Shown piece after piece: positions 1 through 64,000 of a stretch of 64,000 nt of DNA (positions within the stretch are counted from its first letter, which is position 1; each line of letters begins with the position of its first letter). A model generated the notes under the pieces. That model was not told the DNA's origin and did no database searches. It worked only from the letters and a program-made list of their open reading frames with translations. Both the position numbers and the translations under genes were made by a program. The DNA is from Candidatus Latescibacterota bacterium (GTDB lineage: Bacteria > Krumholzibacteriota > Krumholzibacteriia > WVZY01 > JAKEHA01). The stretch lies in assembly GCA_963707635.1 (NCBI GenBank), contig OY970173.1, forward strand, positions 864,001 through 928,000. Reading direction: 5' to 3'.

Positions 1-534
1 GTACGGCTCCGACAGGCTCCACGCCAGGAGATCGTCATCGGGGCGAATGCCGAACACGAAGTTCCCGAATCCACCCTGGATCGGCGTTCCGGAATAGGTC
101 ACGTCGACCGCGACGGCGCCGCCGATCCCGACCGGAGCCGGCAGCGTAATATTGAGCGCGGCGCCGGGGTGCGCGAACACCAGCGGCGTGGCGTTCGGGA
201 GCTTGACGGCGCTCACGGCCATCCCGTTCGCGAGGTCCAGGGTCAGCACCGACATCGATGACCCGACGACGGTGCCTTCGATACGGACCGTGCCCGCGAC
301 GATTCGATTGAGGAGATCGATCGAGAGCGCGAGGTGATAGTAGGAGATATCGATGTTGGTGCTGGCGATGGAGGTCGGTTCGTGGTGCGGAAGGTCCGCG
401 AGCTCCATCTTGGCCTCGGCGCACTGCGCCGCGCCGTCGCCGATCGACGGGTCGATCTGGGTGCCCGAGGGCGGCGTTTGCGCCAGGGAAATGACCGGGA
501 GCAGGAGCAGTACGGCCCACATCGTGCGTCGCAT
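1..534 (-). CDS. M1 family aminopeptidase, N-terminal part (runs off window edge), secreted
   Basis: Not in ORF track. Manual translation from ATG 534 (GAGG upstream): MRRTMWAVLLLLPVISLAQ signal peptide, ...NIDISYYHLALSID...VDVTYSGTP...AWSLSEPY, typical of the M1 N-terminal beta domain. Open to position 1. Confidence 0.75.
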   Translation of the reverse strand, partial: MRRTMWAVLLLLPVISLAQTPPSGTQIDPSIGDGAAQCAEAKMELADLPHHEPTSIASTNIDISYYHLALSIDLLNRIVAGTVRIEGTVVGSSMSVLTLDLANGMAVSAVKLPNATPLVFAHPGAALNITLPAPVGIGGAVAVDVTYSGTPIQGGFGNFVFGIRPDDDLLAWSLSEPY

Positions 535-671
535 GGCGTTCCTCGTATGGACAGGGTTCACGGGTTCAACGGCGCGGTGGGGAGCTCCGATCGACGTAAG
601 TATACGACACCACCCGGGTTCGCGCAAACGCGACGCGGTCGGCGGTGCGCCGGCCGTGATACAATGTATGT

Positions 672-2492
672 ATGGAGTTCGAGGGATCATCGCGAGCGCC
701 CGCGCTCCGCGGCCTCGTTTTTTTCGTTCTCGCCCTGTCGTGCCTGGTCGGATGTTCCGAGGATGGCGTCACGCCGCCCCCGGATGAAGCGTCGCGGTCC
801 TGGCGGGTCGCCCTCGCGCACCACGATTACACGGACTTCTGGGGCACGCAGCCGAACGTTGTCCTCGCCACCGACGGGGCGGGTGGGCGCGTCCTGCGCT
901 ATGTGAACGGCGCCTGGACCCCGTTCAAGGACGGCCTGGGAACGCTGACCGCCATCGACGGTATCGCGCCCAACGACCTGTACGTGGCGAGCGAATACGC
1001 CGCCTACCACTACGACGGCACGGCATGGACGCAGCTGCCCGGGGCGGTCCAGCGGCTCACCTCCGTGTACGCGCGCGCCCACGACGACGTCCTGTTCACG
1101 GGCTGGTCGTCGCTCGGCGGGTACATCTTTCACTACGACGGGGTTTCCATTTCGCCCGTCACGGTGCCGGGCGTGGACGGTCTGTTCGGCATGTGGGGGC
1201 GCGGCGACGAGGTCTTTGCGGTAGGTGAATCCGGCACCGTTCTCCGCTTCGACGGCGCCGACTGGAGCGTCTCCGCCGAGTCGCCGAACCACCTCTTCGA
1301 CGTGTGGGGCGCCGGCCTCGCCGACGTCTACGCGGTGGGGCTCGCCGGCACGGTGCTCCATTACGACGGTGCCGACTGGAGCCTGGCCGGTCCCGGAGGC
1401 GCGCACGACTTTCTCGACGTCTGGGGAACCTCGGGCAGCGACGTGTATGTGGTGGGAGCGCAGGCCGGCAACGAGGCGGAAGGCATCATCTATCATTTCG
1501 ACGGGGTCACGTGGAGCGAAGTCTACCGCGACAGCAACGACGTTCGCCTGTCGTCGGTCGGCGGGCTCCCGGGCATGCCCGTGTTCGCGGGCGGCGACGG
1601 CGTCCTGCTGCAATCCTCGGGCACGGGATGGAAGACGCTCGAGCGCTCGACCAACCAGGCCCTCGCGTCGGTGTGGGCCTCGACGTCGGATGATGTGTAC
1701 GTCGCCGGCGATCTCTCCGAGCTGCTTCACTACGATGGCAGTGTGTGGGCGCGTTTGCAGCCGGGCACGAAGCCGGAGAACTTGAACTGCATTCGGGGTA
1801 GCTCGAGCGGGAGCGTGTACGCGGTTGGAAGCAGCGGAACGCTGGTTCGCTACGACGGCAACGCGTGGCAGACGATGGCGGGTCCCACCAGCGATTCGTT
1901 CACCGACGTGTGGGAAGTGGCGCCGGGTAACCTGATCGTGACCGGCACCGGCGGGCTCATCGCCCGCCACGACGGCACCCAGTGGTCGATCGAGCGGCAG
2001 TCCGCCGGCGGTGTGACCGGGGAAACGGTGCTGGGTCTGTGGGCGTTCGCGCCGGACGACGTCTATGCGATCCGGAACACCCGCAACGCGACCGAAATCT
2101 CGACCAACCTGCTCCACCACGACGGCGCCGGCTGGAGCGACGTGCCCCTCGGCGTCAACCTGCCCGAGATCGATCAGTTGTACGGACTCTGGGGCAGTCC
2201 GACGGGCGATTTGTTCGCGACCTCCACGCGCTGGGTCGGGCGATTCGACGGCGCAGCGTGGCAGGAGATGGATCCCGGCGTCGCGGTGGATTTCACGGCG
2301 GTGTGGGGGACATCCAGCAGCGACGTCTACGTGGGGGGCGGCTTCGGCGTGATCGAGCACTACGACGGCCTCGCGCTCACCCGGATGACCACCGGCATCG
2401 AGGACGAGGTCCTGTCGATCTGGGGATCGACCGACGGAGACGTCTTCGCGGCGACGAGCGCGGGGTCGGTGCTCCGATTCGGCCATCGGTAG
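672..2492 (+). CDS. Lipoprotein with ~40-aa beta-propeller-like repeats (WD40/YVTN/BNR-like)
   Basis: Lipobox-like LVGC after a hydrophobic stretch; many repeats of VWG...DVYAVG..G.VLHYDG..W. Confidence 0.8.
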   Translation: MEFEGSSRAPALRGLVFFVLALSCLVGCSEDGVTPPPDEASRSWRVALAHHDYTDFWGTQPNVVLATDGAGGRVLRYVNGAWTPFKDGLGTLTAIDGIAPNDLYVASEYAAYHYDGTAWTQLPGAVQRLTSVYARAHDDVLFTGWSSLGGYIFHYDGVSISPVTVPGVDGLFGMWGRGDEVFAVGESGTVLRFDGADWSVSAESPNHLFDVWGAGLADVYAVGLAGTVLHYDGADWSLAGPGGAHDFLDVWGTSGSDVYVVGAQAGNEAEGIIYHFDGVTWSEVYRDSNDVRLSSVGGLPGMPVFAGGDGVLLQSSGTGWKTLERSTNQALASVWASTSDDVYVAGDLSELLHYDGSVWARLQPGTKPENLNCIRGSSSGSVYAVGSSGTLVRYDGNAWQTMAGPTSDSFTDVWEVAPGNLIVTGTGGLIARHDGTQWSIERQSAGGVTGETVLGLWAFAPDDVYAIRNTRNATEISTNLLHHDGAGWSDVPLGVNLPEIDQLYGLWGSPTGDLFATSTRWVGRFDGAAWQEMDPGVAVDFTAVWGTSSSDVYVGGGFGVIEHYDGLALTRMTTGIEDEVLSIWGSTDGDVFAATSAGSVLRFGHR

Positions 2493-2500
2493 CACGCACC

Positions 2501-3406
2501 ATGAAATTCGAGGAAATCACTCAACGTGCACGACGGCTTTCGACGTCGTTTCGCGTCTCCAACGGGGCGCGGTTTCATCTGCGCGACTTCGATCCCGGCG
2601 ACACCCAGCATTTCGGTTCCGCGGATAAGCCGCGCGCCAGGGAAGCGCTCCAGATGGGCATCGAGGTGCTCGCCGAGCTGCAGGATCGTCTCTACGCCCA
2701 GAACCGCTGGTCGCTGCTCCTCATCTTTCAGGCGATGGACGCCGCCGGCAAGGACAGCGCGATCAAGCACGTGATGAGCGGCGTCAATCCGCAGGGCTGC
2801 CAGGTGGCGTCGTTCAAGGTTCCCTCCGAGGAAGAGCTGGACCACGACTTTCTGTGGCGCTGCCAGCGGCACCTCCCGGAGCGCGGGCGGATCGGAATCT
2901 TCAACCGTTCCTACTACGAAGAAGTCCTGGTGGTGCGCGTGCACCCGGAGCTGCTCGCGAAGCAGCGAGTCCCTGCGGAACTCGTCGGCCCGAACATCTG
3001 GAAGCAACGCTATCGGGACATTCGCGGCTTCGAGCGCTATCTGGGCCGCAACGGAACCCTGGTCCGGAAGATCTTTCTCCACGTGTCGCGGAGGGAGCAG
3101 AAACGTCGCTTTCTGGAGCGGCTTGCCAACCCGGAGAAGAACTGGAAGTTCTCGGTCGACGACACGAGGGAGCGCACGTTCTGGAAGGACTACATGCGCG
3201 CGTACGAGACGATGATTCGCGAGACGGCGACGAAGGCGGCGCCCTGGTACGTCGTGCCCGCGGACAACAAGTGGTTCACGCGCATCGTGGTGATGGCCGC
3301 GGCGGTCGACTCGCTCGCGGCCCTGGACCTGCGCTACCCGAAGGTCACCCGCGACAAGCTGAAGGATTTCGCCGCGGCGAAACGGGCGCTGCTCGCGGAG
3401 AAGTAG
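2501..3406 (+). CDS. ppk2: Polyphosphate kinase 2 family protein (class III-like)
   Basis: QAMDAAGKDS Walker A, FKVPS, HDFLWR, IFNRSYYEEVLVVRVH, PADNKW. ATG at 2501 lies inside ORF 1982..3406. Confidence 0.92.
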   Translation: MKFEEITQRARRLSTSFRVSNGARFHLRDFDPGDTQHFGSADKPRAREALQMGIEVLAELQDRLYAQNRWSLLLIFQAMDAAGKDSAIKHVMSGVNPQGCQVASFKVPSEEELDHDFLWRCQRHLPERGRIGIFNRSYYEEVLVVRVHPELLAKQRVPAELVGPNIWKQRYRDIRGFERYLGRNGTLVRKIFLHVSRREQKRRFLERLANPEKNWKFSVDDTRERTFWKDYMRAYETMIRETATKAAPWYVVPADNKWFTRIVVMAAAVDSLAALDLRYPKVTRDKLKDFAAAKRALLAEK

Positions 3407-5134
3407 GTGGCGCGGACTCGCCGCCTGCCGACATCGCCTTCGGTCACGCCCGTCTGTGAGGGCTTCCTGATCGACGTCGGACCCCGCGGGGCGAGCCCGG
3501 CCCGGCGACTCGCCCTCGCGAAACGGGTCGCGCGCCGCACGCTCCCCGGCTCGTGGCGGGTCGAGCCGCTTTCGAAACACAGCGCGTTCTTCGAGGTCAC
3601 GCGCCGCGCGCGCGCGAAAACCGTCGCCCTCTCGACCGCCTGGAATCTCGTCCACGCGCTTAAAACCGACCGCGACGTTCGCTCGGCCGAACCCGCCCTC
3701 ACCCTGCAGGGAATCGAACCGCACCCCGCGCACCGGCGGGAGCAGCTCACCGCGCGGGAATCGGCGAGGGCGAAATCGTCCGGCGCCGAAACGAACAAGT
3801 CCGGCTCCGCCGATCCCGACTGGAGCATCCGCAGGGCCGGCATCGACCGCGCGTGGAAACTGCAGCCCGCGCACGGCAAGCGCTTCGGCGAAGGCGTCGT
3901 GGTCGGGCATCCCGACACCGGGTATACGCTCCACCCGGAAATCTGGAACAACCCGGGCGGCTGGCAGCGCGTGCGCTGGCAGACGGGTTACGACTTCGTC
4001 GACGACAAACCCTACCCGGTGGATCCGCTGGTCGATCCGCACCCCTCGCACGGCACCAAGACGGCGAGTGTGATCATGAGCGACGCCGGCGCCGGTCCCG
4101 GGGCGAGCCAGTGGGTGTCCGGCGCCGCGCCGCGAGCGCTCCTCATTCCGTATCGCGTCATCAAGAGTGTGGTCGTGTTCAACTTCGCCGGCGTGGCGAA
4201 GGCGATCTTCCGCGCCGTCGACAACGGCTGCCACCTGATCTCGATGAGCCTGGGCGGCCCGTTGCACAGCCAGGCGCTCGAGGACGCGGTTCGCCACGCG
4301 GTCGCGCGCGACGTGATCGTGCTGGCGGCGGCGGGAAACGTGTGGCCATTCGTCGTCTATCCCGCGAAGCTCGAACAGGTGATCGCGGTGGCGGCGACGC
4401 ATTGCGACGACGGGCCGTGGAAACGGTCCGCGCACGGGGACGCGGTCGACGTGTCCGCGCCCGGCGAGTCGGTCTGGCGCGCGGAGACCCTCGATGCGCC
4501 GGCGCGGTATGCGCTGGGCCGCGGCACCGGCACATCGTTCGCGGTGGCGACGGCGGCGGGAGTCACCGCGTTGTGGCTTGCCTACCACGGACGCGACCGG
4601 CTGATATGGCGCTTCGGCGCCGGCAACCTCGCGAGCGTTTACCGCGAGCTGCTCGTCACGCGCGGGGTGCGCCGCCCGGCGGGCTGGGACACGGACGACT
4701 ACGGCGCGGGGATCATCGACGCGGAAAAATTGTTGAAGGCCGCCCTCCCGGACACCGCGCCGGCCGCCGCCGCGGGTGGCCCGAAACGAAAGGCCCGCCG
4801 GACACGCGCGGGGGTGGTGTCCGACATCTCCGACTTCTTTCCCGGGATGTCGCCGTCCCGCGTTCGTGCCGCCCTCGCGAAAGAACTCCGCGCGCGGGAC
4901 GACGAGCTGGACTCGCTCCTGGCCGAGATGGGCGACGAAGTCGTGTTCCACATCGCGACCGACGCGGCGTTTCGCGAAGCGCTCCAGGAGCGGGCCGCGG
5001 GAGCCGGGTTGCGACCCGTGTCGCGCCGCGGGGCGAAGGGACGGAAGGAGGCGCGGGTGCGGCGCGCGCCGCGCAGGCGCAACCAGGTGGCGAAGCGTGC
5101 GTCGCATGCCTTGAGAAAGCGCATGGGCCTCTAA
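3407..5134 (+). CDS. S8 (subtilisin-like) serine peptidase, no signal peptide
   Basis: Catalytic triad motifs GHPDTG, HGTKTASV, GTSFA; ISMSLGG; AAAGN oxyanion motif. Confidence 0.9.
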   Translation: MARTRRLPTSPSVTPVCEGFLIDVGPRGASPARRLALAKRVARRTLPGSWRVEPLSKHSAFFEVTRRARAKTVALSTAWNLVHALKTDRDVRSAEPALTLQGIEPHPAHRREQLTARESARAKSSGAETNKSGSADPDWSIRRAGIDRAWKLQPAHGKRFGEGVVVGHPDTGYTLHPEIWNNPGGWQRVRWQTGYDFVDDKPYPVDPLVDPHPSHGTKTASVIMSDAGAGPGASQWVSGAAPRALLIPYRVIKSVVVFNFAGVAKAIFRAVDNGCHLISMSLGGPLHSQALEDAVRHAVARDVIVLAAAGNVWPFVVYPAKLEQVIAVAATHCDDGPWKRSAHGDAVDVSAPGESVWRAETLDAPARYALGRGTGTSFAVATAAGVTALWLAYHGRDRLIWRFGAGNLASVYRELLVTRGVRRPAGWDTDDYGAGIIDAEKLLKAALPDTAPAAAAGGPKRKARRTRAGVVSDISDFFPGMSPSRVRAALAKELRARDDELDSLLAEMGDEVVFHIATDAAFREALQERAAGAGLRPVSRRGAKGRKEARVRRAPRRRNQVAKRASHALRKRMGL

Positions 5135-5153
5135 CCGAACGGGGAGCAAGAGC

Positions 5154-6735
5154 ATGGAACGATCCAGGAAGGTCATCGTCACCAACCGCGCGGCGCTCCA
5201 GCGTAAGCACGGCACGGCCGGCATGAAGAAGATCGAGGCGGCGCTCGGAAGGCTTTCGCGCGCCGACGCGAAGCGCGGCGTCGCCACCCGGTGCATCGCG
5301 ATCGATCGCGCTGCCGACATGGCACCATTCGGCGGCCGCGTCACCAATCGAAAAGACGCGCGCCAGGCCAAGCGCGCCGTCGACGCGATCTGCCGCGCGC
5401 TGAAACCCGACTACGTCATGATCCTCGGAGCGCCCGACGTGATTCCGCACGTACGGCTCAAGAATCCCGATGGCCGCCAGCCGGGACAGCGATCGCCGGA
5501 TCGACAGCGATCTCCCGTACGCGTGCGACGCGCGATACAGCACGACCATCAACGATTTCCTGGGACCCACGCGCGTCGTGGGCCGGCTTCCGGACGTGAT
5601 GGGCGCGGGCAACACGGAGCACCTGGTTCGTCTGCTCGACACGGCGCGGACCTGGAAGAGCCGGCCGCGCTCGGACTACGGCGACTATTTTTCGCTCAGC
5701 ACGGCCTCGTGGCGACGCTCCACCCAGACGACGACACGCAAGCTGTTTGGAAACGACGAGTGGGTCCGGCTCTCACCCAGCGAGGGACCCTACTGGACGG
5801 CCGGCGACCTGGAGGGCCGCGTGCACCTGATCAACTGTCACGGCGACACGGCCGACCCGCAGTTCTATGGAGAGGACGAGGTCGACCCGGACGACCAGCC
5901 GAGCGCGCACATGGCCGTGCACCTGCCGGGAAGGATCGAGCCGGCGACGGTGGTGGCGGCGGAATGCTGCTACGGCGCCGAAATGTACGAACCCATCGCC
6001 GGACGCTCGCTCGGCATCTGCCAGACCTACCTCGGCGAGGGCGCGTGGGCGTTCTTCGGCAGCACGACCGTCGCCTACGGGCCGGCGGAAGGAAACAACT
6101 TCGCGGACCTGATCTGCGGCAGCTTCCTGCGCGAAGTGCTCGCCGGGGCGTCGGTCGGACGCGCGGCGCTGGAGGCGCGCCAGAAGTACATCCGGCTCGG
6201 CGGTTACATGGAAATGGTCGACCTGAAGACCATCGCGCAGTTCCTTCTCCTCGGCGACCCTTCGATCCACCCCGTGCGGGCGACGGCCCGCGCCGGTCGC
6301 GCGGCGGAAAAGACCGCTCGCGCCGTCGGCGCCCGCCGCATGCGCCGCAAACGGCTCGCGCGTTCTGGCACCCGGCTCGGAAGAACGACTGCGTTCGTGG
6401 CCTCACGCGCCGACGCGAGAACGCCGCGCCGCCTCCGGAGCAGGCTATGCAGGCTGGCCGCCGCGTGCGACGCGAGCGCGCAGGCGATCGAAAGCTTCAA
6501 GCTGCACGCACCCGCAGAGCGGGTCCAGGCCCGGGAAGGGCGCCAACTGGTCGCGCGACACGCGGTGTTCCATGTTATCGTTCTCAAGGAGAAAGAACGC
6601 CGTTCCGCACCCGCCAGACGCCTCGCGGCGCGGCGGACGGCAGACGGCGACCGCCGCCCGCAAGTCCAACGCCTGCTCGTGGTGCGCGAAGTGGGCGGCG
6701 TGATCAAGCGCGTCGTCGAAGCGGTGCGCCATTGA
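5154..6735 (+). CDS. C25 (gingipain-like, clan CD) cysteine peptidase, split by a frameshift near 5470-5485
   Basis: N-part (ORF 5154): DYVMILGAPDVIP. C-part (ORF 5470): SDLPYAC, VGRLPD, INCHGD (His), AECCYGA (Cys), FLLLGDP. Confidence 0.75.
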
Positions 6736-6757
6736 TGCCCACCGCAGCCGAGGCAAC

Positions 6758-7006
6758 GTGACCGACAGCGAACGCGAGAAGCGATACACCGGAGACGTCG
6801 TCAAGAAGCCCTTTGCGACCGGCTCGAAGAGCGAACGCAACGCCGTGATGCTCTCGACCCGGTGGGGCGACTTCGTGCTGCGGCGCATGGACGCCCACGC
6901 GCTCGTCGACCCCGAGCTGGACAAGCTGGTCGGAAAGCGGATTCGCGTGCTCGGCATCGTCCACCGCCACACGCTCACGATCCTGGAGTGGGAGGAAGTC
7001 CGCTAG
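6758..7006 (+). CDS. Small hypothetical protein, possibly OB-fold-like beta barrel
   Basis: 82 aa, GAGG SD, protein-like composition (GSKSE...VLRR...LVGKRIRVLG); follows the C25 gene by 22 bp. Confidence 0.7.
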   Translation: MTDSEREKRYTGDVVKKPFATGSKSERNAVMLSTRWGDFVLRRMDAHALVDPELDKLVGKRIRVLGIVHRHTLTILEWEEVR

Positions 7007-7034
7007 AGTCGCTACCGTGTGCTATGATTCGGGC

Positions 7035-7562
7035 ATGATCACACCCGAATCCATCCAAAGAATCAAGAGCGCCTTCGAGCGAAATGGCCGCGCCATCGAG
7101 CTGCGGCCGACGCTGGGGCAGAAGACGGCCGTCACCAAGGCGCGGGTCGTCGACGGCGTCCGGTGCGAGACGGAAGAGGGGCGCTGGAAGCTCACCATTG
7201 ATGCGAGCGAGAAATCCGGCGGCACCGGGGCGGGCCCGGACCCGGGCTTCGTCGTGCGCTCGGCGCTGGCGGCGTGCTTCGCGATGGGGTATGTGACCTG
7301 GGCCGCGCACCTGGACGTGCCGATTTCGAACGTGGAGGTGGAGCTCCAGGCCGACTTCGACGCGCGCGGGCAGCACGGCATGGGCGACATTCCCGCGGGT
7401 TACAGCGAGATTCGCTACCTGGTTCGCGTCGAGTCCACGGCGCCGGAAAGCGACATTCAGCGCGTCGCCGAGGCCGCCGATCGCGCCAGCATGGTGGGCG
7501 ACGTCTTCGCGCGCGCCCACCGGCTCGTGCGGCAGCTCGTCGTTTCCCGCCCGGCCGCATAG
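7035..7562 (+). CDS. OsmC family protein
   Basis: GGTGAGPDP...SALAACF...VEVELQADFDARG pattern. Confidence 0.85.
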   Translation: MITPESIQRIKSAFERNGRAIELRPTLGQKTAVTKARVVDGVRCETEEGRWKLTIDASEKSGGTGAGPDPGFVVRSALAACFAMGYVTWAAHLDVPISNVEVELQADFDARGQHGMGDIPAGYSEIRYLVRVESTAPESDIQRVAEAADRASMVGDVFARAHRLVRQLVVSRPAA

Positions 7563-7564
7563 TG

Positions 7565-8385
7565 ATGGACCAGCGCCTCCAGCAACGCGTTCAGCGCTAC
7601 GGCTGGGACCGAGCCGCTTCCTATTATGAGAGAAGCTGGCAGCGCCAGCTCGCTCCCGCCCAGGACCTGCTGATGGAACTGGCCGCACTCGCGCCGGGGG
7701 AGCGCGTGCTCGACCTCGCCTGCGGCACCGGGCTGGTCACGTTTCGCGCCGGGGCCGCGGTGGCCCCCGCGGGCAGCGTCGTGGGCACGGATATTTCGGA
7801 CGCGATGATCGAACAGTGCCGGACCGCGGCGGCGCATCGTGGCGTCGCGAACGTCACCTTCGAGCGCATGGCGGCCGAGCAGCTCGCGCTTCCCGACGCG
7901 TCGTTCGACGCTGTTCTGTGCGCGCTCGGCATGATGTACGTCGTTGATTTCGAGGGATCGATCCGCGAAATGTTCCGCGTCACTAGACCCGGCGGCCGGG
8001 CGGTGTCCGCGGTGTGGGGGCGCCGCGACCGCTGCGGCTGGGCGCCGATCTTCGAGATCGTGGAGCGCCGCGTCCAGAGCGACGTGTGCCCGATGTTCTT
8101 CCAGCTGGGAACCGGCGACATGCAGAAGCGTTGTTCGAAACGACGGGGTTCGTGAACGCGCGCAGCGAGCGCATCGATGCCACCCTGGAATACGACACCG
8201 GCGAGGAAGCGTGTGTCGCCGCCTTCGCGGGTGGGCCGGTCGCGATGGCGTACTCGCGCTTCGACGAACCGACGCGCGCGAGCGCGCATGCGGAGTACCT
8301 GGAGTCGATCGCGGCCTACCGGCGCGGCGAGCGCTACGAGATCCCCGGCGAGTACGTGGTGACGATCGGATCCCGGGCGGAGTGA
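7565..8385 (+). CDS. Class I SAM-dependent methyltransferase (UbiE-like), frameshift near 8125
   Basis: VLDLACGTG, GTDIS, SFDAVLC, TRPGGR; C-terminus continues in ORF 8014..8385 (EALFETTGF...). Confidence 0.8.
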
Positions 8386-8505
8386 AGACGGTGCATTCCC
8401 TCCGTCCGTGCGCCGGAGCCGGTGCACTCCCTCGGTCGCCGTCCTCCCGCGCACAATGTTGAAATGCGCGACTGCGGATTGGCTTCGAGGGAGTGCACCG
8501 TCTCC
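8386..8505. repeat. Intergenic inverted repeat between convergent genes
   Basis: CGGTGCACTCCCTCG (8420-8434) pairs perfectly with CGAGGGAGTGCACCG (8486-8500); a second near-copy of the left arm at 8386-8402. Confidence 0.7.
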
Positions 8506-8510
8506 TGCGG

Positions 8511-8834
8511 CTATATTTCTGTCGTGTCCGGCTTCTTCGACTTCTTGAGAATCGCGCGCAGCGTCTTGTCGGCGTCGAGGTGGGCGAGCAGGAGCGCCAC
8601 CTCGTCCCCGTTCAGGTAGATGCCGTGGCAGGTCCGGCACACTTCGTAGTGGATCCCCATCGTCCGGTTGACGAACATGTCGCCGCCGCACTTCGGGCAC
8701 AGGAGCCAGTAGTGCGCCCAGAGCATCTTCTTGCGCTGCTTCGCGCGTTTGGTGTCCAGGCGCGCCCGCGCCCGGGCAAAGTCGGGCGCGGCAGCTCGAG
8801 GCTTGCGTCGGGATGGTTTTCGGGCAGCGGCCAT
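8511..8834 (-). CDS. zf-TFIIB-like zinc ribbon protein
   Basis: CPKCGGDM...CRTCHGIYLNGDE motif; ATG at 8834. Confidence 0.8.
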   Translation of the reverse strand: MAAARKPSRRKPRAAAPDFARARARLDTKRAKQRKKMLWAHYWLLCPKCGGDMFVNRTMGIHYEVCRTCHGIYLNGDEVALLLAHLDADKTLRAILKKSKKPDTTEI

Positions 8835-8890
8835 GGTGTATGATGAGGCTACCGCGGTAGTCTTGCACGGTCGCCCGAAAACGTCAACGC

Positions 8891-9589
8891 ATGGTGAAGC
8901 CAGCGCAGTCATCGCAGCCCCGCGGCGCCGCCACGTCGCCGGCGCGAATTGCCCGCGTGCTCGACGGCATGCGCGCCGCGACCGCATCCGGGAAACTCCC
9001 GTCGGTGTCGGAGATCGCGCGGCGCGACCGCGACCCGTTCCGTATCCTCGTCTCCACCCTGCTCAGCCTGCGCACCAAGGACGACGTCACGGAAGCCGCC
9101 TCGGCGCGTCTGTTCGCGCTCGCCGATACGCCGCGCGCGCTCTCGCGCCTGGCCACCCGGACTATTGCGCGCGCGATCTACCCGGTTGGATTCTATCGCA
9201 CCAAGGCGCGCACGGTTCGCGACGTCTCCCGTCGTCTCGACGAGGAGTATGGCGGTGTGGTTCCGGATAGCATCGATGAACTGCTGGCGTTCAAGGGGGT
9301 GGGCCGCAAGACGGCGGCGCTCGTGGTTTCCCTCGGATTCGGCAAGCACGCGATCTGCGTCGACACGCACGTGCATCGCATTTCCAACCGCCTCGGGTGG
9401 ATCGCCACCCGCACGCCGGCGGAGACCGAGCAGGCGCTGATGCGCGTGCTTCCGCGCACGCGATGGATCGCCGTCAACGAGATCATAGTGGCATTCGGGC
9501 AGCGCGTGTGCACGCCGCTCTCGCCCCATTGCTCGACCTGCCCGGTCGCGGCGCACTGTCGCCGCGTCGGCGTGGAACGCCATCGCTAG
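8891..9589 (+). CDS. nth: Endonuclease III
   Basis: PFRILVSTLLS.RTKD, HhH GVGRKTA, VDTHVHRISNR, 4Fe-4S motif C-x6-C-x2-C-x5-C. Confidence 0.93.
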   Translation: MVKPAQSSQPRGAATSPARIARVLDGMRAATASGKLPSVSEIARRDRDPFRILVSTLLSLRTKDDVTEAASARLFALADTPRALSRLATRTIARAIYPVGFYRTKARTVRDVSRRLDEEYGGVVPDSIDELLAFKGVGRKTAALVVSLGFGKHAICVDTHVHRISNRLGWIATRTPAETEQALMRVLPRTRWIAVNEIIVAFGQRVCTPLSPHCSTCPVAAHCRRVGVERHR

Positions 9590-9662
9590 CGGGCGCGCCG
9601 GGTTGCGCCCGCCCGGGGGCTCTGCTATGATGCCCGCCTCAAACGCGAAAGGAACTCCCGGC

Positions 9663-10658
9663 ATGAAGAAACGTGTGTGCGTCGCGGTCGCCCTCACGGC
9701 GGCGGTGGCGCTCGGGCTCGGCGCCTGCTCGAAGAAGAAGGCGGAACGCGCGCAGGCGTTTCCGGACTCGCTGGTCGCGACGGAAGTCGTAGCCATCGTC
9801 AACGGTGACTCCATCTATGCAAAGGATCTGATCGTGCTGGCCTACACGACCACGCCGGCGAGCCAGGATTCGATGAAGAGCCGGTCGTTCAATCTCCTGC
9901 TGCTCGACCAGATGGTGGACCGCAAGCTGTTCGTCCAGGAAGCGCGGGCCGTGGGGACGACGCTTCCGGATTCCGTCATCGATCGCGTCATGGACCAATT
10001 CGTGGGGCAGTTCGGAGGCCCGGAGCGCACCGATCAGGAGCTCGCGAAGGTCGGGTTCACGCGCGCGGACGTGCGGGCGTCGATCCAGCGCGACCTGCTC
10101 ATTCGCGCCTACGTGCAGCAGAACCTCGAACCGACGGTGTCGGTCAACGAGGCGGACGTCCACGCGTATTTCGACCAGAACCCCACCATGTTCGCCGGGC
10201 GGGACAGCGTGCGCGTGCGGCACATCATCCTGCTCGTCAACAAGAGCGATACCGACGATCGCAAGCAGGAGCGCCGCGCGTTTCTCGAGAAGCTCCGCCA
10301 GCGCATTCTGAAGGGCGAGGAGTTCGCGCGGGTCGCGCAGAAGTACTCGGAGGACGGCTCCTCGACCCGGGGTGGAGATCTGGGGTACTTCGCCCGCGGG
10401 TCGATGGTGCCGGAGTTCGAGGACGCCGCGTTTGCGCTGAAGCGGGGCCAGATGAGCGACATCATCGAGACGCGCTTCGGGTATCATCTCATCAAGTGCG
10501 TGGATACGAAGAAGGCGGCGCCTGCGAACTACGACGCGTCGAAAGCAGAAATCGAAGCCATGCTCAAGAATAAGGCGCTGGGCACGGAGCTTCAAAACCG
10601 ATTGAAAAAGAACCGCGAGAACGCGATAATCACGCGCAACTACGACACGGGGGCTTAA
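9663..10658 (+). CDS. Parvulin-type peptidylprolyl isomerase lipoprotein (PrsA/SurA-like)
   Basis: Lipobox LGAC; VRHIIL, FARVAQKYSED, GGDLGYF, FEDAAF, TRFGYHLI. Confidence 0.9.
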   Translation: MKKRVCVAVALTAAVALGLGACSKKKAERAQAFPDSLVATEVVAIVNGDSIYAKDLIVLAYTTTPASQDSMKSRSFNLLLLDQMVDRKLFVQEARAVGTTLPDSVIDRVMDQFVGQFGGPERTDQELAKVGFTRADVRASIQRDLLIRAYVQQNLEPTVSVNEADVHAYFDQNPTMFAGRDSVRVRHIILLVNKSDTDDRKQERRAFLEKLRQRILKGEEFARVAQKYSEDGSSTRGGDLGYFARGSMVPEFEDAAFALKRGQMSDIIETRFGYHLIKCVDTKKAAPANYDASKAEIEAMLKNKALGTELQNRLKKNRENAIITRNYDTGA

Positions 10659-10723
10659 CTCAGCGGTAGAGTACTATCTTCACACGGTAGGAGTCACTGG
10701 TTCAAATCCAGTAGCCCCCACCA
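10649..10723 (+). tRNA. tRNA-Val (anticodon CAC)
   Basis: Acceptor GGGGGCT/AGCCCCC + A-CCA; D arm ACTC-AGCGGTA-GAGT; anticodon stem CTATC/GGTAG with loop TT-CAC-AC; T arm ACTGG-TTCAAAT-CCAGT. Confidence 0.96.
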
Positions 10724-10767
10724 TCCAGGCGGCCGCGATGCGCACGAGCGTCGCGGCCGCGGTGTTT

Positions 10768-13065
10768 TCATCCCCCCTGCGGGGGCGCCGGCTTGATGCT
10801 CAGTTTCTTGTCGATGTAACTCTGGAGCGTTCGCGCCCTCTGCAGCAGGGCCGGATCGCGTTCCTGCGCGAAGAGGAGCGTCAGGTACGGCCTGGCCGCG
10901 TCCGGCCGCTCGAGCTGCACTTCCAGATACGCTGCATAGTAGAGTGCGAGCGAATGGTCGGGCGCGTAGGCAAGCACGTCGGCCACCTGCGCGCGCGCCT
11001 CCTGGTAGCGGCCGAGGCTGATCAGCACGTCGGCGAGCGCCATGTGGGCGCGGGTGAATCTCGGCGCCTGTTTCACGCACCACGTCAGGCGCGTGCGAGC
11101 GACCTGTGAATCCCCGGCCGCACCCCGGTTCATCGCCTCCGCGCAGGTAATGATGAGATGGACCACGCGCTCGCGAAACTCGCCGAGGTTTCGTCCTGCC
11201 TGCTCGAAAAGATCTACTTGATAGAACAGCGGGTGGTCGGTCAGAAACACGGGCTCTGGCGCGGCGGTGACTTTGAACAGCCGGTAGTGGTCGTTCTCGT
11301 AGACGAGCGTGAAGTGGCGGATCGACGCGGGGTCGAAGTGCATCCGATACGCGACTGACGCGGGGTCGACCGACGCCACGCCCGCCAGGTAGCGCGGCGA
11401 ATACGGGCCCGCGTCCAGCAGGACGTCGATCGAGTACAACACGTAGTCGATGCGCAGGCGCCGGCACGTCTCGTAGAGCGCTTGCTCGTCGCCGCACAGG
11501 GCCCGCGTCAGGGCGACATGGCGTTCGCACGCGGCCCGCGACGTCGCCCCGGGGAGCTGCACGATGGTCCGCCCCGAAAACGCGAGCAGGAGCGCGGAGA
11601 GACCGTCGGGGGCGAGAACGGATTCGCTCACGGACGTCCGCGTGGCGACGAAGCGGATCAGCTCGCGGTCCGTGTTCTCCAGGCTCACCCACACGAAAGC
11701 ACCCGGATCGCGGTAGGCCACGCCGGCGGCCCGGGCGAGCTGAAACGTCGGGTCCGCGACCGAGCCGCGCAGCGCCACCGAGGAAAAGGCGACGAAGCCG
11801 CCGAGGGCCACGAGGACCGGGCGCATCCACGGGCCCGATTTCAGCGCGCGCACGCCGCCCGACGCGAAGGGAATCATGGCAATAGCCGCGACGGGAAGCG
11901 CGCTGCGGTCGATCGCCGCCGCGGCCGCCGCCGCGATCGCGGTCACACCCGCCGCGACGAACTGGGGACGGCGCGCGCGGCACGCCCGGCACAGCAGGGT
12001 GGCGCCGGCCAGCAGGCCGAGCGGCACGAACAGCTGGAGGGCCGGGTGTGGTGCGAGCGGCGCGTGGTCGAGCGACCACAGGGAGCGCATCCAGTCCGAG
12101 AGCGTGGTCGCGGACTCCGGACGGCCGAAGAGGAAACGCAACCGGGTGAAGACGTACGTGATCGCAGGGAATTGCTCCGGCGCGCCCGTGCGAAGCGGAG
12201 TCGCGAGCACGGCCAGCACCGCCGTGCCGACCAGCAGCAACGCCGCCGGACGCCAGGTGCCGCGCCGGCGTTCGGGCAGCGCCGCCACCGCGATAGAGGC
12301 CAGTGCCAGTGCCGTGGTCCAACCGGCGAGCGCACGCGTGGACACGAGGTGGGGGAAGAGAGCGCCCGCCGCGGCAAGCGCGACGGCGTGGGCGCCGACG
12401 AATACCACCCGGGCGCCGCGTTCGATTCGCGACAACGCCACCGGTACGATCCACGCGAGCAGCACAATCGAAGCCGGCTCCCACGCTGCGCACAGGCCGG
12501 CGGCGATGACCGCGGCGCCGAGCGCCCAGACGCGCGACCGGCTGGTCAGGGCGCGCAACGCGACGACGGCGTGCAGGCTGCCCACGAACATCGCGAAGAC
12601 GGAGTGGGAGAACACGCGACCGTTGGTGGCGCCGATCAGCGGAGCGAGGAAGGCGACCAGAAACGCGGCCGTCAATCCGGCCGCCTGGCAGTCCCACAGC
12701 CGGCGCGAGAGCGCGTACGCGGTGAACACACACAGCGCGGCGCACAAGGCAGTCAGCCGGCGCGTGAAGGGCCGCCCGTCGGTCTCGCCGAAAAACCTCG
12801 CCAGCCGGAACGCGTGGCCGGTCGTGATTTCGACACCGGAAGCGCGCACCCGGTCGGGGACGAAGCCGTCGGGGTGGGCGGCCTTCACGTCGCGCGCGGA
12901 CAGGGAGACGCCGTCCGCCACCTCCATCGCGTGACGGTAGTCCATTGCCGCCGTGCCCTTGAAATAGGGGGAGTCCAGCCGGTTCGTGCTGGCGTGGCGG
13001 GTCACGAGCGCCGCGAGCAGGAGGGCGAGCAGAGTGACGGAAACGACCGGTTTGGAAAGCGTCAT
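10768..13065 (-). CDS. Multi-pass membrane protein, probable GT-C fold (STT3/DPY19-like) glycosyltransferase, with C-terminal TPRs
   Basis: About a dozen hydrophobic segments, an N-terminal loop ending ...D...HPDG, a soluble domain (SVLAP...DYVLYS) and TPR-like helices at the C-terminus. Confidence 0.55.
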   Translation of the reverse strand: MTLSKPVVSVTLLALLLAALVTRHASTNRLDSPYFKGTAAMDYRHAMEVADGVSLSARDVKAAHPDGFVPDRVRASGVEITTGHAFRLARFFGETDGRPFTRRLTALCAALCVFTAYALSRRLWDCQAAGLTAAFLVAFLAPLIGATNGRVFSHSVFAMFVGSLHAVVALRALTSRSRVWALGAAVIAAGLCAAWEPASIVLLAWIVPVALSRIERGARVVFVGAHAVALAAAGALFPHLVSTRALAGWTTALALASIAVAALPERRRGTWRPAALLLVGTAVLAVLATPLRTGAPEQFPAITYVFTRLRFLFGRPESATTLSDWMRSLWSLDHAPLAPHPALQLFVPLGLLAGATLLCRACRARRPQFVAAGVTAIAAAAAAAIDRSALPVAAIAMIPFASGGVRALKSGPWMRPVLVALGGFVAFSSVALRGSVADPTFQLARAAGVAYRDPGAFVWVSLENTDRELIRFVATRTSVSESVLAPDGLSALLLAFSGRTIVQLPGATSRAACERHVALTRALCGDEQALYETCRRLRIDYVLYSIDVLLDAGPYSPRYLAGVASVDPASVAYRMHFDPASIRHFTLVYENDHYRLFKVTAAPEPVFLTDHPLFYQVDLFEQAGRNLGEFRERVVHLIITCAEAMNRGAAGDSQVARTRLTWCVKQAPRFTRAHMALADVLISLGRYQEARAQVADVLAYAPDHSLALYYAAYLEVQLERPDAARPYLTLLFAQERDPALLQRARTLQSYIDKKLSIKPAPPQGG

Positions 13066-13099
13066 TCGACCCGCGCCTGATTCGAACGTTGCGGGAGAA

Positions 13100-13867
13100 T
13101 CAATACCCGGTCGGCGCCGGAAGGAACACACCCGGCAGCCCGAAACGGCGTTGCACGTGACGATCGAGCGCCTTGAGCCCGACGGTTTCGGTGGCGTAGT
13201 GGCCGGCGAAGACCAGATTGATCCCGGCTTCCTTCGCCGGATGCACGGCGGCGTGCGCCGACTCGCCCGTCACCAGCACGTCGCAGCCGGCGCGTGCCGC
13301 CGCCTCTGCGAACATCGCGCCGCCGCCCGACACGATCGCCACGCGCTTGATGTTCGCCGGCCCGAACGCCAGCAGGTCCACCTTCACGCCGAGCGCGTTT
13401 TCAATAGAACCGACAAGCACGGCGCGCTTGAGCGCCCGCGGCGCGGTCGCGACCACGCCGATGTCGACGCCCTTGTAGTCGCCGAAGGTCGCCGTCACTT
13501 TCAACCCGAACAGGCGGGCGAGTTCCACATTGTTCCCGACTTCGCCATGACAGTCCAGGGGTAGGTGCGCGCAGTACAGGGAGACGTTGGTCTCGATCAG
13601 CGCCTTCACGCGCCGGTGCAACGTGCCGATGATCCGTTCGCGGCGTCCCCACCACAATCCGTGGTGAACGATGAGAAAGCCTGCACGCGCTCTTTTCGCC
13701 GCTGCGATGGTATCCACCGCCGCGTCGACGGCGTACGCGACGCGGCGTACGCGGTCGGCGCCCTGCACCTGCAGACCGTTCGGGGATGAGTCGTGGATGG
13801 CGGCGACGCGCAGATAGCGATCGAGATAGGCGACGAGTTCGTCGCGGAGAACGGGTTGCTTCACCAT
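13100..13867 (-). CDS. Nif3-like dinuclear metal center hexameric protein
   Basis: DSSPNGLQV, IVHHGL, HLPLDCH, GNN, AGHYATE motifs. Confidence 0.92.
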   Translation of the reverse strand: MVKQPVLRDELVAYLDRYLRVAAIHDSSPNGLQVQGADRVRRVAYAVDAAVDTIAAAKRARAGFLIVHHGLWWGRRERIIGTLHRRVKALIETNVSLYCAHLPLDCHGEVGNNVELARLFGLKVTATFGDYKGVDIGVVATAPRALKRAVLVGSIENALGVKVDLLAFGPANIKRVAIVSGGGAMFAEAAARAGCDVLVTGESAHAAVHPAKEAGINLVFAGHYATETVGLKALDRHVQRRFGLPGVFLPAPTGY

Positions 13868-13875
13868 CGCCGTCG

Positions 13876-16800
13876 CTATTTGAAGCGTTCGTAGCCGCGC
13901 AGGCGTGAGTACAGGGTGGGCTTGGTGATGCCGAGCAGGCCCGCGGCCTTGGTCTTGTTGTCGATGTGTACCGACATCTTGCTCGCGAGCAGGGTTTCGA
14001 TCTGCGGCATCAGCGGATTGGAATCGGAATAGGCGCCGCTCTCCACCATCTGCTGCGCGAGCTGTTCGAGCGACTCCCAGCGCTGGCGCCCGCCTCCCGC
14101 CGCGCGCTTCAGAAAATCGTCCGGAAGCGACGCCGGTTCGACGATGTCATCGTCGCACAGCAGCACGATCTGTTCGAGCACGTTTTGGAGCTCGCGCACG
14201 TTGCCGGGCCACTTGTACTTCTGGAACAGCTTGATGGTTTCGCTGGAGAGCCGCTTCAGCGCTTTGCCCTGCGCGTGGCAGCGCTTCTTGACGAACTCCT
14301 GGGCGATCAGGATCAGGTCCTCCTGGCGGTCGCGCAGCGGCGGGAGCTCGATCTGGATCACCTTGAGGCGGTAGTAGAGGTCTTCGCGGAAGCGACCCTC
14401 CTTCACCAGCCGCTCGAGGTCCTCGTTGCTGGCCGCGATGATGCGAACGTCGGTCGAGATCTTCTGCGTTCCGCCCAGGCGCGTGAAACTCTTGGTTTCC
14501 AGGTAGTGCAGGAGCTTCGACTGGGTGTCGAACGGCATCACGTTGACGTCGTCGAGGAACACGGTGCCGCCATCGGCGATCTCGCAGCGCCCCATCTTGC
14601 GCTGCACCGCCCCGGTAAATGCGCCGCGCTCGTGGCCGAACAACTCGCTTTCGAGCAGGCTGTGCGGAATCTCGGCGCAGTGGATCGACTGGAAGACGTG
14701 CCGCCGCCGCGGACTGTTGTAATGAACGGTCCGCGCCAGCTCGGTCTTACCCGTCCCGCTCTCGCCGAAGATGAGGATACCCGTGTCCATGTCCTTGATC
14801 TTGTCGATCATGCGAAACACCTTGCGCATCGACTCGTCGCGCCCGATCAGGCTCTGGAAGCGGTGGGGCTCCGCCGCGGGCGCACCCAGCTCGTCGAGCT
14901 CGCGCTCGAGGCTGCGCTCCTTGTGGGAGCGCTCGTCGAGGTGGATGCTCAAGCGCAGGTCGCCGGCGACGTGGCGCCCGATGCAGGAGATGAATGCGAT
15001 CTCTTCTTTCGACTCCGGCACCGCCGCGGCCGGCACGTGGAGGACGACGCAGCCGAGGTCGCGGCCCATCGATTTCATCGGGACGATCACGAGCCGGAGG
15101 TCGGGGTCGGCGGGAGGCGCGGTCCCCATGATATCCGTAATCTCCGGCGATCCGCCGTGGAGCACGGTGCCCAGCTGCAGCGCGCGGGTGAGCACCGCCT
15201 GCATGGTCGGGTCGGTAATCGGCTCCTCCTCACCCGTCGCGCTCACCCCGGCGAACCGTTCGTCGTCGGCGCGCAGCGCCAGTGTGCAGCGGGTCGCACC
15301 CGCGAGGTCCTTGAACACATGAATGATGCGCCGCACGAACGAGCCCTTGTCCTCGGCGTACTCCGAGAGGCTGGCGAGTTCGTAGAAGGCGTACAGGAGT
15401 TTCTGGGACTCGGTCCCCGACGCGCCCGACGGGAGCGGATTCTCGCGCAGGGTCTGCTGCAGGGCGACGATCTCCTGCGGAATCTCGTGGCCGATCTGCG
15501 ACTTGATCAGGTCCTGCGCCCGGTCCAGGTAGCGCTTGGCGTCGAGCGTCTTGCCCGAGCGAGCGTGCGCGAGCCCGGCCTTGGCGAGGCAGGCCGCCGC
15601 CATGCGGTTCTTCGAGAGGGTCGCGTAGAGGGTGGTGGCTTTCTCGAAATGATCGACCGATTCGTCGTGCAGGTCCTCCGCCGCGCGAAAGTCGCCCCAG
15701 ATTTCCTCCGTCTGCGCCTGCTCGTAGCGCGATCCGATCTGCTGCGCCAGCCGCGACGCCTCGCCGATGGCCGCGCGCGCGTCTTCGTGCCGACCCCGGC
15801 GGATGTAGAGCTTGGCCAGCCGCTTCTGCGCGCCCATCTCCTCGTTCACGGTCGCGAGCCGGTGCGCGTGCTCGAGCGCGCGCAGGTAGTGCTGCTCGGC
15901 CTCGTCGAGCTGGTCGCGGCTCAAGACGATGTCGCCGAGCGTGTTGTGGTTCTCCGCGACCAGCTGGGCCAGCCCGAGCCGCGAGCTGATGCGCAGACTC
16001 TCCTGACACTTGCGTTCCGCTTCGTCGGAGTTGTGCACCTCGAGATAGAGGCACGCCAGGTTGAGGAACCCGCCGGCGATGCCGGCCTCGTTGTTCTGGC
16101 GGCGCTTGAGGTCGATGCTGCGGTGGAGGTGGTCGAGGGCCTTGTCGTATTCGCCCTTCGCCTGGTAGGCGAGCGAGAGGTTGTTGTACGAACCCGCCAG
16201 CGCGTTCTGGTCTTCCTCGCGCTGGCGCAGGAACGCGCTCTGCTCGTAGTTCGAGATCGCCTCGTCGTAGCGGCTGGTGTTGAACGCGATCACGCCCAGC
16301 AGGTTCAACGCCTGCGCCACCACCAGCGGGTGCTCGTTGGGGTTGAGCGTGTTGACGGTGAACTTGCACGAATCGACGCAGCTCGAATAGTCGCCCAGCC
16401 GGTACTGGAGCCAGCCGATGTCGTTCAACAGACGGGCCTGTTCGGCGAGGCTCAAGTACGCAGCCACGTCCTCGCGGGTATCCTCGAGCAGCTCGAGCGC
16501 TTCGCGGATTCGGCCGCGCGCGGACCACGCGTCTGCGAGAAGCCGCGTGGCTTCGCAGGCGAGCGCTGCGTTCGCCCGCGCGTCGTCGCCGGTCGCGCGC
16601 AGGGAACGCGCGCGCGTGAGGATCGTCTCCGCCTCCGACTGGCGGCCGCGCGCGAGCAGGTCGTCGCCGAGCCGCACCAGCAACACCAGTTGCTCGCCGT
16701 AGGGGAGGTGACGGTACAACTCGTCCTCGACCACGTCCCGGAGCAGCCCGTCCAGGAACGGGGCGCGCTGCGGGCGCGTCGAATGCCCGACGAACGCGGC

Positions 16801-18321
16801 CGCGGCCGCGGCCGCGGCGTCGCCTTCCCCGGCGCACACGAGGTGTTCGTACACGAACATCGGGGGGAAGATGCCGCGTTCTTCGGCGATGCGGGCGACG
16901 GAACGGTGGAGATTGCGCCGCCGCGACTCCGGGATGTGTTCGCGCACGTGCCGTCGTAGCGTCGCGCCCGGCACGCGCAACGTGGTCAACGAATTACCCG
17001 ACGGCGGCAGCCGCCGTGTTTCGACCGCCAGGAGACCGGCGCCCGCCAGCGCGTGGATGTGGCGGTGCACGACGCGGTCGGCGCCGGGATATATCGAGAG
17101 GACCATGTCGAAGGGGAGCGGCACCCCGGCCACCGCCACCAGCTCCAGCAGCTGCCGGGCCTGCGGATCGAGAGCCTGGAGGTCGTCGAGCGAGCGCCCG
17201 GGAGCCGGCCCGAGGTCGATCCGGTGCACGCCCCGCGGCGAGCGGCTCTGAATCGCGTCCAGAAACGCGTCCGGCGCGCCGTCGGCCGTGGCAATGGCGA
17301 CGACGAGCCCCGTCCCGGGCCGCTTGTCGAGGTTCGCGATGTGTTCGAGCAGCGGGGCGTGGAGGAGGCGCCGCTCGTCGGCGTCGTCGACGAGCCACAC
17401 CGACGCCCGCGACGTCGCGTCGCGCGTCGTGCCCCGGCGCCGTGCCGGACCGGGCAGGTCCCATTCATCGAACCAGTGCGCGTCCACCCCGCCCGCGCGC
17501 AGGTGGTCGAGGATGGCGGCCAGCGCCGCCGTGCGACCGCTGCCGGCGGGCCCCGAGACCACGACCACCCGGGCGCCTTCGATCGCGGCCGCGGCGGCCG
17601 CCGCATCGATGGAGGGCGTCGCAGGTGTTGCTCGAGGCGTGTGCGGGCCCGGCGTGGCGGAGGCGAAGAGGAATTCAGCGGCCTCGGCGGTCGAGGCGAT
17701 GCGCGCAGCGGACACTTCCGTCGCGAGCGCGCGTATTCGCGCCGCCCGCGCGGCGGAGGCGCTCGCTGCGAGCGTTGTGGCCGTCGTCACGAAGCCTGCC
17801 ACGTGCACGGCTCGTCCCCACCGTGCCGAGCCGACGGGGTCGCTGGTGCGCACCGTGTCGGCCACATCGGGCGGGAACGAATAGGCGCCCGGAAGAATGA
17901 CGATCCGGCCGCACTCGTCGACGCCGAGCAGTTCCGGCGACAGACGCGTGGCGAAGAAGGCGTTCGCTTCCAGGGTATCGAGCGCGCCCGCGAGTGACTT
18001 CAGCGCGCTCTCGACGGCGGCTTCGGTGTGTATCGATGCGAGCGGTGCCGCGTAGGGAGTCAGGATCTCGAGGCGTCCTTCGTTGGCAATGACTTCGAGC
18101 GCCGGAAGACAGACGTCCGGTGCGATCGCGTGCGCCGCTTCGCAGCGGAACATGAACGCGCCCACGTCGGCCCGCACGACCGTCTCGATCGGGGCCCAGC
18201 TCACCAGGTAGCGCCGCTCGCTGATGGGGTCGACGTGACCGGTCATCCGCCAGGGCAAGGCCGGACGCACCTCCTCGAACGGCTCGAGGTTTCTCCGGAA
18301 TGCGCGGATCGAGGATTCCAT
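13876..18321 (-). CDS. Large sigma54-dependent activator (degenerate kinase-like/P-loop N-terminus, TPRs, GAF-like, AAA+, HTH)
   Basis: GESGTGKT, ESELFGHERGAFTGA, FREDLYYRL, WPGNVREL, C-terminal Fis-type HTH (NKTKAAGLLGITKPTLYSRL); central TPR array; N-terminal GPAGSGRT. Confidence 0.9.
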   Translation of the reverse strand: MESSIRAFRRNLEPFEEVRPALPWRMTGHVDPISERRYLVSWAPIETVVRADVGAFMFRCEAAHAIAPDVCLPALEVIANEGRLEILTPYAAPLASIHTEAAVESALKSLAGALDTLEANAFFATRLSPELLGVDECGRIVILPGAYSFPPDVADTVRTSDPVGSARWGRAVHVAGFVTTATTLAASASAARAARIRALATEVSAARIASTAEAAEFLFASATPGPHTPRATPATPSIDAAAAAAAIEGARVVVVSGPAGSGRTAALAAILDHLRAGGVDAHWFDEWDLPGPARRRGTTRDATSRASVWLVDDADERRLLHAPLLEHIANLDKRPGTGLVVAIATADGAPDAFLDAIQSRSPRGVHRIDLGPAPGRSLDDLQALDPQARQLLELVAVAGVPLPFDMVLSIYPGADRVVHRHIHALAGAGLLAVETRRLPPSGNSLTTLRVPGATLRRHVREHIPESRRRNLHRSVARIAEERGIFPPMFVYEHLVCAGEGDAAAAAAAAFVGHSTRPQRAPFLDGLLRDVVEDELYRHLPYGEQLVLLVRLGDDLLARGRQSEAETILTRARSLRATGDDARANAALACEATRLLADAWSARGRIREALELLEDTREDVAAYLSLAEQARLLNDIGWLQYRLGDYSSCVDSCKFTVNTLNPNEHPLVVAQALNLLGVIAFNTSRYDEAISNYEQSAFLRQREEDQNALAGSYNNLSLAYQAKGEYDKALDHLHRSIDLKRRQNNEAGIAGGFLNLACLYLEVHNSDEAERKCQESLRISSRLGLAQLVAENHNTLGDIVLSRDQLDEAEQHYLRALEHAHRLATVNEEMGAQKRLAKLYIRRGRHEDARAAIGEASRLAQQIGSRYEQAQTEEIWGDFRAAEDLHDESVDHFEKATTLYATLSKNRMAAACLAKAGLAHARSGKTLDAKRYLDRAQDLIKSQIGHEIPQEIVALQQTLRENPLPSGASGTESQKLLYAFYELASLSEYAEDKGSFVRRIIHVFKDLAGATRCTLALRADDERFAGVSATGEEEPITDPTMQAVLTRALQLGTVLHGGSPEITDIMGTAPPADPDLRLVIVPMKSMGRDLGCVVLHVPAAAVPESKEEIAFISCIGRHVAGDLRLSIHLDERSHKERSLERELDELGAPAAEPHRFQSLIGRDESMRKVFRMIDKIKDMDTGILIFGESGTGKTELARTVHYNSPRRRHVFQSIHCAEIPHSLLESELFGHERGAFTGAVQRKMGRCEIADGGTVFLDDVNVMPFDTQSKLLHYLETKSFTRLGGTQKISTDVRIIAASNEDLERLVKEGRFREDLYYRLKVIQIELPPLRDRQEDLILIAQEFVKKRCHAQGKALKRLSSETIKLFQKYKWPGNVRELQNVLEQIVLLCDDDIVEPASLPDDFLKRAAGGGRQRWESLEQLAQQMVESGAYSDSNPLMPQIETLLASKMSVHIDNKTKAAGLLGITKPTLYSRLRGYERFK

Positions 18322-18363
18322 TCACCACCCTCGTTCAGTAAGCGGTAGCAGGGGCCAGCAGTC

Positions 18364-18420
18364 ACCCGGACAATAATTATCCGGGTTAAATTATTTTACC
18401 ATAGCGGCGGGGAAAGGCAA
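18364..18420 (-). promoter_or_regulatory. Putative sigma70 promoter of the activator gene with adjacent palindrome
   Basis: Minus strand TTGCCT-16 bp-TAAAAT with extended TG; palindrome ACCCGGA-N9-TCCGGGT at 18364-18386. Confidence 0.5.
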
Positions 18421-18458
18421 GGGGGTAGGTCGCCAGCCGGGCCGGATTTGCGAAGATT

Positions 18459-18818
18459 CTAGGTGAAATACAGGATCCGCCCGCAGCTCTCGCAGGTCAT
18501 GACTGCGTTCTTTTCGTAGCGGAAAGAGGTCGGAACCTTGGCGAAGCACCCGGTGCACAGCTCGTTGACGACGGGGACGACGGTGCGGTCGTAGTTCTGC
18601 GAGACGCGCTGGTAGCGGTTCAGAAGCTGGGGTTTTACGTGTTCGGTGAGTTCGGCTCGCGCCTTCTTCAACTCCGAGAGACCGTCCTGGGGAAAGCCCA
18701 TCTCCTGCATTTTTGCCGAGTGGCCGCCGTCCTCCGCTTCCTTGATCATGTGGTCGAGATCCTGCAGCGCGACCAGCAACCGGGCCTGGTCCTGTTTCCT
18801 CGCCGGGTGTTCGCTCAC
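18459..18818 (-). CDS. C4-type zinc ribbon protein (short DUF164-like)
   Basis: Coiled-coil then CTGC...CESCGRILY. Confidence 0.82.
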   Translation of the reverse strand: MSEHPARKQDQARLLVALQDLDHMIKEAEDGGHSAKMQEMGFPQDGLSELKKARAELTEHVKPQLLNRYQRVSQNYDRTVVPVVNELCTGCFAKVPTSFRYEKNAVMTCESCGRILYFT

Positions 18819-19300
18819 AAGCCCTTCCCTTCGATGATGGTTTTCAATTCCGAAAAATTCGACGCCCTCGCCACCTGCTCGCGGGACGCGTCGTCCTTGA
18901 TGAGGTCCACGACACGGCCGAGGACCTGGAGATAGAGATTGTCGCGATCCTGCGGGGGCGCGATGATGAGGAAGAACACGTGCGTGGGTTTCTTGTCGAC
19001 CGAATCAAAGTCGATTCCGGCGACCGAGCGTCCGAAGACGATGGAAAGCTCGCGCACCGCGAGCGTGCGTCCGTGCGGGAACGCCACCCCTTTGCCGATG
19101 GCCGTGCTGCCGAGGCTCTCCCGGTTCAGGAGCATCTCCAGGATCAGGCCGCGATCCTTGATCTCCCGTTCGGAACAAACCGCTTCGACCATCTCGGCCA
19201 GCGCGTCACGTTTGGTGGCGGCCTTGAGATCGAAGATGCAGAGAGATTCCCGAAAGTACGAAGCGAGTTCCTGTGGAGTCATCACCAGTGTGGACGTCAT
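18815..19300 (-). CDS. PTS IIA-like protein (PtsN/fructose-type IIA)
   Basis: RESLGSTAIGKGVAFPHGR, GIDFDSVD; overlaps next gene by 4 bp. Confidence 0.9.
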   Translation of the reverse strand: MTSTLVMTPQELASYFRESLCIFDLKAATKRDALAEMVEAVCSEREIKDRGLILEMLLNRESLGSTAIGKGVAFPHGRTLAVRELSIVFGRSVAGIDFDSVDKKPTHVFFLIIAPPQDRDNLYLQVLGRVVDLIKDDASREQVARASNFSELKTIIEGKGL

Positions 19301-19420
19301 TGAGCCGCCGACGCGCGTGGCGGCCAACGTACAGGGTGGAAACTATCAGAATCGGGGAGTATCCTCAACCTCAATTTGCGGCAACTCCCGTCCGCGGTTC
19401 CAAACCGGCCCCGACCCGCC

Positions 19421-20359
19421 ATGGAAGAAACACCCGTTAACGGCCTCGTGATTCGTGTGACCGGGGGCGAGGTCCGCGTACGCGTGGGCTCCGAGGTGGT
19501 GGCGTGCTCGCTCCGCGGCCGCTTTCGGGTGAAGCAGGCGGACATCCAGCTGGTCGCCGGGGACCGGGTCGCCATCCTCCGCGAGGCCATCGCCGGCGTG
19601 GCAACTGGCGTTGCTACTATCGAGAGCGTCGAGCCCCGCGTTTCCTGGCTTTCCCGGTACGTGGAGCGCGAGGGCAAGACCCGCGCGGTGGTGGCCAACA
19701 TCGACCGGCTGTTTGTCGTGACCGCGCTGGCGGACCCCCCGCCCCGGCTGGCGTTCCTCGACCGGGTTCTGGCGTCCGCGGAGTGGGGCAACGTACCGGC
19801 GTGCGTCGTATTCAATAAGAGTGACCTGGCCAAGGGCGACGACCTCGGCCGCTTTCAGGCGATGTACGAAGCGTGCGGATACGACGTGGTTGCGACCAGC
19901 GCGACCCAGGGTCGCGGTCTCGATACGCTCGAGCCTCTGATCTCGGACGGCATCTACGCCTTCGTCGGCGAGTCCGGCGTGGGGAAGACGTCGCTGGTCA
20001 ACCGCCTCGACCCCAGCCTCGACCTGAACGTGCAGGAAATCGGGGAACGCACCGGTCGCGGCCGGCACACCACCTCGTACTCGCAGCTCTTTCCGTTCCG
20101 CGGTGGATACATGGCCGACACGCCGGGCATGCAGACGTTCAGTTTTCCGGGCAACGACGCAGGCGAGCTGGCGGCGTGCTTTTCCGACATGGCGGCGGTG
20201 GACGCGCCGTGCCGGTTCAACCCGTGCACACACACCCACGAACCGGGTTGCGCGGTGAAGGCGGCGCGCGACGCCGGCGCCATCGCGCCGTCGCGCTACG
20301 AGAGCTTCCTCGCCATCCTCGCGGAGATCAACGAACGGGCCAAGAGAAAGCGCTGGTAA
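19421..20359 (+). CDS. rsgA: Ribosome small subunit-dependent GTPase A
   Basis: NKSDL, GESGVGKTSLVN, GRHTT, DTPG, CRFNPCTHTHEPGCAV. Confidence 0.95.
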   Translation: MEETPVNGLVIRVTGGEVRVRVGSEVVACSLRGRFRVKQADIQLVAGDRVAILREAIAGVATGVATIESVEPRVSWLSRYVEREGKTRAVVANIDRLFVVTALADPPPRLAFLDRVLASAEWGNVPACVVFNKSDLAKGDDLGRFQAMYEACGYDVVATSATQGRGLDTLEPLISDGIYAFVGESGVGKTSLVNRLDPSLDLNVQEIGERTGRGRHTTSYSQLFPFRGGYMADTPGMQTFSFPGNDAGELAACFSDMAAVDAPCRFNPCTHTHEPGCAVKAARDAGAIAPSRYESFLAILAEINERAKRKRW

Positions 20360-20362
20360 CCG

Positions 20363-21490
20363 ATGGGCCGCGTGAAGACGCTCGAACGCTCGGGCAAGCG
20401 GGCGCTGATGCGCGCCATCGGGCGCCTGCTCCACGCCCGCCCGCTCTCAACTGAAGAATTCCGCGCCCTGCGTTTCGATCGCATCCTCGTCATCCGGCAG
20501 CACAACCAGATGGGCGACATGATGCTCGCCATTCCGGCGCTGCGCGCGGTCAGGGAAACCTATCCGCGCGCGCGGATCGGGGTGGTGTCGTCTACACTCA
20601 ACGCCGGCGTGCTGGCCAACAGCCCGTTCGTGGATCGCGTGTTCACGTACGACAAGGCGCGCCCCCTGACTGGTGTGCGCCTGCTGCGCGAGTTGCGCGC
20701 GGAGCGATTCGACCTCGCCATCGTGCTCCACACCGTGTCGTTTTCGTTCACCAGCGTGATGCTCGCCGTCCTGTCGGGCGCGCGCATCCGCATGGGGTCG
20801 ACGTCGCGCGCGCTCGGCGACTCGCTGACCGGCTCGTACTTGAACATGACCCTGCCGCTGCCGGACCCGGCGGAGCTCGATCGTATGAACGAGGCCGAAC
20901 ACAACCTGTTTCCACTGCGCGCGGCGGGGATCACGACCGACGACCTCGCGCCGCTGATGGTCCCCGCGGCGGCGAGCGAGCGCTGGGCGGAGGCGTTCGC
21001 GCGCGAGCACTGGCGCGAGGGGTCCCTTCGGCTCGCCGTGCACCCGGGGGCGGGAAAGATCCAGAACATCTGGCCGCCGGAGAACTTCGCAGCGGTGGTG
21101 GATGCGTTGAGCGGGCGTCGTCCGGTAAGCCTGGTGGTCGTGGAAGGGCCGCGGGATGCATTGTCCGTTGCCGCCTTCGCACGCGCGTGCTCGGTTACAG
21201 GTACCGTGCTGCGCGGGAGGTCGATCGTGGACGTCGCCGCGTTGCTCAAGCGCGCCGACCTGGTCATTTGCAACGACACCGGTGTGATGCATGTGGCGGC
21301 CGCGGCGGGCGCGCGCGTGCTGGCGGTTTTCGGGCCGACGGACCCGGCACGATGGGCGCCGCTGTGCGACGGCTTGACGGTGGTGCGAGCGCCGGAGGGG
21401 AACTTACAGGCGGTAACGCCAGAGATGGTGGTGGAAAGGGCGGTGGGAGTGTTGGTGGGGCTCGACTCTCAAGCGGCGATCGACAAGTGA
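20363..21490 (+). CDS. Glycosyltransferase family 9 (LPS heptosyltransferase-like)
   Basis: MGDMML, HPGAG, CNDTGVMHVAAA, FGPTDP.RW. Confidence 0.9.
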   Translation: MGRVKTLERSGKRALMRAIGRLLHARPLSTEEFRALRFDRILVIRQHNQMGDMMLAIPALRAVRETYPRARIGVVSSTLNAGVLANSPFVDRVFTYDKARPLTGVRLLRELRAERFDLAIVLHTVSFSFTSVMLAVLSGARIRMGSTSRALGDSLTGSYLNMTLPLPDPAELDRMNEAEHNLFPLRAAGITTDDLAPLMVPAAASERWAEAFAREHWREGSLRLAVHPGAGKIQNIWPPENFAAVVDALSGRRPVSLVVVEGPRDALSVAAFARACSVTGTVLRGRSIVDVAALLKRADLVICNDTGVMHVAAAAGARVLAVFGPTDPARWAPLCDGLTVVRAPEGNLQAVTPEMVVERAVGVLVGLDSQAAIDK

Positions 21491-21497
21491 GCTTGCA

Positions 21498-21701
21498 ATG
21501 AACGCAGCCTCCCTATTCTGGGGTTTTCTCTTCGGTTCCATCGGGGTCGGCTTCTTCATTTATGGTAAGAAGCAGCAGAGAATGGTTCCTCTGTTCTGCG
21601 GCGTGGTCTTGATGGTCTTTCCCTACTTTGTCTCCAACCCCATCCTTATTGTTATCATCGGCGCGGTGCTCATGGCCGTTCCTTACTTCGTCAGAATGTG
21701 A
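21498..21701 (+). CDS. Small membrane protein
   Basis: 67 aa hydrophobic; FGSIG.GFFIYGKKQ...LMVFPYFV pattern of a conserved small hypothetical family. Confidence 0.75.
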   Translation: MNAASLFWGFLFGSIGVGFFIYGKKQQRMVPLFCGVVLMVFPYFVSNPILIVIIGAVLMAVPYFVRM

Positions 21702-21821
21702 GCGAGGTCCCTCCGTAGGCCAGACCGTTGTCATTCCCGCCCACAGGAGGGCTTATTTCCTTGCGGCTCGGGGGTGGTCGGGTGCATGTTGGGTATTCGG
21801 GCCGCTAGTAAGGAACAGACC

Positions 21822-22331
21822 ATGCACCGTCGAATGCGGAGCGACCCCGCCCCGGTTCTGTTCGCGTTATTGCTCCTGATTGCAGCTTCGCCGTCGGCGC
21901 AGGCCGGCGATGCCTCTGAAACCATCGCCGTGATGGATTCCGTCGCGGTCGATTCGATTCCCCTGATCGGCAATGTGGTCTATCTCGACTTCTGGGCGTC
22001 GTGGTGCGTTCCCTGTCGGGAATCGTTCCCATGGATGAAGGGGCTCGTGGACAAGTACCGGGCGCGCGGGTTGCGCGTGATTACGGTCAATCTCGACAGG
22101 GATCCCGCCGCCGGAAAGAAGTTCCTGCAGGAGCTGCAGTCACCCTTGCCGGTCGTGTTCGATTCCAAAGGATCGCTCGCGAAGCTCTACCACCTCGACG
22201 TACTTCCAACCTCCTTCATCTATGGACGCGACGGCAAACTCAAAACGCGTCATGAAGGATTCCATGCCCCGGAAACGGCATTTCTCGAGGCCCTGATCGA
22301 CACTCTTCTTGAGGAGAAACCAAAAAAATGA
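21822..22331 (+). CDS. TlpA-family thioredoxin, exported
   Basis: Signal peptide; VYLDFWASWCVPC; LPTSF; AAGGA SD. Confidence 0.9.
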   Translation: MHRRMRSDPAPVLFALLLLIAASPSAQAGDASETIAVMDSVAVDSIPLIGNVVYLDFWASWCVPCRESFPWMKGLVDKYRARGLRVITVNLDRDPAAGKKFLQELQSPLPVVFDSKGSLAKLYHLDVLPTSFIYGRDGKLKTRHEGFHAPETAFLEALIDTLLEEKPKK

Positions 22332-22561
22332 AAACCGTCGGACGTTTGGCAGTCATGTTGGCAGTCACCGTCGCCGCGGCGTTGCTTGGCGCCTGCTCGA
22401 CGGTCGGGGTCGAGGTCTGGGAACGCGACATCCTGGCAAGACCGGAGATGGGGCCGGACTACGCCCGCGTGGACAGGGCGCTCGACGATCACATCTACTT
22501 CAGCAAGGAAGCATCGACTGGCGGGCGTGGACTCGGTGGTGGTGGCTGCGGATGCAACTGA
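22328..22561 (+). CDS. DUF4266 lipoprotein
   Basis: Lipobox LGAC; WERDILA...HIYFSKEA; C-terminal GGGGCGCN. Confidence 0.88.
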   Translation: MKTVGRLAVMLAVTVAAALLGACSTVGVEVWERDILARPEMGPDYARVDRALDDHIYFSKEASTGGRGLGGGGCGCN

Positions 22562-23850
22562 ACCGCCCCGAGCGGATCGCAACCGCGTTGAGCGCGTTTA
22601 CCGCCGCGCTGCTGGGATCCGGAGCGAGTGTGTCGGCGGACTCCGGGAGGGTCGACTCCTCACTGCTCATCTATTCCGAGGTGGACCGGGTCAAGGCGGC
22701 GGAGGCGGTCATCGATTACCGGAAGACCGTGAGCGAGCATCGAAGCTTCGGGCTTCGGTTGACGCTGGACGCCCTGACCGGCGCGTCGCCAAATGGCGCC
22801 ACGCCGTCGAGCAATGTTCAAACCTTCACGGGAGCGTCCGGGAGCACGGGATACACGGCCCCGGCCGGACAGATCCCGCTGGACGATACCTTCACCGACC
22901 AGAGACTCGGTCTGGACGGCTCCTTCGCCGAGTCCCTGGATCGCCTCACGGTGCTGACGGTGGGCGGCCACTTTTCCATTGAACACGATTACTCCTCGGT
23001 CGGCGTAAGCGGCGGACTCAGCCGGGACCTCAATCACCGGAATACGACGCTGAGCGTGTCGGGGTCCTACGACCACGATACCGTTTCACCGATCGGCGGG
23101 GCGCCGGCCCCGTTTTCGGCGATGCCACCACCGACTCCCAGTTCGGAAGAAGAAGAAGACGAGGGCGAGGGTGGTGGATCCGGGCCCGGAGAAGGCAAGG
23201 ACGTCCTCGACGCCGTCGTCGGAGTCAGTCAGGTGTTGTCCCGGAAAACTATTCTACGGATGGACTATTCCTGCGGCCGGTCATCCGGGTACCTGAATGA
23301 CCCGTACAAGCTGCTCAGCGTGGTTCAGGACGAGAGTGGGACCGCGCCCGGCGAACCCGTCGACTACATCTACGAGAGCCGACCCGGTGCGCGAGTCAGG
23401 CAAGCGCTGTTCTCGGAGTTGAGGCAATACGTCGCGAGAAGCACCGTCGACGTGTCCTACCGGTATTTCTGGGATGATTGGGGAATCGTCTCGCACACCG
23501 TCGACCTGCTTTCCACTCTCCCGTTGGGAGGCGGCAGGAGCATTGAGCCCCACGTCCGCTGGTATCGGCAATCGGCCGCGGACTTCTATCACACGTACCT
23601 GGTTCAGAATCAACCCTTCCCTGAGCGAGCTTCAGCGGACGTCCGACTGGCCGCGTTCGATGCGATGACCTTCGGTCTGAAATTCTCGTTTCCGGTGAAC
23701 GAACTCGATCATCTGGGTCTGACCGCGGAGTACTACACCCAGATGGGAGAGCGAAGCCCGCCCGATGCAATTGGCATACTGAGCCAATACGACCTGTTCC
23801 CCCAACTCGACGTCTTCATGTTCAGAGTCGGTTTCGAGCATGGTTTCTGA
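22552..23850 (+). CDS. DUF3570 outer-membrane beta-barrel, probable flavinylation substrate
   Basis: Start MQLN overlaps DUF4266; DALTGAS and TFTGAS motifs; YLNDPYK, YRYFWDDWGI.SHT; terminal Phe. Confidence 0.85.
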   Translation: MQLNRPERIATALSAFTAALLGSGASVSADSGRVDSSLLIYSEVDRVKAAEAVIDYRKTVSEHRSFGLRLTLDALTGASPNGATPSSNVQTFTGASGSTGYTAPAGQIPLDDTFTDQRLGLDGSFAESLDRLTVLTVGGHFSIEHDYSSVGVSGGLSRDLNHRNTTLSVSGSYDHDTVSPIGGAPAPFSAMPPPTPSSEEEEDEGEGGGSGPGEGKDVLDAVVGVSQVLSRKTILRMDYSCGRSSGYLNDPYKLLSVVQDESGTAPGEPVDYIYESRPGARVRQALFSELRQYVARSTVDVSYRYFWDDWGIVSHTVDLLSTLPLGGGRSIEPHVRWYRQSAADFYHTYLVQNQPFPERASADVRLAAFDAMTFGLKFSFPVNELDHLGLTAEYYTQMGERSPPDAIGILSQYDLFPQLDVFMFRVGFEHGF

Positions 23851-24742
23851 AGCGGCGCAACCGTTCTCGCTCCGTCGCGCAGATTCTCACTGGGTCGCCA
23901 CGTACGCCGCGATGGCGAGCCCGTGTGAAATACACATGCGCTGCGACGACGCGAAAGACGCCCATCGACTGGCGGTGCTCGCGTATCAGGAAACCACTCG
24001 CATTGAGGCGAAATTCAGCCGGTATCGCAGGGACAACATAGTTCACGCCATCAACCACAGTAACGGGGCCACCGTGCGCGTGGATGACGAGACGTCGAGT
24101 CTGCTGCGCTACGCGGGGCAGTGTTACCAGGTCAGCGATGGGCGTTTCGACATTACATCCGGGGTATTGCGGCGCGCATGGGTATTCGACGGCCGGGAAG
24201 CGAGACCCGACCCGGCGCTGATCCAATCGCTATTGGACCGGGTCGGGTGGAACCGGGTCGAGTTCGATGGAAGCAGCATCCGGTTGATGCGGGATATGGA
24301 GGTCGATTTTGGGGGCATCGGCAAGGAATACGCCGCCGATAAGGTTGCGGGTCTGCTCGCCGCGTCCGGAGACATCGCCGTGATGGTCAATCTGGGGGGC
24401 GATATTCGCACCGTCGCCCGCGGAGAGGCACAGCGATCGTGGAGCATCGGCATCGAGGACCCCACGGGAAAGAATGTCGCGGTTGGCCAGCTCGAACTCG
24501 CGAACGGCGCTGTCGCGACCAGCGGAGATGCCCGTCGCTTCTGTTATGTCGATGGCGTGCGTCTGGGACACATCCTGGATCCGCGCACCGGTTGGCCCGT
24601 CGCCGGCGCGCCTCGCAGTGCGACGGTGATCGCCGACACCTGCAGCGCGGCCGGTTTCCTGGCGACTGTGGCCATGCTTCATGGCACCGACGCGGAAAAG
24701 TTCCTGGACGCACAGGGAGTCACCTATCATTGCGTCCGGTGA
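23840..24742 (+). CDS. apbE: FAD:protein FMN transferase
   Basis: FDITSG, DFGGIGKEYAAD, NLGGD, ATSGD, HILDPRTGWP. Confidence 0.93.
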   Translation: MVSEAAQPFSLRRADSHWVATYAAMASPCEIHMRCDDAKDAHRLAVLAYQETTRIEAKFSRYRRDNIVHAINHSNGATVRVDDETSSLLRYAGQCYQVSDGRFDITSGVLRRAWVFDGREARPDPALIQSLLDRVGWNRVEFDGSSIRLMRDMEVDFGGIGKEYAADKVAGLLAASGDIAVMVNLGGDIRTVARGEAQRSWSIGIEDPTGKNVAVGQLELANGAVATSGDARRFCYVDGVRLGHILDPRTGWPVAGAPRSATVIADTCSAAGFLATVAMLHGTDAEKFLDAQGVTYHCVR

Positions 24743-24814
24743 TCATGGGCTTGCGGCGCCACTGGCAATCGTGCTCGCGACGCGCAAGGAACGACGCCGC
24801 CATTCCGGCGCCGA

Positions 24815-26638
24815 TCAGTAGCGGGGGCTCAGCGTAATGTGCAGCGGGAGCGTTTCGTTGGCCTCGATAGAGACCTCCGACGTCCACGTGAAGTAGTTCA
24901 GCTTCTTGATCATTAGCGTGTGCGTCCCGGCCGTCACCTCGATGGGGTGGCGGATCGGTGTGGTGCCGACGAATTCGCCGTCGATGTAGAACTCGGCGCC
25001 TTCCTGTGTGGCCAGGCTGATGATCCCCTTGAGCTTCTTCAAGATGATGGTGCGCCGCGACATTTCGCCCGCCACGATGCGGAGGGTTTCCGAGTACGGT
25101 TCGTGCTTCGGATACCGGCACTCGATGGTCTGCTTGCCTGCCGGCAGCGTGAGCCGGAGCGTCGGGGACGCGTCGCCGCGGTAGGTACCATTCACGTACA
25201 CCTGCGCCAGCGGTTCCACCTCGAGGGTCAGATAACCGTCGCGTTTCGGCCGCTCGACGGGCTCGCTTTTCTGCGTCGCGGGCGTTTCTGTGGGTGTCAC
25301 CGGCTGGGCTTTGTCGGTCCCAGTGGTCTCCACCGGCGGATCGTTTGCGGGTTTCGAGGACGGGTCCGCGCGCCAGGGCATGGCGGGCGGCGCGGACGGA
25401 CCCGCCGGCTCTGCGGCGGTCGTCTCCGAGCGGGCGAGGGTCGATTCCGGAGCCGACGTCGCGGCGATCGACGTGTCGGTCGCGGACGCGGCCGCGCTGT
25501 CCGGCGTCGACAACGGCGTCGCGATGAAGTCGAGCGCGCCTTCGGTAACGGTTGCCTGCTGGACGCCGGGCGTGGGGTCGAGATTAGACGCGCCGGTCGA
25601 GCGCGCCCGCGGCCAGAAGAACCACCAGCCGGCCCCGCCCATCACCAGCGCGACCACGATCATCGTCACCCAAAGACCCCCGTGGGAACCATGCTTGGCG
25701 GCGGCGGTGCTCTTCGCCCACGATGCCGAGGTAGCCCCCTTCGTGGGCTTGGTTCGCGGCAGTATCCGGGTCTGCGTGTCGCGCTCGAGGAGGGCGGGAA
25801 GCCCCTTGGTAGCGGCACTGAGGCCTTCCAACCCCAGCACCGCCTCGATCGCTTCGCGAAACATTCGCGCCGACTGAAACCGTTCTTCGCGGTTCTTGGC
25901 GAGGGCCTTCATGACCATGGCGTCCACCGCGGGTGGCACCTGGGAGTTGATTTCCTTCACCGACGGCACGCGCCCGTGGATGATGTTCTGGATGACGCCC
26001 ATGTAGTTTTCGCTCGCGAACGGCTGGCGCCCGGTGAGGAGCTCGTAGAGCACCGTGCCGAGCGAAAAGAGATCGCTGCGCTGGTCGACGCTTTCGCCGA
26101 ACGCCTGCTCCGGCGACATGTAGAGCGGGGTGCCGAGGATCGAATCCGCCGCCGTCTGGACGGTGTTGCCGTGGGTGAGCTTGGCGAGTCCGAAGTCCGT
26201 GATCTTCGCGACCCCGCTCTTGGTCAGCATGACGTTGCCCGGCTTGATGTCGCGGTGGACGATGCCCTTGGAGTGCGCGTGCTCGAGACCGCGCAGGATC
26301 TGGTGCGCGAGGGCGAGGGCGAGTTCGGGCTGGATGGGGCGCCAGCGCTCGAGCACTTCCTTGAGGCTCTCGCCCTCGACGAACTCCATCACCATCTGAT
26401 AGCTGCCGGCCTCGACGCCGAAATCGATCACCCGCACGATGTTTTCGTGGTCGAGGGACGCGGCCGCCTTGGCTTCGAGCACGAAGCGGCGCGTGAAATT
26501 CTCGTCCTGCGTGAGGTGCGGGTGCAGGCGCTTGACCGCGACCACGCGGTCGAGCGAAACCTGGACCGCCTTGAACAGCACGGCCGTCCCGCCGGTGGCG
26601 ACGGTCTGGATGATGTTGAAGCTGGGATTCTCGCTCAC
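24815..26638 (-). CDS. Hanks-type Ser/Thr protein kinase with TM helix and C-terminal PEGA-like domains
   Basis: VAVK, HRDIKPGN, DFGLA, GTPLYMSPE, DLFSLG; TM LWVTMIVVALVMGGAGWWFFW; YIDGEFVGTTP. Confidence 0.93.
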   Translation of the reverse strand: MSENPSFNIIQTVATGGTAVLFKAVQVSLDRVVAVKRLHPHLTQDENFTRRFVLEAKAAASLDHENIVRVIDFGVEAGSYQMVMEFVEGESLKEVLERWRPIQPELALALAHQILRGLEHAHSKGIVHRDIKPGNVMLTKSGVAKITDFGLAKLTHGNTVQTAADSILGTPLYMSPEQAFGESVDQRSDLFSLGTVLYELLTGRQPFASENYMGVIQNIIHGRVPSVKEINSQVPPAVDAMVMKALAKNREERFQSARMFREAIEAVLGLEGLSAATKGLPALLERDTQTRILPRTKPTKGATSASWAKSTAAAKHGSHGGLWVTMIVVALVMGGAGWWFFWPRARSTGASNLDPTPGVQQATVTEGALDFIATPLSTPDSAAASATDTSIAATSAPESTLARSETTAAEPAGPSAPPAMPWRADPSSKPANDPPVETTGTDKAQPVTPTETPATQKSEPVERPKRDGYLTLEVEPLAQVYVNGTYRGDASPTLRLTLPAGKQTIECRYPKHEPYSETLRIVAGEMSRRTIILKKLKGIISLATQEGAEFYIDGEFVGTTPIRHPIEVTAGTHTLMIKKLNYFTWTSEVSIEANETLPLHITLSPRY

Positions 26639-26642
26639 GCCG

Positions 26643-27374
26643 TCACCTCGCGAGCACGAGCCGCTCCGCCAGGTACGAAGGCAACCCGTTCGAGAGAATC
26701 TTCCCCTGCGAGGTCGAGATATCGTAGGGAATGCGGATGAACTCGAGGCTGCGGGCCTCCTCGTCGAGCAGCACCGCGCACGCGTCCGGGTTGGAGTCGC
26801 GCGGCTGGCCGATCGAGCCGACGTTGACGAAGTAGCGCGTGTCGTCGTCGAGTTTCGCTTTCGAGTCGCGCTGGACCTCCATGCGGCCGGTCTTCTTGCT
26901 CATCGTGACCAGCACCGGCAGGTGGGTGTGGCCGACAAAGCAGAAGCGCTGGCCGATGTGCGCGAACACGTCGGCGACTTCCTCGAGCGTGCGGATGTAC
27001 GCAAACCGTATCGGGTCGAGCGGCGACGCGTGGGTGTAGCAGTAGTCTCCGTCGACGTACTGCAGCGGCAGGTTGCCGAGCAGGTCCTTGTCTTCCGCGT
27101 TCAACTGCTCGCGCGTCCATTCGATGGAGCGCTTGGCGATCGCGTTGAATTCATCGGTCGGGATGACGCCCGCGACCGCGAGGTCGTGGTTGCCCGCGAG
27201 CATGAGGTTCGCCTTGTCGCCCACCAGGTCGATACACGGCTGCGGATCCGCGCCGTATCCGACCACGTCGCCCAGGCACATCAACTGGTACGGCTCGAAC
27301 TTGCGCGCGGCCTCCAGCGTGGCCTGGAGCGCTTCGAGGTTCCCGTGGATGTCGGAGATCAAGAGGTAACGCAT
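26643..27374 (-). CDS. Metallophosphoesterase (PPP-like)
   Basis: DIHGN, GDVVGY, GNHD, GHTH, NVGSIGQPRD. Confidence 0.92.
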   Translation of the reverse strand: MRYLLISDIHGNLEALQATLEAARKFEPYQLMCLGDVVGYGADPQPCIDLVGDKANLMLAGNHDLAVAGVIPTDEFNAIAKRSIEWTREQLNAEDKDLLGNLPLQYVDGDYCYTHASPLDPIRFAYIRTLEEVADVFAHIGQRFCFVGHTHLPVLVTMSKKTGRMEVQRDSKAKLDDDTRYFVNVGSIGQPRDSNPDACAVLLDEEARSLEFIRIPYDISTSQGKILSNGLPSYLAERLVLAR

Positions 27375-27402
27375 CGATGCCTCCGCGCTGGATGGTGCCG
27401 AA

Positions 27403-28872
27403 TTACTCGTGAAAAACGATCAGCTCGTTGGCGAGCTGGATCTCGTCGTTGTCCTGGAGTTCGACTTCTTTGACGGACCGGCCGGCGACCCGGATCGGCC
27501 GCAGGCCTCCGACGCGGCGCAGGATCACGCGCTCGTTTTCGCGCACGATCTCGGCGTGGCGGGCGCCCACGAACAACCCTCCGACCCGCACGTCCGCGGT
27601 CTCGTGGCTGCCGATCGTCACCGCGACCTCGGTGACCTCCAGCACGCGGTCGCCGTGGGCCGTGCGCACGATCAGGCGCGGTCGGCGTCGCGACGCGACG
27701 GTTGCGGTCGCGCCGCCGGCGACCCCCTGGGGTACCGACTGCGCCTTGGGGTCGTGGCTGCGCGACCGAGCCAGCTCAATAGCCTTGGTCGCCACCGCGG
27801 AGTCCGCGGTTTTTTCGCCCGCGGCGCCGTGCATGCCGCCCGCCGCCATTTGGCTGCGCGAGAACACCATGGTCTGATCGAACCCCGGGATTTCAGGCTC
27901 GGCCACCGCGTGGCCGCTCTGGGTGCGGAACTGGATCGTATGCTTGCCGATCGTGATCTCGTCGCCGTCCACGAGCGTGCGGCGGGTGACGCGCTCGTGG
28001 TTGACTTCGGTGCCGTTGAGGCTGTCGCAGTCGCGCACGACGTAGCTGCCGCGGTCCTCTTCGATGACGGAATGCAGTCGCGACACCGCCAGATTGTCGA
28101 TCACAATGTCGTTGTCGGGGGTGCGGCCGATGCGCAGGCGCGGACGGTCCATCTCCCAGCGCCCGATTTCACGATCCTTGAAACGCAGGATGACGAGCGG
28201 CGGTTTGGAAAGAAACACGTCCTCGAAGCGACCCACGAACGAGTCGGGGAGATTCTTCGCGTCCGGCGCGAAGGACACCAGGAAGTCCTCGTACAGGCTG
28301 ATGGTGAGCGGCTTCTCCGCGGCGCAGGTGTAGACCTTGACCAGGAACTCTTCGCGGAACGTGCCCTCGCGCGGCGCGGCGAACGACTGCTCGTGGCAGA
28401 ACGCCGCGGTCTTGCCCTTTTCGTAGCGCAGCACGGCCAGAAACGAGTCGCGCGCCGCGGCGACGATGCAGCTCTTGCCCTCGGCCTCGATCTTGTCGAG
28501 CAGCTCGTCGAGGTCGACGAGGTTCGTCATCACGCGCAAGGCGGGTTTCTTCTGGGCCACCACCAGGAACGAATGCAGCAGCTTCGTGCTGAGCTCGAGA
28601 ATCGCCGCGCGCGGAAAGTTCATGTTGGTCGCGCCGACCAGGAAGTCGCGAATCGAGGTCGGCCCGAGCTGCCCGGCGACGGCCTCGGCGGCGGCGTAGA
28701 TCTGCCGCTCGCGCAGCAGGAGAAAACGCTGCGCGGTGGCGTCGTAGATCTCGAGCACGGTCGGCTTGGTCGCGCTGGCGTCGAGCGCGCGACGGATCAG
28801 GTCGTTGATCGACGACTTGGTGACGTCGCCCGTTTCCGCGACGATGCCGACGTATGGGATGGTGATTCTCAC
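27403..28872 (-). CDS. FHA domain protein (one canonical and one degenerate FHA)
   Basis: IGRTPDNDIVIDNLAVSRLH...DSLNGT; C-terminal TIGS...DVRV...ARHAEI; GTG start at 28872 inferred. Confidence 0.85.
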   Translation of the reverse strand: MRITIPYVGIVAETGDVTKSSINDLIRRALDASATKPTVLEIYDATAQRFLLLRERQIYAAAEAVAGQLGPTSIRDFLVGATNMNFPRAAILELSTKLLHSFLVVAQKKPALRVMTNLVDLDELLDKIEAEGKSCIVAAARDSFLAVLRYEKGKTAAFCHEQSFAAPREGTFREEFLVKVYTCAAEKPLTISLYEDFLVSFAPDAKNLPDSFVGRFEDVFLSKPPLVILRFKDREIGRWEMDRPRLRIGRTPDNDIVIDNLAVSRLHSVIEEDRGSYVVRDCDSLNGTEVNHERVTRRTLVDGDEITIGKHTIQFRTQSGHAVAEPEIPGFDQTMVFSRSQMAAGGMHGAAGEKTADSAVATKAIELARSRSHDPKAQSVPQGVAGGATATVASRRRPRLIVRTAHGDRVLEVTEVAVTIGSHETADVRVGGLFVGARHAEIVRENERVILRRVGGLRPIRVAGRSVKEVELQDNDEIQLANELIVFHE

Positions 28873-28940
28873 GGTGCAACCTTTTTGCCGACTTGCGCGG
28901 CGACCGGGCCCGGAACACGTTGTCGACGCGACGAAAAAGG

Positions 28941-28955
28941 GCAAGTTCCATGCCA
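28941..28955 (-). promoter_or_regulatory. Sigma54 (-24/-12) promoter
   Basis: Minus strand TGGCAT-GGAAC-TTGC matches TGGCAC-N5-TTGC with invariant GG/GC; ~70 bp upstream of the FHA gene. Confidence 0.7.
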
Positions 28956-29162
28956 CGGTTTGCGCGCGATCGCGCGTGTCGACGGCGAGAACGTGGCGTC
29001 CGGACGGCACAATCTCGAGCGGGGTCGCGGGCGTTGCGGGGAGCGATCGAGCGACGGGCGCGGAATGCAACCGTGTGCCCGGAGCACGCGGCCGGCGGCG
29101 GCGTGGGCTGCCCCGTCGTGTGCGATGATGGCGCTCCCATGCACCGAACGCCGCATCGTGCC

Positions 29163-29192
29163 TTGACGTTCCCGCCCGCGACGTGGTATACT
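29163..29192 (+). promoter_or_regulatory. Sigma70 promoter of cold-shock gene
   Basis: TTGACG-18 bp-TATACT with extended TG; implies a ~120-nt 5' UTR. Confidence 0.6.
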
Positions 29193-29319
29193 GAACCTCG
29201 TTTCAGGCAAGGATGAGCCACGTGTTTTGCAGCCACTGTGTGACGCAGTCATAGGGGATCCATCGCGCGCTTCGGTGCCCGCGGTGGATTCTGGCTTTTA
29301 GGAAAGGGGGACTGACGCT

Positions 29320-29565
29320 TTGCGCACTTCTGGTAAGGTGAAGTGGTTCAACGAGAATAAGGGCTTTGGCTTCATCGTCGGGGAAGAAGGCGGACGCGAC
29401 ATCTTCGTCCACTATTCCGAGATTCGTGACGACGGCTACCGCACGCTCGCGGAGGGAGAGCTGGTCGAATACGAGTTGATGGATAGCCCGAAGGGGCCGC
29501 AGGCCAAGGCGGTGCTGCGCAGTCAGAAGCACGGGACGGAGCAGGCAGCGGCCGACGCTGCCTAG
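29320..29565 (+). CDS. Cold shock domain protein
   Basis: [30 protein letters not shown] start. Confidence 0.93.
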
Positions 29566-29592
29566 GCGCTCGTCGTCTTCGCGCTAAACACA

Positions 29593-29638
29593 GATCCCCG
29601 TACCAGCGCGTGGCGCGGGTACGGGGATCGTGTTTTTT
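29593..29638 (+). terminator. Intrinsic terminator
   Basis: GATCCCCGTACC...GGTACGGGGATC stem followed by GTGTTTTTT. Confidence 0.8.
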
Positions 29639-29675
29639 CTGGAGCCGGTGCGCGAGACCGCGCGCGGCGCCGGCG

Positions 29676-30983
29676 CTACGATTCGTTGAGGCTTTTCAGG
29701 CTCCGCTGCGCCTTCTCGTTCGCGGGGTCGAGCTCGATCGCCCGTTCCCACGCCCGCCGCGCATCCTCCCGGTTGCCGAGCTTGAAGTACGCGTTGCCGA
29801 GATTCGTGTACGCCGAGCTGTTGTTCGAGCTGCGGCTCAACGCCTCGTTGTACATGTCGACGGCGCGGTCGTAGCTGCCCTGCTTGTAGAACACGTAGCC
29901 CAGGTTGTTGTACGCGGCGTGCAGGTCGGGGTTGAGCTTGATCGCCTTCTCGAACGCCTCGGCCGCCTTGACTTCTTCTCCCAGCTCGGTGTTGACGAGT
30001 CCGAGGTTGTTGTAGCACTCCGCGAACGACTCGTCGCGCTTGACCGCCTCCAGGAACTGCTCGCGGGCGAGCTTGAGGTCGCCGTTGTGGAAGCTGGTCA
30101 CGCCGAGGTTGTTGAACTTCATCGCTTCGCGGCGCTTCGCCTGCATGGTCGCGGGGTCCTCGGTCTTGGTGCGCTTGTCGTTGCGGATCAGGTCCACCAT
30201 TTCGGCCCAGTGACGCTCGAGCCGGTCGATACTCTCGGTCGATTTGGAGATGGTCGACTCGACGCGTTCCACGCGCGGCGCCATGTTCTCCAGCGCCGCG
30301 ATCCGCGTCGCCAGCTGCTCCCACTGGCTCTTGACGAGCTTGAGCCCGTCTTCGAAGCTCACCACCAGATCCGAGACGGTCATGGTGAGGGTCTCGAACC
30401 CGTCGTTGCGGGCGTCGATGGTATCCTTGATCTCCGCGACGCCGTCGCGGATCGAGTACATGGTGTCTTCCTCGTCCTCGCTCGGAATCAGTGACTGGAG
30501 CTTCTTGTCCACGTCACTCTTGAGCTTGGTCATGTGCTCTTCCTGGCGTTTTTCGACTTCGGAGAAGCTCGAGATCATCTCGGCGGCACTCTGGGTCTGG
30601 AACTTCCAGAACTTGTCGAGTTCCTTCGCGACCATGTTCGCGGTGGGGTCATTCTTCTCGGCGTTCGCCGCGCGCTCGGCCTGCTGGTTCGCGAGCTCCG
30701 CCTGCGCGGTGATGCCCGAGAGAATCGCGTCGAAGGAGCAGTCGCCGTTGTCGGCCCGGTAGAAGCGGCAGGTTTCGCGCAGGCAATAGAGGTGCGACGC
30801 CTGCGGGCTCGATTCCTTGGCCTTGGCGTTTCCGCGCGGCTTGCGCTGGGTCTTGACGCCGACCGCGCTGTCGCCGTCGTACCCCAGCACGACGACGTCG
30901 TTGTTTCCGGCCGGCTCGTTGATTTCGAGGACGCTCGTCCCCTCGCTCCCGAGCATGTGCGACATGAACGGACAGATCTTCAT
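29676..30983 (-). CDS. TPR protein with Cys-rich N-terminus and coiled coil
   Basis: MKICPFM...CLRETCRFY...C; heptad region; four C-terminal TPRs (NNLG/TNLG). Confidence 0.85.
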   Translation of the reverse strand: MKICPFMSHMLGSEGTSVLEINEPAGNNDVVVLGYDGDSAVGVKTQRKPRGNAKAKESSPQASHLYCLRETCRFYRADNGDCSFDAILSGITAQAELANQQAERAANAEKNDPTANMVAKELDKFWKFQTQSAAEMISSFSEVEKRQEEHMTKLKSDVDKKLQSLIPSEDEEDTMYSIRDGVAEIKDTIDARNDGFETLTMTVSDLVVSFEDGLKLVKSQWEQLATRIAALENMAPRVERVESTISKSTESIDRLERHWAEMVDLIRNDKRTKTEDPATMQAKRREAMKFNNLGVTSFHNGDLKLAREQFLEAVKRDESFAECYNNLGLVNTELGEEVKAAEAFEKAIKLNPDLHAAYNNLGYVFYKQGSYDRAVDMYNEALSRSSNNSSAYTNLGNAYFKLGNREDARRAWERAIELDPANEKAQRSLKSLNES

Positions 30984-31097
30984 AACGAGTTCTCCTTGAC
31001 CCCATGCCTGCGACGGCGAGTCATCGCCCCGACGACTCCGCAAAGTATTCGGTGATTTCTAGCAATGTCCGTGCCGCTGTCCCGCGAAGCGGCGCGC

Positions 31098-33296
31098 CTA
31101 ATCGAGCGTTGTCGTTTTTTCGAGCATGGTCGCGGCGCTGGACTGCTCGCTCAGATACTGTTCGTAGTTGCGCTGCGAGAGCCGCTCGTACTCGGCTACG
31201 CCAGGGAAGGCCTTCACCAGCCGCTCGAGCGTCCGCTTGGCGGCCTCAAAATCGTGGGTCGAGCGCTGGCACGCCGCGGTCTTGAACCAGACGCGGCGTT
31301 TCTGTTCGTCGGAAAGGGACGGCGTGTCGAGGGCCACGAACAGCTTCAGCGCCTGCAGCGGCCGGTTCGCGAGCAGCTGGTACTCGGCCTGATAGTAGGA
31401 CCGGGCAAATTCTTCCGCCTCGTTCGCGGGTACGAAATCGAGCAAGTCGTGCAGGTCGTCGACGCGACCATCCTCGGCGGCGCGCTCGAGCTGGGCGATT
31501 CGGGATCCGGCGCCCGGTGTGTCGGGCGCGACCGCGTCGGGGGTGGGCGGCGTCACGATCGCCGGCGCGGCGGCCTCGGGCTCGGAGTCGAGGTCCAGGG
31601 TGCGAGTGATCGGGTCGTTGCCCGCCTGGGGGTCGCCGAGGCCGGCTTCGCCGTCGACATGAAAGAACGCCGAGGCGCCGGCTTCGTACAGTTTCTGGGC
31701 GACGCGGTTGACGTGCACTTCCGTGATTTCGCTCCCGCCGGACAGGGTCGGGCGCTTGCCCGCGGGCGCAGCAGGCGTGGCGGGCACGTCGGGCTCCGAC
31801 GGCTCGGGCGCGCCGGTATCGTCGAGCGACAGCTCCATGGCGTCCATCAGCCCCTTCTTCGGCACGAATTTCTTCGGCGCTTCCGGCTCCGGCGCGGCCT
31901 TCCCGAAACGCGCGTCCACGCCCTTGCGGGGCATGGACGACGTGGTTTCGAACCCGTCCGCGTTTTCGAGGTGGAACTCCTTGTTCTCGAACATCTGGAA
32001 ATCGCCGGTGTCTCCGCCGGCGGATTCGGTCGGCTCCGCTTCGGGTTCCGCGTACTTGGCGAAGAGGGCCTCGAGCGACGGGTGCGCGCCCCGGTGGCGG
32101 TCGATCATCGCGAGCACCGCGTGCGAGCTCTGCGAAGAAGTCGAACACAAGGCCCCGAGGATCTCCCCGGCGCGTTCAAACTGCTTCTGCTCGAGCGCGA
32201 GCGACCCGTGGAACAGCATCACGTCGGTGGGGAGGAACCCGTCCTTCGCGCGCGTTTCCAGCCATTCGAACAACTCGAGCGTGTGGCCCCCGCGCTGGTG
32301 GAGTGGCCGCAGGATGTCGAGGGCGACGTTGGACTGCTCGATCTTGAGCGCGGTTTCAATCGCGAGCCACGTGCACGGGTTGATGCCGCCGGCGGGGTCG
32401 ATGTACGGGCGCATCAGCATGATGATCTCGCGCCCATTGTCCGGATTCGCCACCAGGTATTCACGGAGGACCGCCGCCGCGTCCTCGAGGTCGTTCTTGA
32501 TCAGCAGGACTTCCGCCAGACCGCGCTCGACCTTGGCGGGTTGCTTGGCGTTCTCGCGCATCAGCTTCAATTGTTCGGCGCACACGGACGCGCACGCCGG
32601 ATCGAGCCGCGCCGCCTCGATGAAGCGCGCGATCGCGTCGCCTTCCAGGGCGTTGGCCCGAAACGAACAGCCCCGCGCAAACCGCACCCGGCCGGACTTG
32701 GGGTGGTTGATCTCCAGCGCCGCCAGGAACGGGTCGATCATCTTGTGCTCGACGGGTTTCTCCGTGAGTACCTGGACGAAAGTCGCCATCGCCTCCTTGA
32801 ACTGCCCGAGCCGGGCGGCCAGGAGCGCGCTCGTCAGCTCGTTGGTCAGCTGCTCGCCGCGGAGCGTGTAGCCGCCGTGGCTCGCGGCCTTGAGCGACTG
32901 TTTCTTCGTCTGCGAGCGGTTCAGGAGCTCGCGCACGACGTGGTCGGGGACGTCGGCGAGGAGGCCGAAGGCGGCCTCGAGGTCGCGGCGCTTGACCGCG
33001 TGTTCGACGACGCAGCGCGCCAGCGAGGGGTCGTGCACGGTCTGGAGTTTCTCGCGCACGAACACGGTGATGCGGTCGCGTTCCTTGGTGAACTTCTCCT
33101 GCGCGGTCTTGAGGAGATTCGTCGCCTGCAGGAGCTCGCCGCCGTCGATGCAGACGTCGACCGCCTCGACGTAGAGGTCGAGCTCGTCGGGAAACATCTC
33201 GACGGCCTGTTCGAGGCGTTTGATCGCCTTGGGGAACTGGCCGCGCTTGCGCTCTTGCTGCGCTTTCTGGAGTGCGGATGCCGCTTTTTCGTTCAT
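31098..33296 (-). CDS. Large helical-repeat (TPR-like) protein
   Basis: TPR-like N- and C-terminal regions with an acidic/Pro linker; start MNEKAAS inferred. Confidence 0.75.
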   Translation of the reverse strand: MNEKAASALQKAQQERKRGQFPKAIKRLEQAVEMFPDELDLYVEAVDVCIDGGELLQATNLLKTAQEKFTKERDRITVFVREKLQTVHDPSLARCVVEHAVKRRDLEAAFGLLADVPDHVVRELLNRSQTKKQSLKAASHGGYTLRGEQLTNELTSALLAARLGQFKEAMATFVQVLTEKPVEHKMIDPFLAALEINHPKSGRVRFARGCSFRANALEGDAIARFIEAARLDPACASVCAEQLKLMRENAKQPAKVERGLAEVLLIKNDLEDAAAVLREYLVANPDNGREIIMLMRPYIDPAGGINPCTWLAIETALKIEQSNVALDILRPLHQRGGHTLELFEWLETRAKDGFLPTDVMLFHGSLALEQKQFERAGEILGALCSTSSQSSHAVLAMIDRHRGAHPSLEALFAKYAEPEAEPTESAGGDTGDFQMFENKEFHLENADGFETTSSMPRKGVDARFGKAAPEPEAPKKFVPKKGLMDAMELSLDDTGAPEPSEPDVPATPAAPAGKRPTLSGGSEITEVHVNRVAQKLYEAGASAFFHVDGEAGLGDPQAGNDPITRTLDLDSEPEAAAPAIVTPPTPDAVAPDTPGAGSRIAQLERAAEDGRVDDLHDLLDFVPANEAEEFARSYYQAEYQLLANRPLQALKLFVALDTPSLSDEQKRRVWFKTAACQRSTHDFEAAKRTLERLVKAFPGVAEYERLSQRNYEQYLSEQSSAATMLEKTTTLD

Positions 33297-33605
33297 GATG
33301 GTTGTGACGTGGGCGAACGCCCGGACGGAGGCTCCTAAGCGAATCGCATACCAGAGACGCGGACGCGAGGCGCATCGACCGAGGCGAGCGCGTAAACGCT
33401 TGTGGGGCAGTGGAATACTCTGTCGCGCGCGGCGGGTTTCGTCTTCGCTGCGCCTGGCGGCGTCTGCAAATTGCACGCGAGGGGAGCCGCAGGCGCTCGC
33501 TGCTCCGGCGTTGCGCCCGGCCCGTGCATTCAAGTATCATTCCTTTCAAACAGTTGCGGAATTCCCCGCCTTCAGGCCCCGGATCTCGAACTGTAGCTTC
33601 GAATC

Positions 33606-33986
33606 GTGAGCGGAACCTTCACCCTATCCACCGAATGCCGGCTGGCGGCGTCGCACGTCCTGGCGGACTGCCCGCCGTGCGACCGGATGCACGGGCACAC
33701 CTGGACCGTGCGTGCGTTCTGGGAATACACCTCGCTCGACGGAATGGGCATGGGGACGAACTTCCGCGATCTCAAGGGCGCGCTTCGGCGCGAGATCCAC
33801 GACCGGTACGACCACCGCCACCTGAACGACGTCGCACCCTTCGATCGCGTGCCACCGACCGCCGAGAACCTGGCGCGGGAAGTCTTTCTGATCCTGCGCG
33901 AGCGATTTCGCCCCGGGGAACGCGGGAGGCTCGCCCGGGTCGAAGTGTGGGAGGGACCCGAGGCGTGCGCGGCCTACGCGGAATGA
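33606..33986 (+). CDS. queD: 6-carboxytetrahydropterin synthase
   Basis: AASH, CDRMHGH, DHRHLN, PTAENLA, VEVWE. Confidence 0.9.
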   Translation: MSGTFTLSTECRLAASHVLADCPPCDRMHGHTWTVRAFWEYTSLDGMGMGTNFRDLKGALRREIHDRYDHRHLNDVAPFDRVPPTAENLAREVFLILRERFRPGERGRLARVEVWEGPEACAAYAE

Positions 33987-33989
33987 GCC

Positions 33990-34670
33990 ATGAGCGCTGA
34001 CTCGGGAGCCGCGAAACCCATGCGATCCATCGTGCTGGCGAGCGGAGGACTGGACTCGCTGGTGTCGCTCGCCCGGGCGGTGCGCGAGCGCGACGTGCGG
34101 CTGGTGATGTTTTTCGACTATGGCCAGCGCGCCCGCCAGAGCGAACGGGTCTCGTCGATGAGCGCGGCGAACTACTACGGCCTGCCCTTCGCCGACGTGG
34201 ACATTCGCTGGCTGGAGGCTCTGGCGCCCCGCGGGATGCGCTCGGATGCCCGCGGGGAGGAGGGCCTCTCGGCGCTCGAGCAGGTGTGGATTCCGAATCG
34301 CAACGGCGTGTTCATTAATGTTGCCGCCGCCTACGCGGAAAGCTACGGCTGCGACACCGTTGTCACCGGCTTCAACCGCGAAGAGGCGGAGGAATTCCCG
34401 GACAACAGCCGCGACTACGTCGACCGGGCGAACCTGGCGCTCGCGCTCTCGACGCGAAACCGCGTGCGCGTCGAGAGCTTCACCCTCGACCTGGACAAGC
34501 GTGCCATCATCCGGTTGGGGCTCGAGCTCAAGGCGCCGCTTTCCATCGTGTGGAGCTGCTACCGCAGCGGCGAGCGCATGTGCGGGCGCTGCGCCTCGTG
34601 CGCGCGTCTGCGGGTGGCGATCGATTCGCTCCCGCCGCCGGACCGGCCCGTGATCGAGTTCGACGCGTGA
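33990..34670 (+). CDS. queC: 7-cyano-7-deazaguanine synthase
   Basis: SGGLDS, FDYGQR, IPNRN, FPD, WSCY...CGRCASC. Confidence 0.92.
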   Translation: MSADSGAAKPMRSIVLASGGLDSLVSLARAVRERDVRLVMFFDYGQRARQSERVSSMSAANYYGLPFADVDIRWLEALAPRGMRSDARGEEGLSALEQVWIPNRNGVFINVAAAYAESYGCDTVVTGFNREEAEEFPDNSRDYVDRANLALALSTRNRVRVESFTLDLDKRAIIRLGLELKAPLSIVWSCYRSGERMCGRCASCARLRVAIDSLPPPDRPVIEFDA

Positions 34671-35221
34671 AGTTCTCGTACCGCATTCTGGACGGCGAGC
34701 TCGCGTACACCGGCGCGGAGCTGCGCAGCGGGTTCGTGAGCGCGCGCGGGGGAGCCGAGGGCGACGCGGCGATCGGGTTCGTAGGGCGGTGCCACGTGCC
34801 GAACGAGAACCTGGTCGACCTCGACGACGCGCGCGCGGGCGAGTTCATTCGCGCCGCCGCGATGGCCCACGTCATCGCCGAGCACGTCTGCACGCTGGAG
34901 GTCGCTGTGCTGCGCCAGCGGCTGCTGGTCGCGCTGCTGAGCGAAACGCTGGCGGAGAGAGGGAAGCTGGCGCGCCGAGACGGCGATGATCTATATTATG
35001 ACGGTCGCAAGCTCACCGTTTCGATCGCGGCGCCGTCGCGGTCGTCGTGCGTGATCCATCTCGGTATCAATATCGACCCGGCCGGAGCCCCCGTGCCGGC
35101 GGTGGGGTTGGCGGAGCTGGGGCTGGAGCCGCGCGCGTTGCTCGGGGAGTTGCTCGCGCGTTACCGGCGCGAGCTCGAGACGGCCGCGCACGCGCAAACC
35201 AAGGTAAGAACCGTTTCATGA
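34667..35221 (+). CDS. DUF366 family protein (BPL/LplA-like fold)
   Basis: YTGAELR, VDLDD, H.IAEH, RQRLL, RDGDDLY..GRKLTVSIA, IHLGINI; translationally coupled to queC and queE. Confidence 0.8.
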   Translation: MKFSYRILDGELAYTGAELRSGFVSARGGAEGDAAIGFVGRCHVPNENLVDLDDARAGEFIRAAAMAHVIAEHVCTLEVAVLRQRLLVALLSETLAERGKLARRDGDDLYYDGRKLTVSIAAPSRSSCVIHLGINIDPAGAPVPAVGLAELGLEPRALLGELLARYRRELETAAHAQTKVRTVS

Positions 35222-36075
35222 CGAAACCGATTCCGCACGACGCGCCGGGGTACACCCCTTCGACCGCGCACGCCGGCTATCTCTCGGAGATGTTCTGCTC
35301 CGTGCAGGGCGAGGGACTGTTCCTCGGGGAGCGTCAGATTTTTCTGCGCACGGCCGGGTGCAGCGCGACTTGTTCGTGGTGCGACACCGTGTACAGCAAG
35401 TCGCAGACGCCGCGTTTCGTCATCCACGATGCGGGGTACGCCGAGGGAAACGGCGAGCCCACGCGCTGGCGGCCCAATCCGGTGGCGCTGGACGACGTCG
35501 TCGCCGACGTCGTCTCGATCGCACGGACTCACACGCCCGTCACCGCGGTCAGCCTGACCGGCGGCGAGCCGCTCGAGCAGCCCGAGTTCACCGCCGCGCT
35601 CGCGCGCGAGCTGCGCGCGAAGGGCTTCCGCATCCACCTCGAGACGGCGGGCCTGCACGCGGATGCGCTGCGCCGCATGATCGACGACGTGGACGTGATC
35701 GCGATGGACGTGAAGCTCCCGTCGGCGACGGGCGTCGACGCGTGGGACCGGCACCGGGACTTCCTCGGCGTCCTGCGCGGGACCGCGTTCGACCCCGCGC
35801 GCAACCCGGCGCGGACGATCTTCGTCAAAGTGGTGGTGGACCCCAACGGCACGACCGCGGAGATCGATCGCGCGGCGGACCTGGTGGCGGCGTGCAGCCG
35901 GAGCATTCCCTTCATCCTCCAGCCCGAGAGCGGGGCCCTGTTCGCGCGCGGGTCCACACTCGCCGACCGGCGCGCGTTGCTCGCCCTGATCGACAGCGGC
36001 GCGCGCGCGGCGATGCGTCGCCTCGACACGGTGCGCGTCATTCCCCAGACCCACAAAGTGCTCCACGTCCGATGA
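35218..36075 (+). CDS. queE: 7-carboxy-7-deazaguanine synthase (radical SAM)
   Basis: SVQGEG, GCSATCSWCDT, LTGGEP, MDVKLPS, IPQTHK. Confidence 0.92.
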   Translation: MTKPIPHDAPGYTPSTAHAGYLSEMFCSVQGEGLFLGERQIFLRTAGCSATCSWCDTVYSKSQTPRFVIHDAGYAEGNGEPTRWRPNPVALDDVVADVVSIARTHTPVTAVSLTGGEPLEQPEFTAALARELRAKGFRIHLETAGLHADALRRMIDDVDVIAMDVKLPSATGVDAWDRHRDFLGVLRGTAFDPARNPARTIFVKVVVDPNGTTAEIDRAADLVAACSRSIPFILQPESGALFARGSTLADRRALLALIDSGARAAMRRLDTVRVIPQTHKVLHVR

Positions 36076-36755
36076 CGCCCGAGTTTCTGACCGGGGCGGT
36101 CCAGCTGGTGGTGTTCGTGTTCGCGGTGATCGTGCACGAGAACGCCCACGGGCTCGCCGCGGAGCGTTTCGGCGACACCACCGCACGCGACCTCGGGCGC
36201 ATCACCATGAATCCGATCCCGCACCTCGATCCCATCGGGAGTGTCCTGCTGCCGATCGCGGCCTACCTCTCGGGCGTGCCGCTCCTCGGCTGGGCGAAAC
36301 CGGTGCCGGTGAACCCGGCGAATCTGCGCAACCCTGTCGTCCACAACGCCTACGTGGCCGCGGCCGGGCCCGCGTCGAACTTCCTGCTCGCGCTGGCGGC
36401 GGCAATCCTCTGGATCGTCGTCGGCGCCGTGTTCAAGCACGTGCCCGGCTTGATCGAAAGCGGCGAACGCACGCTCTTCTTCTTCAACACGCTCTGCAGC
36501 AGCATGATCACGCTCAACTGCGTGCTCGCGATCTTCAACCTGCTGCCGATCCCTCCGCTCGATGGCCACTGGATCCTGATGCGCTACCTGCCGCCCGGCC
36601 CGCGCGAGGCGGTCGCGTCGATCGGACGGTGGGGATTCTTCATCCTGATCGCGCTCATGTGGTCGGGGCTCTTGTGGCGGATCATCGGCCCGGTGCTCTC
36701 GCTCGTGGTGGGCGGCTACCACGTGCTGGTGACCAGCATCGTGCGCGTGATCTAG
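36072..36755 (+). CDS. Site-2 protease (M50)
   Basis: HENAH, GWAKPVPVN, AAGPASN, FNLLPIPPLDG. Confidence 0.92.
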   Translation: MTPEFLTGAVQLVVFVFAVIVHENAHGLAAERFGDTTARDLGRITMNPIPHLDPIGSVLLPIAAYLSGVPLLGWAKPVPVNPANLRNPVVHNAYVAAAGPASNFLLALAAAILWIVVGAVFKHVPGLIESGERTLFFFNTLCSSMITLNCVLAIFNLLPIPPLDGHWILMRYLPPGPREAVASIGRWGFFILIALMWSGLLWRIIGPVLSLVVGGYHVLVTSIVRVI

Positions 36756-36767
36756 GGACGCGCGCTA

Positions 36768-36805
36768 GGAAAGCAGAAAGCCCCCCGATTCCCATCGGAG
36801 GGCTT
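36768..36805 (-). terminator. Terminator-like hairpin oriented for a minus-strand transcript
   Basis: Minus strand AAGCCCTCCGAT-GGGA-ATCGGGGGGCTT followed by TCTGCTTTCC. Confidence 0.55.
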
Positions 36806-37103
36806 CCCTGGCTGTGATTCCCGATCGGTTGTCGTGCGTGCGTGTGGCTGCGGAGCAGTTCGGAGTGTTCGTACAGCAGATGTCTGTGCGGCGACTGCCC
36901 CGCAGCACAGTCGGTTCGTTCAGCAACCGACGTGCCCGCTCGCGGTCGCCGCATGAGGACGCCACGTTCTGACGAGCCATCCGCGTGGCGCCGGCGTCCT
37001 CCGGCACGAACGTCCCGATCTTGCCCTATGGTGGCGTGTCGCGCCGCGCGCCGATCTCGAAATGAGAACCGGGCGTTGCAATCCGGTGTTTCCCAAAAAC
37101 CCC

Positions 37104-37132
37104 TTGACCTGTCACGAGTTATGGGGCAGAAT
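37104..37132 (+). promoter_or_regulatory. Sigma70 promoter of HU gene
   Basis: TTGACC-17 bp-CAGAAT. Confidence 0.5.
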
Positions 37133-37198
37133 GCCCCTCATATTCCTCGCTTGGCTTCGCCCACACACGGGGCGGTGACTATAGAAGGAGGCTCGCTC

Positions 37199-37477
37199 GT
37201 GACCAAAGCCGAAATCGTCGAGGACATCGCCAGCAAGACCGGTCTCACCAAGAAGGACGTGGCCACCGCGATGGACATGTTCCTCGAGTCCATCTCCAAG
37301 GCGTTGTCCGAAGGCAAACACTACGAGATCCGGGGATTCGGGACGTTCAAGGTGAAGAAGCGCAAGTCGCGCATGGCGCGCAATCCGCGCACCGGTGACG
37401 CGGTGCCCGTGCCCGATCGCAAAGTCCCGGTTTTCAAGGTGTCGAAGGAACTGAAGGACCTCGTCGCGAACGCGTAG
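37199..37477 (+). CDS. HU/IHF family DNA-binding protein
   Basis: TKAEI, IRGFGTF, ARNPRTG, PVFK; AAGGAGG SD, GTG start. Confidence 0.95.
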   Translation: MTKAEIVEDIASKTGLTKKDVATAMDMFLESISKALSEGKHYEIRGFGTFKVKKRKSRMARNPRTGDAVPVPDRKVPVFKVSKELKDLVANA

Positions 37478-37600
37478 CCTCTGATTCCCAAATCCAGAGC
37501 GGGTGGCGTGCACGGGACGTCCTCTCCGCTCATGCACTTCGCGCGCGATCGTTGAAAGCGCGCCTCGTGAAATCGCGTCGAGGACATCCCGTGCGCGCCC

Positions 37601-38644
37601 ATGAACGAACCGTCCCGATTCATCGACCTCCGCAGTGACACGGTCACGCGTCCGACCCCGGCCATGCGCCGGGCGATGGCGGAGGCGGAGGTCGGCGACG
37701 ACGTCTTCGGCGACGATCCTACGGTCATCGCGCTCGAGAGGCGCGTATCGGTTCTGCTGGGAAAAGAAGCGGCGCTCTTCGTGCCCTCGGGGACGATGGG
37801 GAATTTCCTCGGCCTCGCCTCCACCGCCGCCACCGGCGACGAAGTGATTCTCGACCGCCAGTGCCACGTCATGAACTACGAGGTCTCTTCGGCCGCGGCG
37901 CTCCACGGGCTGCAGTTGAACGCCCTCGACGGCGATCGCGGCGTCATCACCGCCGCGCAGATCGAGCCCCACATCAAGGTCGAGTCGATGCATACGCCGG
38001 GGACGCGGGTCATCGCGATCGAGAACACGCACAACCGCGCGGGCGGCCGCGTGTTTCCGTTCGACGAGATGCAGCGCGTGCGCGCGCTCGCGGACCAGCA
38101 TGGCTTGAGCGTGCACCTCGACGGCGCCCGTCTGTGCAACGCGCACGTGGAGACGCGCGTCGCGCTCAAGGATTACGCGGCGTGCGCGGACACGGTCAGC
38201 ATGTGCTTTTCGAAAGGACTCGGCGCGCCGGTGGGGTCGATTTTGGCCTCGCGCCGCGACGTGGTCGATCGGGCGCGCCGGCTTCGCAAGCGGCTGGGCG
38301 GCGGGATGCGCCAGGCGGGCGTGCTGGCCGCCGCGGCGCTCCACGCGCTCGACCACCACGTGGAACGGCTTCGCGACGACCACGCCCACGCCAAACGCCT
38401 GGGCTCGTTCGTCGAACAGGTTCCGGGCCTGTCGCTGATCTATCCGGTGGAGACGAACATCGTGGTGGCGCGCCTCGACGAGAAGGCGTTCACGGTGGAT
38501 GCCCTGCTCGCCCAGCTGCGCGAGCGCGGCGTGCTCGCGGTGGCCTTCGGCGCCGGGCGTGTGCGCATGGTGACGCACCTGGACGTGTCGGCCGACGACG
38601 TCGCGCGCGCGGGCGAGGCGCTGGCCTCGCTGCGGAGGGCGTGA
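37601..38644 (+). CDS. ltaE: Low-specificity L-threonine aldolase
   Basis: DLRSDTVT, SGTMGN, ENTHN, HLDGAR, CFSKGLGAPVGS, GGGMRQAG. Confidence 0.93.
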   Translation: MNEPSRFIDLRSDTVTRPTPAMRRAMAEAEVGDDVFGDDPTVIALERRVSVLLGKEAALFVPSGTMGNFLGLASTAATGDEVILDRQCHVMNYEVSSAAALHGLQLNALDGDRGVITAAQIEPHIKVESMHTPGTRVIAIENTHNRAGGRVFPFDEMQRVRALADQHGLSVHLDGARLCNAHVETRVALKDYAACADTVSMCFSKGLGAPVGSILASRRDVVDRARRLRKRLGGGMRQAGVLAAAALHALDHHVERLRDDHAHAKRLGSFVEQVPGLSLIYPVETNIVVARLDEKAFTVDALLAQLRERGVLAVAFGAGRVRMVTHLDVSADDVARAGEALASLRRA

Positions 38645-38821
38645 ACTGCCGGTGTCGGGCTGGTTGACCAGCCGATGCGCGTCGCGGCGGCCCAGCGCCC
38701 GCTTCGCTCGGCTTCCCGCCGGCGCGAGACTACCGATCTGCGGCGTGGCGGAGGCCCGGCGGGTGATCCTCGCTCGCTCCTGCGCAATGGGCCTCCTTGA
38801 CGCGCATCGACTGGTTACAAG

Positions 38822-39529
38822 ATGAATCAGAGAGCGGGCACGCTCACGCTCGTCGCCACGCCGATCGGCAACCTCGGCGACATCACCTACCGCGCGGTAG
38901 AGATTCTCAAGTCGGTCGACGTCGTTTTGGCCGAAGACACGCGCCACTCGCGCCGTCTCTTCAACCACTACGCCATCACGACGACGCTGCTCGCGTATCA
39001 CGAGCACAACGAGTCAAGAGTGACGCCGTCGATTATCGAACGGTTGCAGCGCGGAGACAATGTCGCGCTTATCACGGATGCGGGTACGCCGGGGATTTCC
39101 GACCCGGGCTTCTACCTGGTGCGGGCGGCGCTGGGGGCGGGTGTCGCGGTGACCATGGCGCCGGGCGCCAGTGCCGTGCTCCCGGCGCTGGTGCTTTCGG
39201 GGTTTCCGTGCGAGTCGTTCGTTTTCGGCGGTTTCACGCCGCGCAAGCCCGGCGAGCTCGCTCGCGCGATCTCTGCGCTCGAACACGAACCGCGCACTGC
39301 AGTGTTTCTGGTGTCACCGCACCAACTCCGCAAAGTGCTCGGCGCGCTGGCGGGGCAGTTCCCCGACCGCGCGGTCGCGGTCGCGCGCGAGTTGACCAAG
39401 CTGCACGAGGAAGTCGCGCGCGGGACGGCGGCCGAGGTGAGCGAGTACTTTGCGAAGGGCGAGGTGCGGGGCGAGCTCGTTTTGGTCGTGAAAGGCGTCG
39501 GAAAACGGCGACGCGAACACGATGAGTAG
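38822..39529 (+). CDS. rsmI: 16S rRNA (cytidine1402-2'-O)-methyltransferase
   Basis: VATPIGNLGDIT, AEDTR, DAGTPGISDPG, RELTKLHEE. Confidence 0.95.
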   Translation: MNQRAGTLTLVATPIGNLGDITYRAVEILKSVDVVLAEDTRHSRRLFNHYAITTTLLAYHEHNESRVTPSIIERLQRGDNVALITDAGTPGISDPGFYLVRAALGAGVAVTMAPGASAVLPALVLSGFPCESFVFGGFTPRKPGELARAISALEHEPRTAVFLVSPHQLRKVLGALAGQFPDRAVAVARELTKLHEEVARGTAAEVSEYFAKGEVRGELVLVVKGVGKRRREHDE

Positions 39530-39577
39530 TCCGGCGCGCTTGACGCGCTTCAAAGACCGGTGCTAGGTTCCGTCGCC

Positions 39578-40180
39578 ATGGACAAACGCTCCCTTCAGCA
39601 CAGCGGTCGCAAGCTCCTCGAGCCGGTGGTGAGCCTGCTCGCGTCGTTCGGGGTCTCGCCGCTCCTGGTGTCGTTGTTCGGTCTGGTGTTGAGCGGGTGG
39701 GGCGCGGTGGTGGTGGCGAAAGGGTCGCTCCTCGCCGGCGGCATCTTCCTGCTCCTCGCCGGGCTGTGCGACGTGCTCGACGGTGACCTCGCCCGTCGTC
39801 TCAACCGGGTCTCGCGGTTCGGCGCCTTCATCGACTCCACCCTCGACCGGGTGAGCGAGTTCGTGCTCTTCGGCGGCGTCCTTATGTACGTCGTGAGGCG
39901 ACCCAACGACTACCCGCTGTACGAGCCGGTCGTGGTCCTGCTCGCGCTGATGGGGTCGGTGCTCACCAGCTATGCCCGCGCGCGGGCCGAGGGCCTCGGA
40001 ATCGAGTGCAAGGTCGGTATTATGGAGCGGCCCGAGCGGCTGGGGCTCCTGGCACTCGGGTTGATCCTGGGTCACCGGTTTCTGATGGCGGTGATGCTGC
40101 TGCTGGCGGTGACGTCGCTGTTCACGGTGGTCCAGCGGATTCTTCACGTCCACCGCGCCTCCGCCCGGTCGCCGGGTTGA
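39578..40180 (+). CDS. CDP-alcohol phosphatidyltransferase
   Basis: DVLDGDLAR...GAFIDSTLDR signature; SYARARAE. Confidence 0.92.
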   Translation: MDKRSLQHSGRKLLEPVVSLLASFGVSPLLVSLFGLVLSGWGAVVVAKGSLLAGGIFLLLAGLCDVLDGDLARRLNRVSRFGAFIDSTLDRVSEFVLFGGVLMYVVRRPNDYPLYEPVVVLLALMGSVLTSYARARAEGLGIECKVGIMERPERLGLLALGLILGHRFLMAVMLLLAVTSLFTVVQRILHVHRASARSPG

Positions 40181-40330
40181 CTTACGGTGCCCGATATGGT
40201 AGCGTCGGGACGCCTCGAACGGGACGCCGATCCGTCCAAGCGTTGCGTCCACACACCGTTCCCGCCCGAAGCAGCGTAGTTCCATAGCATTTCACGTTTT
40301 GCAGGAGGTTGCTGCAAGGAGGCTTCTGCT
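40177..40330 (+). promoter_or_regulatory. Sigma70 promoter plus conserved structured 5' leader (copy A)
   Basis: TTGACT-17 bp-TAGCGT; leader from 40211 is conserved with 42195-42338. Confidence 0.6.
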
Positions 40331-41113
40331 ATGAAGCGAGTTTGTGCGCGCCTGTGGGCGCTGGGGCTGGTGCTGCTGATGCTGCCGATTGGCGCGGCGT
40401 ACGGGCAGGCCGGCCTTCCCAAGGAAAACCACTACAAGGTCTACCGGACCAACCCGATACCGTTCACCCGGCCGCTGATTCTGACCGATCAGTTCGGTGT
40501 CGTGAACGCCGGCTTTTTCCAGCTCGAGAAGTTCGCAAATCCGACCGAGAAGATTCACGACGGCCGCATTTACCCCATGGACGATCCGCTTGCGCATCAG
40601 ACGTGGTGGAGGCTCATGGATCCTGTGCCGCAGCCGACGCGGACCGTGATCGGGATCGACCAGTTCTCCTACGGTCCGGTGACGCTCGGCAGACCGGTGT
40701 ACCTCCTGAACCCGGCGTTGAAGAATGCGTATCCGCCGGCCGCCCCGCCGATTCGGAACCACTATCTGTGCTACGAGGTGCTCGGGAGCCAGCCGCTATA
40801 CAAGACGGTCATCCTGACCGATCAGTTCGGGACAAGCGACGTCGTGGTCATGAGGTCGAAGCTGTTCTGCAATCCGGTGGAGAAGCGCGAGGGCGCGGTC
40901 TTCTACCCGATTCTCGACTTTGCGGCTCACCTGCAGTGTTACGAGGTCCAGAACCCGCAGTTCGTTGTCCGCCAGGTTACGGCCCTCGATCAGTTCGGCT
41001 ACTGGCAGATTCAAACCTATGAGAACGACTGCCTGTGCGTGCCGGCGCTGAAGGAACACATCGTCAGCACGGAAAAGACGACGTGGGGTCAGATCAAGGC
41101 GTTGTACCACTAG
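40331..41113 (+). CDS. Secreted DQFG-repeat protein with WGQIKALY tail (paralog 1)
   Basis: Signal peptide (...AAYG/Q); internal repeats HY.CY...DQFG...NP..K; ends EKTTWGQIKALYH. Confidence 0.85.
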   Translation: MKRVCARLWALGLVLLMLPIGAAYGQAGLPKENHYKVYRTNPIPFTRPLILTDQFGVVNAGFFQLEKFANPTEKIHDGRIYPMDDPLAHQTWWRLMDPVPQPTRTVIGIDQFSYGPVTLGRPVYLLNPALKNAYPPAAPPIRNHYLCYEVLGSQPLYKTVILTDQFGTSDVVVMRSKLFCNPVEKREGAVFYPILDFAAHLQCYEVQNPQFVVRQVTALDQFGYWQIQTYENDCLCVPALKEHIVSTEKTTWGQIKALYH

Positions 41114-41137
41114 AAGCGGTGGGTTAATCACGATGAC

Positions 41138-41186
41138 GTTCTCGCCTCGCGGGGGCGGGCATGGGCCAGCTCCGCGGGGCGAGGAC
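41138..41186 (+). repeat. Conserved 3' hairpin after paralog 1 (also at 42077-42125 and 43163-43211)
   Basis: GTTCTCGCCTCG...CATGGG...GGCGAG/GGCGGG long GC stem present after all three paralogs. Confidence 0.7.
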
Positions 41187-41251
41187 AGTCTTCGTAACCC
41201 CGCCAAAGCATTTCACGTTTTGCAGGAGGTTGCTGCAAGGAGGCTTCTGCT

Positions 41252-42052
41252 ATGAAGCGAGTTTGCGCGCGCCTGTGGGCGCTGGGGCTGGTGCTGCTGA
41301 TGCTGCCGATCGGCGCGGCGTACGGGCAGGCCGCCCTTCCCAAGGAAAATCACTATAAGGTCTACAACACTACGACCATTCCCTTCTTCCGGCCGCTGAT
41401 CTTGAACGATCAGTTCGGCACCATGAACGCCACCGAACTCCGGTTGGAGAAGTTCGCGAATCCAACCGAGAAGGTTCATAACGGCATCGTCTATCCCATG
41501 GACGACCCTCTCGCGCACCAGACCTGGTGGCGGCTTGTCAGTCCGGTGACCCAGCCGTTGCGGACGGTGATCGGGATCGACCAGTTCGGTTACGGGCCAT
41601 TGACGCTGGGCAATGCGGTGTACCTCCTGAACCCGGCGCTGAAGAACCCGGGTCCGGGTGGGGGCACGCCGCCGCTCCGCAACCACTACCTGTGCTACGA
41701 AGTGCTGGGGAGCCTGCCGATGTACCAGCCGGTCATCCTCACCGATCAATTCGGGTCGAGCGACGTGGTGGTCGTGAGGATGAAACTGTTCTGCAATCCG
41801 GTCGAGAAGCAGGAGGTCCTGCCCGATGGGACCATCAAGATCTCTCCGATTCTCGACTATCGTGCGCACCTGAGTTGCTACCAGGTCCAGAACCCGCAGC
41901 CGAACTTCCATCCGATCTACTTCGTCGATCAGTTCGGTTACTGGCAAAACGAGACCTATGACAACGACTGCCTGTGCGTGCCGGCGCTGAAGGAGCATAT
42001 CGTCAGCACCGAGAAGACCACGTGGGGGCAGATCAAGGCGTTGTACCGCTAG
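41252..42052 (+). CDS. Secreted DQFG-repeat protein with WGQIKALY tail (paralog 2)
   Basis: Signal peptide identical to paralog 1; same repeats; ends EKTTWGQIKALYR. Confidence 0.85.
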   Translation: MKRVCARLWALGLVLLMLPIGAAYGQAALPKENHYKVYNTTTIPFFRPLILNDQFGTMNATELRLEKFANPTEKVHNGIVYPMDDPLAHQTWWRLVSPVTQPLRTVIGIDQFGYGPLTLGNAVYLLNPALKNPGPGGGTPPLRNHYLCYEVLGSLPMYQPVILTDQFGSSDVVVVRMKLFCNPVEKQEVLPDGTIKISPILDYRAHLSCYQVQNPQPNFHPIYFVDQFGYWQNETYDNDCLCVPALKEHIVSTEKTTWGQIKALYR

Positions 42053-42160
42053 AAGCGGTGGGTTGATCACGACGGTGTTCTCGCCTCGCGAGCGCGGCCA
42101 TGGGGCCGCGCCGGGGGGCGAGAGCAACCTCACTCGCCCGCGCCTCCCTTGACTGTCACG

Positions 42161-42338
42161 TTGACACCGTGGCGCCCGTGTGCTAGAGTCCATCCGCCTC
42201 GAACGGGACGCCGCCCCCTCCCGTAGATTCGCCCGGCGAATCGCCTTCCTGCGTCCCCGCATCGTTCCCGCGCGAAGCAGCGTAGTTCCAGAGCATTGCC
42301 ACGTTTTTGCAGGAGGTAGCTGCAAGGAGGTATTTGCT
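42161..42338 (+). promoter_or_regulatory. Sigma70 promoter plus conserved structured 5' leader (copy B)
   Basis: TTGACA-17 bp-TAGAGT with extended TG; leader begins CGCCTCGAACGGGACGCCG at 42195. Confidence 0.65.
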
Positions 42339-43130
42339 ATGAAGCGGTATTGCTTGCGTTTCTCGGCGCTGGGCCTGGTGCTGCTGTTGCTGCCGATCGG
42401 TGCGGCGTACGGGCAGGCCGCCCTCCCGTCGGAGAACCATTACAAGGTCTACAACATTTCGCCGACGTACCCGCTGACCAAGCCGCTCACGCTGGTCGAT
42501 CAGTTCGGCGTTGTGAGTGTCGATCACCTCTTCCTCGATCGTTTCGCAAATCCCGCCGAGAAGCGGATCCCCGAAACCGGTCAAGGGTTCCCAATCATTG
42601 ATCCGCTGGCGCACCAGAAGTGGTGGCGGATCGACGTTCCGCAGCCGGTCCGGGAGGTGATCGCCATCGATCAGTTCGGGTATGGTCCGGTGAAGCTCGG
42701 CAACGCAGTGTACCTGTTGACTCCGACGTTGAAAAACCCGCTGCCGCCGATCGGCCCGCTGCCGTACCGGAACCACTACCTGTGCTACGAGGTGCTCGGC
42801 AGCCTGCCGCTGTACAAGCACGTGGTGCTCGTCGATCAATTCGGTATTTCCACCAACGTGACTGTTCTGCAGCCGAAGCTGTTTTGTAATCCCGTGGAGA
42901 AGCATGCGGATGGGCAGACCTACCCGATCATGGACTATCGGGCCCACTTGCAGTGCTATCAGGTCGACAACCCGATTGTTGAGCCTCGTGGTGTGGTGGC
43001 GTACGACCAGTTCGGCTATCACCAGTTTTCGACGTACCAGAACGACTGCCTGTGCCTGCCGGCGCTCAAGGAGCACATCGTGGGCACGGAGCGCTCCACG
43101 TGGGGCCAGATCAAGGCGTTGTACAGATAG
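42339..43130 (+). CDS. Secreted DQFG-repeat protein with WGQIKALY tail (paralog 3)
   Basis: ATG 42339 after AAGGAGG; same architecture; ends ERSTWGQIKALYR. Confidence 0.85.
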   Translation: MKRYCLRFSALGLVLLLLPIGAAYGQAALPSENHYKVYNISPTYPLTKPLTLVDQFGVVSVDHLFLDRFANPAEKRIPETGQGFPIIDPLAHQKWWRIDVPQPVREVIAIDQFGYGPVKLGNAVYLLTPTLKNPLPPIGPLPYRNHYLCYEVLGSLPLYKHVVLVDQFGISTNVTVLQPKLFCNPVEKHADGQTYPIMDYRAHLQCYQVDNPIVEPRGVVAYDQFGYHQFSTYQNDCLCLPALKEHIVGTERSTWGQIKALYR

Positions 43131-43226
43131 AGCGGTAGTCAGTTAGCCTGCTCGACCAGGGCGTTCTCGCCTCGTGAGCGCGGCCATGGGTCCGCGCCGC
43201 GAGGCGGGAACAGCCTCCCGCATGGT

Positions 43227-43862
43227 TCAGTCGATTCCGATGGCTTTCACGATGGCGTGGTGCACGTCGTCGATGCTCCTCGTCCCGTCGATTCGAACCA
43301 CCCGGCCGAAGCTCGCCTCGTACACCGGCATCAATCGCTCGTAGTTGGCGGCAATCGTGTCCAGGTAGGCGCGCGTCTCGTACACGGATACGCCGCCGCG
43401 GCGGGCGGTCACGCGCGCGAGGCATTCCTCCACCGGGACGGCGAGGAACAGCGTCAGGTCCGGCCGCGCGCAGCCTTCATTCACCTCGATCACCCACTCG
43501 CCCGTGATCGACGGTTCGAGCGTCTGGTAGGCCATCGAGGAGAAGATGTAGCGGTCGCACACGACGTGGTCGCCCGCGGCGAGCCGTGTTTCGATGACGC
43601 GCGAGTGCGCCATCCGGTCCGCGGCGAAGAGGAGTCCCATGGTGCGCTCGCCGGGGTGGTAGGGGGTGCCATCGCCGCCGCGCTCCTGGCTCGTCAGCAG
43701 GCGACGGATGAATGCTCCCACCGGCTCCGAAGTGGGTTCATTGGTGAGGAAACTATGGCGTCCGCTCCGCGTAAGATGGGTCTGGAGCCTGGCGGCCTGG
43801 GTCGTGGTGCCCGCGCCGTCGAGGCCCTCCAGAACGATGAACCGTGCGTCGTGTTGGGGCAT
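43227..43862 (-). CDS. tmk: Thymidylate kinase
   Basis: FIVLEGLDGAGTTTQ, EPT, LLFAADR, CDRY..SS.AYQ, PDLT. Confidence 0.92.
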   Translation of the reverse strand: MPQHDARFIVLEGLDGAGTTTQAARLQTHLTRSGRHSFLTNEPTSEPVGAFIRRLLTSQERGGDGTPYHPGERTMGLLFAADRMAHSRVIETRLAAGDHVVCDRYIFSSMAYQTLEPSITGEWVIEVNEGCARPDLTLFLAVPVEECLARVTARRGGVSVYETRAYLDTIAANYERLMPVYEASFGRVVRIDGTRSIDDVHHAIVKAIGID

Positions 43863-44106
43863 GGTGCGCATCCCGCGGCAGCCGGCGGGCATTCGCCGAG
43901 TCTAGCAGGCGCGCCGAAAGTGGAAAAGGTCGGGTTGCCGCGCGGCGCCGATCCATATTATATTTCGGCGGCTTAGGGGGACGGACTCCCGCCCTGCGCC
44001 GGCCGATCGGCGCCCGTCCGCCACGCGCGAGGAATTGTGGAATGTATGTTGCAACTCAAGAAAAACAGGCCGGTTAGGCGTCGATCCGCCCAGGAGGCGT
44101 AATCCA

Positions 44107-45789
44107 GTGAAGCGCATCTCCCCACGTCATCTCATCATCGCGGTCTCCTTCCTCGCGTTGTGCCTCGTCGCTTTCGGCGCCTTCGGCCAGAGCAAAACCC
44201 GGGAAGAGAGGACGGACGTCTACCACGACCTCGAGATCTTCACCAAGATCCTCGAAAAGGTCTCGCAGAACTACGTCGACGAAGTCGACACCCACCTTCT
44301 CATGAAGAAGGCGATCGAGGGGATGCTCAGCGAGCTCGATCCCCACAGCCAGTACCTCGACGGTCTGGAATACGAAGACCTGATGGTCAGCACCAAAGGG
44401 GAGTTCGGCGGGCTCGGGATTCTGATTTCGTTCCGCGACAATTTCCCGACCGTGATGTCGCCCATCGACGACACGCCGGCGGCGCGCGCGGGCATCCGCG
44501 GCGGCGACCAGATCGTCGAGATCGAGGACCAGTCGACGGAGGGGTGGAACGTCGACAAGGCGGTGGGCCAGCTCCGCGGCGACCCGGGCACGAAGGTGCG
44601 CTTCAAGATCCGGCACGCCGGCGACGCGGAGTCGATCGAGTACGTGCTCACGCGCGAGGTGATCAACGTTGCCAGCGTTCCCTACTACGGAATGATGAGC
44701 GACGGCGTGGGGTACCTGCGTGTATCCAACTTCGCCAAGAAGACCGCGCAGGAAGTGGAAGAAGGACTGGCGGACCTCGAGAAGCAGGGCATGCGCGCGC
44801 TCGTGCTCGACTTCCGCTCGAATCCGGGCGGCCTGCTGCAATCCGCGATCGAGGTGTCGGAACTCTTCCTCGACAAGGACAAGCTGGTCGTCTACACGAA
44901 GGGGCGGCTGGCCAGCGCGAATCGGAAGTACTACTCCTCGAATCGGGCCACGCACAAGGGCTATCCGATCGTCGTCATGATCAACGGCAACAGCGCCAGT
45001 GCGTCCGAAATTTTCGCCGGTGCGATGCAGGACTGGGACGCGGCGTTCGTCGTGGGGCAGACGTCGTTCGGCAAGGGCACCGTGCAGACAGTGTTCAACC
45101 TCACCGACACCGAGGCGGTGAAGCTCACGACCGCGAAGTACTACACCCCCTCGGGGCGCAGCATCCACAAGGACGAGCGCGAGCGCCAGGCCGAGGAGGA
45201 TCTCATCGCCATGAACGACGGTGGCGGCGAGGATAACGCCGGGCTCACGCCCGACGCGCCCGAGCAGAAGCTCGACGCCGGCACGTCCGAGGTGAAGGAG
45301 CTGAAAGACGCGAAGGAGAAGCCGGTGTTCTACACGTCCAGCGGTCGCACCGTCTACGGCGGCGGCGGGATCACGCCGGATCTGGACTACATCCCGCGCG
45401 AATACACCGACCTCCAGCGCCGGCTCGAGCGCGACGGGCTGGGATTCTCCTTCGCCATCGACTGGCTCAAGTCGCACCCGATCACCGAGTCCTTCAAGGT
45501 GACGGACGCCATTCTCGCCGACTTCTATAAGTTCCTCGCGACCAAGAAGTTCGAGTACAAGAAGGAAGAGCTTACTCCCGACAACGTCGACTACATCCGC
45601 ACGATGATTGCGCGCGAAGCGGTGAACAACAAGTTCGGCCGCAAGGCGATGTACCGCGTGGTGCTCGACTCCGACCCGGAGATGCAGGAAACGCTCAAGA
45701 TCATCGAGAAGCACCCGACCCTCAAGGACATGTTCTCGTACTCGGACGACGAGAAGAACGTCAAGAAGGCCGCAGCCGCCAAGAAATAG
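44107..45789 (+). CDS. S41 carboxyl-terminal processing protease (CtpA-like)
   Basis: Signal peptide, LDPHS, PDZ (GGLGI), DFRSNPGG, SASASEI, SFGKGTVQ, TTAKYYTPSG. Confidence 0.93.
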   Translation: MKRISPRHLIIAVSFLALCLVAFGAFGQSKTREERTDVYHDLEIFTKILEKVSQNYVDEVDTHLLMKKAIEGMLSELDPHSQYLDGLEYEDLMVSTKGEFGGLGILISFRDNFPTVMSPIDDTPAARAGIRGGDQIVEIEDQSTEGWNVDKAVGQLRGDPGTKVRFKIRHAGDAESIEYVLTREVINVASVPYYGMMSDGVGYLRVSNFAKKTAQEVEEGLADLEKQGMRALVLDFRSNPGGLLQSAIEVSELFLDKDKLVVYTKGRLASANRKYYSSNRATHKGYPIVVMINGNSASASEIFAGAMQDWDAAFVVGQTSFGKGTVQTVFNLTDTEAVKLTTAKYYTPSGRSIHKDERERQAEEDLIAMNDGGGEDNAGLTPDAPEQKLDAGTSEVKELKDAKEKPVFYTSSGRTVYGGGGITPDLDYIPREYTDLQRRLERDGLGFSFAIDWLKSHPITESFKVTDAILADFYKFLATKKFEYKKEELTPDNVDYIRTMIAREAVNNKFGRKAMYRVVLDSDPEMQETLKIIEKHPTLKDMFSYSDDEKNVKKAAAAKK

Positions 45790-45817
45790 CCCCGGCGCCG
45801 TTTCGCCCCGAGAGACG

Positions 45818-46492
45818 ATGAAGAAGATCGCCGTCCTATGCGATTTCGATGGCACGGTCGCCCAGGACGACGTGGGCAACCGGCTTTTCCGCACCTTCTC
45901 GCAGGGTGGTGCGACCGACGTGGTGGAGCGCTGGAGGCGCGGCGAGATTTCCTCGCGCGAGTGCCTCGAGAAGGAGGCCGAGCTGGCCCGGTGCTGTCCC
46001 GACGAGCTCAAGCGCTTCGTGCACACGCACCGGCTCGACCCCTACTTCAAGGATTTTCACGACTTCGCGCGGCAGCGCGGCATCGAGGTCGTCGTGTTGA
46101 GCGACGGCCTCGATTATTATATCGAGCAGCTCCTGATGCGCAACGGGCTGGGCGGGATCGAGTTCTTCGCGAACCGGCTCCACGTCGACGGCGGGACGCT
46201 GCGCGTCGAATTCCCGTGGTACAACCTGCTCGCGTGCACCGAATGCGGGTGCTGCAAAACCCACCACCTCTTCCGCTACCGGAACGAAGGCTACTACATC
46301 GTCTACGTGGGGGACGGTCTCTCCGATCGCTGCCCGTGCGAGAGCGCGGACCTCGTGTTCGCGAAGGGAAACCTGCTGGAGCACTGCCGCGCCCGGAAGA
46401 TCGCGCACGTCGAATTCCGCAACTTCCGCGATGTCGAACGCGAGGTGCTCAGACGCCTGCTGCTGAGCGGGGAGTTTCGTAGCCCGGCGTAG
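45818..46492 (+). CDS. MtnX-like HAD-IB phosphatase
   Basis: CDFDGT, VLSDG, CGCCK, YVGDGLSD.C. Confidence 0.9.
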   Translation: MKKIAVLCDFDGTVAQDDVGNRLFRTFSQGGATDVVERWRRGEISSRECLEKEAELARCCPDELKRFVHTHRLDPYFKDFHDFARQRGIEVVVLSDGLDYYIEQLLMRNGLGGIEFFANRLHVDGGTLRVEFPWYNLLACTECGCCKTHHLFRYRNEGYYIVYVGDGLSDRCPCESADLVFAKGNLLEHCRARKIAHVEFRNFRDVEREVLRRLLLSGEFRSPA

Positions 46493-46502
46493 CGTCGCCG
46501 GG

Positions 46503-47024
46503 CTAGCGGGCTGGCCCCGACGCCGAGTCCGAGAAATCTTCGCGGTGCGCTTTCTTGTATTCCTCGAACCCCGCCCAGAACGCAGAGTCGTACTGCGTCG
46601 AGTCGAAGCCCAGCTTCACCATGCCCGCCTTTGGATTCAGCACCGGGTGGTCGACGGATCCCTCGTCGAGGTTATAGCGCGGTTCGTCTTTGTACGTGGA
46701 GTAGCCGACCTCGGCCATAAAGTGGACCAGGTTGGTCGCGGTGATGTGCCCGCGCTGGACGTGCGACTCGAGCTCCTTCGAGATCGCCGCCAGCGTCTCG
46801 GGCTTGACCTTGCCGAGGGCCGCACGGTCGTACAGCACATAGAACATCTTGCGGATCTCGATGATGTGGTTGTCGGAAAGGCTGTCGGGCAGGATGGCGA
46901 CGAACTGCTCGACCATCCGATCCTGTTTCGCCCGGGGAGACTGCTGGCGCTGGTAGACGAGGCCGACCGCCAGCCCGACCGCGGTGACGGCCAACAGCAC
47001 GATGGCAAGACGTCGTGGCTTCAT
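46503..47024 (-). CDS. Hypothetical protein with N-terminal membrane anchor
   Basis: MKPRRLAIVLLAVTAVGLAVGLVY, then protein-like sequence; 3' part of ORF 46503..47885. Confidence 0.7.
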   Translation of the reverse strand: MKPRRLAIVLLAVTAVGLAVGLVYQRQQSPRAKQDRMVEQFVAILPDSLSDNHIIEIRKMFYVLYDRAALGKVKPETLAAISKELESHVQRGHITATNLVHFMAEVGYSTYKDEPRYNLDEGSVDHPVLNPKAGMVKLGFDSTQYDSAFWAGFEEYKKAHREDFSDSASGPAR

Positions 47025-47083
47025 GGCGGTCAATATAGCGCCTGAGCGGATGGCGATCAATGCGGGCGTCGCGGCGCGCGCCT

Positions 47084-47995
47084 TCAGAGCGCCGGCGTCC
47101 CCCGCAAGTACGCGTCGAACCAGTCCACCGTCGCCTTCAGCGCGTTCTTCAGCGCTTCGCTTTCGATGCCCTCTTCGTACGCGTAGGTGTGGCCCGTCAA
47201 GAGGCGCAGGAGCTTCTTGTCGGCGCGAATCGTCGGGGTGTCGTAGAAACGGTAGGAGTCCGCGACCGGCACCGTCGGGTCGTGCTCGCCGTGGACGATC
47301 AGATGCGGAGTGGTGAGCTCGACCGCGCGGTCGCCCACCGCGTAGGCGTCGTGGTTGCCTTCGAGGTCGTCCAGCAGGGCGGCGCCCATCGCGAGCCGGG
47401 TCCCGGTGGCATAGTCGGTGAACGCGAGCTCGCCCTTTTCCCGCCAGATCTGCTTCTGTCGCTCGGTGTAGTGATCGGGGTGCGCCGACGCCGACCATGT
47501 AACCAGCGCGGCGATGGTCGGATCGGCCAGGGTGGCGAGTGTCGCCACGACCCCGCCGCGGCTGTGACCCCACACCCCGATGGCCGCGTCCTCGGCGATA
47601 CCGAGCGCCCGGCCGCCGCGCATGGGATCGCGCACCCATCCGATCACGGCCTCGAGGTCGGCCAGTTCGCGTGCGATGGTGTTCGCGCGGAACAGCTTGG
47701 GCGACGTGTAGCGGCCAGTGGCCGCCGCCGCGTCCGGGCCGATGGTGTGCGTCGTCCCGGCGTCGGCCGGGATGCGCCCGTTGTGTGAGAAGTCGATCGC
47801 CAGCGCGCCGAATCCGGTGGCGCACAGGCGCGCGGCGACGGCGGGAATGAAGCCCCAGCGCCGGTGTCCCTTGAAGCCATGGCACATTACGACCACGTGC
47901 GCCACCGCGCTCGCGTCGAGGAGCGTGGGGCGGTACCAGTCGGCGACGACGGGGTGCGCGTCGCCGGTGGGTATCGTGAGCAGGAAGGGATGCAT
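47084..47995 (-). CDS. Alpha/beta hydrolase
   Basis: CHGFKG, GHSRGG nucleophile elbow, HGEHD, GHT. Confidence 0.88.
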   Translation of the reverse strand: MHPFLLTIPTGDAHPVVADWYRPTLLDASAVAHVVVMCHGFKGHRRWGFIPAVAARLCATGFGALAIDFSHNGRIPADAGTTHTIGPDAAAATGRYTSPKLFRANTIARELADLEAVIGWVRDPMRGGRALGIAEDAAIGVWGHSRGGVVATLATLADPTIAALVTWSASAHPDHYTERQKQIWREKGELAFTDYATGTRLAMGAALLDDLEGNHDAYAVGDRAVELTTPHLIVHGEHDPTVPVADSYRFYDTPTIRADKKLLRLLTGHTYAYEEGIESEALKNALKATVDWFDAYLRGTPAL

Positions 47996-48128
47996 GGAAT
48001 CGTGCGCTCGCACGCCAGCGTGCGATTGGGTTCGCGAGTGCAGCGCAACCATAGGCAATTCTCGTTGTCGTTGCAAGAGTTAGCCGTTGCGTCGCGCGTG
48101 CCTTCCCGGTATCATGGGACGACTACGT

Positions 48129-49166
48129 ATGGTGCTCTCCAGGCTAAAAGGACTCTCCAACGGTGCCCGCGTGATTCTCGCCCCGCTGTGCGGGGTGACG
48201 ACCGCGCCGTTTCGACGCATTTGCCTCGAGCACGGCGCGGACATGGTTGTGACCGAGATGATCAGCTCGGAAGCGTGGACCCGTGGCAAGGAGAAGGACT
48301 GCAAGGCGGCGAACGGGCTCGACCTGTCCAACGGCCCGCTGTCCCTCCAGGTCTTTGGCGGAGATCCGGTGCGCATGGGAGAAACCGCCGCCCGGTTGTC
48401 CGCCATGGAGCCGGAGTACATCGACATGAACTTCGGGTGCCCCGTGAAGAAAATCGTCAACGGCAACGGCGGCTCGGCCGTGCTCAAGGACGTCGAACTG
48501 CTCGGGGCCATTTGTCGTGAAGTGGTGCGGCGCAGCCAGGTGCCGGTCTCGGCGAAGATCCGCGCCGGCTGGGACCGGCCCACCGGCGAGAAGGTGCGCG
48601 AGCTCGCGCGGACCATCGAAGACGCGGGCGTATCGATGATCGCGATCCATGCGCGCACGCGCGCGCAGGGGTTTTCGGGTCAGGCGAACTGGGACTTGAT
48701 CGCCGAGACCCGGCGCGCGGTGTCGGTGCCGGTGGTCGGAAACGGCGACGTGCGCAGCGCCGAGGACGTGGCGCGCATGGAAGCCCATACCGGCTGCGAC
48801 GCCGTGATGATCGGCCGCGCCGCGATCGGCAACCCCTGGATCTTCGACGAGGTCAAGACGCGTCTGGACGGCCGCGATTACACTCCTCCGACCCCGCGCG
48901 AGCGCGTGGCGGTACTGCTTCGCCACGTGCGCGACGCAGCCGCGCTCGAAGGCGAACCGGGCGGGGTGGTCGCGACCCGCAAGGTCATGGCGGCCTACCT
49001 GAAGCGGGTTCCGAACGCGCGCCAGGTGCGCGGTCCGCTCATGCAGGCGAAATCCGTCACCGAGGTGGAAGACCTGCTGGGCGCCTATCTGGGACAGATC
49101 GGGGCTCTCGCCGACGTCCCGCACGCCGTCGAAGCGAGCCTCGAAGAATTCGCCAGCGAGTGCTAG
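48129..49166 (+). CDS. dusB: tRNA-dihydrouridine synthase B
   Basis: LAPL, TEMIS, DMNFGCPVKK, KIRAGW, HARTR, NGDV, MIGR...GNPW. Confidence 0.92.
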   Translation: MVLSRLKGLSNGARVILAPLCGVTTAPFRRICLEHGADMVVTEMISSEAWTRGKEKDCKAANGLDLSNGPLSLQVFGGDPVRMGETAARLSAMEPEYIDMNFGCPVKKIVNGNGGSAVLKDVELLGAICREVVRRSQVPVSAKIRAGWDRPTGEKVRELARTIEDAGVSMIAIHARTRAQGFSGQANWDLIAETRRAVSVPVVGNGDVRSAEDVARMEAHTGCDAVMIGRAAIGNPWIFDEVKTRLDGRDYTPPTPRERVAVLLRHVRDAAALEGEPGGVVATRKVMAAYLKRVPNARQVRGPLMQAKSVTEVEDLLGAYLGQIGALADVPHAVEASLEEFASEC

Positions 49167-49188
49167 TACCAGGGGCCTTTCAACCGCG

Positions 49189-49255
49189 AGCGGGTGGCGC
49201 CGGACCGGGGCCCCCGCGGCTTCTGCCGCGGGGTGGGACGGCGACAGGCCCCGCG
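49189..49255 (+). repeat. Dispersed palindromic intergenic repeat, copy 1
   Basis: AGCGGGTGGCGCCGGACCGGGGCCCCCGCGGC-N4-GCCGCGGGGTGGGACGGCGACAGG is identical to the 56713 copy except for the 4-nt loop. Confidence 0.85.
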
Positions 49256-49273
49256 TTGTAGCCATTGCGACAC

Positions 49274-50062
49274 ATGGACGTAGAAAAACTCCGAGAATTG
49301 CTCGACGCCTTCAAGCACGGCCGCACCAGTGAGGCCGACGTGCTGGAGCGGCTGCGCACGCTCCCGTTCGAAGACTTCGGCTTCGCGAAGGTCGACCACC
49401 ACCGTTCGCTGCGGCGCGGGTTCCCGGAGGTGGTCTACGGAGCCGGCAAGACCGTCCCCCAGATTCTTTCCATCGCGGAGTCCATCGTCGATCAGGGAAC
49501 CAACCTGCTGGTGACACGGTGCGCGCCGGAAGCGGGCAGCGCGCTCTCGCGGCGCTTTCCTTCCGGCACCTGGCACGAATCGGCGCGCGTGTTCTTCATC
49601 GAGAACTCGTCGCGCCCCAGGCACGGCTACGTGCTGGTGATCACGGCCGGGACGACCGACATTCCCGTCGCGGAAGAGGCAGCCATCACCGCGCAGCTCC
49701 TGAACTGCAACGTCGATCGTATTTACGACGTGGGCGTGGCCGGTATCCACCGGCTGATGGCGTACCAGTCGATGATCGACGAGGCGGACGTGCTGGTGGT
49801 CGCGGCCGGGATGGAGGGCGCGCTCGCGAGTGTGGTGGCGGGGATGTCGAAGGCGCCGGTTATCGCGCTCCCCACCAGCGTGGGGTACGGTGCCAGCTTC
49901 GGCGGGCTGGCAGCACTCCTCTCCATGATGACCAGCTGCGCGGCCGGGGTCACGGTGGTCAACATCGACAACGGATTTGGCGCCGGGTGCGCGGCGGCCA
50001 CCATCGTCGCACGCTCGCGCGCGCTGGCGGAGCAGCACGTGCGCGCGAAGGAGCGCGGTTGA
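49274..50062 (+). CDS. larB: Nickel pincer cofactor biosynthesis protein LarB
   Basis: DHHR..RRGFPEVV, AGTTD.PVAEEA, DVGVAG.HRL, AGMEGAL, PTSVGYG, VVNIDNGFGA. Confidence 0.95.
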   Translation: MDVEKLRELLDAFKHGRTSEADVLERLRTLPFEDFGFAKVDHHRSLRRGFPEVVYGAGKTVPQILSIAESIVDQGTNLLVTRCAPEAGSALSRRFPSGTWHESARVFFIENSSRPRHGYVLVITAGTTDIPVAEEAAITAQLLNCNVDRIYDVGVAGIHRLMAYQSMIDEADVLVVAAGMEGALASVVAGMSKAPVIALPTSVGYGASFGGLAALLSMMTSCAAGVTVVNIDNGFGAGCAAATIVARSRALAEQHVRAKERG

Positions 50063-51234
50063 AGACCTGCCTGGTGGTCGACGCGTTCTCGGGAGCCGCG
50101 GGCGACATGCTGCTGGGCGCCCTGATCGACGCCGGCGCGTCGATCGACCTCCTGCGCGAGCGCGTGCTGTCGATTCCGGCGCTCGCGAAGGTGCGCATCG
50201 ATGCGGAAACCGTGCGCCGGGGCGCGTTCGCCGCCACGCGGCTCGTCGTCCACCTCCCGCACGAGCACGCGCACCGGGGTCTTGCCGACCTGGTGGCGAT
50301 CATCGACTCCGCCCCGTCCCTGACCGATCGCATGAAGTCGCGCGCGAAAGAAGCGTTCGCGCGCCTGGCCATGGCCGAGGCGAAGGTGCATGGGACGTCG
50401 GTCGAGCAGGTGCACTTCCACGAGGTCGGCGCGCTGGACGGAATCGTCGACGTGGTCGGTTTCTTCGCGTGCGCCGAACTGCTCGGGGTGGAGGAGTTCC
50501 GCTACACCAACCTCGTGCTCGGCTCCGGCGGGGTGATTCACGGCGCGCACGGCGAGATGCCCGTCCCCGCTCCCGCGACCCTCGAACTCCTGAGCGGCCA
50601 CCCGGTCGCCTATTCCACCCGCGCCGAGGAACTGATGACGCCCACCGCCGCAGCCATCATCGCCTCCGCGTTCACGCCGCTCGCCGGCGACGCGCGCGTC
50701 GTCCAGGGGCGGGTCGGCTACGGCGCCGGCACGCGCGACGCAGGGGGAATGCCGAACGTGGTGCGCGTGTGGCTCGGCCAGCTCGTGGCCGGTACGGCGC
50801 GCGAGGTCGCGATCATCCGCTGCACCATCGACAACATGAACCCCGAGCTCTACGGCAACGTCATGCAGCGCGCCTTCGAGACCGGGGCGCTCGAGGTCTA
50901 CTACACGCCGGTCTTCATGAAGAAGAACCGTCCCGGCGTCGAGATCACCGTGATCGCCGAGACGCTCGACGTCGAGCGGGTGAGCCACCTGCTGCTCACG
51001 CACACGACGACGCTGGGGCTGCGCGTGTCGCGCGAGGGCCGCGTCGAGCTGGAACGGCGCGTCGAGACCATCGACACGCCGCTCGGTCCCGCGCGCGTCA
51101 AAGTCGCCACGCTCCCCGACGGCACCGCGCGGGTGAATCCGGAGTACGAATCGTGCCGCGAGATCGCGGAGAAGACCGGCCGCCCCATGCTCGACGTGTT
51201 CGAGGCGGTCCGCCGCGCGTGGCCCGGGCGCTGA
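50059..51234 (+). CDS. larC: Nickel insertion protein LarC
   Basis: DAFSGAAGDM.LGAL, HEHAHR, VHFHEVGALD, PAPAT, TPT.AA, MKKNRPG, PEYE; TTG start. Confidence 0.93.
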   Translation: MKTCLVVDAFSGAAGDMLLGALIDAGASIDLLRERVLSIPALAKVRIDAETVRRGAFAATRLVVHLPHEHAHRGLADLVAIIDSAPSLTDRMKSRAKEAFARLAMAEAKVHGTSVEQVHFHEVGALDGIVDVVGFFACAELLGVEEFRYTNLVLGSGGVIHGAHGEMPVPAPATLELLSGHPVAYSTRAEELMTPTAAAIIASAFTPLAGDARVVQGRVGYGAGTRDAGGMPNVVRVWLGQLVAGTAREVAIIRCTIDNMNPELYGNVMQRAFETGALEVYYTPVFMKKNRPGVEITVIAETLDVERVSHLLLTHTTTLGLRVSREGRVELERRVETIDTPLGPARVKVATLPDGTARVNPEYESCREIAEKTGRPMLDVFEAVRRAWPGR

Positions 51235-51314
51235 CCGGGGTGCGAGGTGAGTGGCAGGGCGGGCGATCCAAAACGCTGTACAGCAGGGCGATATATCGCT
51301 CGCAACAATCCTCG

Positions 51315-52707
51315 ATGATCGCCCTGCATGACGCCACGGTAACCTACGGCGATGGGACGCGCCCCGCGCTCGACGGGGTGTCGCTGCGCGTCGAACGCGG
51401 TGACTGGATCGGGATCGTGGGCGACAACGGGTCCGGCAAGACCACGTTGCTCACCGCCGTCGCCGGCCTGGTGGCGCTCGCCCGCGGGACGCGCGAGAGC
51501 AGTCCGGAGGTTCGCACCGCGCTCCTGCTCCAGGAGCCCGACAATCAGTTCGTCGCCACCAGTGTTCGTCACGAGCTCGCGCTCTCCGTTCCCGCCGACG
51601 TGAGCGCAAACGCGCGCAGCGCGCGCGTCGCCGAGGCGATCGCGCGCTTCGCGCTCGACCTCCTCCTGGATCGCAATCCGCACCGGCTGTCGGGCGGCGA
51701 AAAGCAGCGCCTCGCCTGCGCATCCGTCTGGCTCGAGGACCCCCACGTGCTCCTGCTCGACGAGCCGCTCGCCTACCTCGACGCCGGCGCGCGGGAGCGG
51801 GTCGTCGGTTTCGTGCGCGAAATGAATGCGCGCGGGGTTGCGGTGGTGTGGACCACACCCGACGAAGAGGACCTCGCCCTCGCGCGCCGGGTCGTGACGC
51901 TGGACCATGGTAGACTACGCGCCGGGGGGGCGCGACCTTCCTCGCACGCGAGTCCGCGCGCGCGTTGTCGACAGCGCGCGCGAGGACCTGAGCGCGCGAG
52001 GGAGGTCGTGCCCCCCTCACAGGCCGCTGCACCGTTCGTCGATCCGGTGGTCCACTTCGAGTCGGTGAGCCTTCTCGTATCGCGACGTCCCCGTGCTCGA
52101 CTCCGTCGACCTGGAAGTTCGGGCCGGTGAATGTCTGGGAGTTGCCGGTGCGAACGGCGCCGGCAAGTCGACGCTCCTGCTCCTGGCCGGGGGAGCGCTA
52201 CAGCCGGCCCGGGGCCGCGTAGAGCGTCGCGCCGCCGGTCCCGGCGGGGAAGGCGTGCTCTACCTCCCGCAGAATCCCGAGCGCCTGTTCTTCACGGAGT
52301 CGGTTCGCGACGAGATCGCGTTCGGTCTGCGGCGACGCGGGCAGTCGCGTCAGGATGCATCCGCTCGCGCGGACGACGCGCTGCGTGCGGTGGATCTCGA
52401 CCCGGCCGTGTTCGCCGAGCGCTCGCCGTTCCAATTGAGCGTCGGCGAGATGCGGCGGGTGGCGCTCGCGATCGCCGAGTCACTCGCGCCGCGGTTACTC
52501 CTCCTGGATGAGCCCGCGTCGGGCTTGGACGCGGCGGGCCGGCGTGTGCTGGCCGACCTCATCGCCGCGCGCACGGCGGCGGGCGCGGCCGTGGTCCTGG
52601 CCTCGCACGATCCGAAGGACCTTCTGGGCGTCTGCGACCGGGTGGTCACGATCGGGAACGGGCGGGCGCTGCCGGTGGCTCCTACCCCGTCCAGAAGCTC
52701 CGATTGA
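51315..52707 (+). CDS. Duplicated ECF-type ABC ATPase, frameshift near 52070
   Basis: Domain 1: GDNGSGKT, QEPDNQF, LSGGEKQR, LLDEP. Domain 2: GANGAGKS, QNPE, LSVGEMRR, LLDEP. An extra C at ~52071 separates VS and FSYRD. Confidence 0.8.
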
Positions 52708-52732
52708 CGCGGCCCCCACCCGGGGCTAGTAT
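52704..52732 (+). promoter_or_regulatory. Sigma70 promoter
   Basis: TTGACG-17 bp-TAGTAT upstream of GGGAGG SD and GTG 52763. Confidence 0.55.
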
Positions 52733-52762
52733 GTCCGCCAACCTTCCAAAGGGAGGAAATAC

Positions 52763-53413
52763 GTGGATTATCAATCGTTTGGCGCCGTCGTGCGCCTGCT
52801 CGCCGTGGCGAGCATGTTTGTCACCGTGCTGAACAATATCTGGCGGCACGGGGACATCGATCTGACCGGACGATACGCCAACATGCGGACGATCTACGGC
52901 CGCGGGATACTCATCGGCGTCGTCATCGCGGCGCTCGCGCGCATCAACGTGGTCGCGATGCTTCGCGGCCAGCCGGCGTTCTCGTCCTACCTGCACTTCT
53001 ACGGGGTCGACCTGGTGGACGACGTGATCGGCGTCCTCGTCACCGGCGTCGCGCTCGCGTTTTTGAGCAAGTTCTGGAACGACTTCTTCGACCTGCTCTT
53101 CGAGCTCAAGCGCCTCGTTCGCGGGAAGGCGAACGCGCTGCGGGCCGACGAGCAGCCACGAGCCATGCGTGAGCCGCGCGATATGCGGGACATGCGCGAC
53201 ATGCGTCGCGGGGGCCGCGGGCGCGGATCCCGCGGGGGCGGTGGCCGCGGCATGGGTGATCGTGGTGACCGGGATCGCGGCGACCGGGACCGCGGCGAGC
53301 GGGATCGCACCGAGCGCGAGCGCGGGCGACCGGACCGACCCGATCGGCCCGAGCGACCGGACCGACCCGATCGGCCGGAGCCGCCGAGGGACCCGTTCGG
53401 TGCCAACCCTTGA
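52763..53413 (+). CDS. Membrane protein with low-complexity RGG/RGD/RPD C-terminal tail
   Basis: Three hydrophobic segments, then RDM, RGG, RGD/RD and RPD/RPE repeats; strong SD. Confidence 0.75.
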   Translation: MDYQSFGAVVRLLAVASMFVTVLNNIWRHGDIDLTGRYANMRTIYGRGILIGVVIAALARINVVAMLRGQPAFSSYLHFYGVDLVDDVIGVLVTGVALAFLSKFWNDFFDLLFELKRLVRGKANALRADEQPRAMREPRDMRDMRDMRRGGRGRGSRGGGGRGMGDRGDRDRGDRDRGERDRTERERGRPDRPDRPERPDRPDRPEPPRDPFGANP

Positions 53414-53774
53414 CCGCTATCGCCTGTTAGGGAAGAGCGGGCTTCGAGTTTCCCCGCTTGCACTCGGCACCATGACGTTCGGCACCGAGTGGGGATGGGG
53501 AACGGAGAAAAACGAATGCCGCCGGATCTTCGAGGCATACCTCGGGGCCGGCGGCAATTTCGTCGATACCGCCAACAAGTACACGGAAGGCACCAGCGAA
53601 ACCATGCTGGGCGAGTTTCTCGCCGGCCGGCGCGACACGATCGTGCTCGCCACCAAGTACACGTTGTCGATGCGCCCGGACGACGCGAGCGCGATCGACC
53701 TCGGCTATCCGCACGTGTTCCTGAAGAGCCCGAGTGTCACGAAACTCATCTACGGGGGAACGAAGATCGAGTAG
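53400..53774 (+). pseudogene. Aldo/keto reductase with large in-frame internal deletion
   Basis: AKR N-terminus (YRLLGKSGLRVSPLALGTMTFG, DTANKY, VLATKY) joined directly to an AKR-type C-terminus (ASAIDLGYPH...IYGGT); ~124 aa versus ~350 typical. Confidence 0.75.
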
Positions 53775-53809
53775 CCCGCGACATCGCTGTATCACGTCGC
53801 CCTGACGCC

Positions 53810-56687
53810 ATGCGTTTCGCCTCCCGCATCGCTTTCACGGTCATTGCCGCGCTGCTCGCGGGTCAATCGCCCGCGGCTCCACCATCGCGCCCGGCCCCGA
53901 CCACTCCCGCCGACTCGCTCTGGGGGCTCGTCGAGCCGTTGTTCGCGGCCGGCAAGTTCGATTCGATCCTCATCCGGCTCCCGTCCGTCATCCGCCATGC
54001 CGAGGCGATAGGGGATTCGACGCTGCTCGGCCGGGCGATCACGCAGCGAGGCCGCGTCTACCTCATGACGGGCGACCCACGCACCGTCCGCGACCTCGAT
54101 CTCGGCGTCCGGATCGCGGAGGCGATGCGCGACACGGTCGGGCTCATGCCGGCGGTCCATTTCCGGGGATTCGCGTACGCCGGGCAGGGCGACTACGACG
54201 ACGCCATGCGCTGCTACCAGCGGCGGCTATTCCTCGCGCAGCGCTCGCGCGCCCCCGCCGACGAGGCGTGGGCGCGCACCAGCATCGCATTCCTGCTGCA
54301 CCAGCGCGGGGACCATCGAGGCGCCAAGGCGGAATACCTGCGCGCGATCGCGCTGTTTCGTTCGGCGGGGCGCCCCGAGCTCGAGTTGACCGCGCTCGTC
54401 GGCCTGGGGCGCGTGGAGAGCGCGCTCGGCGACCAGAACGAGGCGATCCGTTGCTATCAGCGTGCGTGGGTCGTTTCCCGCCAGACGGGCGATCGGGTCA
54501 ACGAGATGTGGGCCACCAACAACCTCGCCGTGCTGGAAGAGACTCGCGACGACTTGAGCCGGTCGGCTGAGTACCAGAAACGCGCCTACGAGATCGCCAA
54601 GGAACTGAAATCTCCTCAAGCACTCGTTATCCTCGCCAGCAACCTGGCCACCCGCGCCAGCGATCTCGGTGATTTTGCGGGCGCGGACGCGCTCCTGGAA
54701 GAGACCGAGCAATTCTGCCGCAAGCACAACATGGAGGACCAGAACGAGGTCCGGTACCACATCGCGGAGTTGCGGCTGGTCGAGGGACGATATCGAGAGG
54801 CAGCGACCATCTTCCGGGAGCTCACGACGGGGGCGTCGCTCGAACAACAGCACCGTGACCGCGCGATTCTCGGGCTGGCCCGGGCGCTGGCGGCGAGCGA
54901 CAGTATGGCGCAGGCGCGCGCGCTGGTGGAAGCACGGCTGCGAAGCAAGGAAGAGCTCTACGGCGACGTGCGGCCATATTTCTATCTTTTCGCGGCGCGG
55001 ATGTGCGCGGATGCGAACCAGCGCGAAAGAGCACTCGAGTTCGCCACGCGCGCACGCCGGGCGGCGGAGGGTCTCGGGCAGTCGCACACCGCGGCGTCGA
55101 CCCGGCTGCGCGAGAGCGTCTATTATCGCAAGCTGGGTCGCCACGCCGAAGCGATCGCCAGTCTCGAAACCGCTCTCGACAGTCTGGAAGCGTTCCGTGG
55201 AGGGATCAGCACTGCGGAGTGGCGCGAGGTCTACGGCCAGGAGATTGCCCGAACGGTGATCGAGGCCGCGCGGGTCCTGCTCGTGTTCCCCGATTCGCTC
55301 CCCCGCGCGCGACGGGAGGAAGCGTTCTTCGACACCATGCAGCGTTTCAAGACCCGCACGCTGCTCGAGCGCATCAGCGAGCCGCGTTTCGGGTCGGACA
55401 TCGCGTCGGGTCGCTGGTCGAGCCGTCCGGCCACCATGGACGACCTTCAGGCCGTCCTGCAGCCCGGGGAGGTCGTGCTCGATTTTCTGGTCGGAGACGA
55501 GACCTCGTTCCTCTTCGCCGTCTCGCCCGACACGTTTCAGTTCGTCGAGCTCCCCGGGCCGGCTTCGCCGCTCGCCCAACGCGTCGAGCTCTTCCGGCGA
55601 CTGATCTCGAGCACGGACCCGGCGCTGCGCGCGCAGTATCCGCCCGAACGACTGGCCGTAATTCAGCGCGCCCTCGGCCGCGAGGTGCTCGGCGGCGTGG
55701 CGAATCTGGTGATCGCGTCGCAGTCGCGTGTTCGTTTCTCCTGACGGCTTCACCTCCATGGTTCCGTTCGGCGTGCTCGTGCTGGACGATTCCGGAGAGG
55801 TGCTCATGGCGGACCGCGACGTCGCGCAGGTGCCGTCGGCGAGCATCCTGGTCCGGCAACGAACCGCGCAAGCTCCCACGTGTACCGGCGCAGCGAGGGT
55901 GATGGCGGTTGCCGCGTCCGGATCGCGACTGGAAGGCGCCCGCGACGAGATCGACGACCTCGCGCGCGGCTATCGTCACGTGGTCCGGACGTCGACGCTC
56001 ACCGGTTTGGACGCTTCCACGGCAAACTCCGAGCGCTGCGATGTCCTGCACATCGCCGCCCACGCCCTCGTCGTCGACCATTCGCCGTGGGACTCCGGAA
56101 TCCGGCTCGGTCGCAACGCACCTGGCACCCCGCCGGCCTCCGGGGCTTCCACCCTCCGCGCGGACACGACGGCGATCCTTTCCACGGCGGACTCGCTGCT
56201 CGTGGCCCGCACCTTCCCCGGCGATCCGTTCCTGCGGGCGTGGCAGATCGCGCGGCTCGCGCTGCCCGCGAAGCTGGCGGTGCTCTCCGCGTGCGAGACC
56301 GCCGGGGGGCGCGTCACCAGCGGAGAAGGCACGCTCGGTATCACCGCCGCGTTCATGAGCGCGGGCGTGCCGGTGGTGGTCTCGAGTCTGTGGCCGGTCG
56401 ACGACCGGGCGACGCAGCGCATCATGCACGTGTTCTACCGGCGCCTGGCGGCAGGCGAGCCCGTCGCGACCGCGCTTCGTCTAGCCCAGCTCGAGGTGAG
56501 CCGGTCGGCAGAAACATCCCATCCGTTCCTCTGGGCGGGCTTCACGGTGGTGGGGGACGGGTCGGCGACGATCGCGATCGACAGAAAGCCGTGGGGCGCG
56601 ATCCTGGGGCTCGCGCTGACCCTGGTGCTGTTTGCGGTCGCGCTGGCCGCCGTCCGGCATCGACGGACCCGGCAGGCCGTGGGATAA
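53810..56687 (+). CDS. Exported TPR-CHAT (caspase-like) protease with C-terminal TM helix, frameshift near 55730
   Basis: Signal peptide MRFASRIAFTVIAALLAG; TPR array; VSPDG...VPF, LHIAAHA (His), VLSACET (Cys), SLWPVDD, HPFLWAGF; hydrophobic tail followed by RHRR. Confidence 0.82.
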
Positions 56688-56712
56688 TTGCCGAAGCACA
56701 TGCTCGTGCACT

Positions 56713-56780
56713 AGCGGGTGGCGCCGGACCGGGGCCCCCGCGGCGGACGCCGCGGGGTGGGACGGCGACAGGACCCGCGA
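56713..56780 (+). repeat. Dispersed palindromic intergenic repeat, copy 2
   Basis: Matches 49189-49255; loop GGAC versus TTCT. Confidence 0.85.
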
Positions 56781-56813
56781 GGTTGACGACAGAAAAGTTC
56801 CGTGTGACGAATC

Positions 56814-57416
56814 ATGACCGAGCCGTCTAAACCAATAGGGGCGGGTGCCGCGGACGAGGACCTGCTCCAGGTCGTGCGACACGACCCGGATCCGGTCCGC
56901 CGCCGCCTGGCAGCGGTCGAGCTCGTGACCCGCTATCGCGACGCGGTTTACCTCTGGTGTTACCGGTACACCCGGGACACCGAACGCGCGCTGGACGTGT
57001 CGCAGGACGTGCTCGTTACGGTTTGGGAGAAGATCGGCACATTCGAAGGGCGGTCGAAGTTCTCGTCGTGGCTGTTCTCGATCACGCGCAACCGGTGCAT
57101 CGATGGCAGCCGGCGGGTGGATATTCTGGCCGACGAGCCGATGTCGGAGGACCTGCCCGACCCGGCGCCGCTCCCGGACGCTGCGTTCGCGGATGGGGAA
57201 GACGAAGGCTGGCTGCTCCGCACGATTCGTACCGAGCTGGCGCCGGACGAACAGGGAGCGATCTGGCTCCGTTGCGTGGAGCGCCTGCCGGTCGATGAAG
57301 TAACGCGCATCCTGGGGATCGACGGCGCCGCCGGCGCCCGAGGGGTGTTGCAGCGCGCGCGGCGCAAGTTGCGCGCGGCGATGGAGCGTCGCGAAGGCGG
57401 GGGGAGGAGAGTATGA
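56814..57416 (+). CDS. ECF RNA polymerase sigma factor
   Basis: DVSQDV, FEGRSKFSSWLFSITRNRCID (region 2); region 4 ending LQRARRKL. Confidence 0.9.
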   Translation: MTEPSKPIGAGAADEDLLQVVRHDPDPVRRRLAAVELVTRYRDAVYLWCYRYTRDTERALDVSQDVLVTVWEKIGTFEGRSKFSSWLFSITRNRCIDGSRRVDILADEPMSEDLPDPAPLPDAAFADGEDEGWLLRTIRTELAPDEQGAIWLRCVERLPVDEVTRILGIDGAAGARGVLQRARRKLRAAMERREGGGRRV

Positions 57417-58074
57417 CGGAAATCAAGTGCGTCGAGGCCGAGCGAATCGGCAATGTGCTCGAGTATCCGGCTGACCATCCGGTTCGCCGGCACACGGAGG
57501 AATGCCCGCGGTGCCGGTCGCTCGTGCAGAGTTATCAGGCCTTCCTGGAAGCGGCGCCCGACGCGGGCGCGGGTGTGTCGGACGCTCGGCCACGGCTGGA
57601 CGCGGCGATCCGGCGTGGCGCCGACGCGGCATTCCCCGCGGAGTCACGCGCTCCCTTTCCAATGAAGTCGCAGGGATGGTGGCGCGCGTGGGTGCGGCCG
57701 CTTCCGGCGCTTGCAACCGCCCTGGTCATCGTGGCCGCGGCGGTGCTGCTCTGGCCGCGTGACGAACAGACCTCGCTGCTTCGTGAGAGCGGACAGGCCA
57801 CCGATGCCTGGAATCTGTCGGCCTCGGCTGCCGATGGATCGGTACTTCTGTCATGGAACGCGATGACCGGTGCCGACGCCTACGAGGTTCGCATCTACGG
57901 CGCCGAGCTCGACGAACTGCTGCGGCTCCCTTCCGCCGGGACGTCCCTCGCGGTGGATCGATCGGCTCTTCCCGCGGATCTGCCATCCGGCGCGGACCTG
58001 ACCTGGGTTGTCACCGCTCTCCGGGGCGGCGACGTGTGCAGACCTCGCCTCCGGGTTCGTTGCGGTTGCCGTAG
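57413..58074 (+). CDS. Zinc-finger anti-sigma factor (ZAS) with TM and Fn3-like extracytoplasmic domain; probable frameshift near 58035
   Basis: HTEECPRC (HxxxCxxC); TM ALATALVIVAAAVLLW; LLSWNAMTGADAYEVRIY; coupled to the sigma gene (ATGA); likely end VQTSPPGSLRLP* in another frame. Confidence 0.75.
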
Positions 58075-58157
58075 TCGCCCGCAAGATGGTAATTGCGCGC
58101 TAGACACGCCCCGATTGCCGGCTTGGCAGGTCGCGTGGATCGCGCTAGCATGGAGCC

Positions 58158-58979
58158 GTGATCGAGCACGACCAACAAGGTGTCCGCTTCTACACCTTCG
58201 ACTCGCTCGACGCGCGCGAAGATGTAATCGCGTTTGTCACCACGCGCACCGCCGGCGAGAGCCGGGGCCCGTACGCGTCGCTCAACCTCGGCATGCGTTC
58301 CGGCGACGACCCTGCCGTCGTGGCGCGCAACCGCGCGCGGGTAGCGGCGCTTGCGAACGCGCCGTCGTTCCTGCTCGGCAAGCAGGTGCACGGCAAGCGC
58401 ATCGCCGTCGTCCCCGACGGATACTCCGGCGGCGCATTCGAAGATACCGATGCCCTGATCACCCACGCGACCGCTACCCCGCTGGCCGTGCTGACCGCCG
58501 ACTGCGCGGCGGTATTTCTCTTCGATCCGAAGCAGCACGCGATCGGCATCGCGCACGCGGGCTGGCGCGGGACGGTCGCGAACATCGCGGCGCTCACGGT
58601 GGTGCGCATGGGCGACGAATTCGGCACTGATCCGGCGGATCTCGTCGCCGGGATCGGGCCGTCGATCGGGCCCTGCTGCTACGAAGTCGGCGCCGAGGTG
58701 ATCGACGCGTTCGCGGATGCGAACGCGGAGATGGCCGATGAAGTGCTCGTCGATCCGGATCTCGCCTCGGCGGGGAGCTTCCGCGCTTCCGTGAACGAGG
58801 GACGCAAGCACCTCGACCTGTGGCGCGCGAACGAGCTCGTGCTGGTTGCGGCCGGTCTGAGCGAGGATGCGATCGAGGTGTCGCACCTGTGCACGGCGTG
58901 CCGCCGGGACCTCTTCTATTCGCATCGCGGCGAAAAGGGCGTCACCGGGCGCTTCGCGGGCGTGATCGCGCTCCGGTAA
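58158..58979 (+). CDS. pgeF: YfiH/PgeF family protein
   Basis: SLNLG, QVHG, LTADC, HAGWRG, GPSIGPCCYEVG, FYSHR, TGR. Confidence 0.92.
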   Translation: MIEHDQQGVRFYTFDSLDAREDVIAFVTTRTAGESRGPYASLNLGMRSGDDPAVVARNRARVAALANAPSFLLGKQVHGKRIAVVPDGYSGGAFEDTDALITHATATPLAVLTADCAAVFLFDPKQHAIGIAHAGWRGTVANIAALTVVRMGDEFGTDPADLVAGIGPSIGPCCYEVGAEVIDAFADANAEMADEVLVDPDLASAGSFRASVNEGRKHLDLWRANELVLVAAGLSEDAIEVSHLCTACRRDLFYSHRGEKGVTGRFAGVIALR

Positions 58980-59062
58980 CTGCCCGAGACCCCTTGCTAC
59001 TCCCGCCTGGCGCCCGTATGATGGAAGCGTCATCCGGTCACGCCAACCGCGAGGAGTCATCG

Positions 59063-59629
59063 ATGCCCGAGCCGCAGATCGACGTCGCCCGCTACTACAA
59101 CGGCGGCCTTTCATGGCCGCAGTTTCTCGCGTCGGCCGCGGACAACGCAGACCGCATGCGCGCGTTCTACGACGCCTTCGAGTTCGACGAGGACACGCTC
59201 TCGTTCTTCAACGGGCGCACGCCGCTCCAGGTGCTGGCGATCGCGGAGGACTGGTGCCCGGACGTGGCGCAAAACGTCGCCGTCGTCGCCCGCGTGTCCG
59301 CCGAGGTTCCGGGCATGGAGTTGAGCGTCGTCCGCCGCGAAGAATGCCCCGAGTTGATGGACGAGTACACCACCGGCGGCAAGCGGCGTATCCCCGTGAT
59401 TGCGTTCTTCGACATGACGTTTCGCGAGCTGGCGCGGTGGTCCGGGCGTTGCCGGTCGGCGGATCGCTGGATCTTCGACGAGGTGCTCAAGGGCGGGCGC
59501 GATGTCACGGTGCTGAAGGGCGAACAGAAGCAGCGCTTCGACGCCGAATACGACACGCGCTACCGCGACACGTACGTGTGGGAAACGATCGCGGAGTGGC
59601 AGCACCTGCTGGAGGACCAGGACTACTAG
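59063..59629 (+). CDS. Thioredoxin-like protein (monothiol WCPD)
   Basis: IAEDWCPD, RRIPV; GAGGAG SD. Confidence 0.82.
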   Translation: MPEPQIDVARYYNGGLSWPQFLASAADNADRMRAFYDAFEFDEDTLSFFNGRTPLQVLAIAEDWCPDVAQNVAVVARVSAEVPGMELSVVRREECPELMDEYTTGGKRRIPVIAFFDMTFRELARWSGRCRSADRWIFDEVLKGGRDVTVLKGEQKQRFDAEYDTRYRDTYVWETIAEWQHLLEDQDY

Positions 59630-59636
59630 AGGAATC

Positions 59637-60050
59637 ATGAACGACTGGGTCAAAGTGGCATCGTTCAGCCAGCCCTTCGAGGCCCACCTCGCGCGCACGA
59701 GGCTCGAGGCGGAAGGCATCGCCTGCGTCGTGAGCGACGAGTACCTGGTGCGCGTCGACTGGCTCCTGTCCAACGCGATCGGCGGGGTCAAACTCATGGT
59801 GCCCGCCGGGGAAGCGGCGCGCGCGCGCGAGACGCTGCGGCCGCGTCCGCACCTGGTCGTGGTCGCCCAGGCGGGCACGCCGTCGGATGGTGAGATGATC
59901 TGCCCGCGCTGCCGGTCCTACGACGTCTACTACAGCCATTACAGCCGCCGGATCGCCGGCGTGTTCATCCTGCTGCTCGGATTTCTCGTGCCGTGGCGGG
60001 ACCGTCGCTGGTCCTGCACGCAGTGCGGCTACGAGTGGAAGGAACGCTGA
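59637..60050 (+). CDS. DUF2007 (putative signal transducing) protein with zinc ribbon
   Basis: EAHLARTRLEAEGI...GGVKLMV; CPRC...CTQCGYEW around a hydrophobic segment. Confidence 0.82.
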   Translation: MNDWVKVASFSQPFEAHLARTRLEAEGIACVVSDEYLVRVDWLLSNAIGGVKLMVPAGEAARARETLRPRPHLVVVAQAGTPSDGEMICPRCRSYDVYYSHYSRRIAGVFILLLGFLVPWRDRRWSCTQCGYEWKER

Positions 60051-60054
60051 CGGA

Positions 60055-60540
60055 ATGGTCGATTCGGCCGGGAAGCCGGAACTCCCCGCCCCTCATGTCG
60101 AGGCCATACGCCGCCAGACCGCGATCATGGTCGGCGCCTTAGGGGTATCGCTGGTGACGTGCCTGGTGGTGGTCGAGGTGTTCCGCCGGTCTCGGCCCGT
60201 CACCCCTGCCATCACGGGGCTGGACCAGATCCGTATCGCTCTGTTCGTGGTCGTCGCCGTGTTGATTTTCACCTCGACCGTCCTCAAGAGCCTCCTGTTG
60301 CGTCAGCCGTCTCCCGACCCGGCGCTGCGCCTGGCGCGCATGCGCACCGCCACCATCCTGGCCGCCGCCATGGCGGAACTTCCCGCCATGCTCGGCCTGG
60401 TGCTATTCATCCTCGGCGGCTCGCAGAACGATTTCTACGTCCTCGCCATTGTATCGCTCTACATGCTCGTGCGACACTTCCCGCGCCGGGAACCCTGGGA
60501 CGCCTACGTGCAGCGCGGCGGCACGCATTCCGTGCGGTAG
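60055..60540 (+). CDS. Four-TM hypothetical membrane protein
   Basis: Four hydrophobic segments, AELPA..G, HFPRR.W. Confidence 0.75.
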   Translation: MVDSAGKPELPAPHVEAIRRQTAIMVGALGVSLVTCLVVVEVFRRSRPVTPAITGLDQIRIALFVVVAVLIFTSTVLKSLLLRQPSPDPALRLARMRTATILAAAMAELPAMLGLVLFILGGSQNDFYVLAIVSLYMLVRHFPRREPWDAYVQRGGTHSVR

Positions 60541-60609
60541 TGGCACAGCGGGTGGCGCCGACGGGCTGTCGGCGCCAGCACCCGCGGAGACCGACTTCAA
60601 GAGACAGCC

Positions 60610-61312
60610 ATGCTGGACCTCCGTCGCTTCGACGTCATTACTTTCGACTGCTACGGGACACTGATCGACTGGGAGACGGGGATTCTTTCCGCGCTGACGT
60701 CGTTTCGCTCCGAAAACAACCTGCGCGTCGCGGACGACGAGCTGCTGGAGAGTCTACGCCGCCCTCGAGACCGTGCTGCAAAGCGGGGATCACGTGAGCT
60801 ACCGCGAGGTGCTGCGCGGCGTCATGCGCGGACTCGCGACGCGGTATTCGGTCCCGACCAGCCGCATCGACACCGACGCGCTGGTGGCGTCGCTTCCGAC
60901 CTGGCCGCCGTTTTCCGACACGGTGGACGCGCTGCACCGGCTGCGCCGGCACTGCAAGCTGGGCATCATCAGCAACATCGACGACGAACTCTTCGCGGCC
61001 ACGTCGCTCGCGCTGGAGGTGCCCTTCGACTGGGTGATCACCGCCGAGCAGGTGCGCGCGTACAAGCCGTCGCGGCAGAACTTCGAACAGGCGCTGGAGC
61101 GGATCGGGATTCCGAAAGAACGCGTGTTGCACGCCGCCCAGAGCCGCTTCCACGACGTGGCACCGGCGAGCGCGCTGGGACTCGCCACCGTGTGGGTGAA
61201 TCGTCGGGGCGACAGGCCGGGCGCGGGCGCGACGGCGCCCTCGGACGCAACCGCGGACCTCGAGGTTCCCGACCTGGCGACGCTCGCCGACCGCATGGAG
61301 GCGCGCGCGTGA
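60610..61312 (+). CDS. Haloacid dehalogenase type II (HAD), frameshift near 60750
   Basis: TFDCYGTLIDWETGI in one frame; WPPFSDT, ISNID, YKP, HAAQSRFHD in the frame of ORF 60773..61312. Confidence 0.85.
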
Positions 61313-62253
61313 TCTGGAAGCCGATCGTGCGCGGGCTGGTGACCTATTTCCCGCCGATCGAGAAGCGCATCGCCAAGTCCACCCGCGGGACCGATTCCGC
61401 GCGCTACTGCTACTCGGTGTGGCTCCGGCACCTGGTCATGGCGCGCGCGAACGGGCTGGCCGACGACCCGCGCGTCGTCGCCGAACTGGGGCCGGGCGAT
61501 TCGCTGGGTATCGGGTTGGCCGCGCTGCTCACCGGGGCCTCGCGCTATGTCGGTCTCGACCGGGTCGCGTACGCCGACCCGTCGCGAAATGCCGCCGTGC
61601 TCGACGAACTGGTGGCGCTGTTTCGCGCGCGCGCGGCGATTCCCGACGCGGGTGAATTCCCGGAACTGAAGCCCTATTTGCCCTCCTACGAATTCCCGTC
61701 CGCGTTGCTGCCGTCCGCGCGCATGAGCGCCTGCCTGCTGGAGACGCGCGTGGACGCGATCCGCGCCGCGCTGCGAAGCATGAACGACGAATCGGGTGCC
61801 ATCACGATGGCGTATCGCGCGCCGTGGTTCGACCCGTCGGTCGTGCGCCGCGGCACGATCGACATGATCTACTCGCAGGCGGTGCTCGAGCACGTCGACG
61901 ACCTCGGCGCTACCTACGCCGCGCTGGCGGAGTGGCTCAAGCCGGGCGGGGTCGCATCGCACCAGATCGGATTCGTCTCCCACGGGTTGACCCCGGAGTG
62001 GAACGGTCACTGGGCCATCGCCGACCCGGTCTGGAAGGTGATCCGCGGCCGCCGGCCGTACCTCCTCAACCGCGAGCCGGCCTCGACGCACGTCCGCCTC
62101 ATCAAGCGCTCGGGGCTGAATGTGGCCGGCGAGGTGCGCGTGCAGATCGCGAGCGGGATCGAGCGCTCCCGGCTGGCGCGCCGGTTTCGGCAGATGTCCG
62201 ACGAAGACCTCACCACCAAGGCGATCTTTCTGCAGGCCGTCAAGCCGGCGTGA
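61309..62253 (+). CDS. SAM-dependent methyltransferase
   Basis: ELGPGDS, DMIYSQAVLEHV, LKPGG; GTG start overlapping the HAD stop. Confidence 0.85.
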   Translation: MIWKPIVRGLVTYFPPIEKRIAKSTRGTDSARYCYSVWLRHLVMARANGLADDPRVVAELGPGDSLGIGLAALLTGASRYVGLDRVAYADPSRNAAVLDELVALFRARAAIPDAGEFPELKPYLPSYEFPSALLPSARMSACLLETRVDAIRAALRSMNDESGAITMAYRAPWFDPSVVRRGTIDMIYSQAVLEHVDDLGATYAALAEWLKPGGVASHQIGFVSHGLTPEWNGHWAIADPVWKVIRGRRPYLLNREPASTHVRLIKRSGLNVAGEVRVQIASGIERSRLARRFRQMSDEDLTTKAIFLQAVKPA

Positions 62254-62267
62254 GGTAGCCGCCGGCG

Positions 62268-63122
62268 TCAGCGCGGCGTGCGCGCGGCCACGACGATCCC
62301 GGGGAACGGCAGGCGTGAGAGGTTCCGGCGAAGGCCACGGGGCAGCGCGCCGAGGGCCACTTCCAGCGCGCAGACCAACCCGATCGGCAGCCGCGCCGAG
62401 AAGCCGCGTGCGCTCCAGATCGCGGTCACCGTCCGATAACCGCACGCGTGCAACGCCGCGTTCAGCTCCCGATACGTCCATTCCTTCAGGTGGAATCCCT
62501 CCGCGTTGCCCCGGGTGAAATAGCGCGAGATGTCGTGCGGCCCGGTGAACCGGTGCGGGGTTCGCAGCAGGTACGTCCCGCCGGATACCAGCGCGCGGGC
62601 CACGGCGCGAAGATGCAGCTCCGCGTCGTCGGGGTGGAGGTGTTCGAGCAACTGGTCGCTGAAGGCGAGGTCGAACGAGCGGGCGGCGAACGGAAACTCG
62701 AAGCCGTCGTAGAGCACGAGCGCAAAATTGCGCGCCGCGGCGTCCAGGCGCGCGCCCTTCGACGAGATTTCCACTCCGCAGACGAAACGGACCCGCGGAG
62801 CCAGCTCGATGCCGAATGCACAGTCTCCCGCGCCGACTTCGAGCACGCGCAAGCCCGGGGTGAGAAACGGGGCGAGGAGCCGGAGCTTGCGGTGGTTGCG
62901 GCGCGCGACTTCGCCGGGGGTCTCGCGCAGAACCAGGCGCGGGTGGTCCGGCACCTCCGCGAAGAGCGTGTCGTACATGGTCTCGTAGATCTTCGCGCGC
63001 TCGAGACGCGTCGGCGCGCTTCGCAGCCGGTCGGCCAGGGCCCGTTCGACGTCGTAGTGGTGCCGGAGCCGGTCCGCCGAGCGGCGACGGTCGGGGGAGG
63101 TTCCCTTGTGCGCGGTGTTCAA
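62268..63122 (-). CDS. Class I SAM-dependent methyltransferase (start uncertain: TTG 63122 or ATG 63158)
   Basis: VLEVGAGDC, FDLAFSDQLLEHLHP, GPHD, HLKE; GGAG before TTG. Confidence 0.85.
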   Translation of the reverse strand: MNTAHKGTSPDRRRSADRLRHHYDVERALADRLRSAPTRLERAKIYETMYDTLFAEVPDHPRLVLRETPGEVARRNHRKLRLLAPFLTPGLRVLEVGAGDCAFGIELAPRVRFVCGVEISSKGARLDAAARNFALVLYDGFEFPFAARSFDLAFSDQLLEHLHPDDAELHLRAVARALVSGGTYLLRTPHRFTGPHDISRYFTRGNAEGFHLKEWTYRELNAALHACGYRTVTAIWSARGFSARLPIGLVCALEVALGALPRGLRRNLSRLPFPGIVVAARTPR

Positions 63123-63207
63123 TCCATTCTCCACCGGGGCGAGGTGTGGGCGCATCATAGCATCGAACCCCGATGGCCGCATCGCCTTCCCGGCGGTGCG
63201 CGCACGC

Positions 63208-63244
63208 AAAAAAACGCCCGGCGCGATGTCGCACCGGGCGCTTT
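63208..63244 (-). terminator. Intrinsic terminator
   Basis: Minus strand CGCCCGGTGCG-ACAT-CGCGCCGGGCG followed by T7. Confidence 0.85.
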
Positions 63245-63269
63245 CAATCAGACAGCGATTAAGGCAGGG

Positions 63270-63965
63270 CTAGCGGTAGAGCGCCTTGACCGAACCCCAC
63301 GAAACCGGGTTGGTCGGAAGCGTGTTCATCCGCGCGATGAAGATCCAGTCGCGCGATCCGCTGGTGCCCGGCTGGAGCCAGCCGTTGCCCGACCAGATCG
63401 ACGGGTCGTTCGCGACGGTCGTGTTGCCCTTCGAGTCCCAGTCGTTGTCGAAGATGAACGAGCAACCCGTGGCGTCGGTCAAATCGGTGAAGGTGAACGT
63501 CTGGTTACCGCCCCAGCCGTCCAGATGGACCGTCCCGGAGTTGAGCGCGCTATCATCCGTGACATAGACGTCGTTGCCCGCCGCGCCGGGGCAGTTGTCT
63601 CTCTGCGTCACGTTCGCCGTGTACCAGAAGTCGATGTCGACCCAGCCGCGGCTCGAGGCGGACCACCCGCCGCCGGTATCCTGTCCGCCGTAGGCACGTC
63701 CGTAGATGTGCACCGTGCCCGCGCCGTTGTCGTACACGAGCGTCATGGCCGCCGAGCCGCTGCCGTTGACGAAGTCGAAGCTGAACGTCCACTCGCCGCT
63801 CCCCAGGAGATCGTCGAGACGGAGTCCGTACATCGGCGGGTTGATGACGCCGTCCGGATGATCGTGAAGTGTGAAAACGGTAACGCCGGCGGTCGCGGGA
63901 ACTGTGGCGACGCCGCCGACGAAAGCGCCGACGAGCAAGGTCGCCAGCACGGCACGTTTGAACAT
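63270..63965 (-). CDS. Secreted beta-rich protein with SWGSVKALYR tail
   Basis: Signal peptide MFKRAVLATLLVGAFVGGVATVPATA; GGAGG SD; ends TNPVSWGSVKALYR. Confidence 0.85.
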   Translation of the reverse strand: MFKRAVLATLLVGAFVGGVATVPATAGVTVFTLHDHPDGVINPPMYGLRLDDLLGSGEWTFSFDFVNGSGSAAMTLVYDNGAGTVHIYGRAYGGQDTGGGWSASSRGWVDIDFWYTANVTQRDNCPGAAGNDVYVTDDSALNSGTVHLDGWGGNQTFTFTDLTDATGCSFIFDNDWDSKGNTTVANDPSIWSGNGWLQPGTSGSRDWIFIARMNTLPTNPVSWGSVKALYR

Positions 63966-64000
63966 TAGCATATCCTCCATTGTCCTCCATTTTCTCCGAA

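Follow-up and report, generated by a model that had tools for sequence, protein, structure and literature searches.

The described system closest to the one reported here is the T9SS type A CTD (TIGR04183/PF18962; here the FlgD_ig-like PF13860), together with PorU (NF033707, PDB 6ZA2) and PorV. According to the accessible part of PMC11969387, PorV binds the beta-strands and motifs B/D/E in long and short T9SS CTDs, and the short CTDs of Prevotella intermedia are predicted to bind PorV as the long CTDs do and are cleaved and glycosylated after a PT/GI-type site, PT/GI being the cleavage consensus in that species. The tripartite signals PEP-CTERM/exosortase, GlyGly-CTERM/rhombosortase and MYXO-CTERM form a second group for comparison (for the criteria, see bioRxiv 10.1101/2023.06.07.544157). 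A search of the full-text literature, which covered few subscription journals and no supplements, returned no account of the tail described below or of T9SS in Krumholzibacteriota.

In this study, we followed up a sequence-only reading of a 64,000-nucleotide stretch (the window) of a Krumholzibacteriota genome (G000), which had noticed a nearly identical motif at the C-terminus of four proteins with signal peptides and had proposed that the motif is an export or anchoring tag.

Tail-bearing proteins within the window

The four ORFs and their endings were found as the sequence-only reading had given them (Table 1), and each protein has an N-terminal signal peptide (judged by eye and with a heuristic) and a tail that abuts the stop codon. 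The three paralogs at 40331-43130 belong to Pfam PF24247/DUF7450, and the tail terminates 82 of the 91 homologs of DUF7450 protein 2. For DUF7450 protein 3, the ATG at 42339 was used as the start, the ORF list having a GTG at 42180. The protein at 63270, in which the sequence-only reading saw no similarity to the trio, fell into a separate BLAST cluster and had no match in Pfam or NCBIfam; its passenger fold had no match in the PDB at E <= 0.001. In the predicted model of this protein (204 aa), the tail contains a helix (residues 196-202, pLDDT about 62).

Table 1. Tail-bearing proteins of the window, their tails and the PorU2 gene
Feature	Position	Strand	Sequence
DUF7450 protein 1, 260 aa, signal peptide, C-terminal tail	40331..41113	+	ending TEKTTWGQIKALYH
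16-residue tail of DUF7450 protein 1, stop directly after	41063..41110	+	VSTEKTTWGQIKALYH
DUF7450 protein 2, 266 aa, signal peptide, C-terminal tail	41252..42052	+	ending TEKTTWGQIKALYR
16-residue tail of DUF7450 protein 2	42002..42049	+	VSTEKTTWGQIKALYR
DUF7450 protein 3, 263 aa from ATG, signal peptide, C-terminal tail	42339..43130	+	ending TERSTWGQIKALYR
16-residue tail of DUF7450 protein 3	43080..43127	+	VGTERSTWGQIKALYR
Exported all-beta protein, 231 aa, unrelated to the DUF7450 trio	63270..63965	-	ending TNPVSWGSVKALYR
16-residue tail of the 63270 protein	63273..63320	-	LPTNPVSWGSVKALYR
PorU2 gene (outside the window)	G000:C1:2725491-about 2729600

Distribution and properties of the tail

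The tail has the 16-residue consensus [VLI][ASP][TV]E-x2-[TS]WG-x-[VI]K[AS]LY[RK]-stop, which begins about seven residues ahead of the Trp, with a linker that bears some resemblance to a T9SS cleavage region, and ends in a single Arg/Lys. It terminates 43 ORFs of the genome, four of them in the window. When the regular expression [TS]WG.[IVLM]K was applied to the 48,065 six-frame stop-to-stop ORFs, 45 matches were obtained, 43 of which lie nine residues or less from the stop. The same search of the reversed and of the complemented genome gave two matches each and no terminal match, indicating that the tail is not a product of chance. Two candidate carriers were left uncounted: a core lipoprotein (G000:374257-374862), which matches the regular expression but whose family scores no more than 5.2 bits against the tail profile, and the ORF at 1046182, in which the motif continues for 29 residues further. 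The tail was matched in all of the 121 phylum genomes sampled, with at least 5-67 tail proteins per genome, so that the motif is spread well beyond the few genes from which it was first noticed. One of the tail proteins (P0112) is labelled 'Eisenbacteria' at NCBI; we did not rely on this label because homologs of a core Krumholzibacteriota lipoprotein also carry the labels 'Eisenbacteria' or 'Latescibacteria', the latter at 61% identity.

The earlier view that the tail lies outside the known sorting signals is consistent with our searches: neither Pfam nor NCBIfam has a model for it, it has no transmembrane helix, and the T9SS CTD models (TIGR04183/PF18962/PF13860) matched none of the 45 tail or candidate proteins. 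A comparison of the tail profile with PDB sequences gave weak matches only, the best (E 0.073) being to an internal stretch of an endoglucanase chain. The amphipathic character attributed to the tail was not supported, since the 10-residue core (mean hydrophobicity 0.02) has a helical moment of 0.42 against 0.33 +/- 0.16 for shuffled sequences (45 cores), which is within one SD, and membrane anchoring by an amphipathic helix is likewise unsupported.

The carriers represent some 29 families (the 45 candidate ORFs form 29 BLAST clusters), with passenger domains that include DUF7450, CHRD (2), lamin-tail, cupredoxin, DUF4082-like and PepA-like domains, and for 34 of the 41 candidates that lie outside the window, Pfam gave no match near the cut-off. 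The expected enrichment in signal peptides was borne out, one being seen by eye in 37 of the 43 carriers. The passengers are small, with a median of about 205 aa versus 610 aa for the FlgD-tail (T9SS) proteins, as estimated from crude gene calls. Two clear and one probable predicted lipoproteins, which are conserved in the genus, are found among the 43 carriers. As for the supposed placement exactly at the C-terminus, the tail is almost always terminal, but a copy is internal in a conserved two-domain lipoprotein, where it lies between the tandem domains (G000, G108 and G128).

Tail exchange on homologous passengers

Both of the tails that had been suggested as possible counterparts on homologs of the passengers, PEP-CTERM and T9SS, were found in register with the present tail, the latter being of the FlgD type. 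In three distant homologs of the 63270 protein, the corresponding position is occupied by a PEP-CTERM-type tail. Two adjoining paralogs of G000 (1065854-1066558 and 1066653-1068143; 41% identity over 172 aa, E 3e-34) split at one residue, the sequence being ...VP-LPTE followed by the tail versus ...VP-TGVG followed by FlgD. None of the 107 FlgD matches is inside a tail ORF.

The linkers ahead of these tails were also compared. In the FlgD linkers, T[GAS][VI] occurs at a fixed distance of -15 to -19 from the PNP anchor (36/99; background, 45/847 windows), in agreement with the P. intermedia PT/GI consensus as given in the accessible part of PMC11969387. The tail linker [TVLIS][GASP][VIT][EDGQNS] stands at -7 in 33 of 44 tails, compared with 9 of 1320 other positions, and Pro occupies the putative P1' position in 10 of 39 tails. 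Its likeness to the genome's own FlgD linker is weak (PSSM mean -7.2 at -7, -6.4 at -5 and about -11 elsewhere).

T9SS machinery and a second PorU clade

SprA, PorV and PorU are all present in the G000 genome. SprA, which is detected by the TIGR04189 model, was above the cut-off in 120 of the 121 phylum genomes, while the SprA_N model (PF14349) gave no match and was likewise silent in the controls; similarly, the GldN and GldM models gave no match in G000, the control genomes also being below those cut-offs. The canonical PorU (PorU1) of G000 scored 529.5 bits on NF033707 (curated cut-off 420).

A second PorU-like clade of Krumholzibacteriota, for which we use the working name PorU2, was separated from PorU1 as a single clade in a quick tree (SH-aLRT 97). 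PorU2 is a C25-domain protein (PF01364) that matches PDB 6ZA2 (E 1.7e-19, CTD included), and it scored 152-197 bits on NF033707, under the curated cut-off of 420. The His and Cys columns, which are the same as those of PorU1, are kept in 40/40 sequences, and a match at E <= 1e-40 was found in 116 of the 121 phylum genomes. A scan of one PorU2 protein against the genome collection returned a single locus. At 35 of 40 loci, in 35 of 39 genomes, PorU2 has tail genes immediately upstream on its own strand. This linkage is confined to 1-7 cassette genes per locus, and PorU2 might serve its linked cassette alone. The five loci without tail genes by PorU2 include those of both family-f4 genomes examined, in which 18-29 tail matches are nevertheless present.

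Because the tail, SprA and both PorUs occur in nearly all genomes of the phylum, their co-occurrence cannot separate the candidate readers of the tail. The exosortase could be separated in this way; it was found in 55 of the 121 genomes (1 of 49 in family f6), and it is excluded as the reader since the 66 genomes without it all match the tail. G000 itself has an exosortase, and a search for PEP-CTERM substrates in this genome by regular expression and a TM-tail screen yielded none that was convincing.

Possible role of the tail

From these results, we tentatively prefer the explanation, to which we give nearly an even chance, that the tail is a short helical C-terminal signal on small signal-peptide proteins, which are likely routed through the T9SS and likely cleaved and surface-anchored by PorU2. 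The tail proteins would be exported by Sec to the periplasm, where the W-G-x-[VI]-K-x-L-[YF] helix would be recognised in place of the beta-sandwich CTD, and would then pass through SprA, possibly carried by one of the nine PorV-family barrels. By analogy with PT/GI, PorU2 would cut between linker positions -7 and -6 (V/ST-E, L/PT-E), and the cleaved protein would be transferred to a surface glycolipid or partner. It is plausible, though somewhat doubtful, that these steps constitute a parallel T9SS branch, in which a 16-residue helical peptide, lacking both a folded CTD and a membrane segment, suffices for the export of small proteins and a dedicated PorU paralog fixes them covalently to the surface. 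The existence of a tag, as proposed in the sequence-only reading, is supported, and its export, anchoring or docking role is what we infer; for the machinery, to which that reading gave no name, a concrete candidate now exists in PorU2. Counted against the preferred explanation are the lack of the T9SS beta-fold (the tail has neither beta-strands nor motifs B/D/E and is predicted to be helical), the presence of the tail on lipoproteins, its internal copies, the weak likeness of its linker to the FlgD linker, the Pro at the putative P1' position in some tails, and the restriction of the PorU2 linkage to the cassette genes together with its absence at five loci.

The internal copy between tandem domains is easier to reconcile with a docking helix than with an export signal that is removed. 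It is unlikely, but deserves consideration, that the tail is an uncleaved docking helix which clips small proteins into the groove of a shared envelope receptor or scaffold, such as a non-catalytic PorU2 platform, a cohesin/dockerin-like cassette or a conserved NTF2-like lipoprotein, possibly riding a T9SS-exported carrier. The invariant W, K and Y/F faces on the predicted free helix are in line with such a contact, as are the tails on predicted lipoproteins and those between repeats in the three genomes. The lipoprotein with an NTF2-like fold, present in 116 of the 121 phylum genomes, has at its end a similar helix, T[WS]G[YNF]L[RK]GxLR (predicted, pLDDT 98), from which the helix-in-groove contact may have originated; however, this helix scores no higher than 5.2 bits against the tail profile. 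Moreover, plain docking would need neither the conserved linker seven residues upstream nor the exchange, in register, with two kinds of cleavable sorting signal, and the retention of the catalytic residues in all 40 PorU2 sequences also argues against it.

A less probable alternative is that the tail is a minimal T9SS signal for the canonical PorV/PorU1 complex and that PorU2 acts elsewhere, its linkage reflecting a shared cassette function. PorU1 adjoins PorV in G000, both passing their cut-offs (NF033707 and NF033709), PorU1 is above the cut-off in 57 of 61 phylum genomes, and PorU2 is without tail linkage at 5 of 40 loci. In the accessible part of PMC4804311, PorU is said to cleave independently of sequence, and the final 22 CTD residues are enough for the export of GFP in Porphyromonas gingivalis; those residues, however, form a beta-hairpin, whereas the tail is predicted to be helical and lacks the GxY motif. 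Furthermore, the linker of the tail is unlike the PT[GA]V linker of the PorU1 type, and the regular expression used at the PorU2 loci found tail genes at none of the 20 canonical PorU loci.

It is also improbable that the tail is independent of T9SS and serves as an anchoring helix in the periplasm or outer membrane, or as the end recognised by a tail-specific protease (such as the S41 peptidase beside the DUF7450 trio) or by the exosortase: although it contains W, K and Y, which are typical of membrane interfaces, the gene of an S41/PDZ peptidase follows the trio at a distance of about 0.9 kb, and the G000 exosortase is without convincing PEP-CTERM substrates while some homologs have PEP-CTERM in the tail's place, the core is too weak in hydrophobicity and moment to anchor alone, more than half of the genomes match the tail without an exosortase, and the S41 adjacency concerns this one of 31 tail clusters, the one cluster screened for S41 genes.

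Should the tail prove to be a sorting signal, it would reveal a hidden and mostly unannotated surface proteome throughout a whole uncultured phylum, at the numbers of proteins per genome given above. The preferred explanation, if true, would mean that T9SS cargo can be recognised without the beta-sandwich thought essential, which bears on cargo selection for SprA, and would add a second cognate signal-sortase pair to T9SS; to our knowledge, no shorter T9SS-linked signal is known. The 16-residue tag with its own sortase would also be a compact tool for surface display.

Comparison with known systems

The Krumholzibacteriota PorU2 resembles the proteins of NCBIfam NF052324 ('putative type IX secretion system sortase PorU2') in being a PorU-related C25 paralog, but it scores 63-109 bits on that model (cut-off 450) and thus belongs to another family. 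With the tripartite signals, the tail shares its C-terminal position, multiple copies, invariant signature residues, signal peptides and unrelated passengers; it differs from them in having neither a transmembrane helix nor an Arg cluster and in lacking strict co-occurrence with an exosortase (121/121 for the tail and 55/121 for the exosortase).

Like the T9SS type A CTD, the tail is a C-terminal tag on many unrelated signal-peptide proteins with a small-residue linker ahead of it; on a paralogous passenger it stands where the other has the CTD, and the genome encodes the machinery. In contrast to that CTD, which is an Ig-like beta-sandwich of 70-80 residues, the tail consists of about 16 residues with a predicted 7-residue helix, its consensus TExxTWGxVKALYR is without motifs B, D (GxY) and E, and its genes are linked to the second PorU clade and not to the canonical PorU. 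P. intermedia's short CTDs, as described in the accessible part of PMC11969387, are 40-55 aa long with three beta-strands and motifs B/D/E, so that the tail is a third as long and, unlike them, predicted to be helical; they provide a precedent for a short signal beside long CTDs in one genome.

A conserved C-terminal tail on exported proteins

The window corresponds to G000:C1:864001-928000 in a 3.2 Mb single-contig genome (G000, completeness 96%), which Atlas cluster taxa assign to Krumholzibacteriota. Its four tail-bearing ORFs have the C-terminal endings that the sequence-only reading described. The regular expression [TS]WG.[IVLM]K gave 45 matches among the 48,065 six-frame stop-to-stop ORFs of G000, 39 of them no more than 5 residues and 43 no more than 9 residues from the stop, versus 2 matches each in the reversed and complemented genomes, none terminal. 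The consensus was [VLI]-[APS]-[TV]-E-x-x-[TS]-W-G-x-[VI]-K-[AS]-L-Y-[RK]-stop. A profile (A1) built from 43 tails scored at least 12 bits for the 43 terminal matches, a count that therefore includes its training sequences. Two matches away from a C-terminus reached that score as well, one of them inside a two-domain lipoprotein and the other in an ORF where a run-on of 29 residues follows; a degenerate terminal copy without Trp reached 11.8 bits. The same profile matched in 121/121 genomes of the phylum (E<=0.05), with 5 to 67 matches per genome; these are lower bounds, since no more than 74 candidates per genome were scored. The tail ended 82/91 DUF7450 homologs and 36/45 relatives of the 63270-63965 protein, which has no family in Pfam or NCBIfam. 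No model of either database covered the tail in the window proteins or other candidates, and the tail is real and apparently undescribed in the full-text literature searched.

The passengers were diverse: the 45 candidate ORFs fell into 29 BLAST clusters, with DUF7450, CHRD (2), lamin-tail, cupredoxin, weak DUF4082 and PepA-like domains, the last of a type known from PEP-CTERM proteins. By eye, 37/43 tail ORFs had a signal peptide; of the other six, two had one just upstream in another frame and four were fragments. A permissive heuristic called signal peptides in 33/39 called tail genes, 72/100 genes with the FlgD_ig-type C-terminal domain and 899/2,399 others. Tail proteins are small: by crude gene calls their median length is about 205 aa, and that of FlgD proteins 610 aa.

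Single frameshifts split many G000 genes, including several tail genes and metG, which is what a long-read assembly prone to errors would produce. Two tail-bearing fragments each lie just past a duplicated remnant of what we take to be a ComM/YifB-like gene, an arrangement that suggests integration sites.

Coordinates of the features discussed (C1 and C2 are contigs of the genome named before them; window positions are those of the window)
Feature	Location	Strand	Remarks
Three tandem paralogs	window		DUF7450 (PF24247, Pfam)
Fourth tail protein	window 63270-63965	-	predicted all-beta domain, then short terminal helix
S41/PDZ C-terminal processing peptidase	window 44035-45789	+	about 0.9 kb downstream of DUF7450 trio
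TPR protein and CHAT domain	window 53489-57416	+	two overlapping ORFs, probably one frameshift-split gene; ECF sigma-like gene follows (sigma label by eye)
Paralog of fourth tail protein	G000:C1:180895-181659		57% identical; terminates within linker, directly past ...VPAQ; tail absent from every frame
NTF2-like array	G000:371617-375435		predicted lipoproteins, some tail-bearing
Phylum-wide cassette	G000:C1:371617-376805		barrel, core lipoprotein, tail-less paralog, lineage-specific paralogs
Tail-bearing fragments	G000:C1:781960-782322 and 792591-793073		
Exosortase	G000:C1:2034734-2035579		in polysaccharide locus; PorV-family gene 3.5 kb off
PorU2	G000:C1:2725491-about 2729600		C25 peptidase; frameshift-split in G000
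Three tail genes (products about 180 aa) and weakly dockerin-like gene	G000:C1:2729775-2732762		upstream of PorU2; nearest named Atlas cluster 16% cohesin members, score 0.89 (a lead only)
Second PorU2-clade copy	G050:C1:1272200-1287500		no tail genes upstream; comes after two FlgD-type cargo genes
Second PorU2-clade copy	G057:C2:740900-756200		no tail genes upstream

Gene linkage with a PorU-like peptidase

The T9SS set of G000 comprises SprA, nine PorV-family loci and two PorUs in total, the canonical one adjoining PorV, with about 100 FlgD-type cargo proteins. The second PorU is one of six C25 peptidases and is called here PorU2 as a working name; it scored under the cut-offs of both the PorU model and the NCBIfam model 'PorU2', and its likeness to the PorU structure 6ZA2 extends to the CTD. 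PorU2 was matched at E<=1e-40 in 116/121 genomes and keeps His and Cys in 40/40 sequences; in relatives it is an intact ORF, about 1,400 aa long. In a quick tree, with a single canonical PorU and long outgroup branches, 41 PorU2 sequences formed one clade (SH-aLRT 97) separate from the canonical PorU of G000 and four gingipain-like proteins.

In G000, tail genes stand directly upstream of PorU2, followed by the dockerin-like gene (NF041540 at 20 bits against a cut-off of 29, a weak match). The linkage was examined at 40 PorU2 loci belonging to 39 of the 121 genomes, selected for long contigs and family spread. Upstream tail genes were found at 26/40 with the G000-trained profile and at 35/40 with a wider regular expression, which was chosen after the profile results were known; the loci without them were those of G078, both genomes of family f4 and the second copies of G050 and G057. 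Terminal position in the phylum was checked at these 40 loci, where every listed match was within 4 residues of the stop, with F replacing W and S or T replacing G among the variants. Since the kin are not independent, the linkage may be a single ancestral one, retained in 8/9 families.

The NTF2-like cassette

The tails of the array lipoproteins are conserved within the genus, with a gain also in G078. In the cassette, lineage-specific paralogs acquired the tail, which some of them also have internally, and the unannotated barrel, which ends in Phe and has no Pfam match, is a probable outer-membrane barrel. The NTF2-like core lipoprotein (116/121 genomes) closes with a helix that resembles the tail, T[WS]G[YNF]L[RK]GxLR (pLDDT 98), and was rejected as a member of the tail family (no more than 5.2 bits on A1). 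This helix is a possible origin of the tail, and the cassette is a candidate for its origin or its receptor.

Possible handling of the tail

The sequence-only reading proposed an export or anchoring tag and left its machinery unnamed. We are highly confident that the tail genuinely functions as a tag of envelope proteins, and PorU2 is now proposed as its candidate reader. In the likeliest model, to which we give slightly less than an even chance, small tail proteins would leave by Sec export, the helix would act as a compact label linked to the T9SS, and PorU2 would cleave the linker before it and anchor the proteins. Tail linkers carry a four-residue pattern at -7 in 33/44 cases (9/1,320 at other positions), related to that of FlgD linkers, where T[GAS][VI] occurs at a fixed distance in 36/99 versus 45/847 background windows; compared as profiles, the two linkers show weak similarity. 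The FlgD pattern matches PT/GI, given in PMC11969387 as the cleavage consensus determined in Prevotella intermedia. Pro occupies the putative P1' in 10/39 tails. An uncleaved docking helix, for which we would allow about one chance in four, is the nearest alternative to cleavage by PorU2.

Handling by canonical PorV and PorU seems improbable; the wider regular expression found tail genes at 0/20 canonical PorU loci. A role independent of the T9SS seems equally improbable. SprA was above its cut-off in 120/121 genomes and canonical PorU in 57/61; GldN and GldM models had no match in G000, with control genomes likewise all below those cut-offs, and G000 may have a diverged motor and ring or lack them. 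Several observations speak against a simple export signal: the tail is predicted to be helical, with low confidence (pLDDT about 62), whereas PorV-binding CTDs, short or long, retain beta-strands and motifs B/D/E (PMC11969387), and it occurs on predicted lipoproteins and as internal copies in two-domain array members of G000, G108 and G128. Exosortase, present in 55/121 genomes and in 1/49 of family f6, cannot be a general reader; no convincing PEP-CTERM substrate was found in G000 by regular expression.

Comparison with known sorting signals

FlgD_ig, which serves this lineage as its T9SS-type C-terminal domain, matched 107 times in G000 and in no tail ORF. Two adjacent G000 genes have a domain in common, with 41% identity across 172 aa (E 3e-34), and diverge from the same residue onward, into LPTE and the tail versus TGVG and the FlgD domain. 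Three distant homologs of the 63270-63965 protein (P0043-P0045) carry PEP-CTERM-type tails, classed by eye and regular expression, within 2 residues of the same place. The sequence-only reading took the tail to look amphipathic; its core is not clearly so. The last 22 residues of a CTD, enough for GFP export in P. gingivalis, form a beta-hairpin (PMC4804311). The tail differs in fold from T9SS CTDs and, by the criteria in Haft's preprint (bioRxiv 10.1101/2023.06.07.544157), lacks the transmembrane and Arg-cluster features; it therefore belongs to neither family. In position it agrees with the C-terminal sorting signals defined in that preprint.

Follow-up and report, generated by a model that had tools for sequence, protein, structure and literature searches.

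A conserved trans-envelope switch is the reading that we hold to be rather probable for a three-gene locus in the window, by which we mean the whole 64,000-nucleotide stretch of DNA that was analysed. A TPR-CHAT protein, predicted to be exported and anchored in the membrane, would cut the neighbouring anti-sigma after an invariant arginine in its linker. The anti-sigma stub left in the membrane would next be cleaved by RseP, and the ECF sigma factor, once free, would turn on genes for large exported proteins through a predicted GTGA(T/C)-N15-16-(C/T)GTC promoter. Gating would run through the TPR domain, by way of some envelope ligand. The trio of TPR-CHAT, sigma and anti-sigma genes is a fixture of the Krumholzibacteriia, an uncultured class, and the genome also holds an RseP gene that passes TIGR00054. 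The features of the locus are collected in Table 1.

Table 1. Features of the TPR-CHAT, sigma factor and anti-sigma locus (positions in the window).
Feature	Position	Strand	Remarks
TPR-CHAT protein	53810..56687	+	~957 aa when the frames are joined; two frames, one frame break
Predicted signal peptide	53810..53875	+	hydropathy only, boundary approximate
Frame break in CHAT gene, probably assembly error	55722..55724	+	run X1 contigs, GC3 frame switch
His motif HIAAHA	56049..56066	+	second His aligns with DdvA H862
Cys motif SACET	56286..56300	+	Cys aligns with DdvA C907
C-terminal TM anchor and basic residues	56598..56666	+	hydropathy
Sigma-70-like promoter match	56660..56688	+	end of CHAT gene; possible basal promoter of the sigma/anti-sigma pair
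Predicted ECF promoter TGTGAC-N15-CGTC	56802..56831	+	overlaps first codons of sigma gene
ECF sigma factor, 200 aa	56814..57416	+	TIGR02937
Predicted anti-sigma	57413..58074	+	CHCC zinc domain, one TM, linker, Fn3 domain; frame break near end
Anti-sigma zinc ligands C6, H27, C31, C34	57428..57514	+	DdvA: C6, H28, C32, C35
Anti-sigma TM helix	57701..57754	+	single TM
Linker motif SLLRES	57773..57790	+	predicted P1: invariant Arg124 (57782-57784)
Frame break in anti-sigma tail, probably assembly error	58036..58037	+	run X3 contig

The TPR-CHAT protein consists, in order, of a predicted signal peptide, a TPR superhelix, a CHAT domain, a C-terminal TM and a basic tail. Its N-terminal part matches Pfam TPR_12 (E 5e-23) and its C-terminal part Pfam CHAT (E 2.5e-47, 162 bits against a cut-off of 24). 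The signal peptide of the window copy, judged by hydropathy only, is modest (KD 1.27) and is stronger in relatives. The hydrophobic helix at 56598-56654 has a 19-residue KD mean of 2.76 and is followed by RHRR; a hydrophobic stretch follows the CHAT domain in all 96 linked CHATs, and none of the known sorting-signal models matched the CHAT C-terminal tail above its own cut-off. The His/Cys dyad is invariant in 73/73 CHATs at a mean identity of 35%. Foldseek with the structure model of an orthologue (mean pLDDT 90.5) returned separase, Csx29 and DdvA, which share the caspase/separase fold, and the best PDB match of the CHAT profile was DdvA (E 6.7e-8). To judge from its sequence, the window protein is likely an exported, membrane-anchored protease of clan CD.

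The sigma factor reaches 75.6 bits with TIGR02937, against a cut-off of 42.9, over model positions 3-164 of 165 and has sigma2 and sigma4 only, with region 2 alone matched in the Pfam search. The word 'CHAT' is absent from the main text of a paper on ECF groups, in the part available (PMC7826278). The anti-sigma gene overlaps the stop of the sigma gene with its start at 57413, and its product carries the zinc motif C6 and H27xxxC31xxC34, with zinc cysteines kept in 68-72 of 73 anti-sigmas. It thereby shows the C/H-x(n)-HxxxCxxC pattern, single TM and sigma-coupled gene of the ZAS transmembrane anti-sigmas; NF052375 matches 31/73 of the family (best E 1.4e-6), the window copy lying below its cut-off. 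An AlphaFold model of an orthologue identifies the outer domain as Fn3, only Fn3 structures being among the matches listed. From its family and gene coupling, the protein is expected to bind and inhibit the neighbouring sigma factor. The first-pass annotation had already described an exported TPR array with a His/Cys dyad, a C-terminal TM and a basic stop, followed by an ECF sigma factor together with a coupled one-TM HxxxCxxC anti-sigma with an Fn3-like outer domain, and each of these elements was recovered in the present analysis.

Its expectation that the three genes would be syntenic elsewhere was likewise borne out. The anti-sigma profile alone was used to pick 93 sigma/anti-sigma loci: a CHAT gene lies within ~8 kb in 77, the contig stops short in 11, and 5 are without CHAT. 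The linked genes occur in several orders and orientations, and CHAT is a separate gene in all trio loci rather than part of one chain as in DdvA/DdvS. Three genomes with a CHAT-less pair carry a lone TM-anchored CHAT elsewhere, and these lone CHATs fall into one group (97% support) with CHATs whose anti-sigmas are, in a quick tree, sisters of the orphan anti-sigmas. One CHAT-less pair (L134) bears the linker motif, and no lone TM-anchored CHAT was present among the part of that genome's CHATs examined. Distances between CHATs and between anti-sigmas correlate at 0.74, which is expected because of linkage and is not counted as support.

That protease and anti-sigma ectodomain would face the same side, on which the earlier proposal depended, is suggested by hydropathy and by a natural fusion (G131) in which TPR-CHAT, two TMs, an ILRG linker and Fn3 form one chain; with two TMs, the CHAT and the outer domain of the anti-sigma are predicted to lie on one side of the membrane. 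This fusion is without ZAS, is opposite in order to DdvA and occurs in 1/7 genomes of its family. A weak search for longer fused forms yielded one unrelated Fn3 protein.

The candidate cut site is an arginine. Across 73 anti-sigmas of 32% mean identity, two residues alone never vary, R126 (window Arg124) and the core Trp of Fn3, and the arginine sits in a linker just outside the membrane that is predicted to be disordered (model pLDDT <50). The motif reads [LV]-R-[G/small], with L/V at P2 in 59/73 and G at P1' in 47/73. A regular expression for it matches 147/161 library homologues, compared with 55/161 before the TM and 45/206 single-TM proteins of the genome. The aligned motif is missing in homologues that have neither CHAT nor a separate cognate sigma (L146, L149, L150, L152 and L153), a control of five only, several of them related to each other. 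A separase-like specificity for arginine, with an ExxR site and the equivalent of the D2151 acid, was not found: P4 Glu is present in only 3/73 anti-sigmas, and the CHAT position aligned to the acceptor of P1-Arg, which we take to be separase D2151, is mostly Ala (41/73). An Arg pocket in these CHATs would therefore need other acids, and the invariant E704 and D856 are possible ones. The acceptor acid of separase itself is described in the available part of PMC9729208. In the corresponding part of PMC9457339, HetF cleaves PatU3 at Y-R117|S, a cut that is lost in R117A. HetF is the protein from which CHAT takes its name, and the anti-sigma motif fits such a HetF-like site, with Arg at the predicted P1 and a small residue after it. 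The CHAT protein would likely cut the anti-sigma at this invariant arginine just outside the membrane. A copy of the anti-sigma motif in the CHAT loops that co-varies with it was also sought and is rejected for this family, since cognate pairs were not clearly above shuffled ones (54, 309, 32 and 342 of 500 shuffles were as high).

The same arginine might be held rather than cut. TPR-CHAT could be a non-cutting co-receptor that holds the linker Arg in its pocket and, until displaced by a ligand, protects the anti-sigma against host proteases, an explanation that we consider unlikely. It draws on the residue after the catalytic His, which is A, V, S, T or I in 73/73 CHATs, so that the canonical His-Gly, present in DdvA and separase, is found in 0/73; on the separase P1 acceptor position, which is not kept; and on the DdvA dyad mutants, which have no resting-state phenotype. 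Linkage and an invariant Arg would fit it equally well. The invariance of both His and Cys at such low overall identity is, however, hard to explain without catalysis, and the preference for a small residue at P1' agrees with a scissile bond.

What the switch would control is suggested by the DNA upstream of the sigma gene. GTGA(T/C)-N14-16-(C/T)GTC stands there in 61/103 loci, compared with a mean of 1.2 and a maximum of 5 in shuffles and 0 on the reverse strand, and it also stands before neighbouring exported repeat proteins. Neighbours that bear the motif look exported in 21/25 cases, as against 118/453 of the others. In relatives, exported-protein genes lie beside or between the trio genes; at the window locus no target gene is adjacent, and candidate targets lie elsewhere in the genome. 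A genome-wide promoter scan did no better than shuffles (24 matches above score 15 versus 62 and 69), so that only the enrichment before FlgD-tailed genes is used here (3/69 versus 7/2356, p 0.002, with rough gene calls). Sigma-70-like matches in the region number 3, compared with 0.3 in shuffles, and a similar -10 is seen in 35/75 relatives, a count without control.

These neighbourhoods could also mean that CHAT is an output enzyme, which processes exported targets while another Arg-specific protease cuts the anti-sigma. Exported-protein genes do adjoin or interrupt the trio, the sigma's promoter would also drive the protease where the order is sigma-anti-CHAT, and for some sigma/anti-sigma pairs every CHAT is far away. 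Yet the exported neighbour families are mutually unrelated (FG-GAP, CARDB, LVIVD, RCC1, beta-helix) and the window locus has none, the anti-sigma being the constant partner, and the natural fusion ties CHAT to the anti-sigma ectodomain. We regard this explanation as improbable.

The two frame breaks, which stand in the assembly itself and which the first-pass annotation had taken for indels to be repaired, are probably assembly errors. In run X1, two contigs (12 and 14 differences over ~194 nt) are one base shorter at 55722/55724; a contig from run X3 (3 differences over 268 nt) carries an extra base after 58036, past which the other frame matches the C-terminus of the relatives' anti-sigmas; these contigs are of low depth and probably come from other strains, not from the source reads. 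Of the full-length relatives aligned, 17/17 are single ORFs. That the family is real and the window copy is decaying, with both breaks genuine, has a similarly small chance. The provenance of the comparison contigs leaves room for it, as do a large internal deletion in the upstream aldo-keto reductase gene and the occurrence of two breaks within one 4.3 kb locus. Against it, the contigs of the other runs (~93% and 99% identity) restore both frames, other nearby genes and a paralogous CHAT also show frame changes, and all motifs of the window copy are intact. Least probable is a constitutive cut of the linker, after which the Fn3 piece would stay bound and its release be the signal, as in the self-cleaving anti-sigmas cited in the available part of the DdvA paper: a tethered protease beside an exposed linker could act without a trigger, but characterised TPR-CHAT proteases are inactive at rest until triggered, and the large TPR domain would be left without a role.

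The broader interpretation of the favoured switch, on which we stand evenly divided, is that it represents a widespread and unpublished form of envelope signalling, in which a private, tethered, separase-like protease serves as receptor and site-1 enzyme at once and a cut at one Arg turns on surface-protein cassettes, not phage defence, with DdvA as its fused form. A literature search found no publication on the split, separate-gene form, no defence context was seen, PADLOC returning only generic TPR or weak matches, and a scan of viral sequences gave one weak 32-residue match. If this interpretation is true, the system would be a bacterial counterpart of protease-activated receptors, would give a non-defence role in envelope signalling to part of the large set of bacterial CHAT proteins that are still uncharacterised, and would for the first time place the abundant exported proteins with FlgD_ig tails in Krumholzibacteriia within a predicted regulon. 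The DdvA structure raised the question whether a periplasmic CHAT can be a site-1 protease, enzyme and substrate being one chain there; with separate proteins, a predicted P1 and a predicted promoter, the site-1 step is directly testable in the present system.

In DegS/RseP/RseA and PrsW/RasP/RsiW, a membrane-anchored site-1 protease and an M50 site-2 protease act on a single-pass anti-sigma. Unlike DegS and PrsW, the site-1 enzyme here would be a clan CD cysteine protease private to each sigma/anti-sigma pair. In ECF54, as the available part of PMC8999054 has it, ECF sigma genes also adjoin CHAT genes and proteolytic control has been proposed, but the group is described as without an anti-sigma, whereas a membrane ZAS anti-sigma is the fixed partner here. 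HetF of Anabaena PCC 7120 is likewise a membrane-bound CHAT protease with TPRs that cuts one regulator after Arg; its TPRs are periplasmic, with the TM between TPR and CHAT, whereas both are predicted on the outer side here, and PatU3 is not described as an anti-sigma in the part available (PMC9457339). The first-pass annotation had likened the locus to type III-E Csx29/Csx30/CASP-sigma, and this likeness holds for the fold and for a separate TPR-CHAT that cuts a sigma inhibitor in trans (PMC10028731, PMC9729208, in part), although the system is more distant than DdvA/DdvS. According to the same excerpts, Csx29 is cytoplasmic, is gated by Cas7-11 and RNA and cuts after a hydrophobic residue, and, unlike Csx30, the substrate here would be a membrane ZAS anti-sigma. 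A search found no Cas1 and no CRISPR-like array, in agreement with the earlier view of a CRISPR-independent module; this, with the predicted signal peptide and anchor, sets the trio apart from type III-E Craspase.

The earlier proposal that CHAT is the site-1 protease for its neighbour gains from linkage, predicted topology, the dyad, the candidate cut site and RseP; what it had overlooked is the closest precedent, DdvA/DdvS. In the available parts of PMC11506125 and PMC6061681, an ECF sigma factor is likewise paired with a one-TM CHCC zinc anti-sigma, and a periplasmic TPR-CHAT with a His/Cys dyad, fused to that anti-sigma, has already been proposed as its site-1 protease before RseP, with DdvA autoproteolysis itself unproven (PMC11506125). 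DdvA was absent from the PDB matches of the anti-sigma profile up to an E value of 10. The DdvS promoter of Myxococcus xanthus, GTAA-n16-CGT, resembles the motif found here. Unlike DdvA, which is fused, the TPR-CHAT here is encoded separately and has a predicted signal peptide and C-terminal anchor of its own; the anti-sigma has a small Fn3 domain at its end, with an invariant Arg marking the candidate site. Finally, DdvA/DdvS controls a CBASS/CRISPR island, whereas the predicted targets here are exported repeat proteins.

The three genes lie where the first-pass annotation had placed them, and the trio of TPR-CHAT, ECF sigma and predicted anti-sigma is a real feature of the window. In the first gene, one frame encodes TPR repeats (Pfam E 5e-23) and the following frame a CHAT domain (E 2.5e-47); the gene product carries HIAAHA, SACET, a strong hydrophobic helix at the C-terminus and RHRR, as well as a signal peptide predicted from hydropathy. 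The sigma scores above the TIGR02937 cut-off, and its stop is overlapped by the start of the anti-sigma gene, whose product has C6, H27, C31, C34 and one transmembrane helix (TM). In the AlphaFold model of an intact anti-sigma orthologue, a helical N-domain, the TM (98-117) and a low-confidence linker (118-127) are followed by a seven-strand domain whose Foldseek matches are Fn3.

Both frame breaks in the window are very probably assembly errors. They are absent from contigs of runs X1 and X3 (see the table), which are short, of low depth and probably from other strains, and all 17 full-length relatives compared are single open frames. Frame changes also occur in other genes of this single-contig assembly (4 of 40 matches, two or so perhaps being artefacts of ORF calling).

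Five of nine relatives are named Krumholzibacteriia or Latescibacterota and one more Latescibacteria, the Atlas cluster is mostly Krumholzibacteriota, and the anti-sigma profile matches in 115 of 201 genomes sampled from the phylum. Among 100 of 150 further listed anti-sigma matches (those left out being mainly on short contigs), the sigma is present at 93. The CHAT gene accompanies 75 of these 93 inside the fetched stretch and two more within about 8 kb, giving 77 with CHAT; at 11 the contig ends before the locus is complete, and five have no CHAT within 7-10 kb. Among the arrangements are CHAT-sigma-anti and sigma-anti-CHAT as well as divergent and convergent ones, sometimes with genes for large exported proteins inserted. 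A hydrophobic stretch (mean hydropathy 1.4-3.3) follows the CHAT domain in all 96 linked CHATs examined, 19 of which were chosen by CHAT similarity. At 20 CHAT loci from five genomes, 16 proteins stop at the domain and four have a hydrophobic tail, three of the latter being lone genes in genomes (G096, G120, G188) with an orphan sigma/anti-sigma pair. In FastTree these lone CHATs group (97%) with CHATs whose anti-sigmas are, in a quick tree, sisters of the orphan anti-sigmas, and the partners thus appear, from these phylogenies, to have been retained after gene separation. For a fourth motif-bearing orphan, L134, no such tailed lone CHAT was identified among the part of its genome's CHATs examined. 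CHAT matches number 32 in genome G069 and 24 in G085. In our view CHAT is very likely functionally coupled to the sigma/anti-sigma pair.

Across 73 anti-sigmas of 32% mean identity, just two residues never vary, an Arg in the linker and a Trp in the Fn3 domain. The Arg, as P1 of a candidate cut, is preceded by Leu (50) or Val (9) at P2 and Val (37) at P3 and followed by Gly (47) at P1', the flanking columns are variable, and the TM-to-motif distance varies, as with a linear motif. A regular expression for this motif matches 147 of 161 library homologues (controls, 55/161 and 45/206), and all 14 misses have the Arg with a different neighbouring residue. Five homologues lacking both CHAT and a separate cognate sigma, few in number for a control and partly related to one another, lack the aligned motif. 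Passages of PMC9457339 describe HetF cleaving PatU3 between R117 and S118, with Tyr preceding, and passages of PMC11506125 describe separases cleaving after Arg. In one genome (one of seven in its family), a single chain combines TPR-CHAT, TM, a short basic loop, TM, ILRG and Fn3, indicating that protease and linker lie on the same face; this fusion may be what is left after a deletion, or a sensor that cuts itself.

The main rival reading is that CHAT is a co-receptor that does not cut, and several features count against an Arg cut. Gly never follows the CHAT His, unlike in DdvA and separase, which have His-Gly; the position that we take to align with the separase P1 acceptor is mostly Ala; and the separase ExxR pattern was not found at the anti-sigma linker. 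The invariant CHAT acids E704 and D856 could perhaps substitute for this acceptor. Cleavage by CHAT at the linker Arg is the reading we favour, with moderate confidence.

In 61 of 103 regions, the window's among them, the sigma is preceded by the motif GTGA(T/C)-N14-16-(C/T)GTC, with observed spacers of 15 and 16 (shuffles, mean 1.2, maximum 5; reverse strand, 0); section 15 of PMC6061681 gives the DdvS promoter as GTAA-n16-CGT. A matrix from these sites finds 40 additional matches in 0.99 Mb of loci, mostly directly after the trio. Site-bearing neighbours look exported by a hydropathy rule in 21 of 25 cases, versus 118 of 453 site-less ones, a contrast whose significance is overstated by non-independent kin. 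Pfam matches of 17 such neighbours comprise FG-GAP, CARDB, LVIVD, RCC1, beta-helix and FlgD_ig/Por_Secre_tail, four having none. At the window locus such a neighbour is absent, and a scan of its whole genome does no better than shuffles; sites there precede 3 of 69 FlgD-tailed genes versus 7 of 2356 others, and FlgD_ig occurs in three of the candidates. A sigma start lies 4-10 nt after the -10 box in 46 of 75 loci, as in leaderless mRNA. At the window and 15 other of the 75, the sole in-frame sigma start lies inside the spacer, so that transcription driven by the sigma may yield an mRNA coding for the anti-sigma alone, as negative feedback.

We propose that a ligand would act on the TPR domain and CHAT would cleave after the linker Arg; loss of the Fn3 cap would then admit RseP, by analogy with DdvA, whose truncations without ectodomain are RseP substrates (passages of PMC11506125), and the freed sigma would transcribe exported-protein genes from the predicted promoter. 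An RseP with a PDZ domain is encoded in the genome. Neither Cas1 nor a CRISPR-like array was found when searched for, consistent with the CRISPR-independence first suggested for the module.

Positions of genes, sites and related loci (G000, the window's own genome; L, fetched or library loci; C, contig; ZAS, zinc domain)
Location	Feature	Observation
Window about 51300-52700	ABC ATPase gene (label from sequence, no family search)	Frame change versus relatives
Window 53394-53774	Aldo-keto reductase gene	Large deletion within the gene, by comparison with copies from the same genus
Window 53810-56687	TPR-CHAT gene	
Window 55722/55724	Frame break	One base fewer in two contigs of run X1
Window after 58036	Frame break	One base more in one contig of run X3
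Window 56802-56831	Promoter motif, at 56802	
Window about 60600-61300	Probable HAD hydrolase gene (label from sequence, no family search)	Frame change versus relatives
G000:C1:76800-81000 (L003)	Second, paralogous trio	CHAT frame change directly before anchor; best-scoring promoter site, then FlgD_ig-tailed protein, downstream
G000:C1 about 786700-792600	Short ORF starting MATNPC	Three near-copies, interspersed with exported-protein genes
G000:C1:793300-797200	Third module, different type: sigma, ZAS-TM-TPR anti-sigma, exported TPR-CHAT without anchor	ISRS after anti-sigma TM; STLRG in loop of TPR-CHAT
L173:7028-10363 (G131, P0151)	TPR-CHAT/Fn3 fusion	No ZAS, no sigma nearby
L165:9776-11248 (G085)	Sigma, ZAS, TM, Fn3 in one open frame	No Arg motif; no CHAT within about 9.7 kb
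L167-L170, L182-L185 (family f4)	Short TM-Fn3 proteins	No ZAS, sigma or Arg motif

A literature search covering few subscription journals turned up no publication that pairs a separate exported TPR-CHAT with a membrane ZAS anti-sigma, and 'CHAT' is absent from the main text of the ECF reclassification (PMC7826278). ECF54 has CHAT neighbours but no anti-sigma in excerpts of a review (PMC8999054), and the portions of PMC8195603 and of a SAVED-CHAT preprint concern other caspase/sigma neighbourhoods, different from the trio. As described in parts of PMC10028731 and PMC9729208, Csx29/Csx30 similarly employs a separate TPR-CHAT that cuts a sigma inhibitor, but it is cytoplasmic and RNA-controlled. 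DdvA shares the CHCC spacing and is the top PDB match of the CHAT profile. By analogy, the trio would resemble DdvA/DdvS in its working but is not a member of that system, because its domains are on separate chains and its context is not one of defence.
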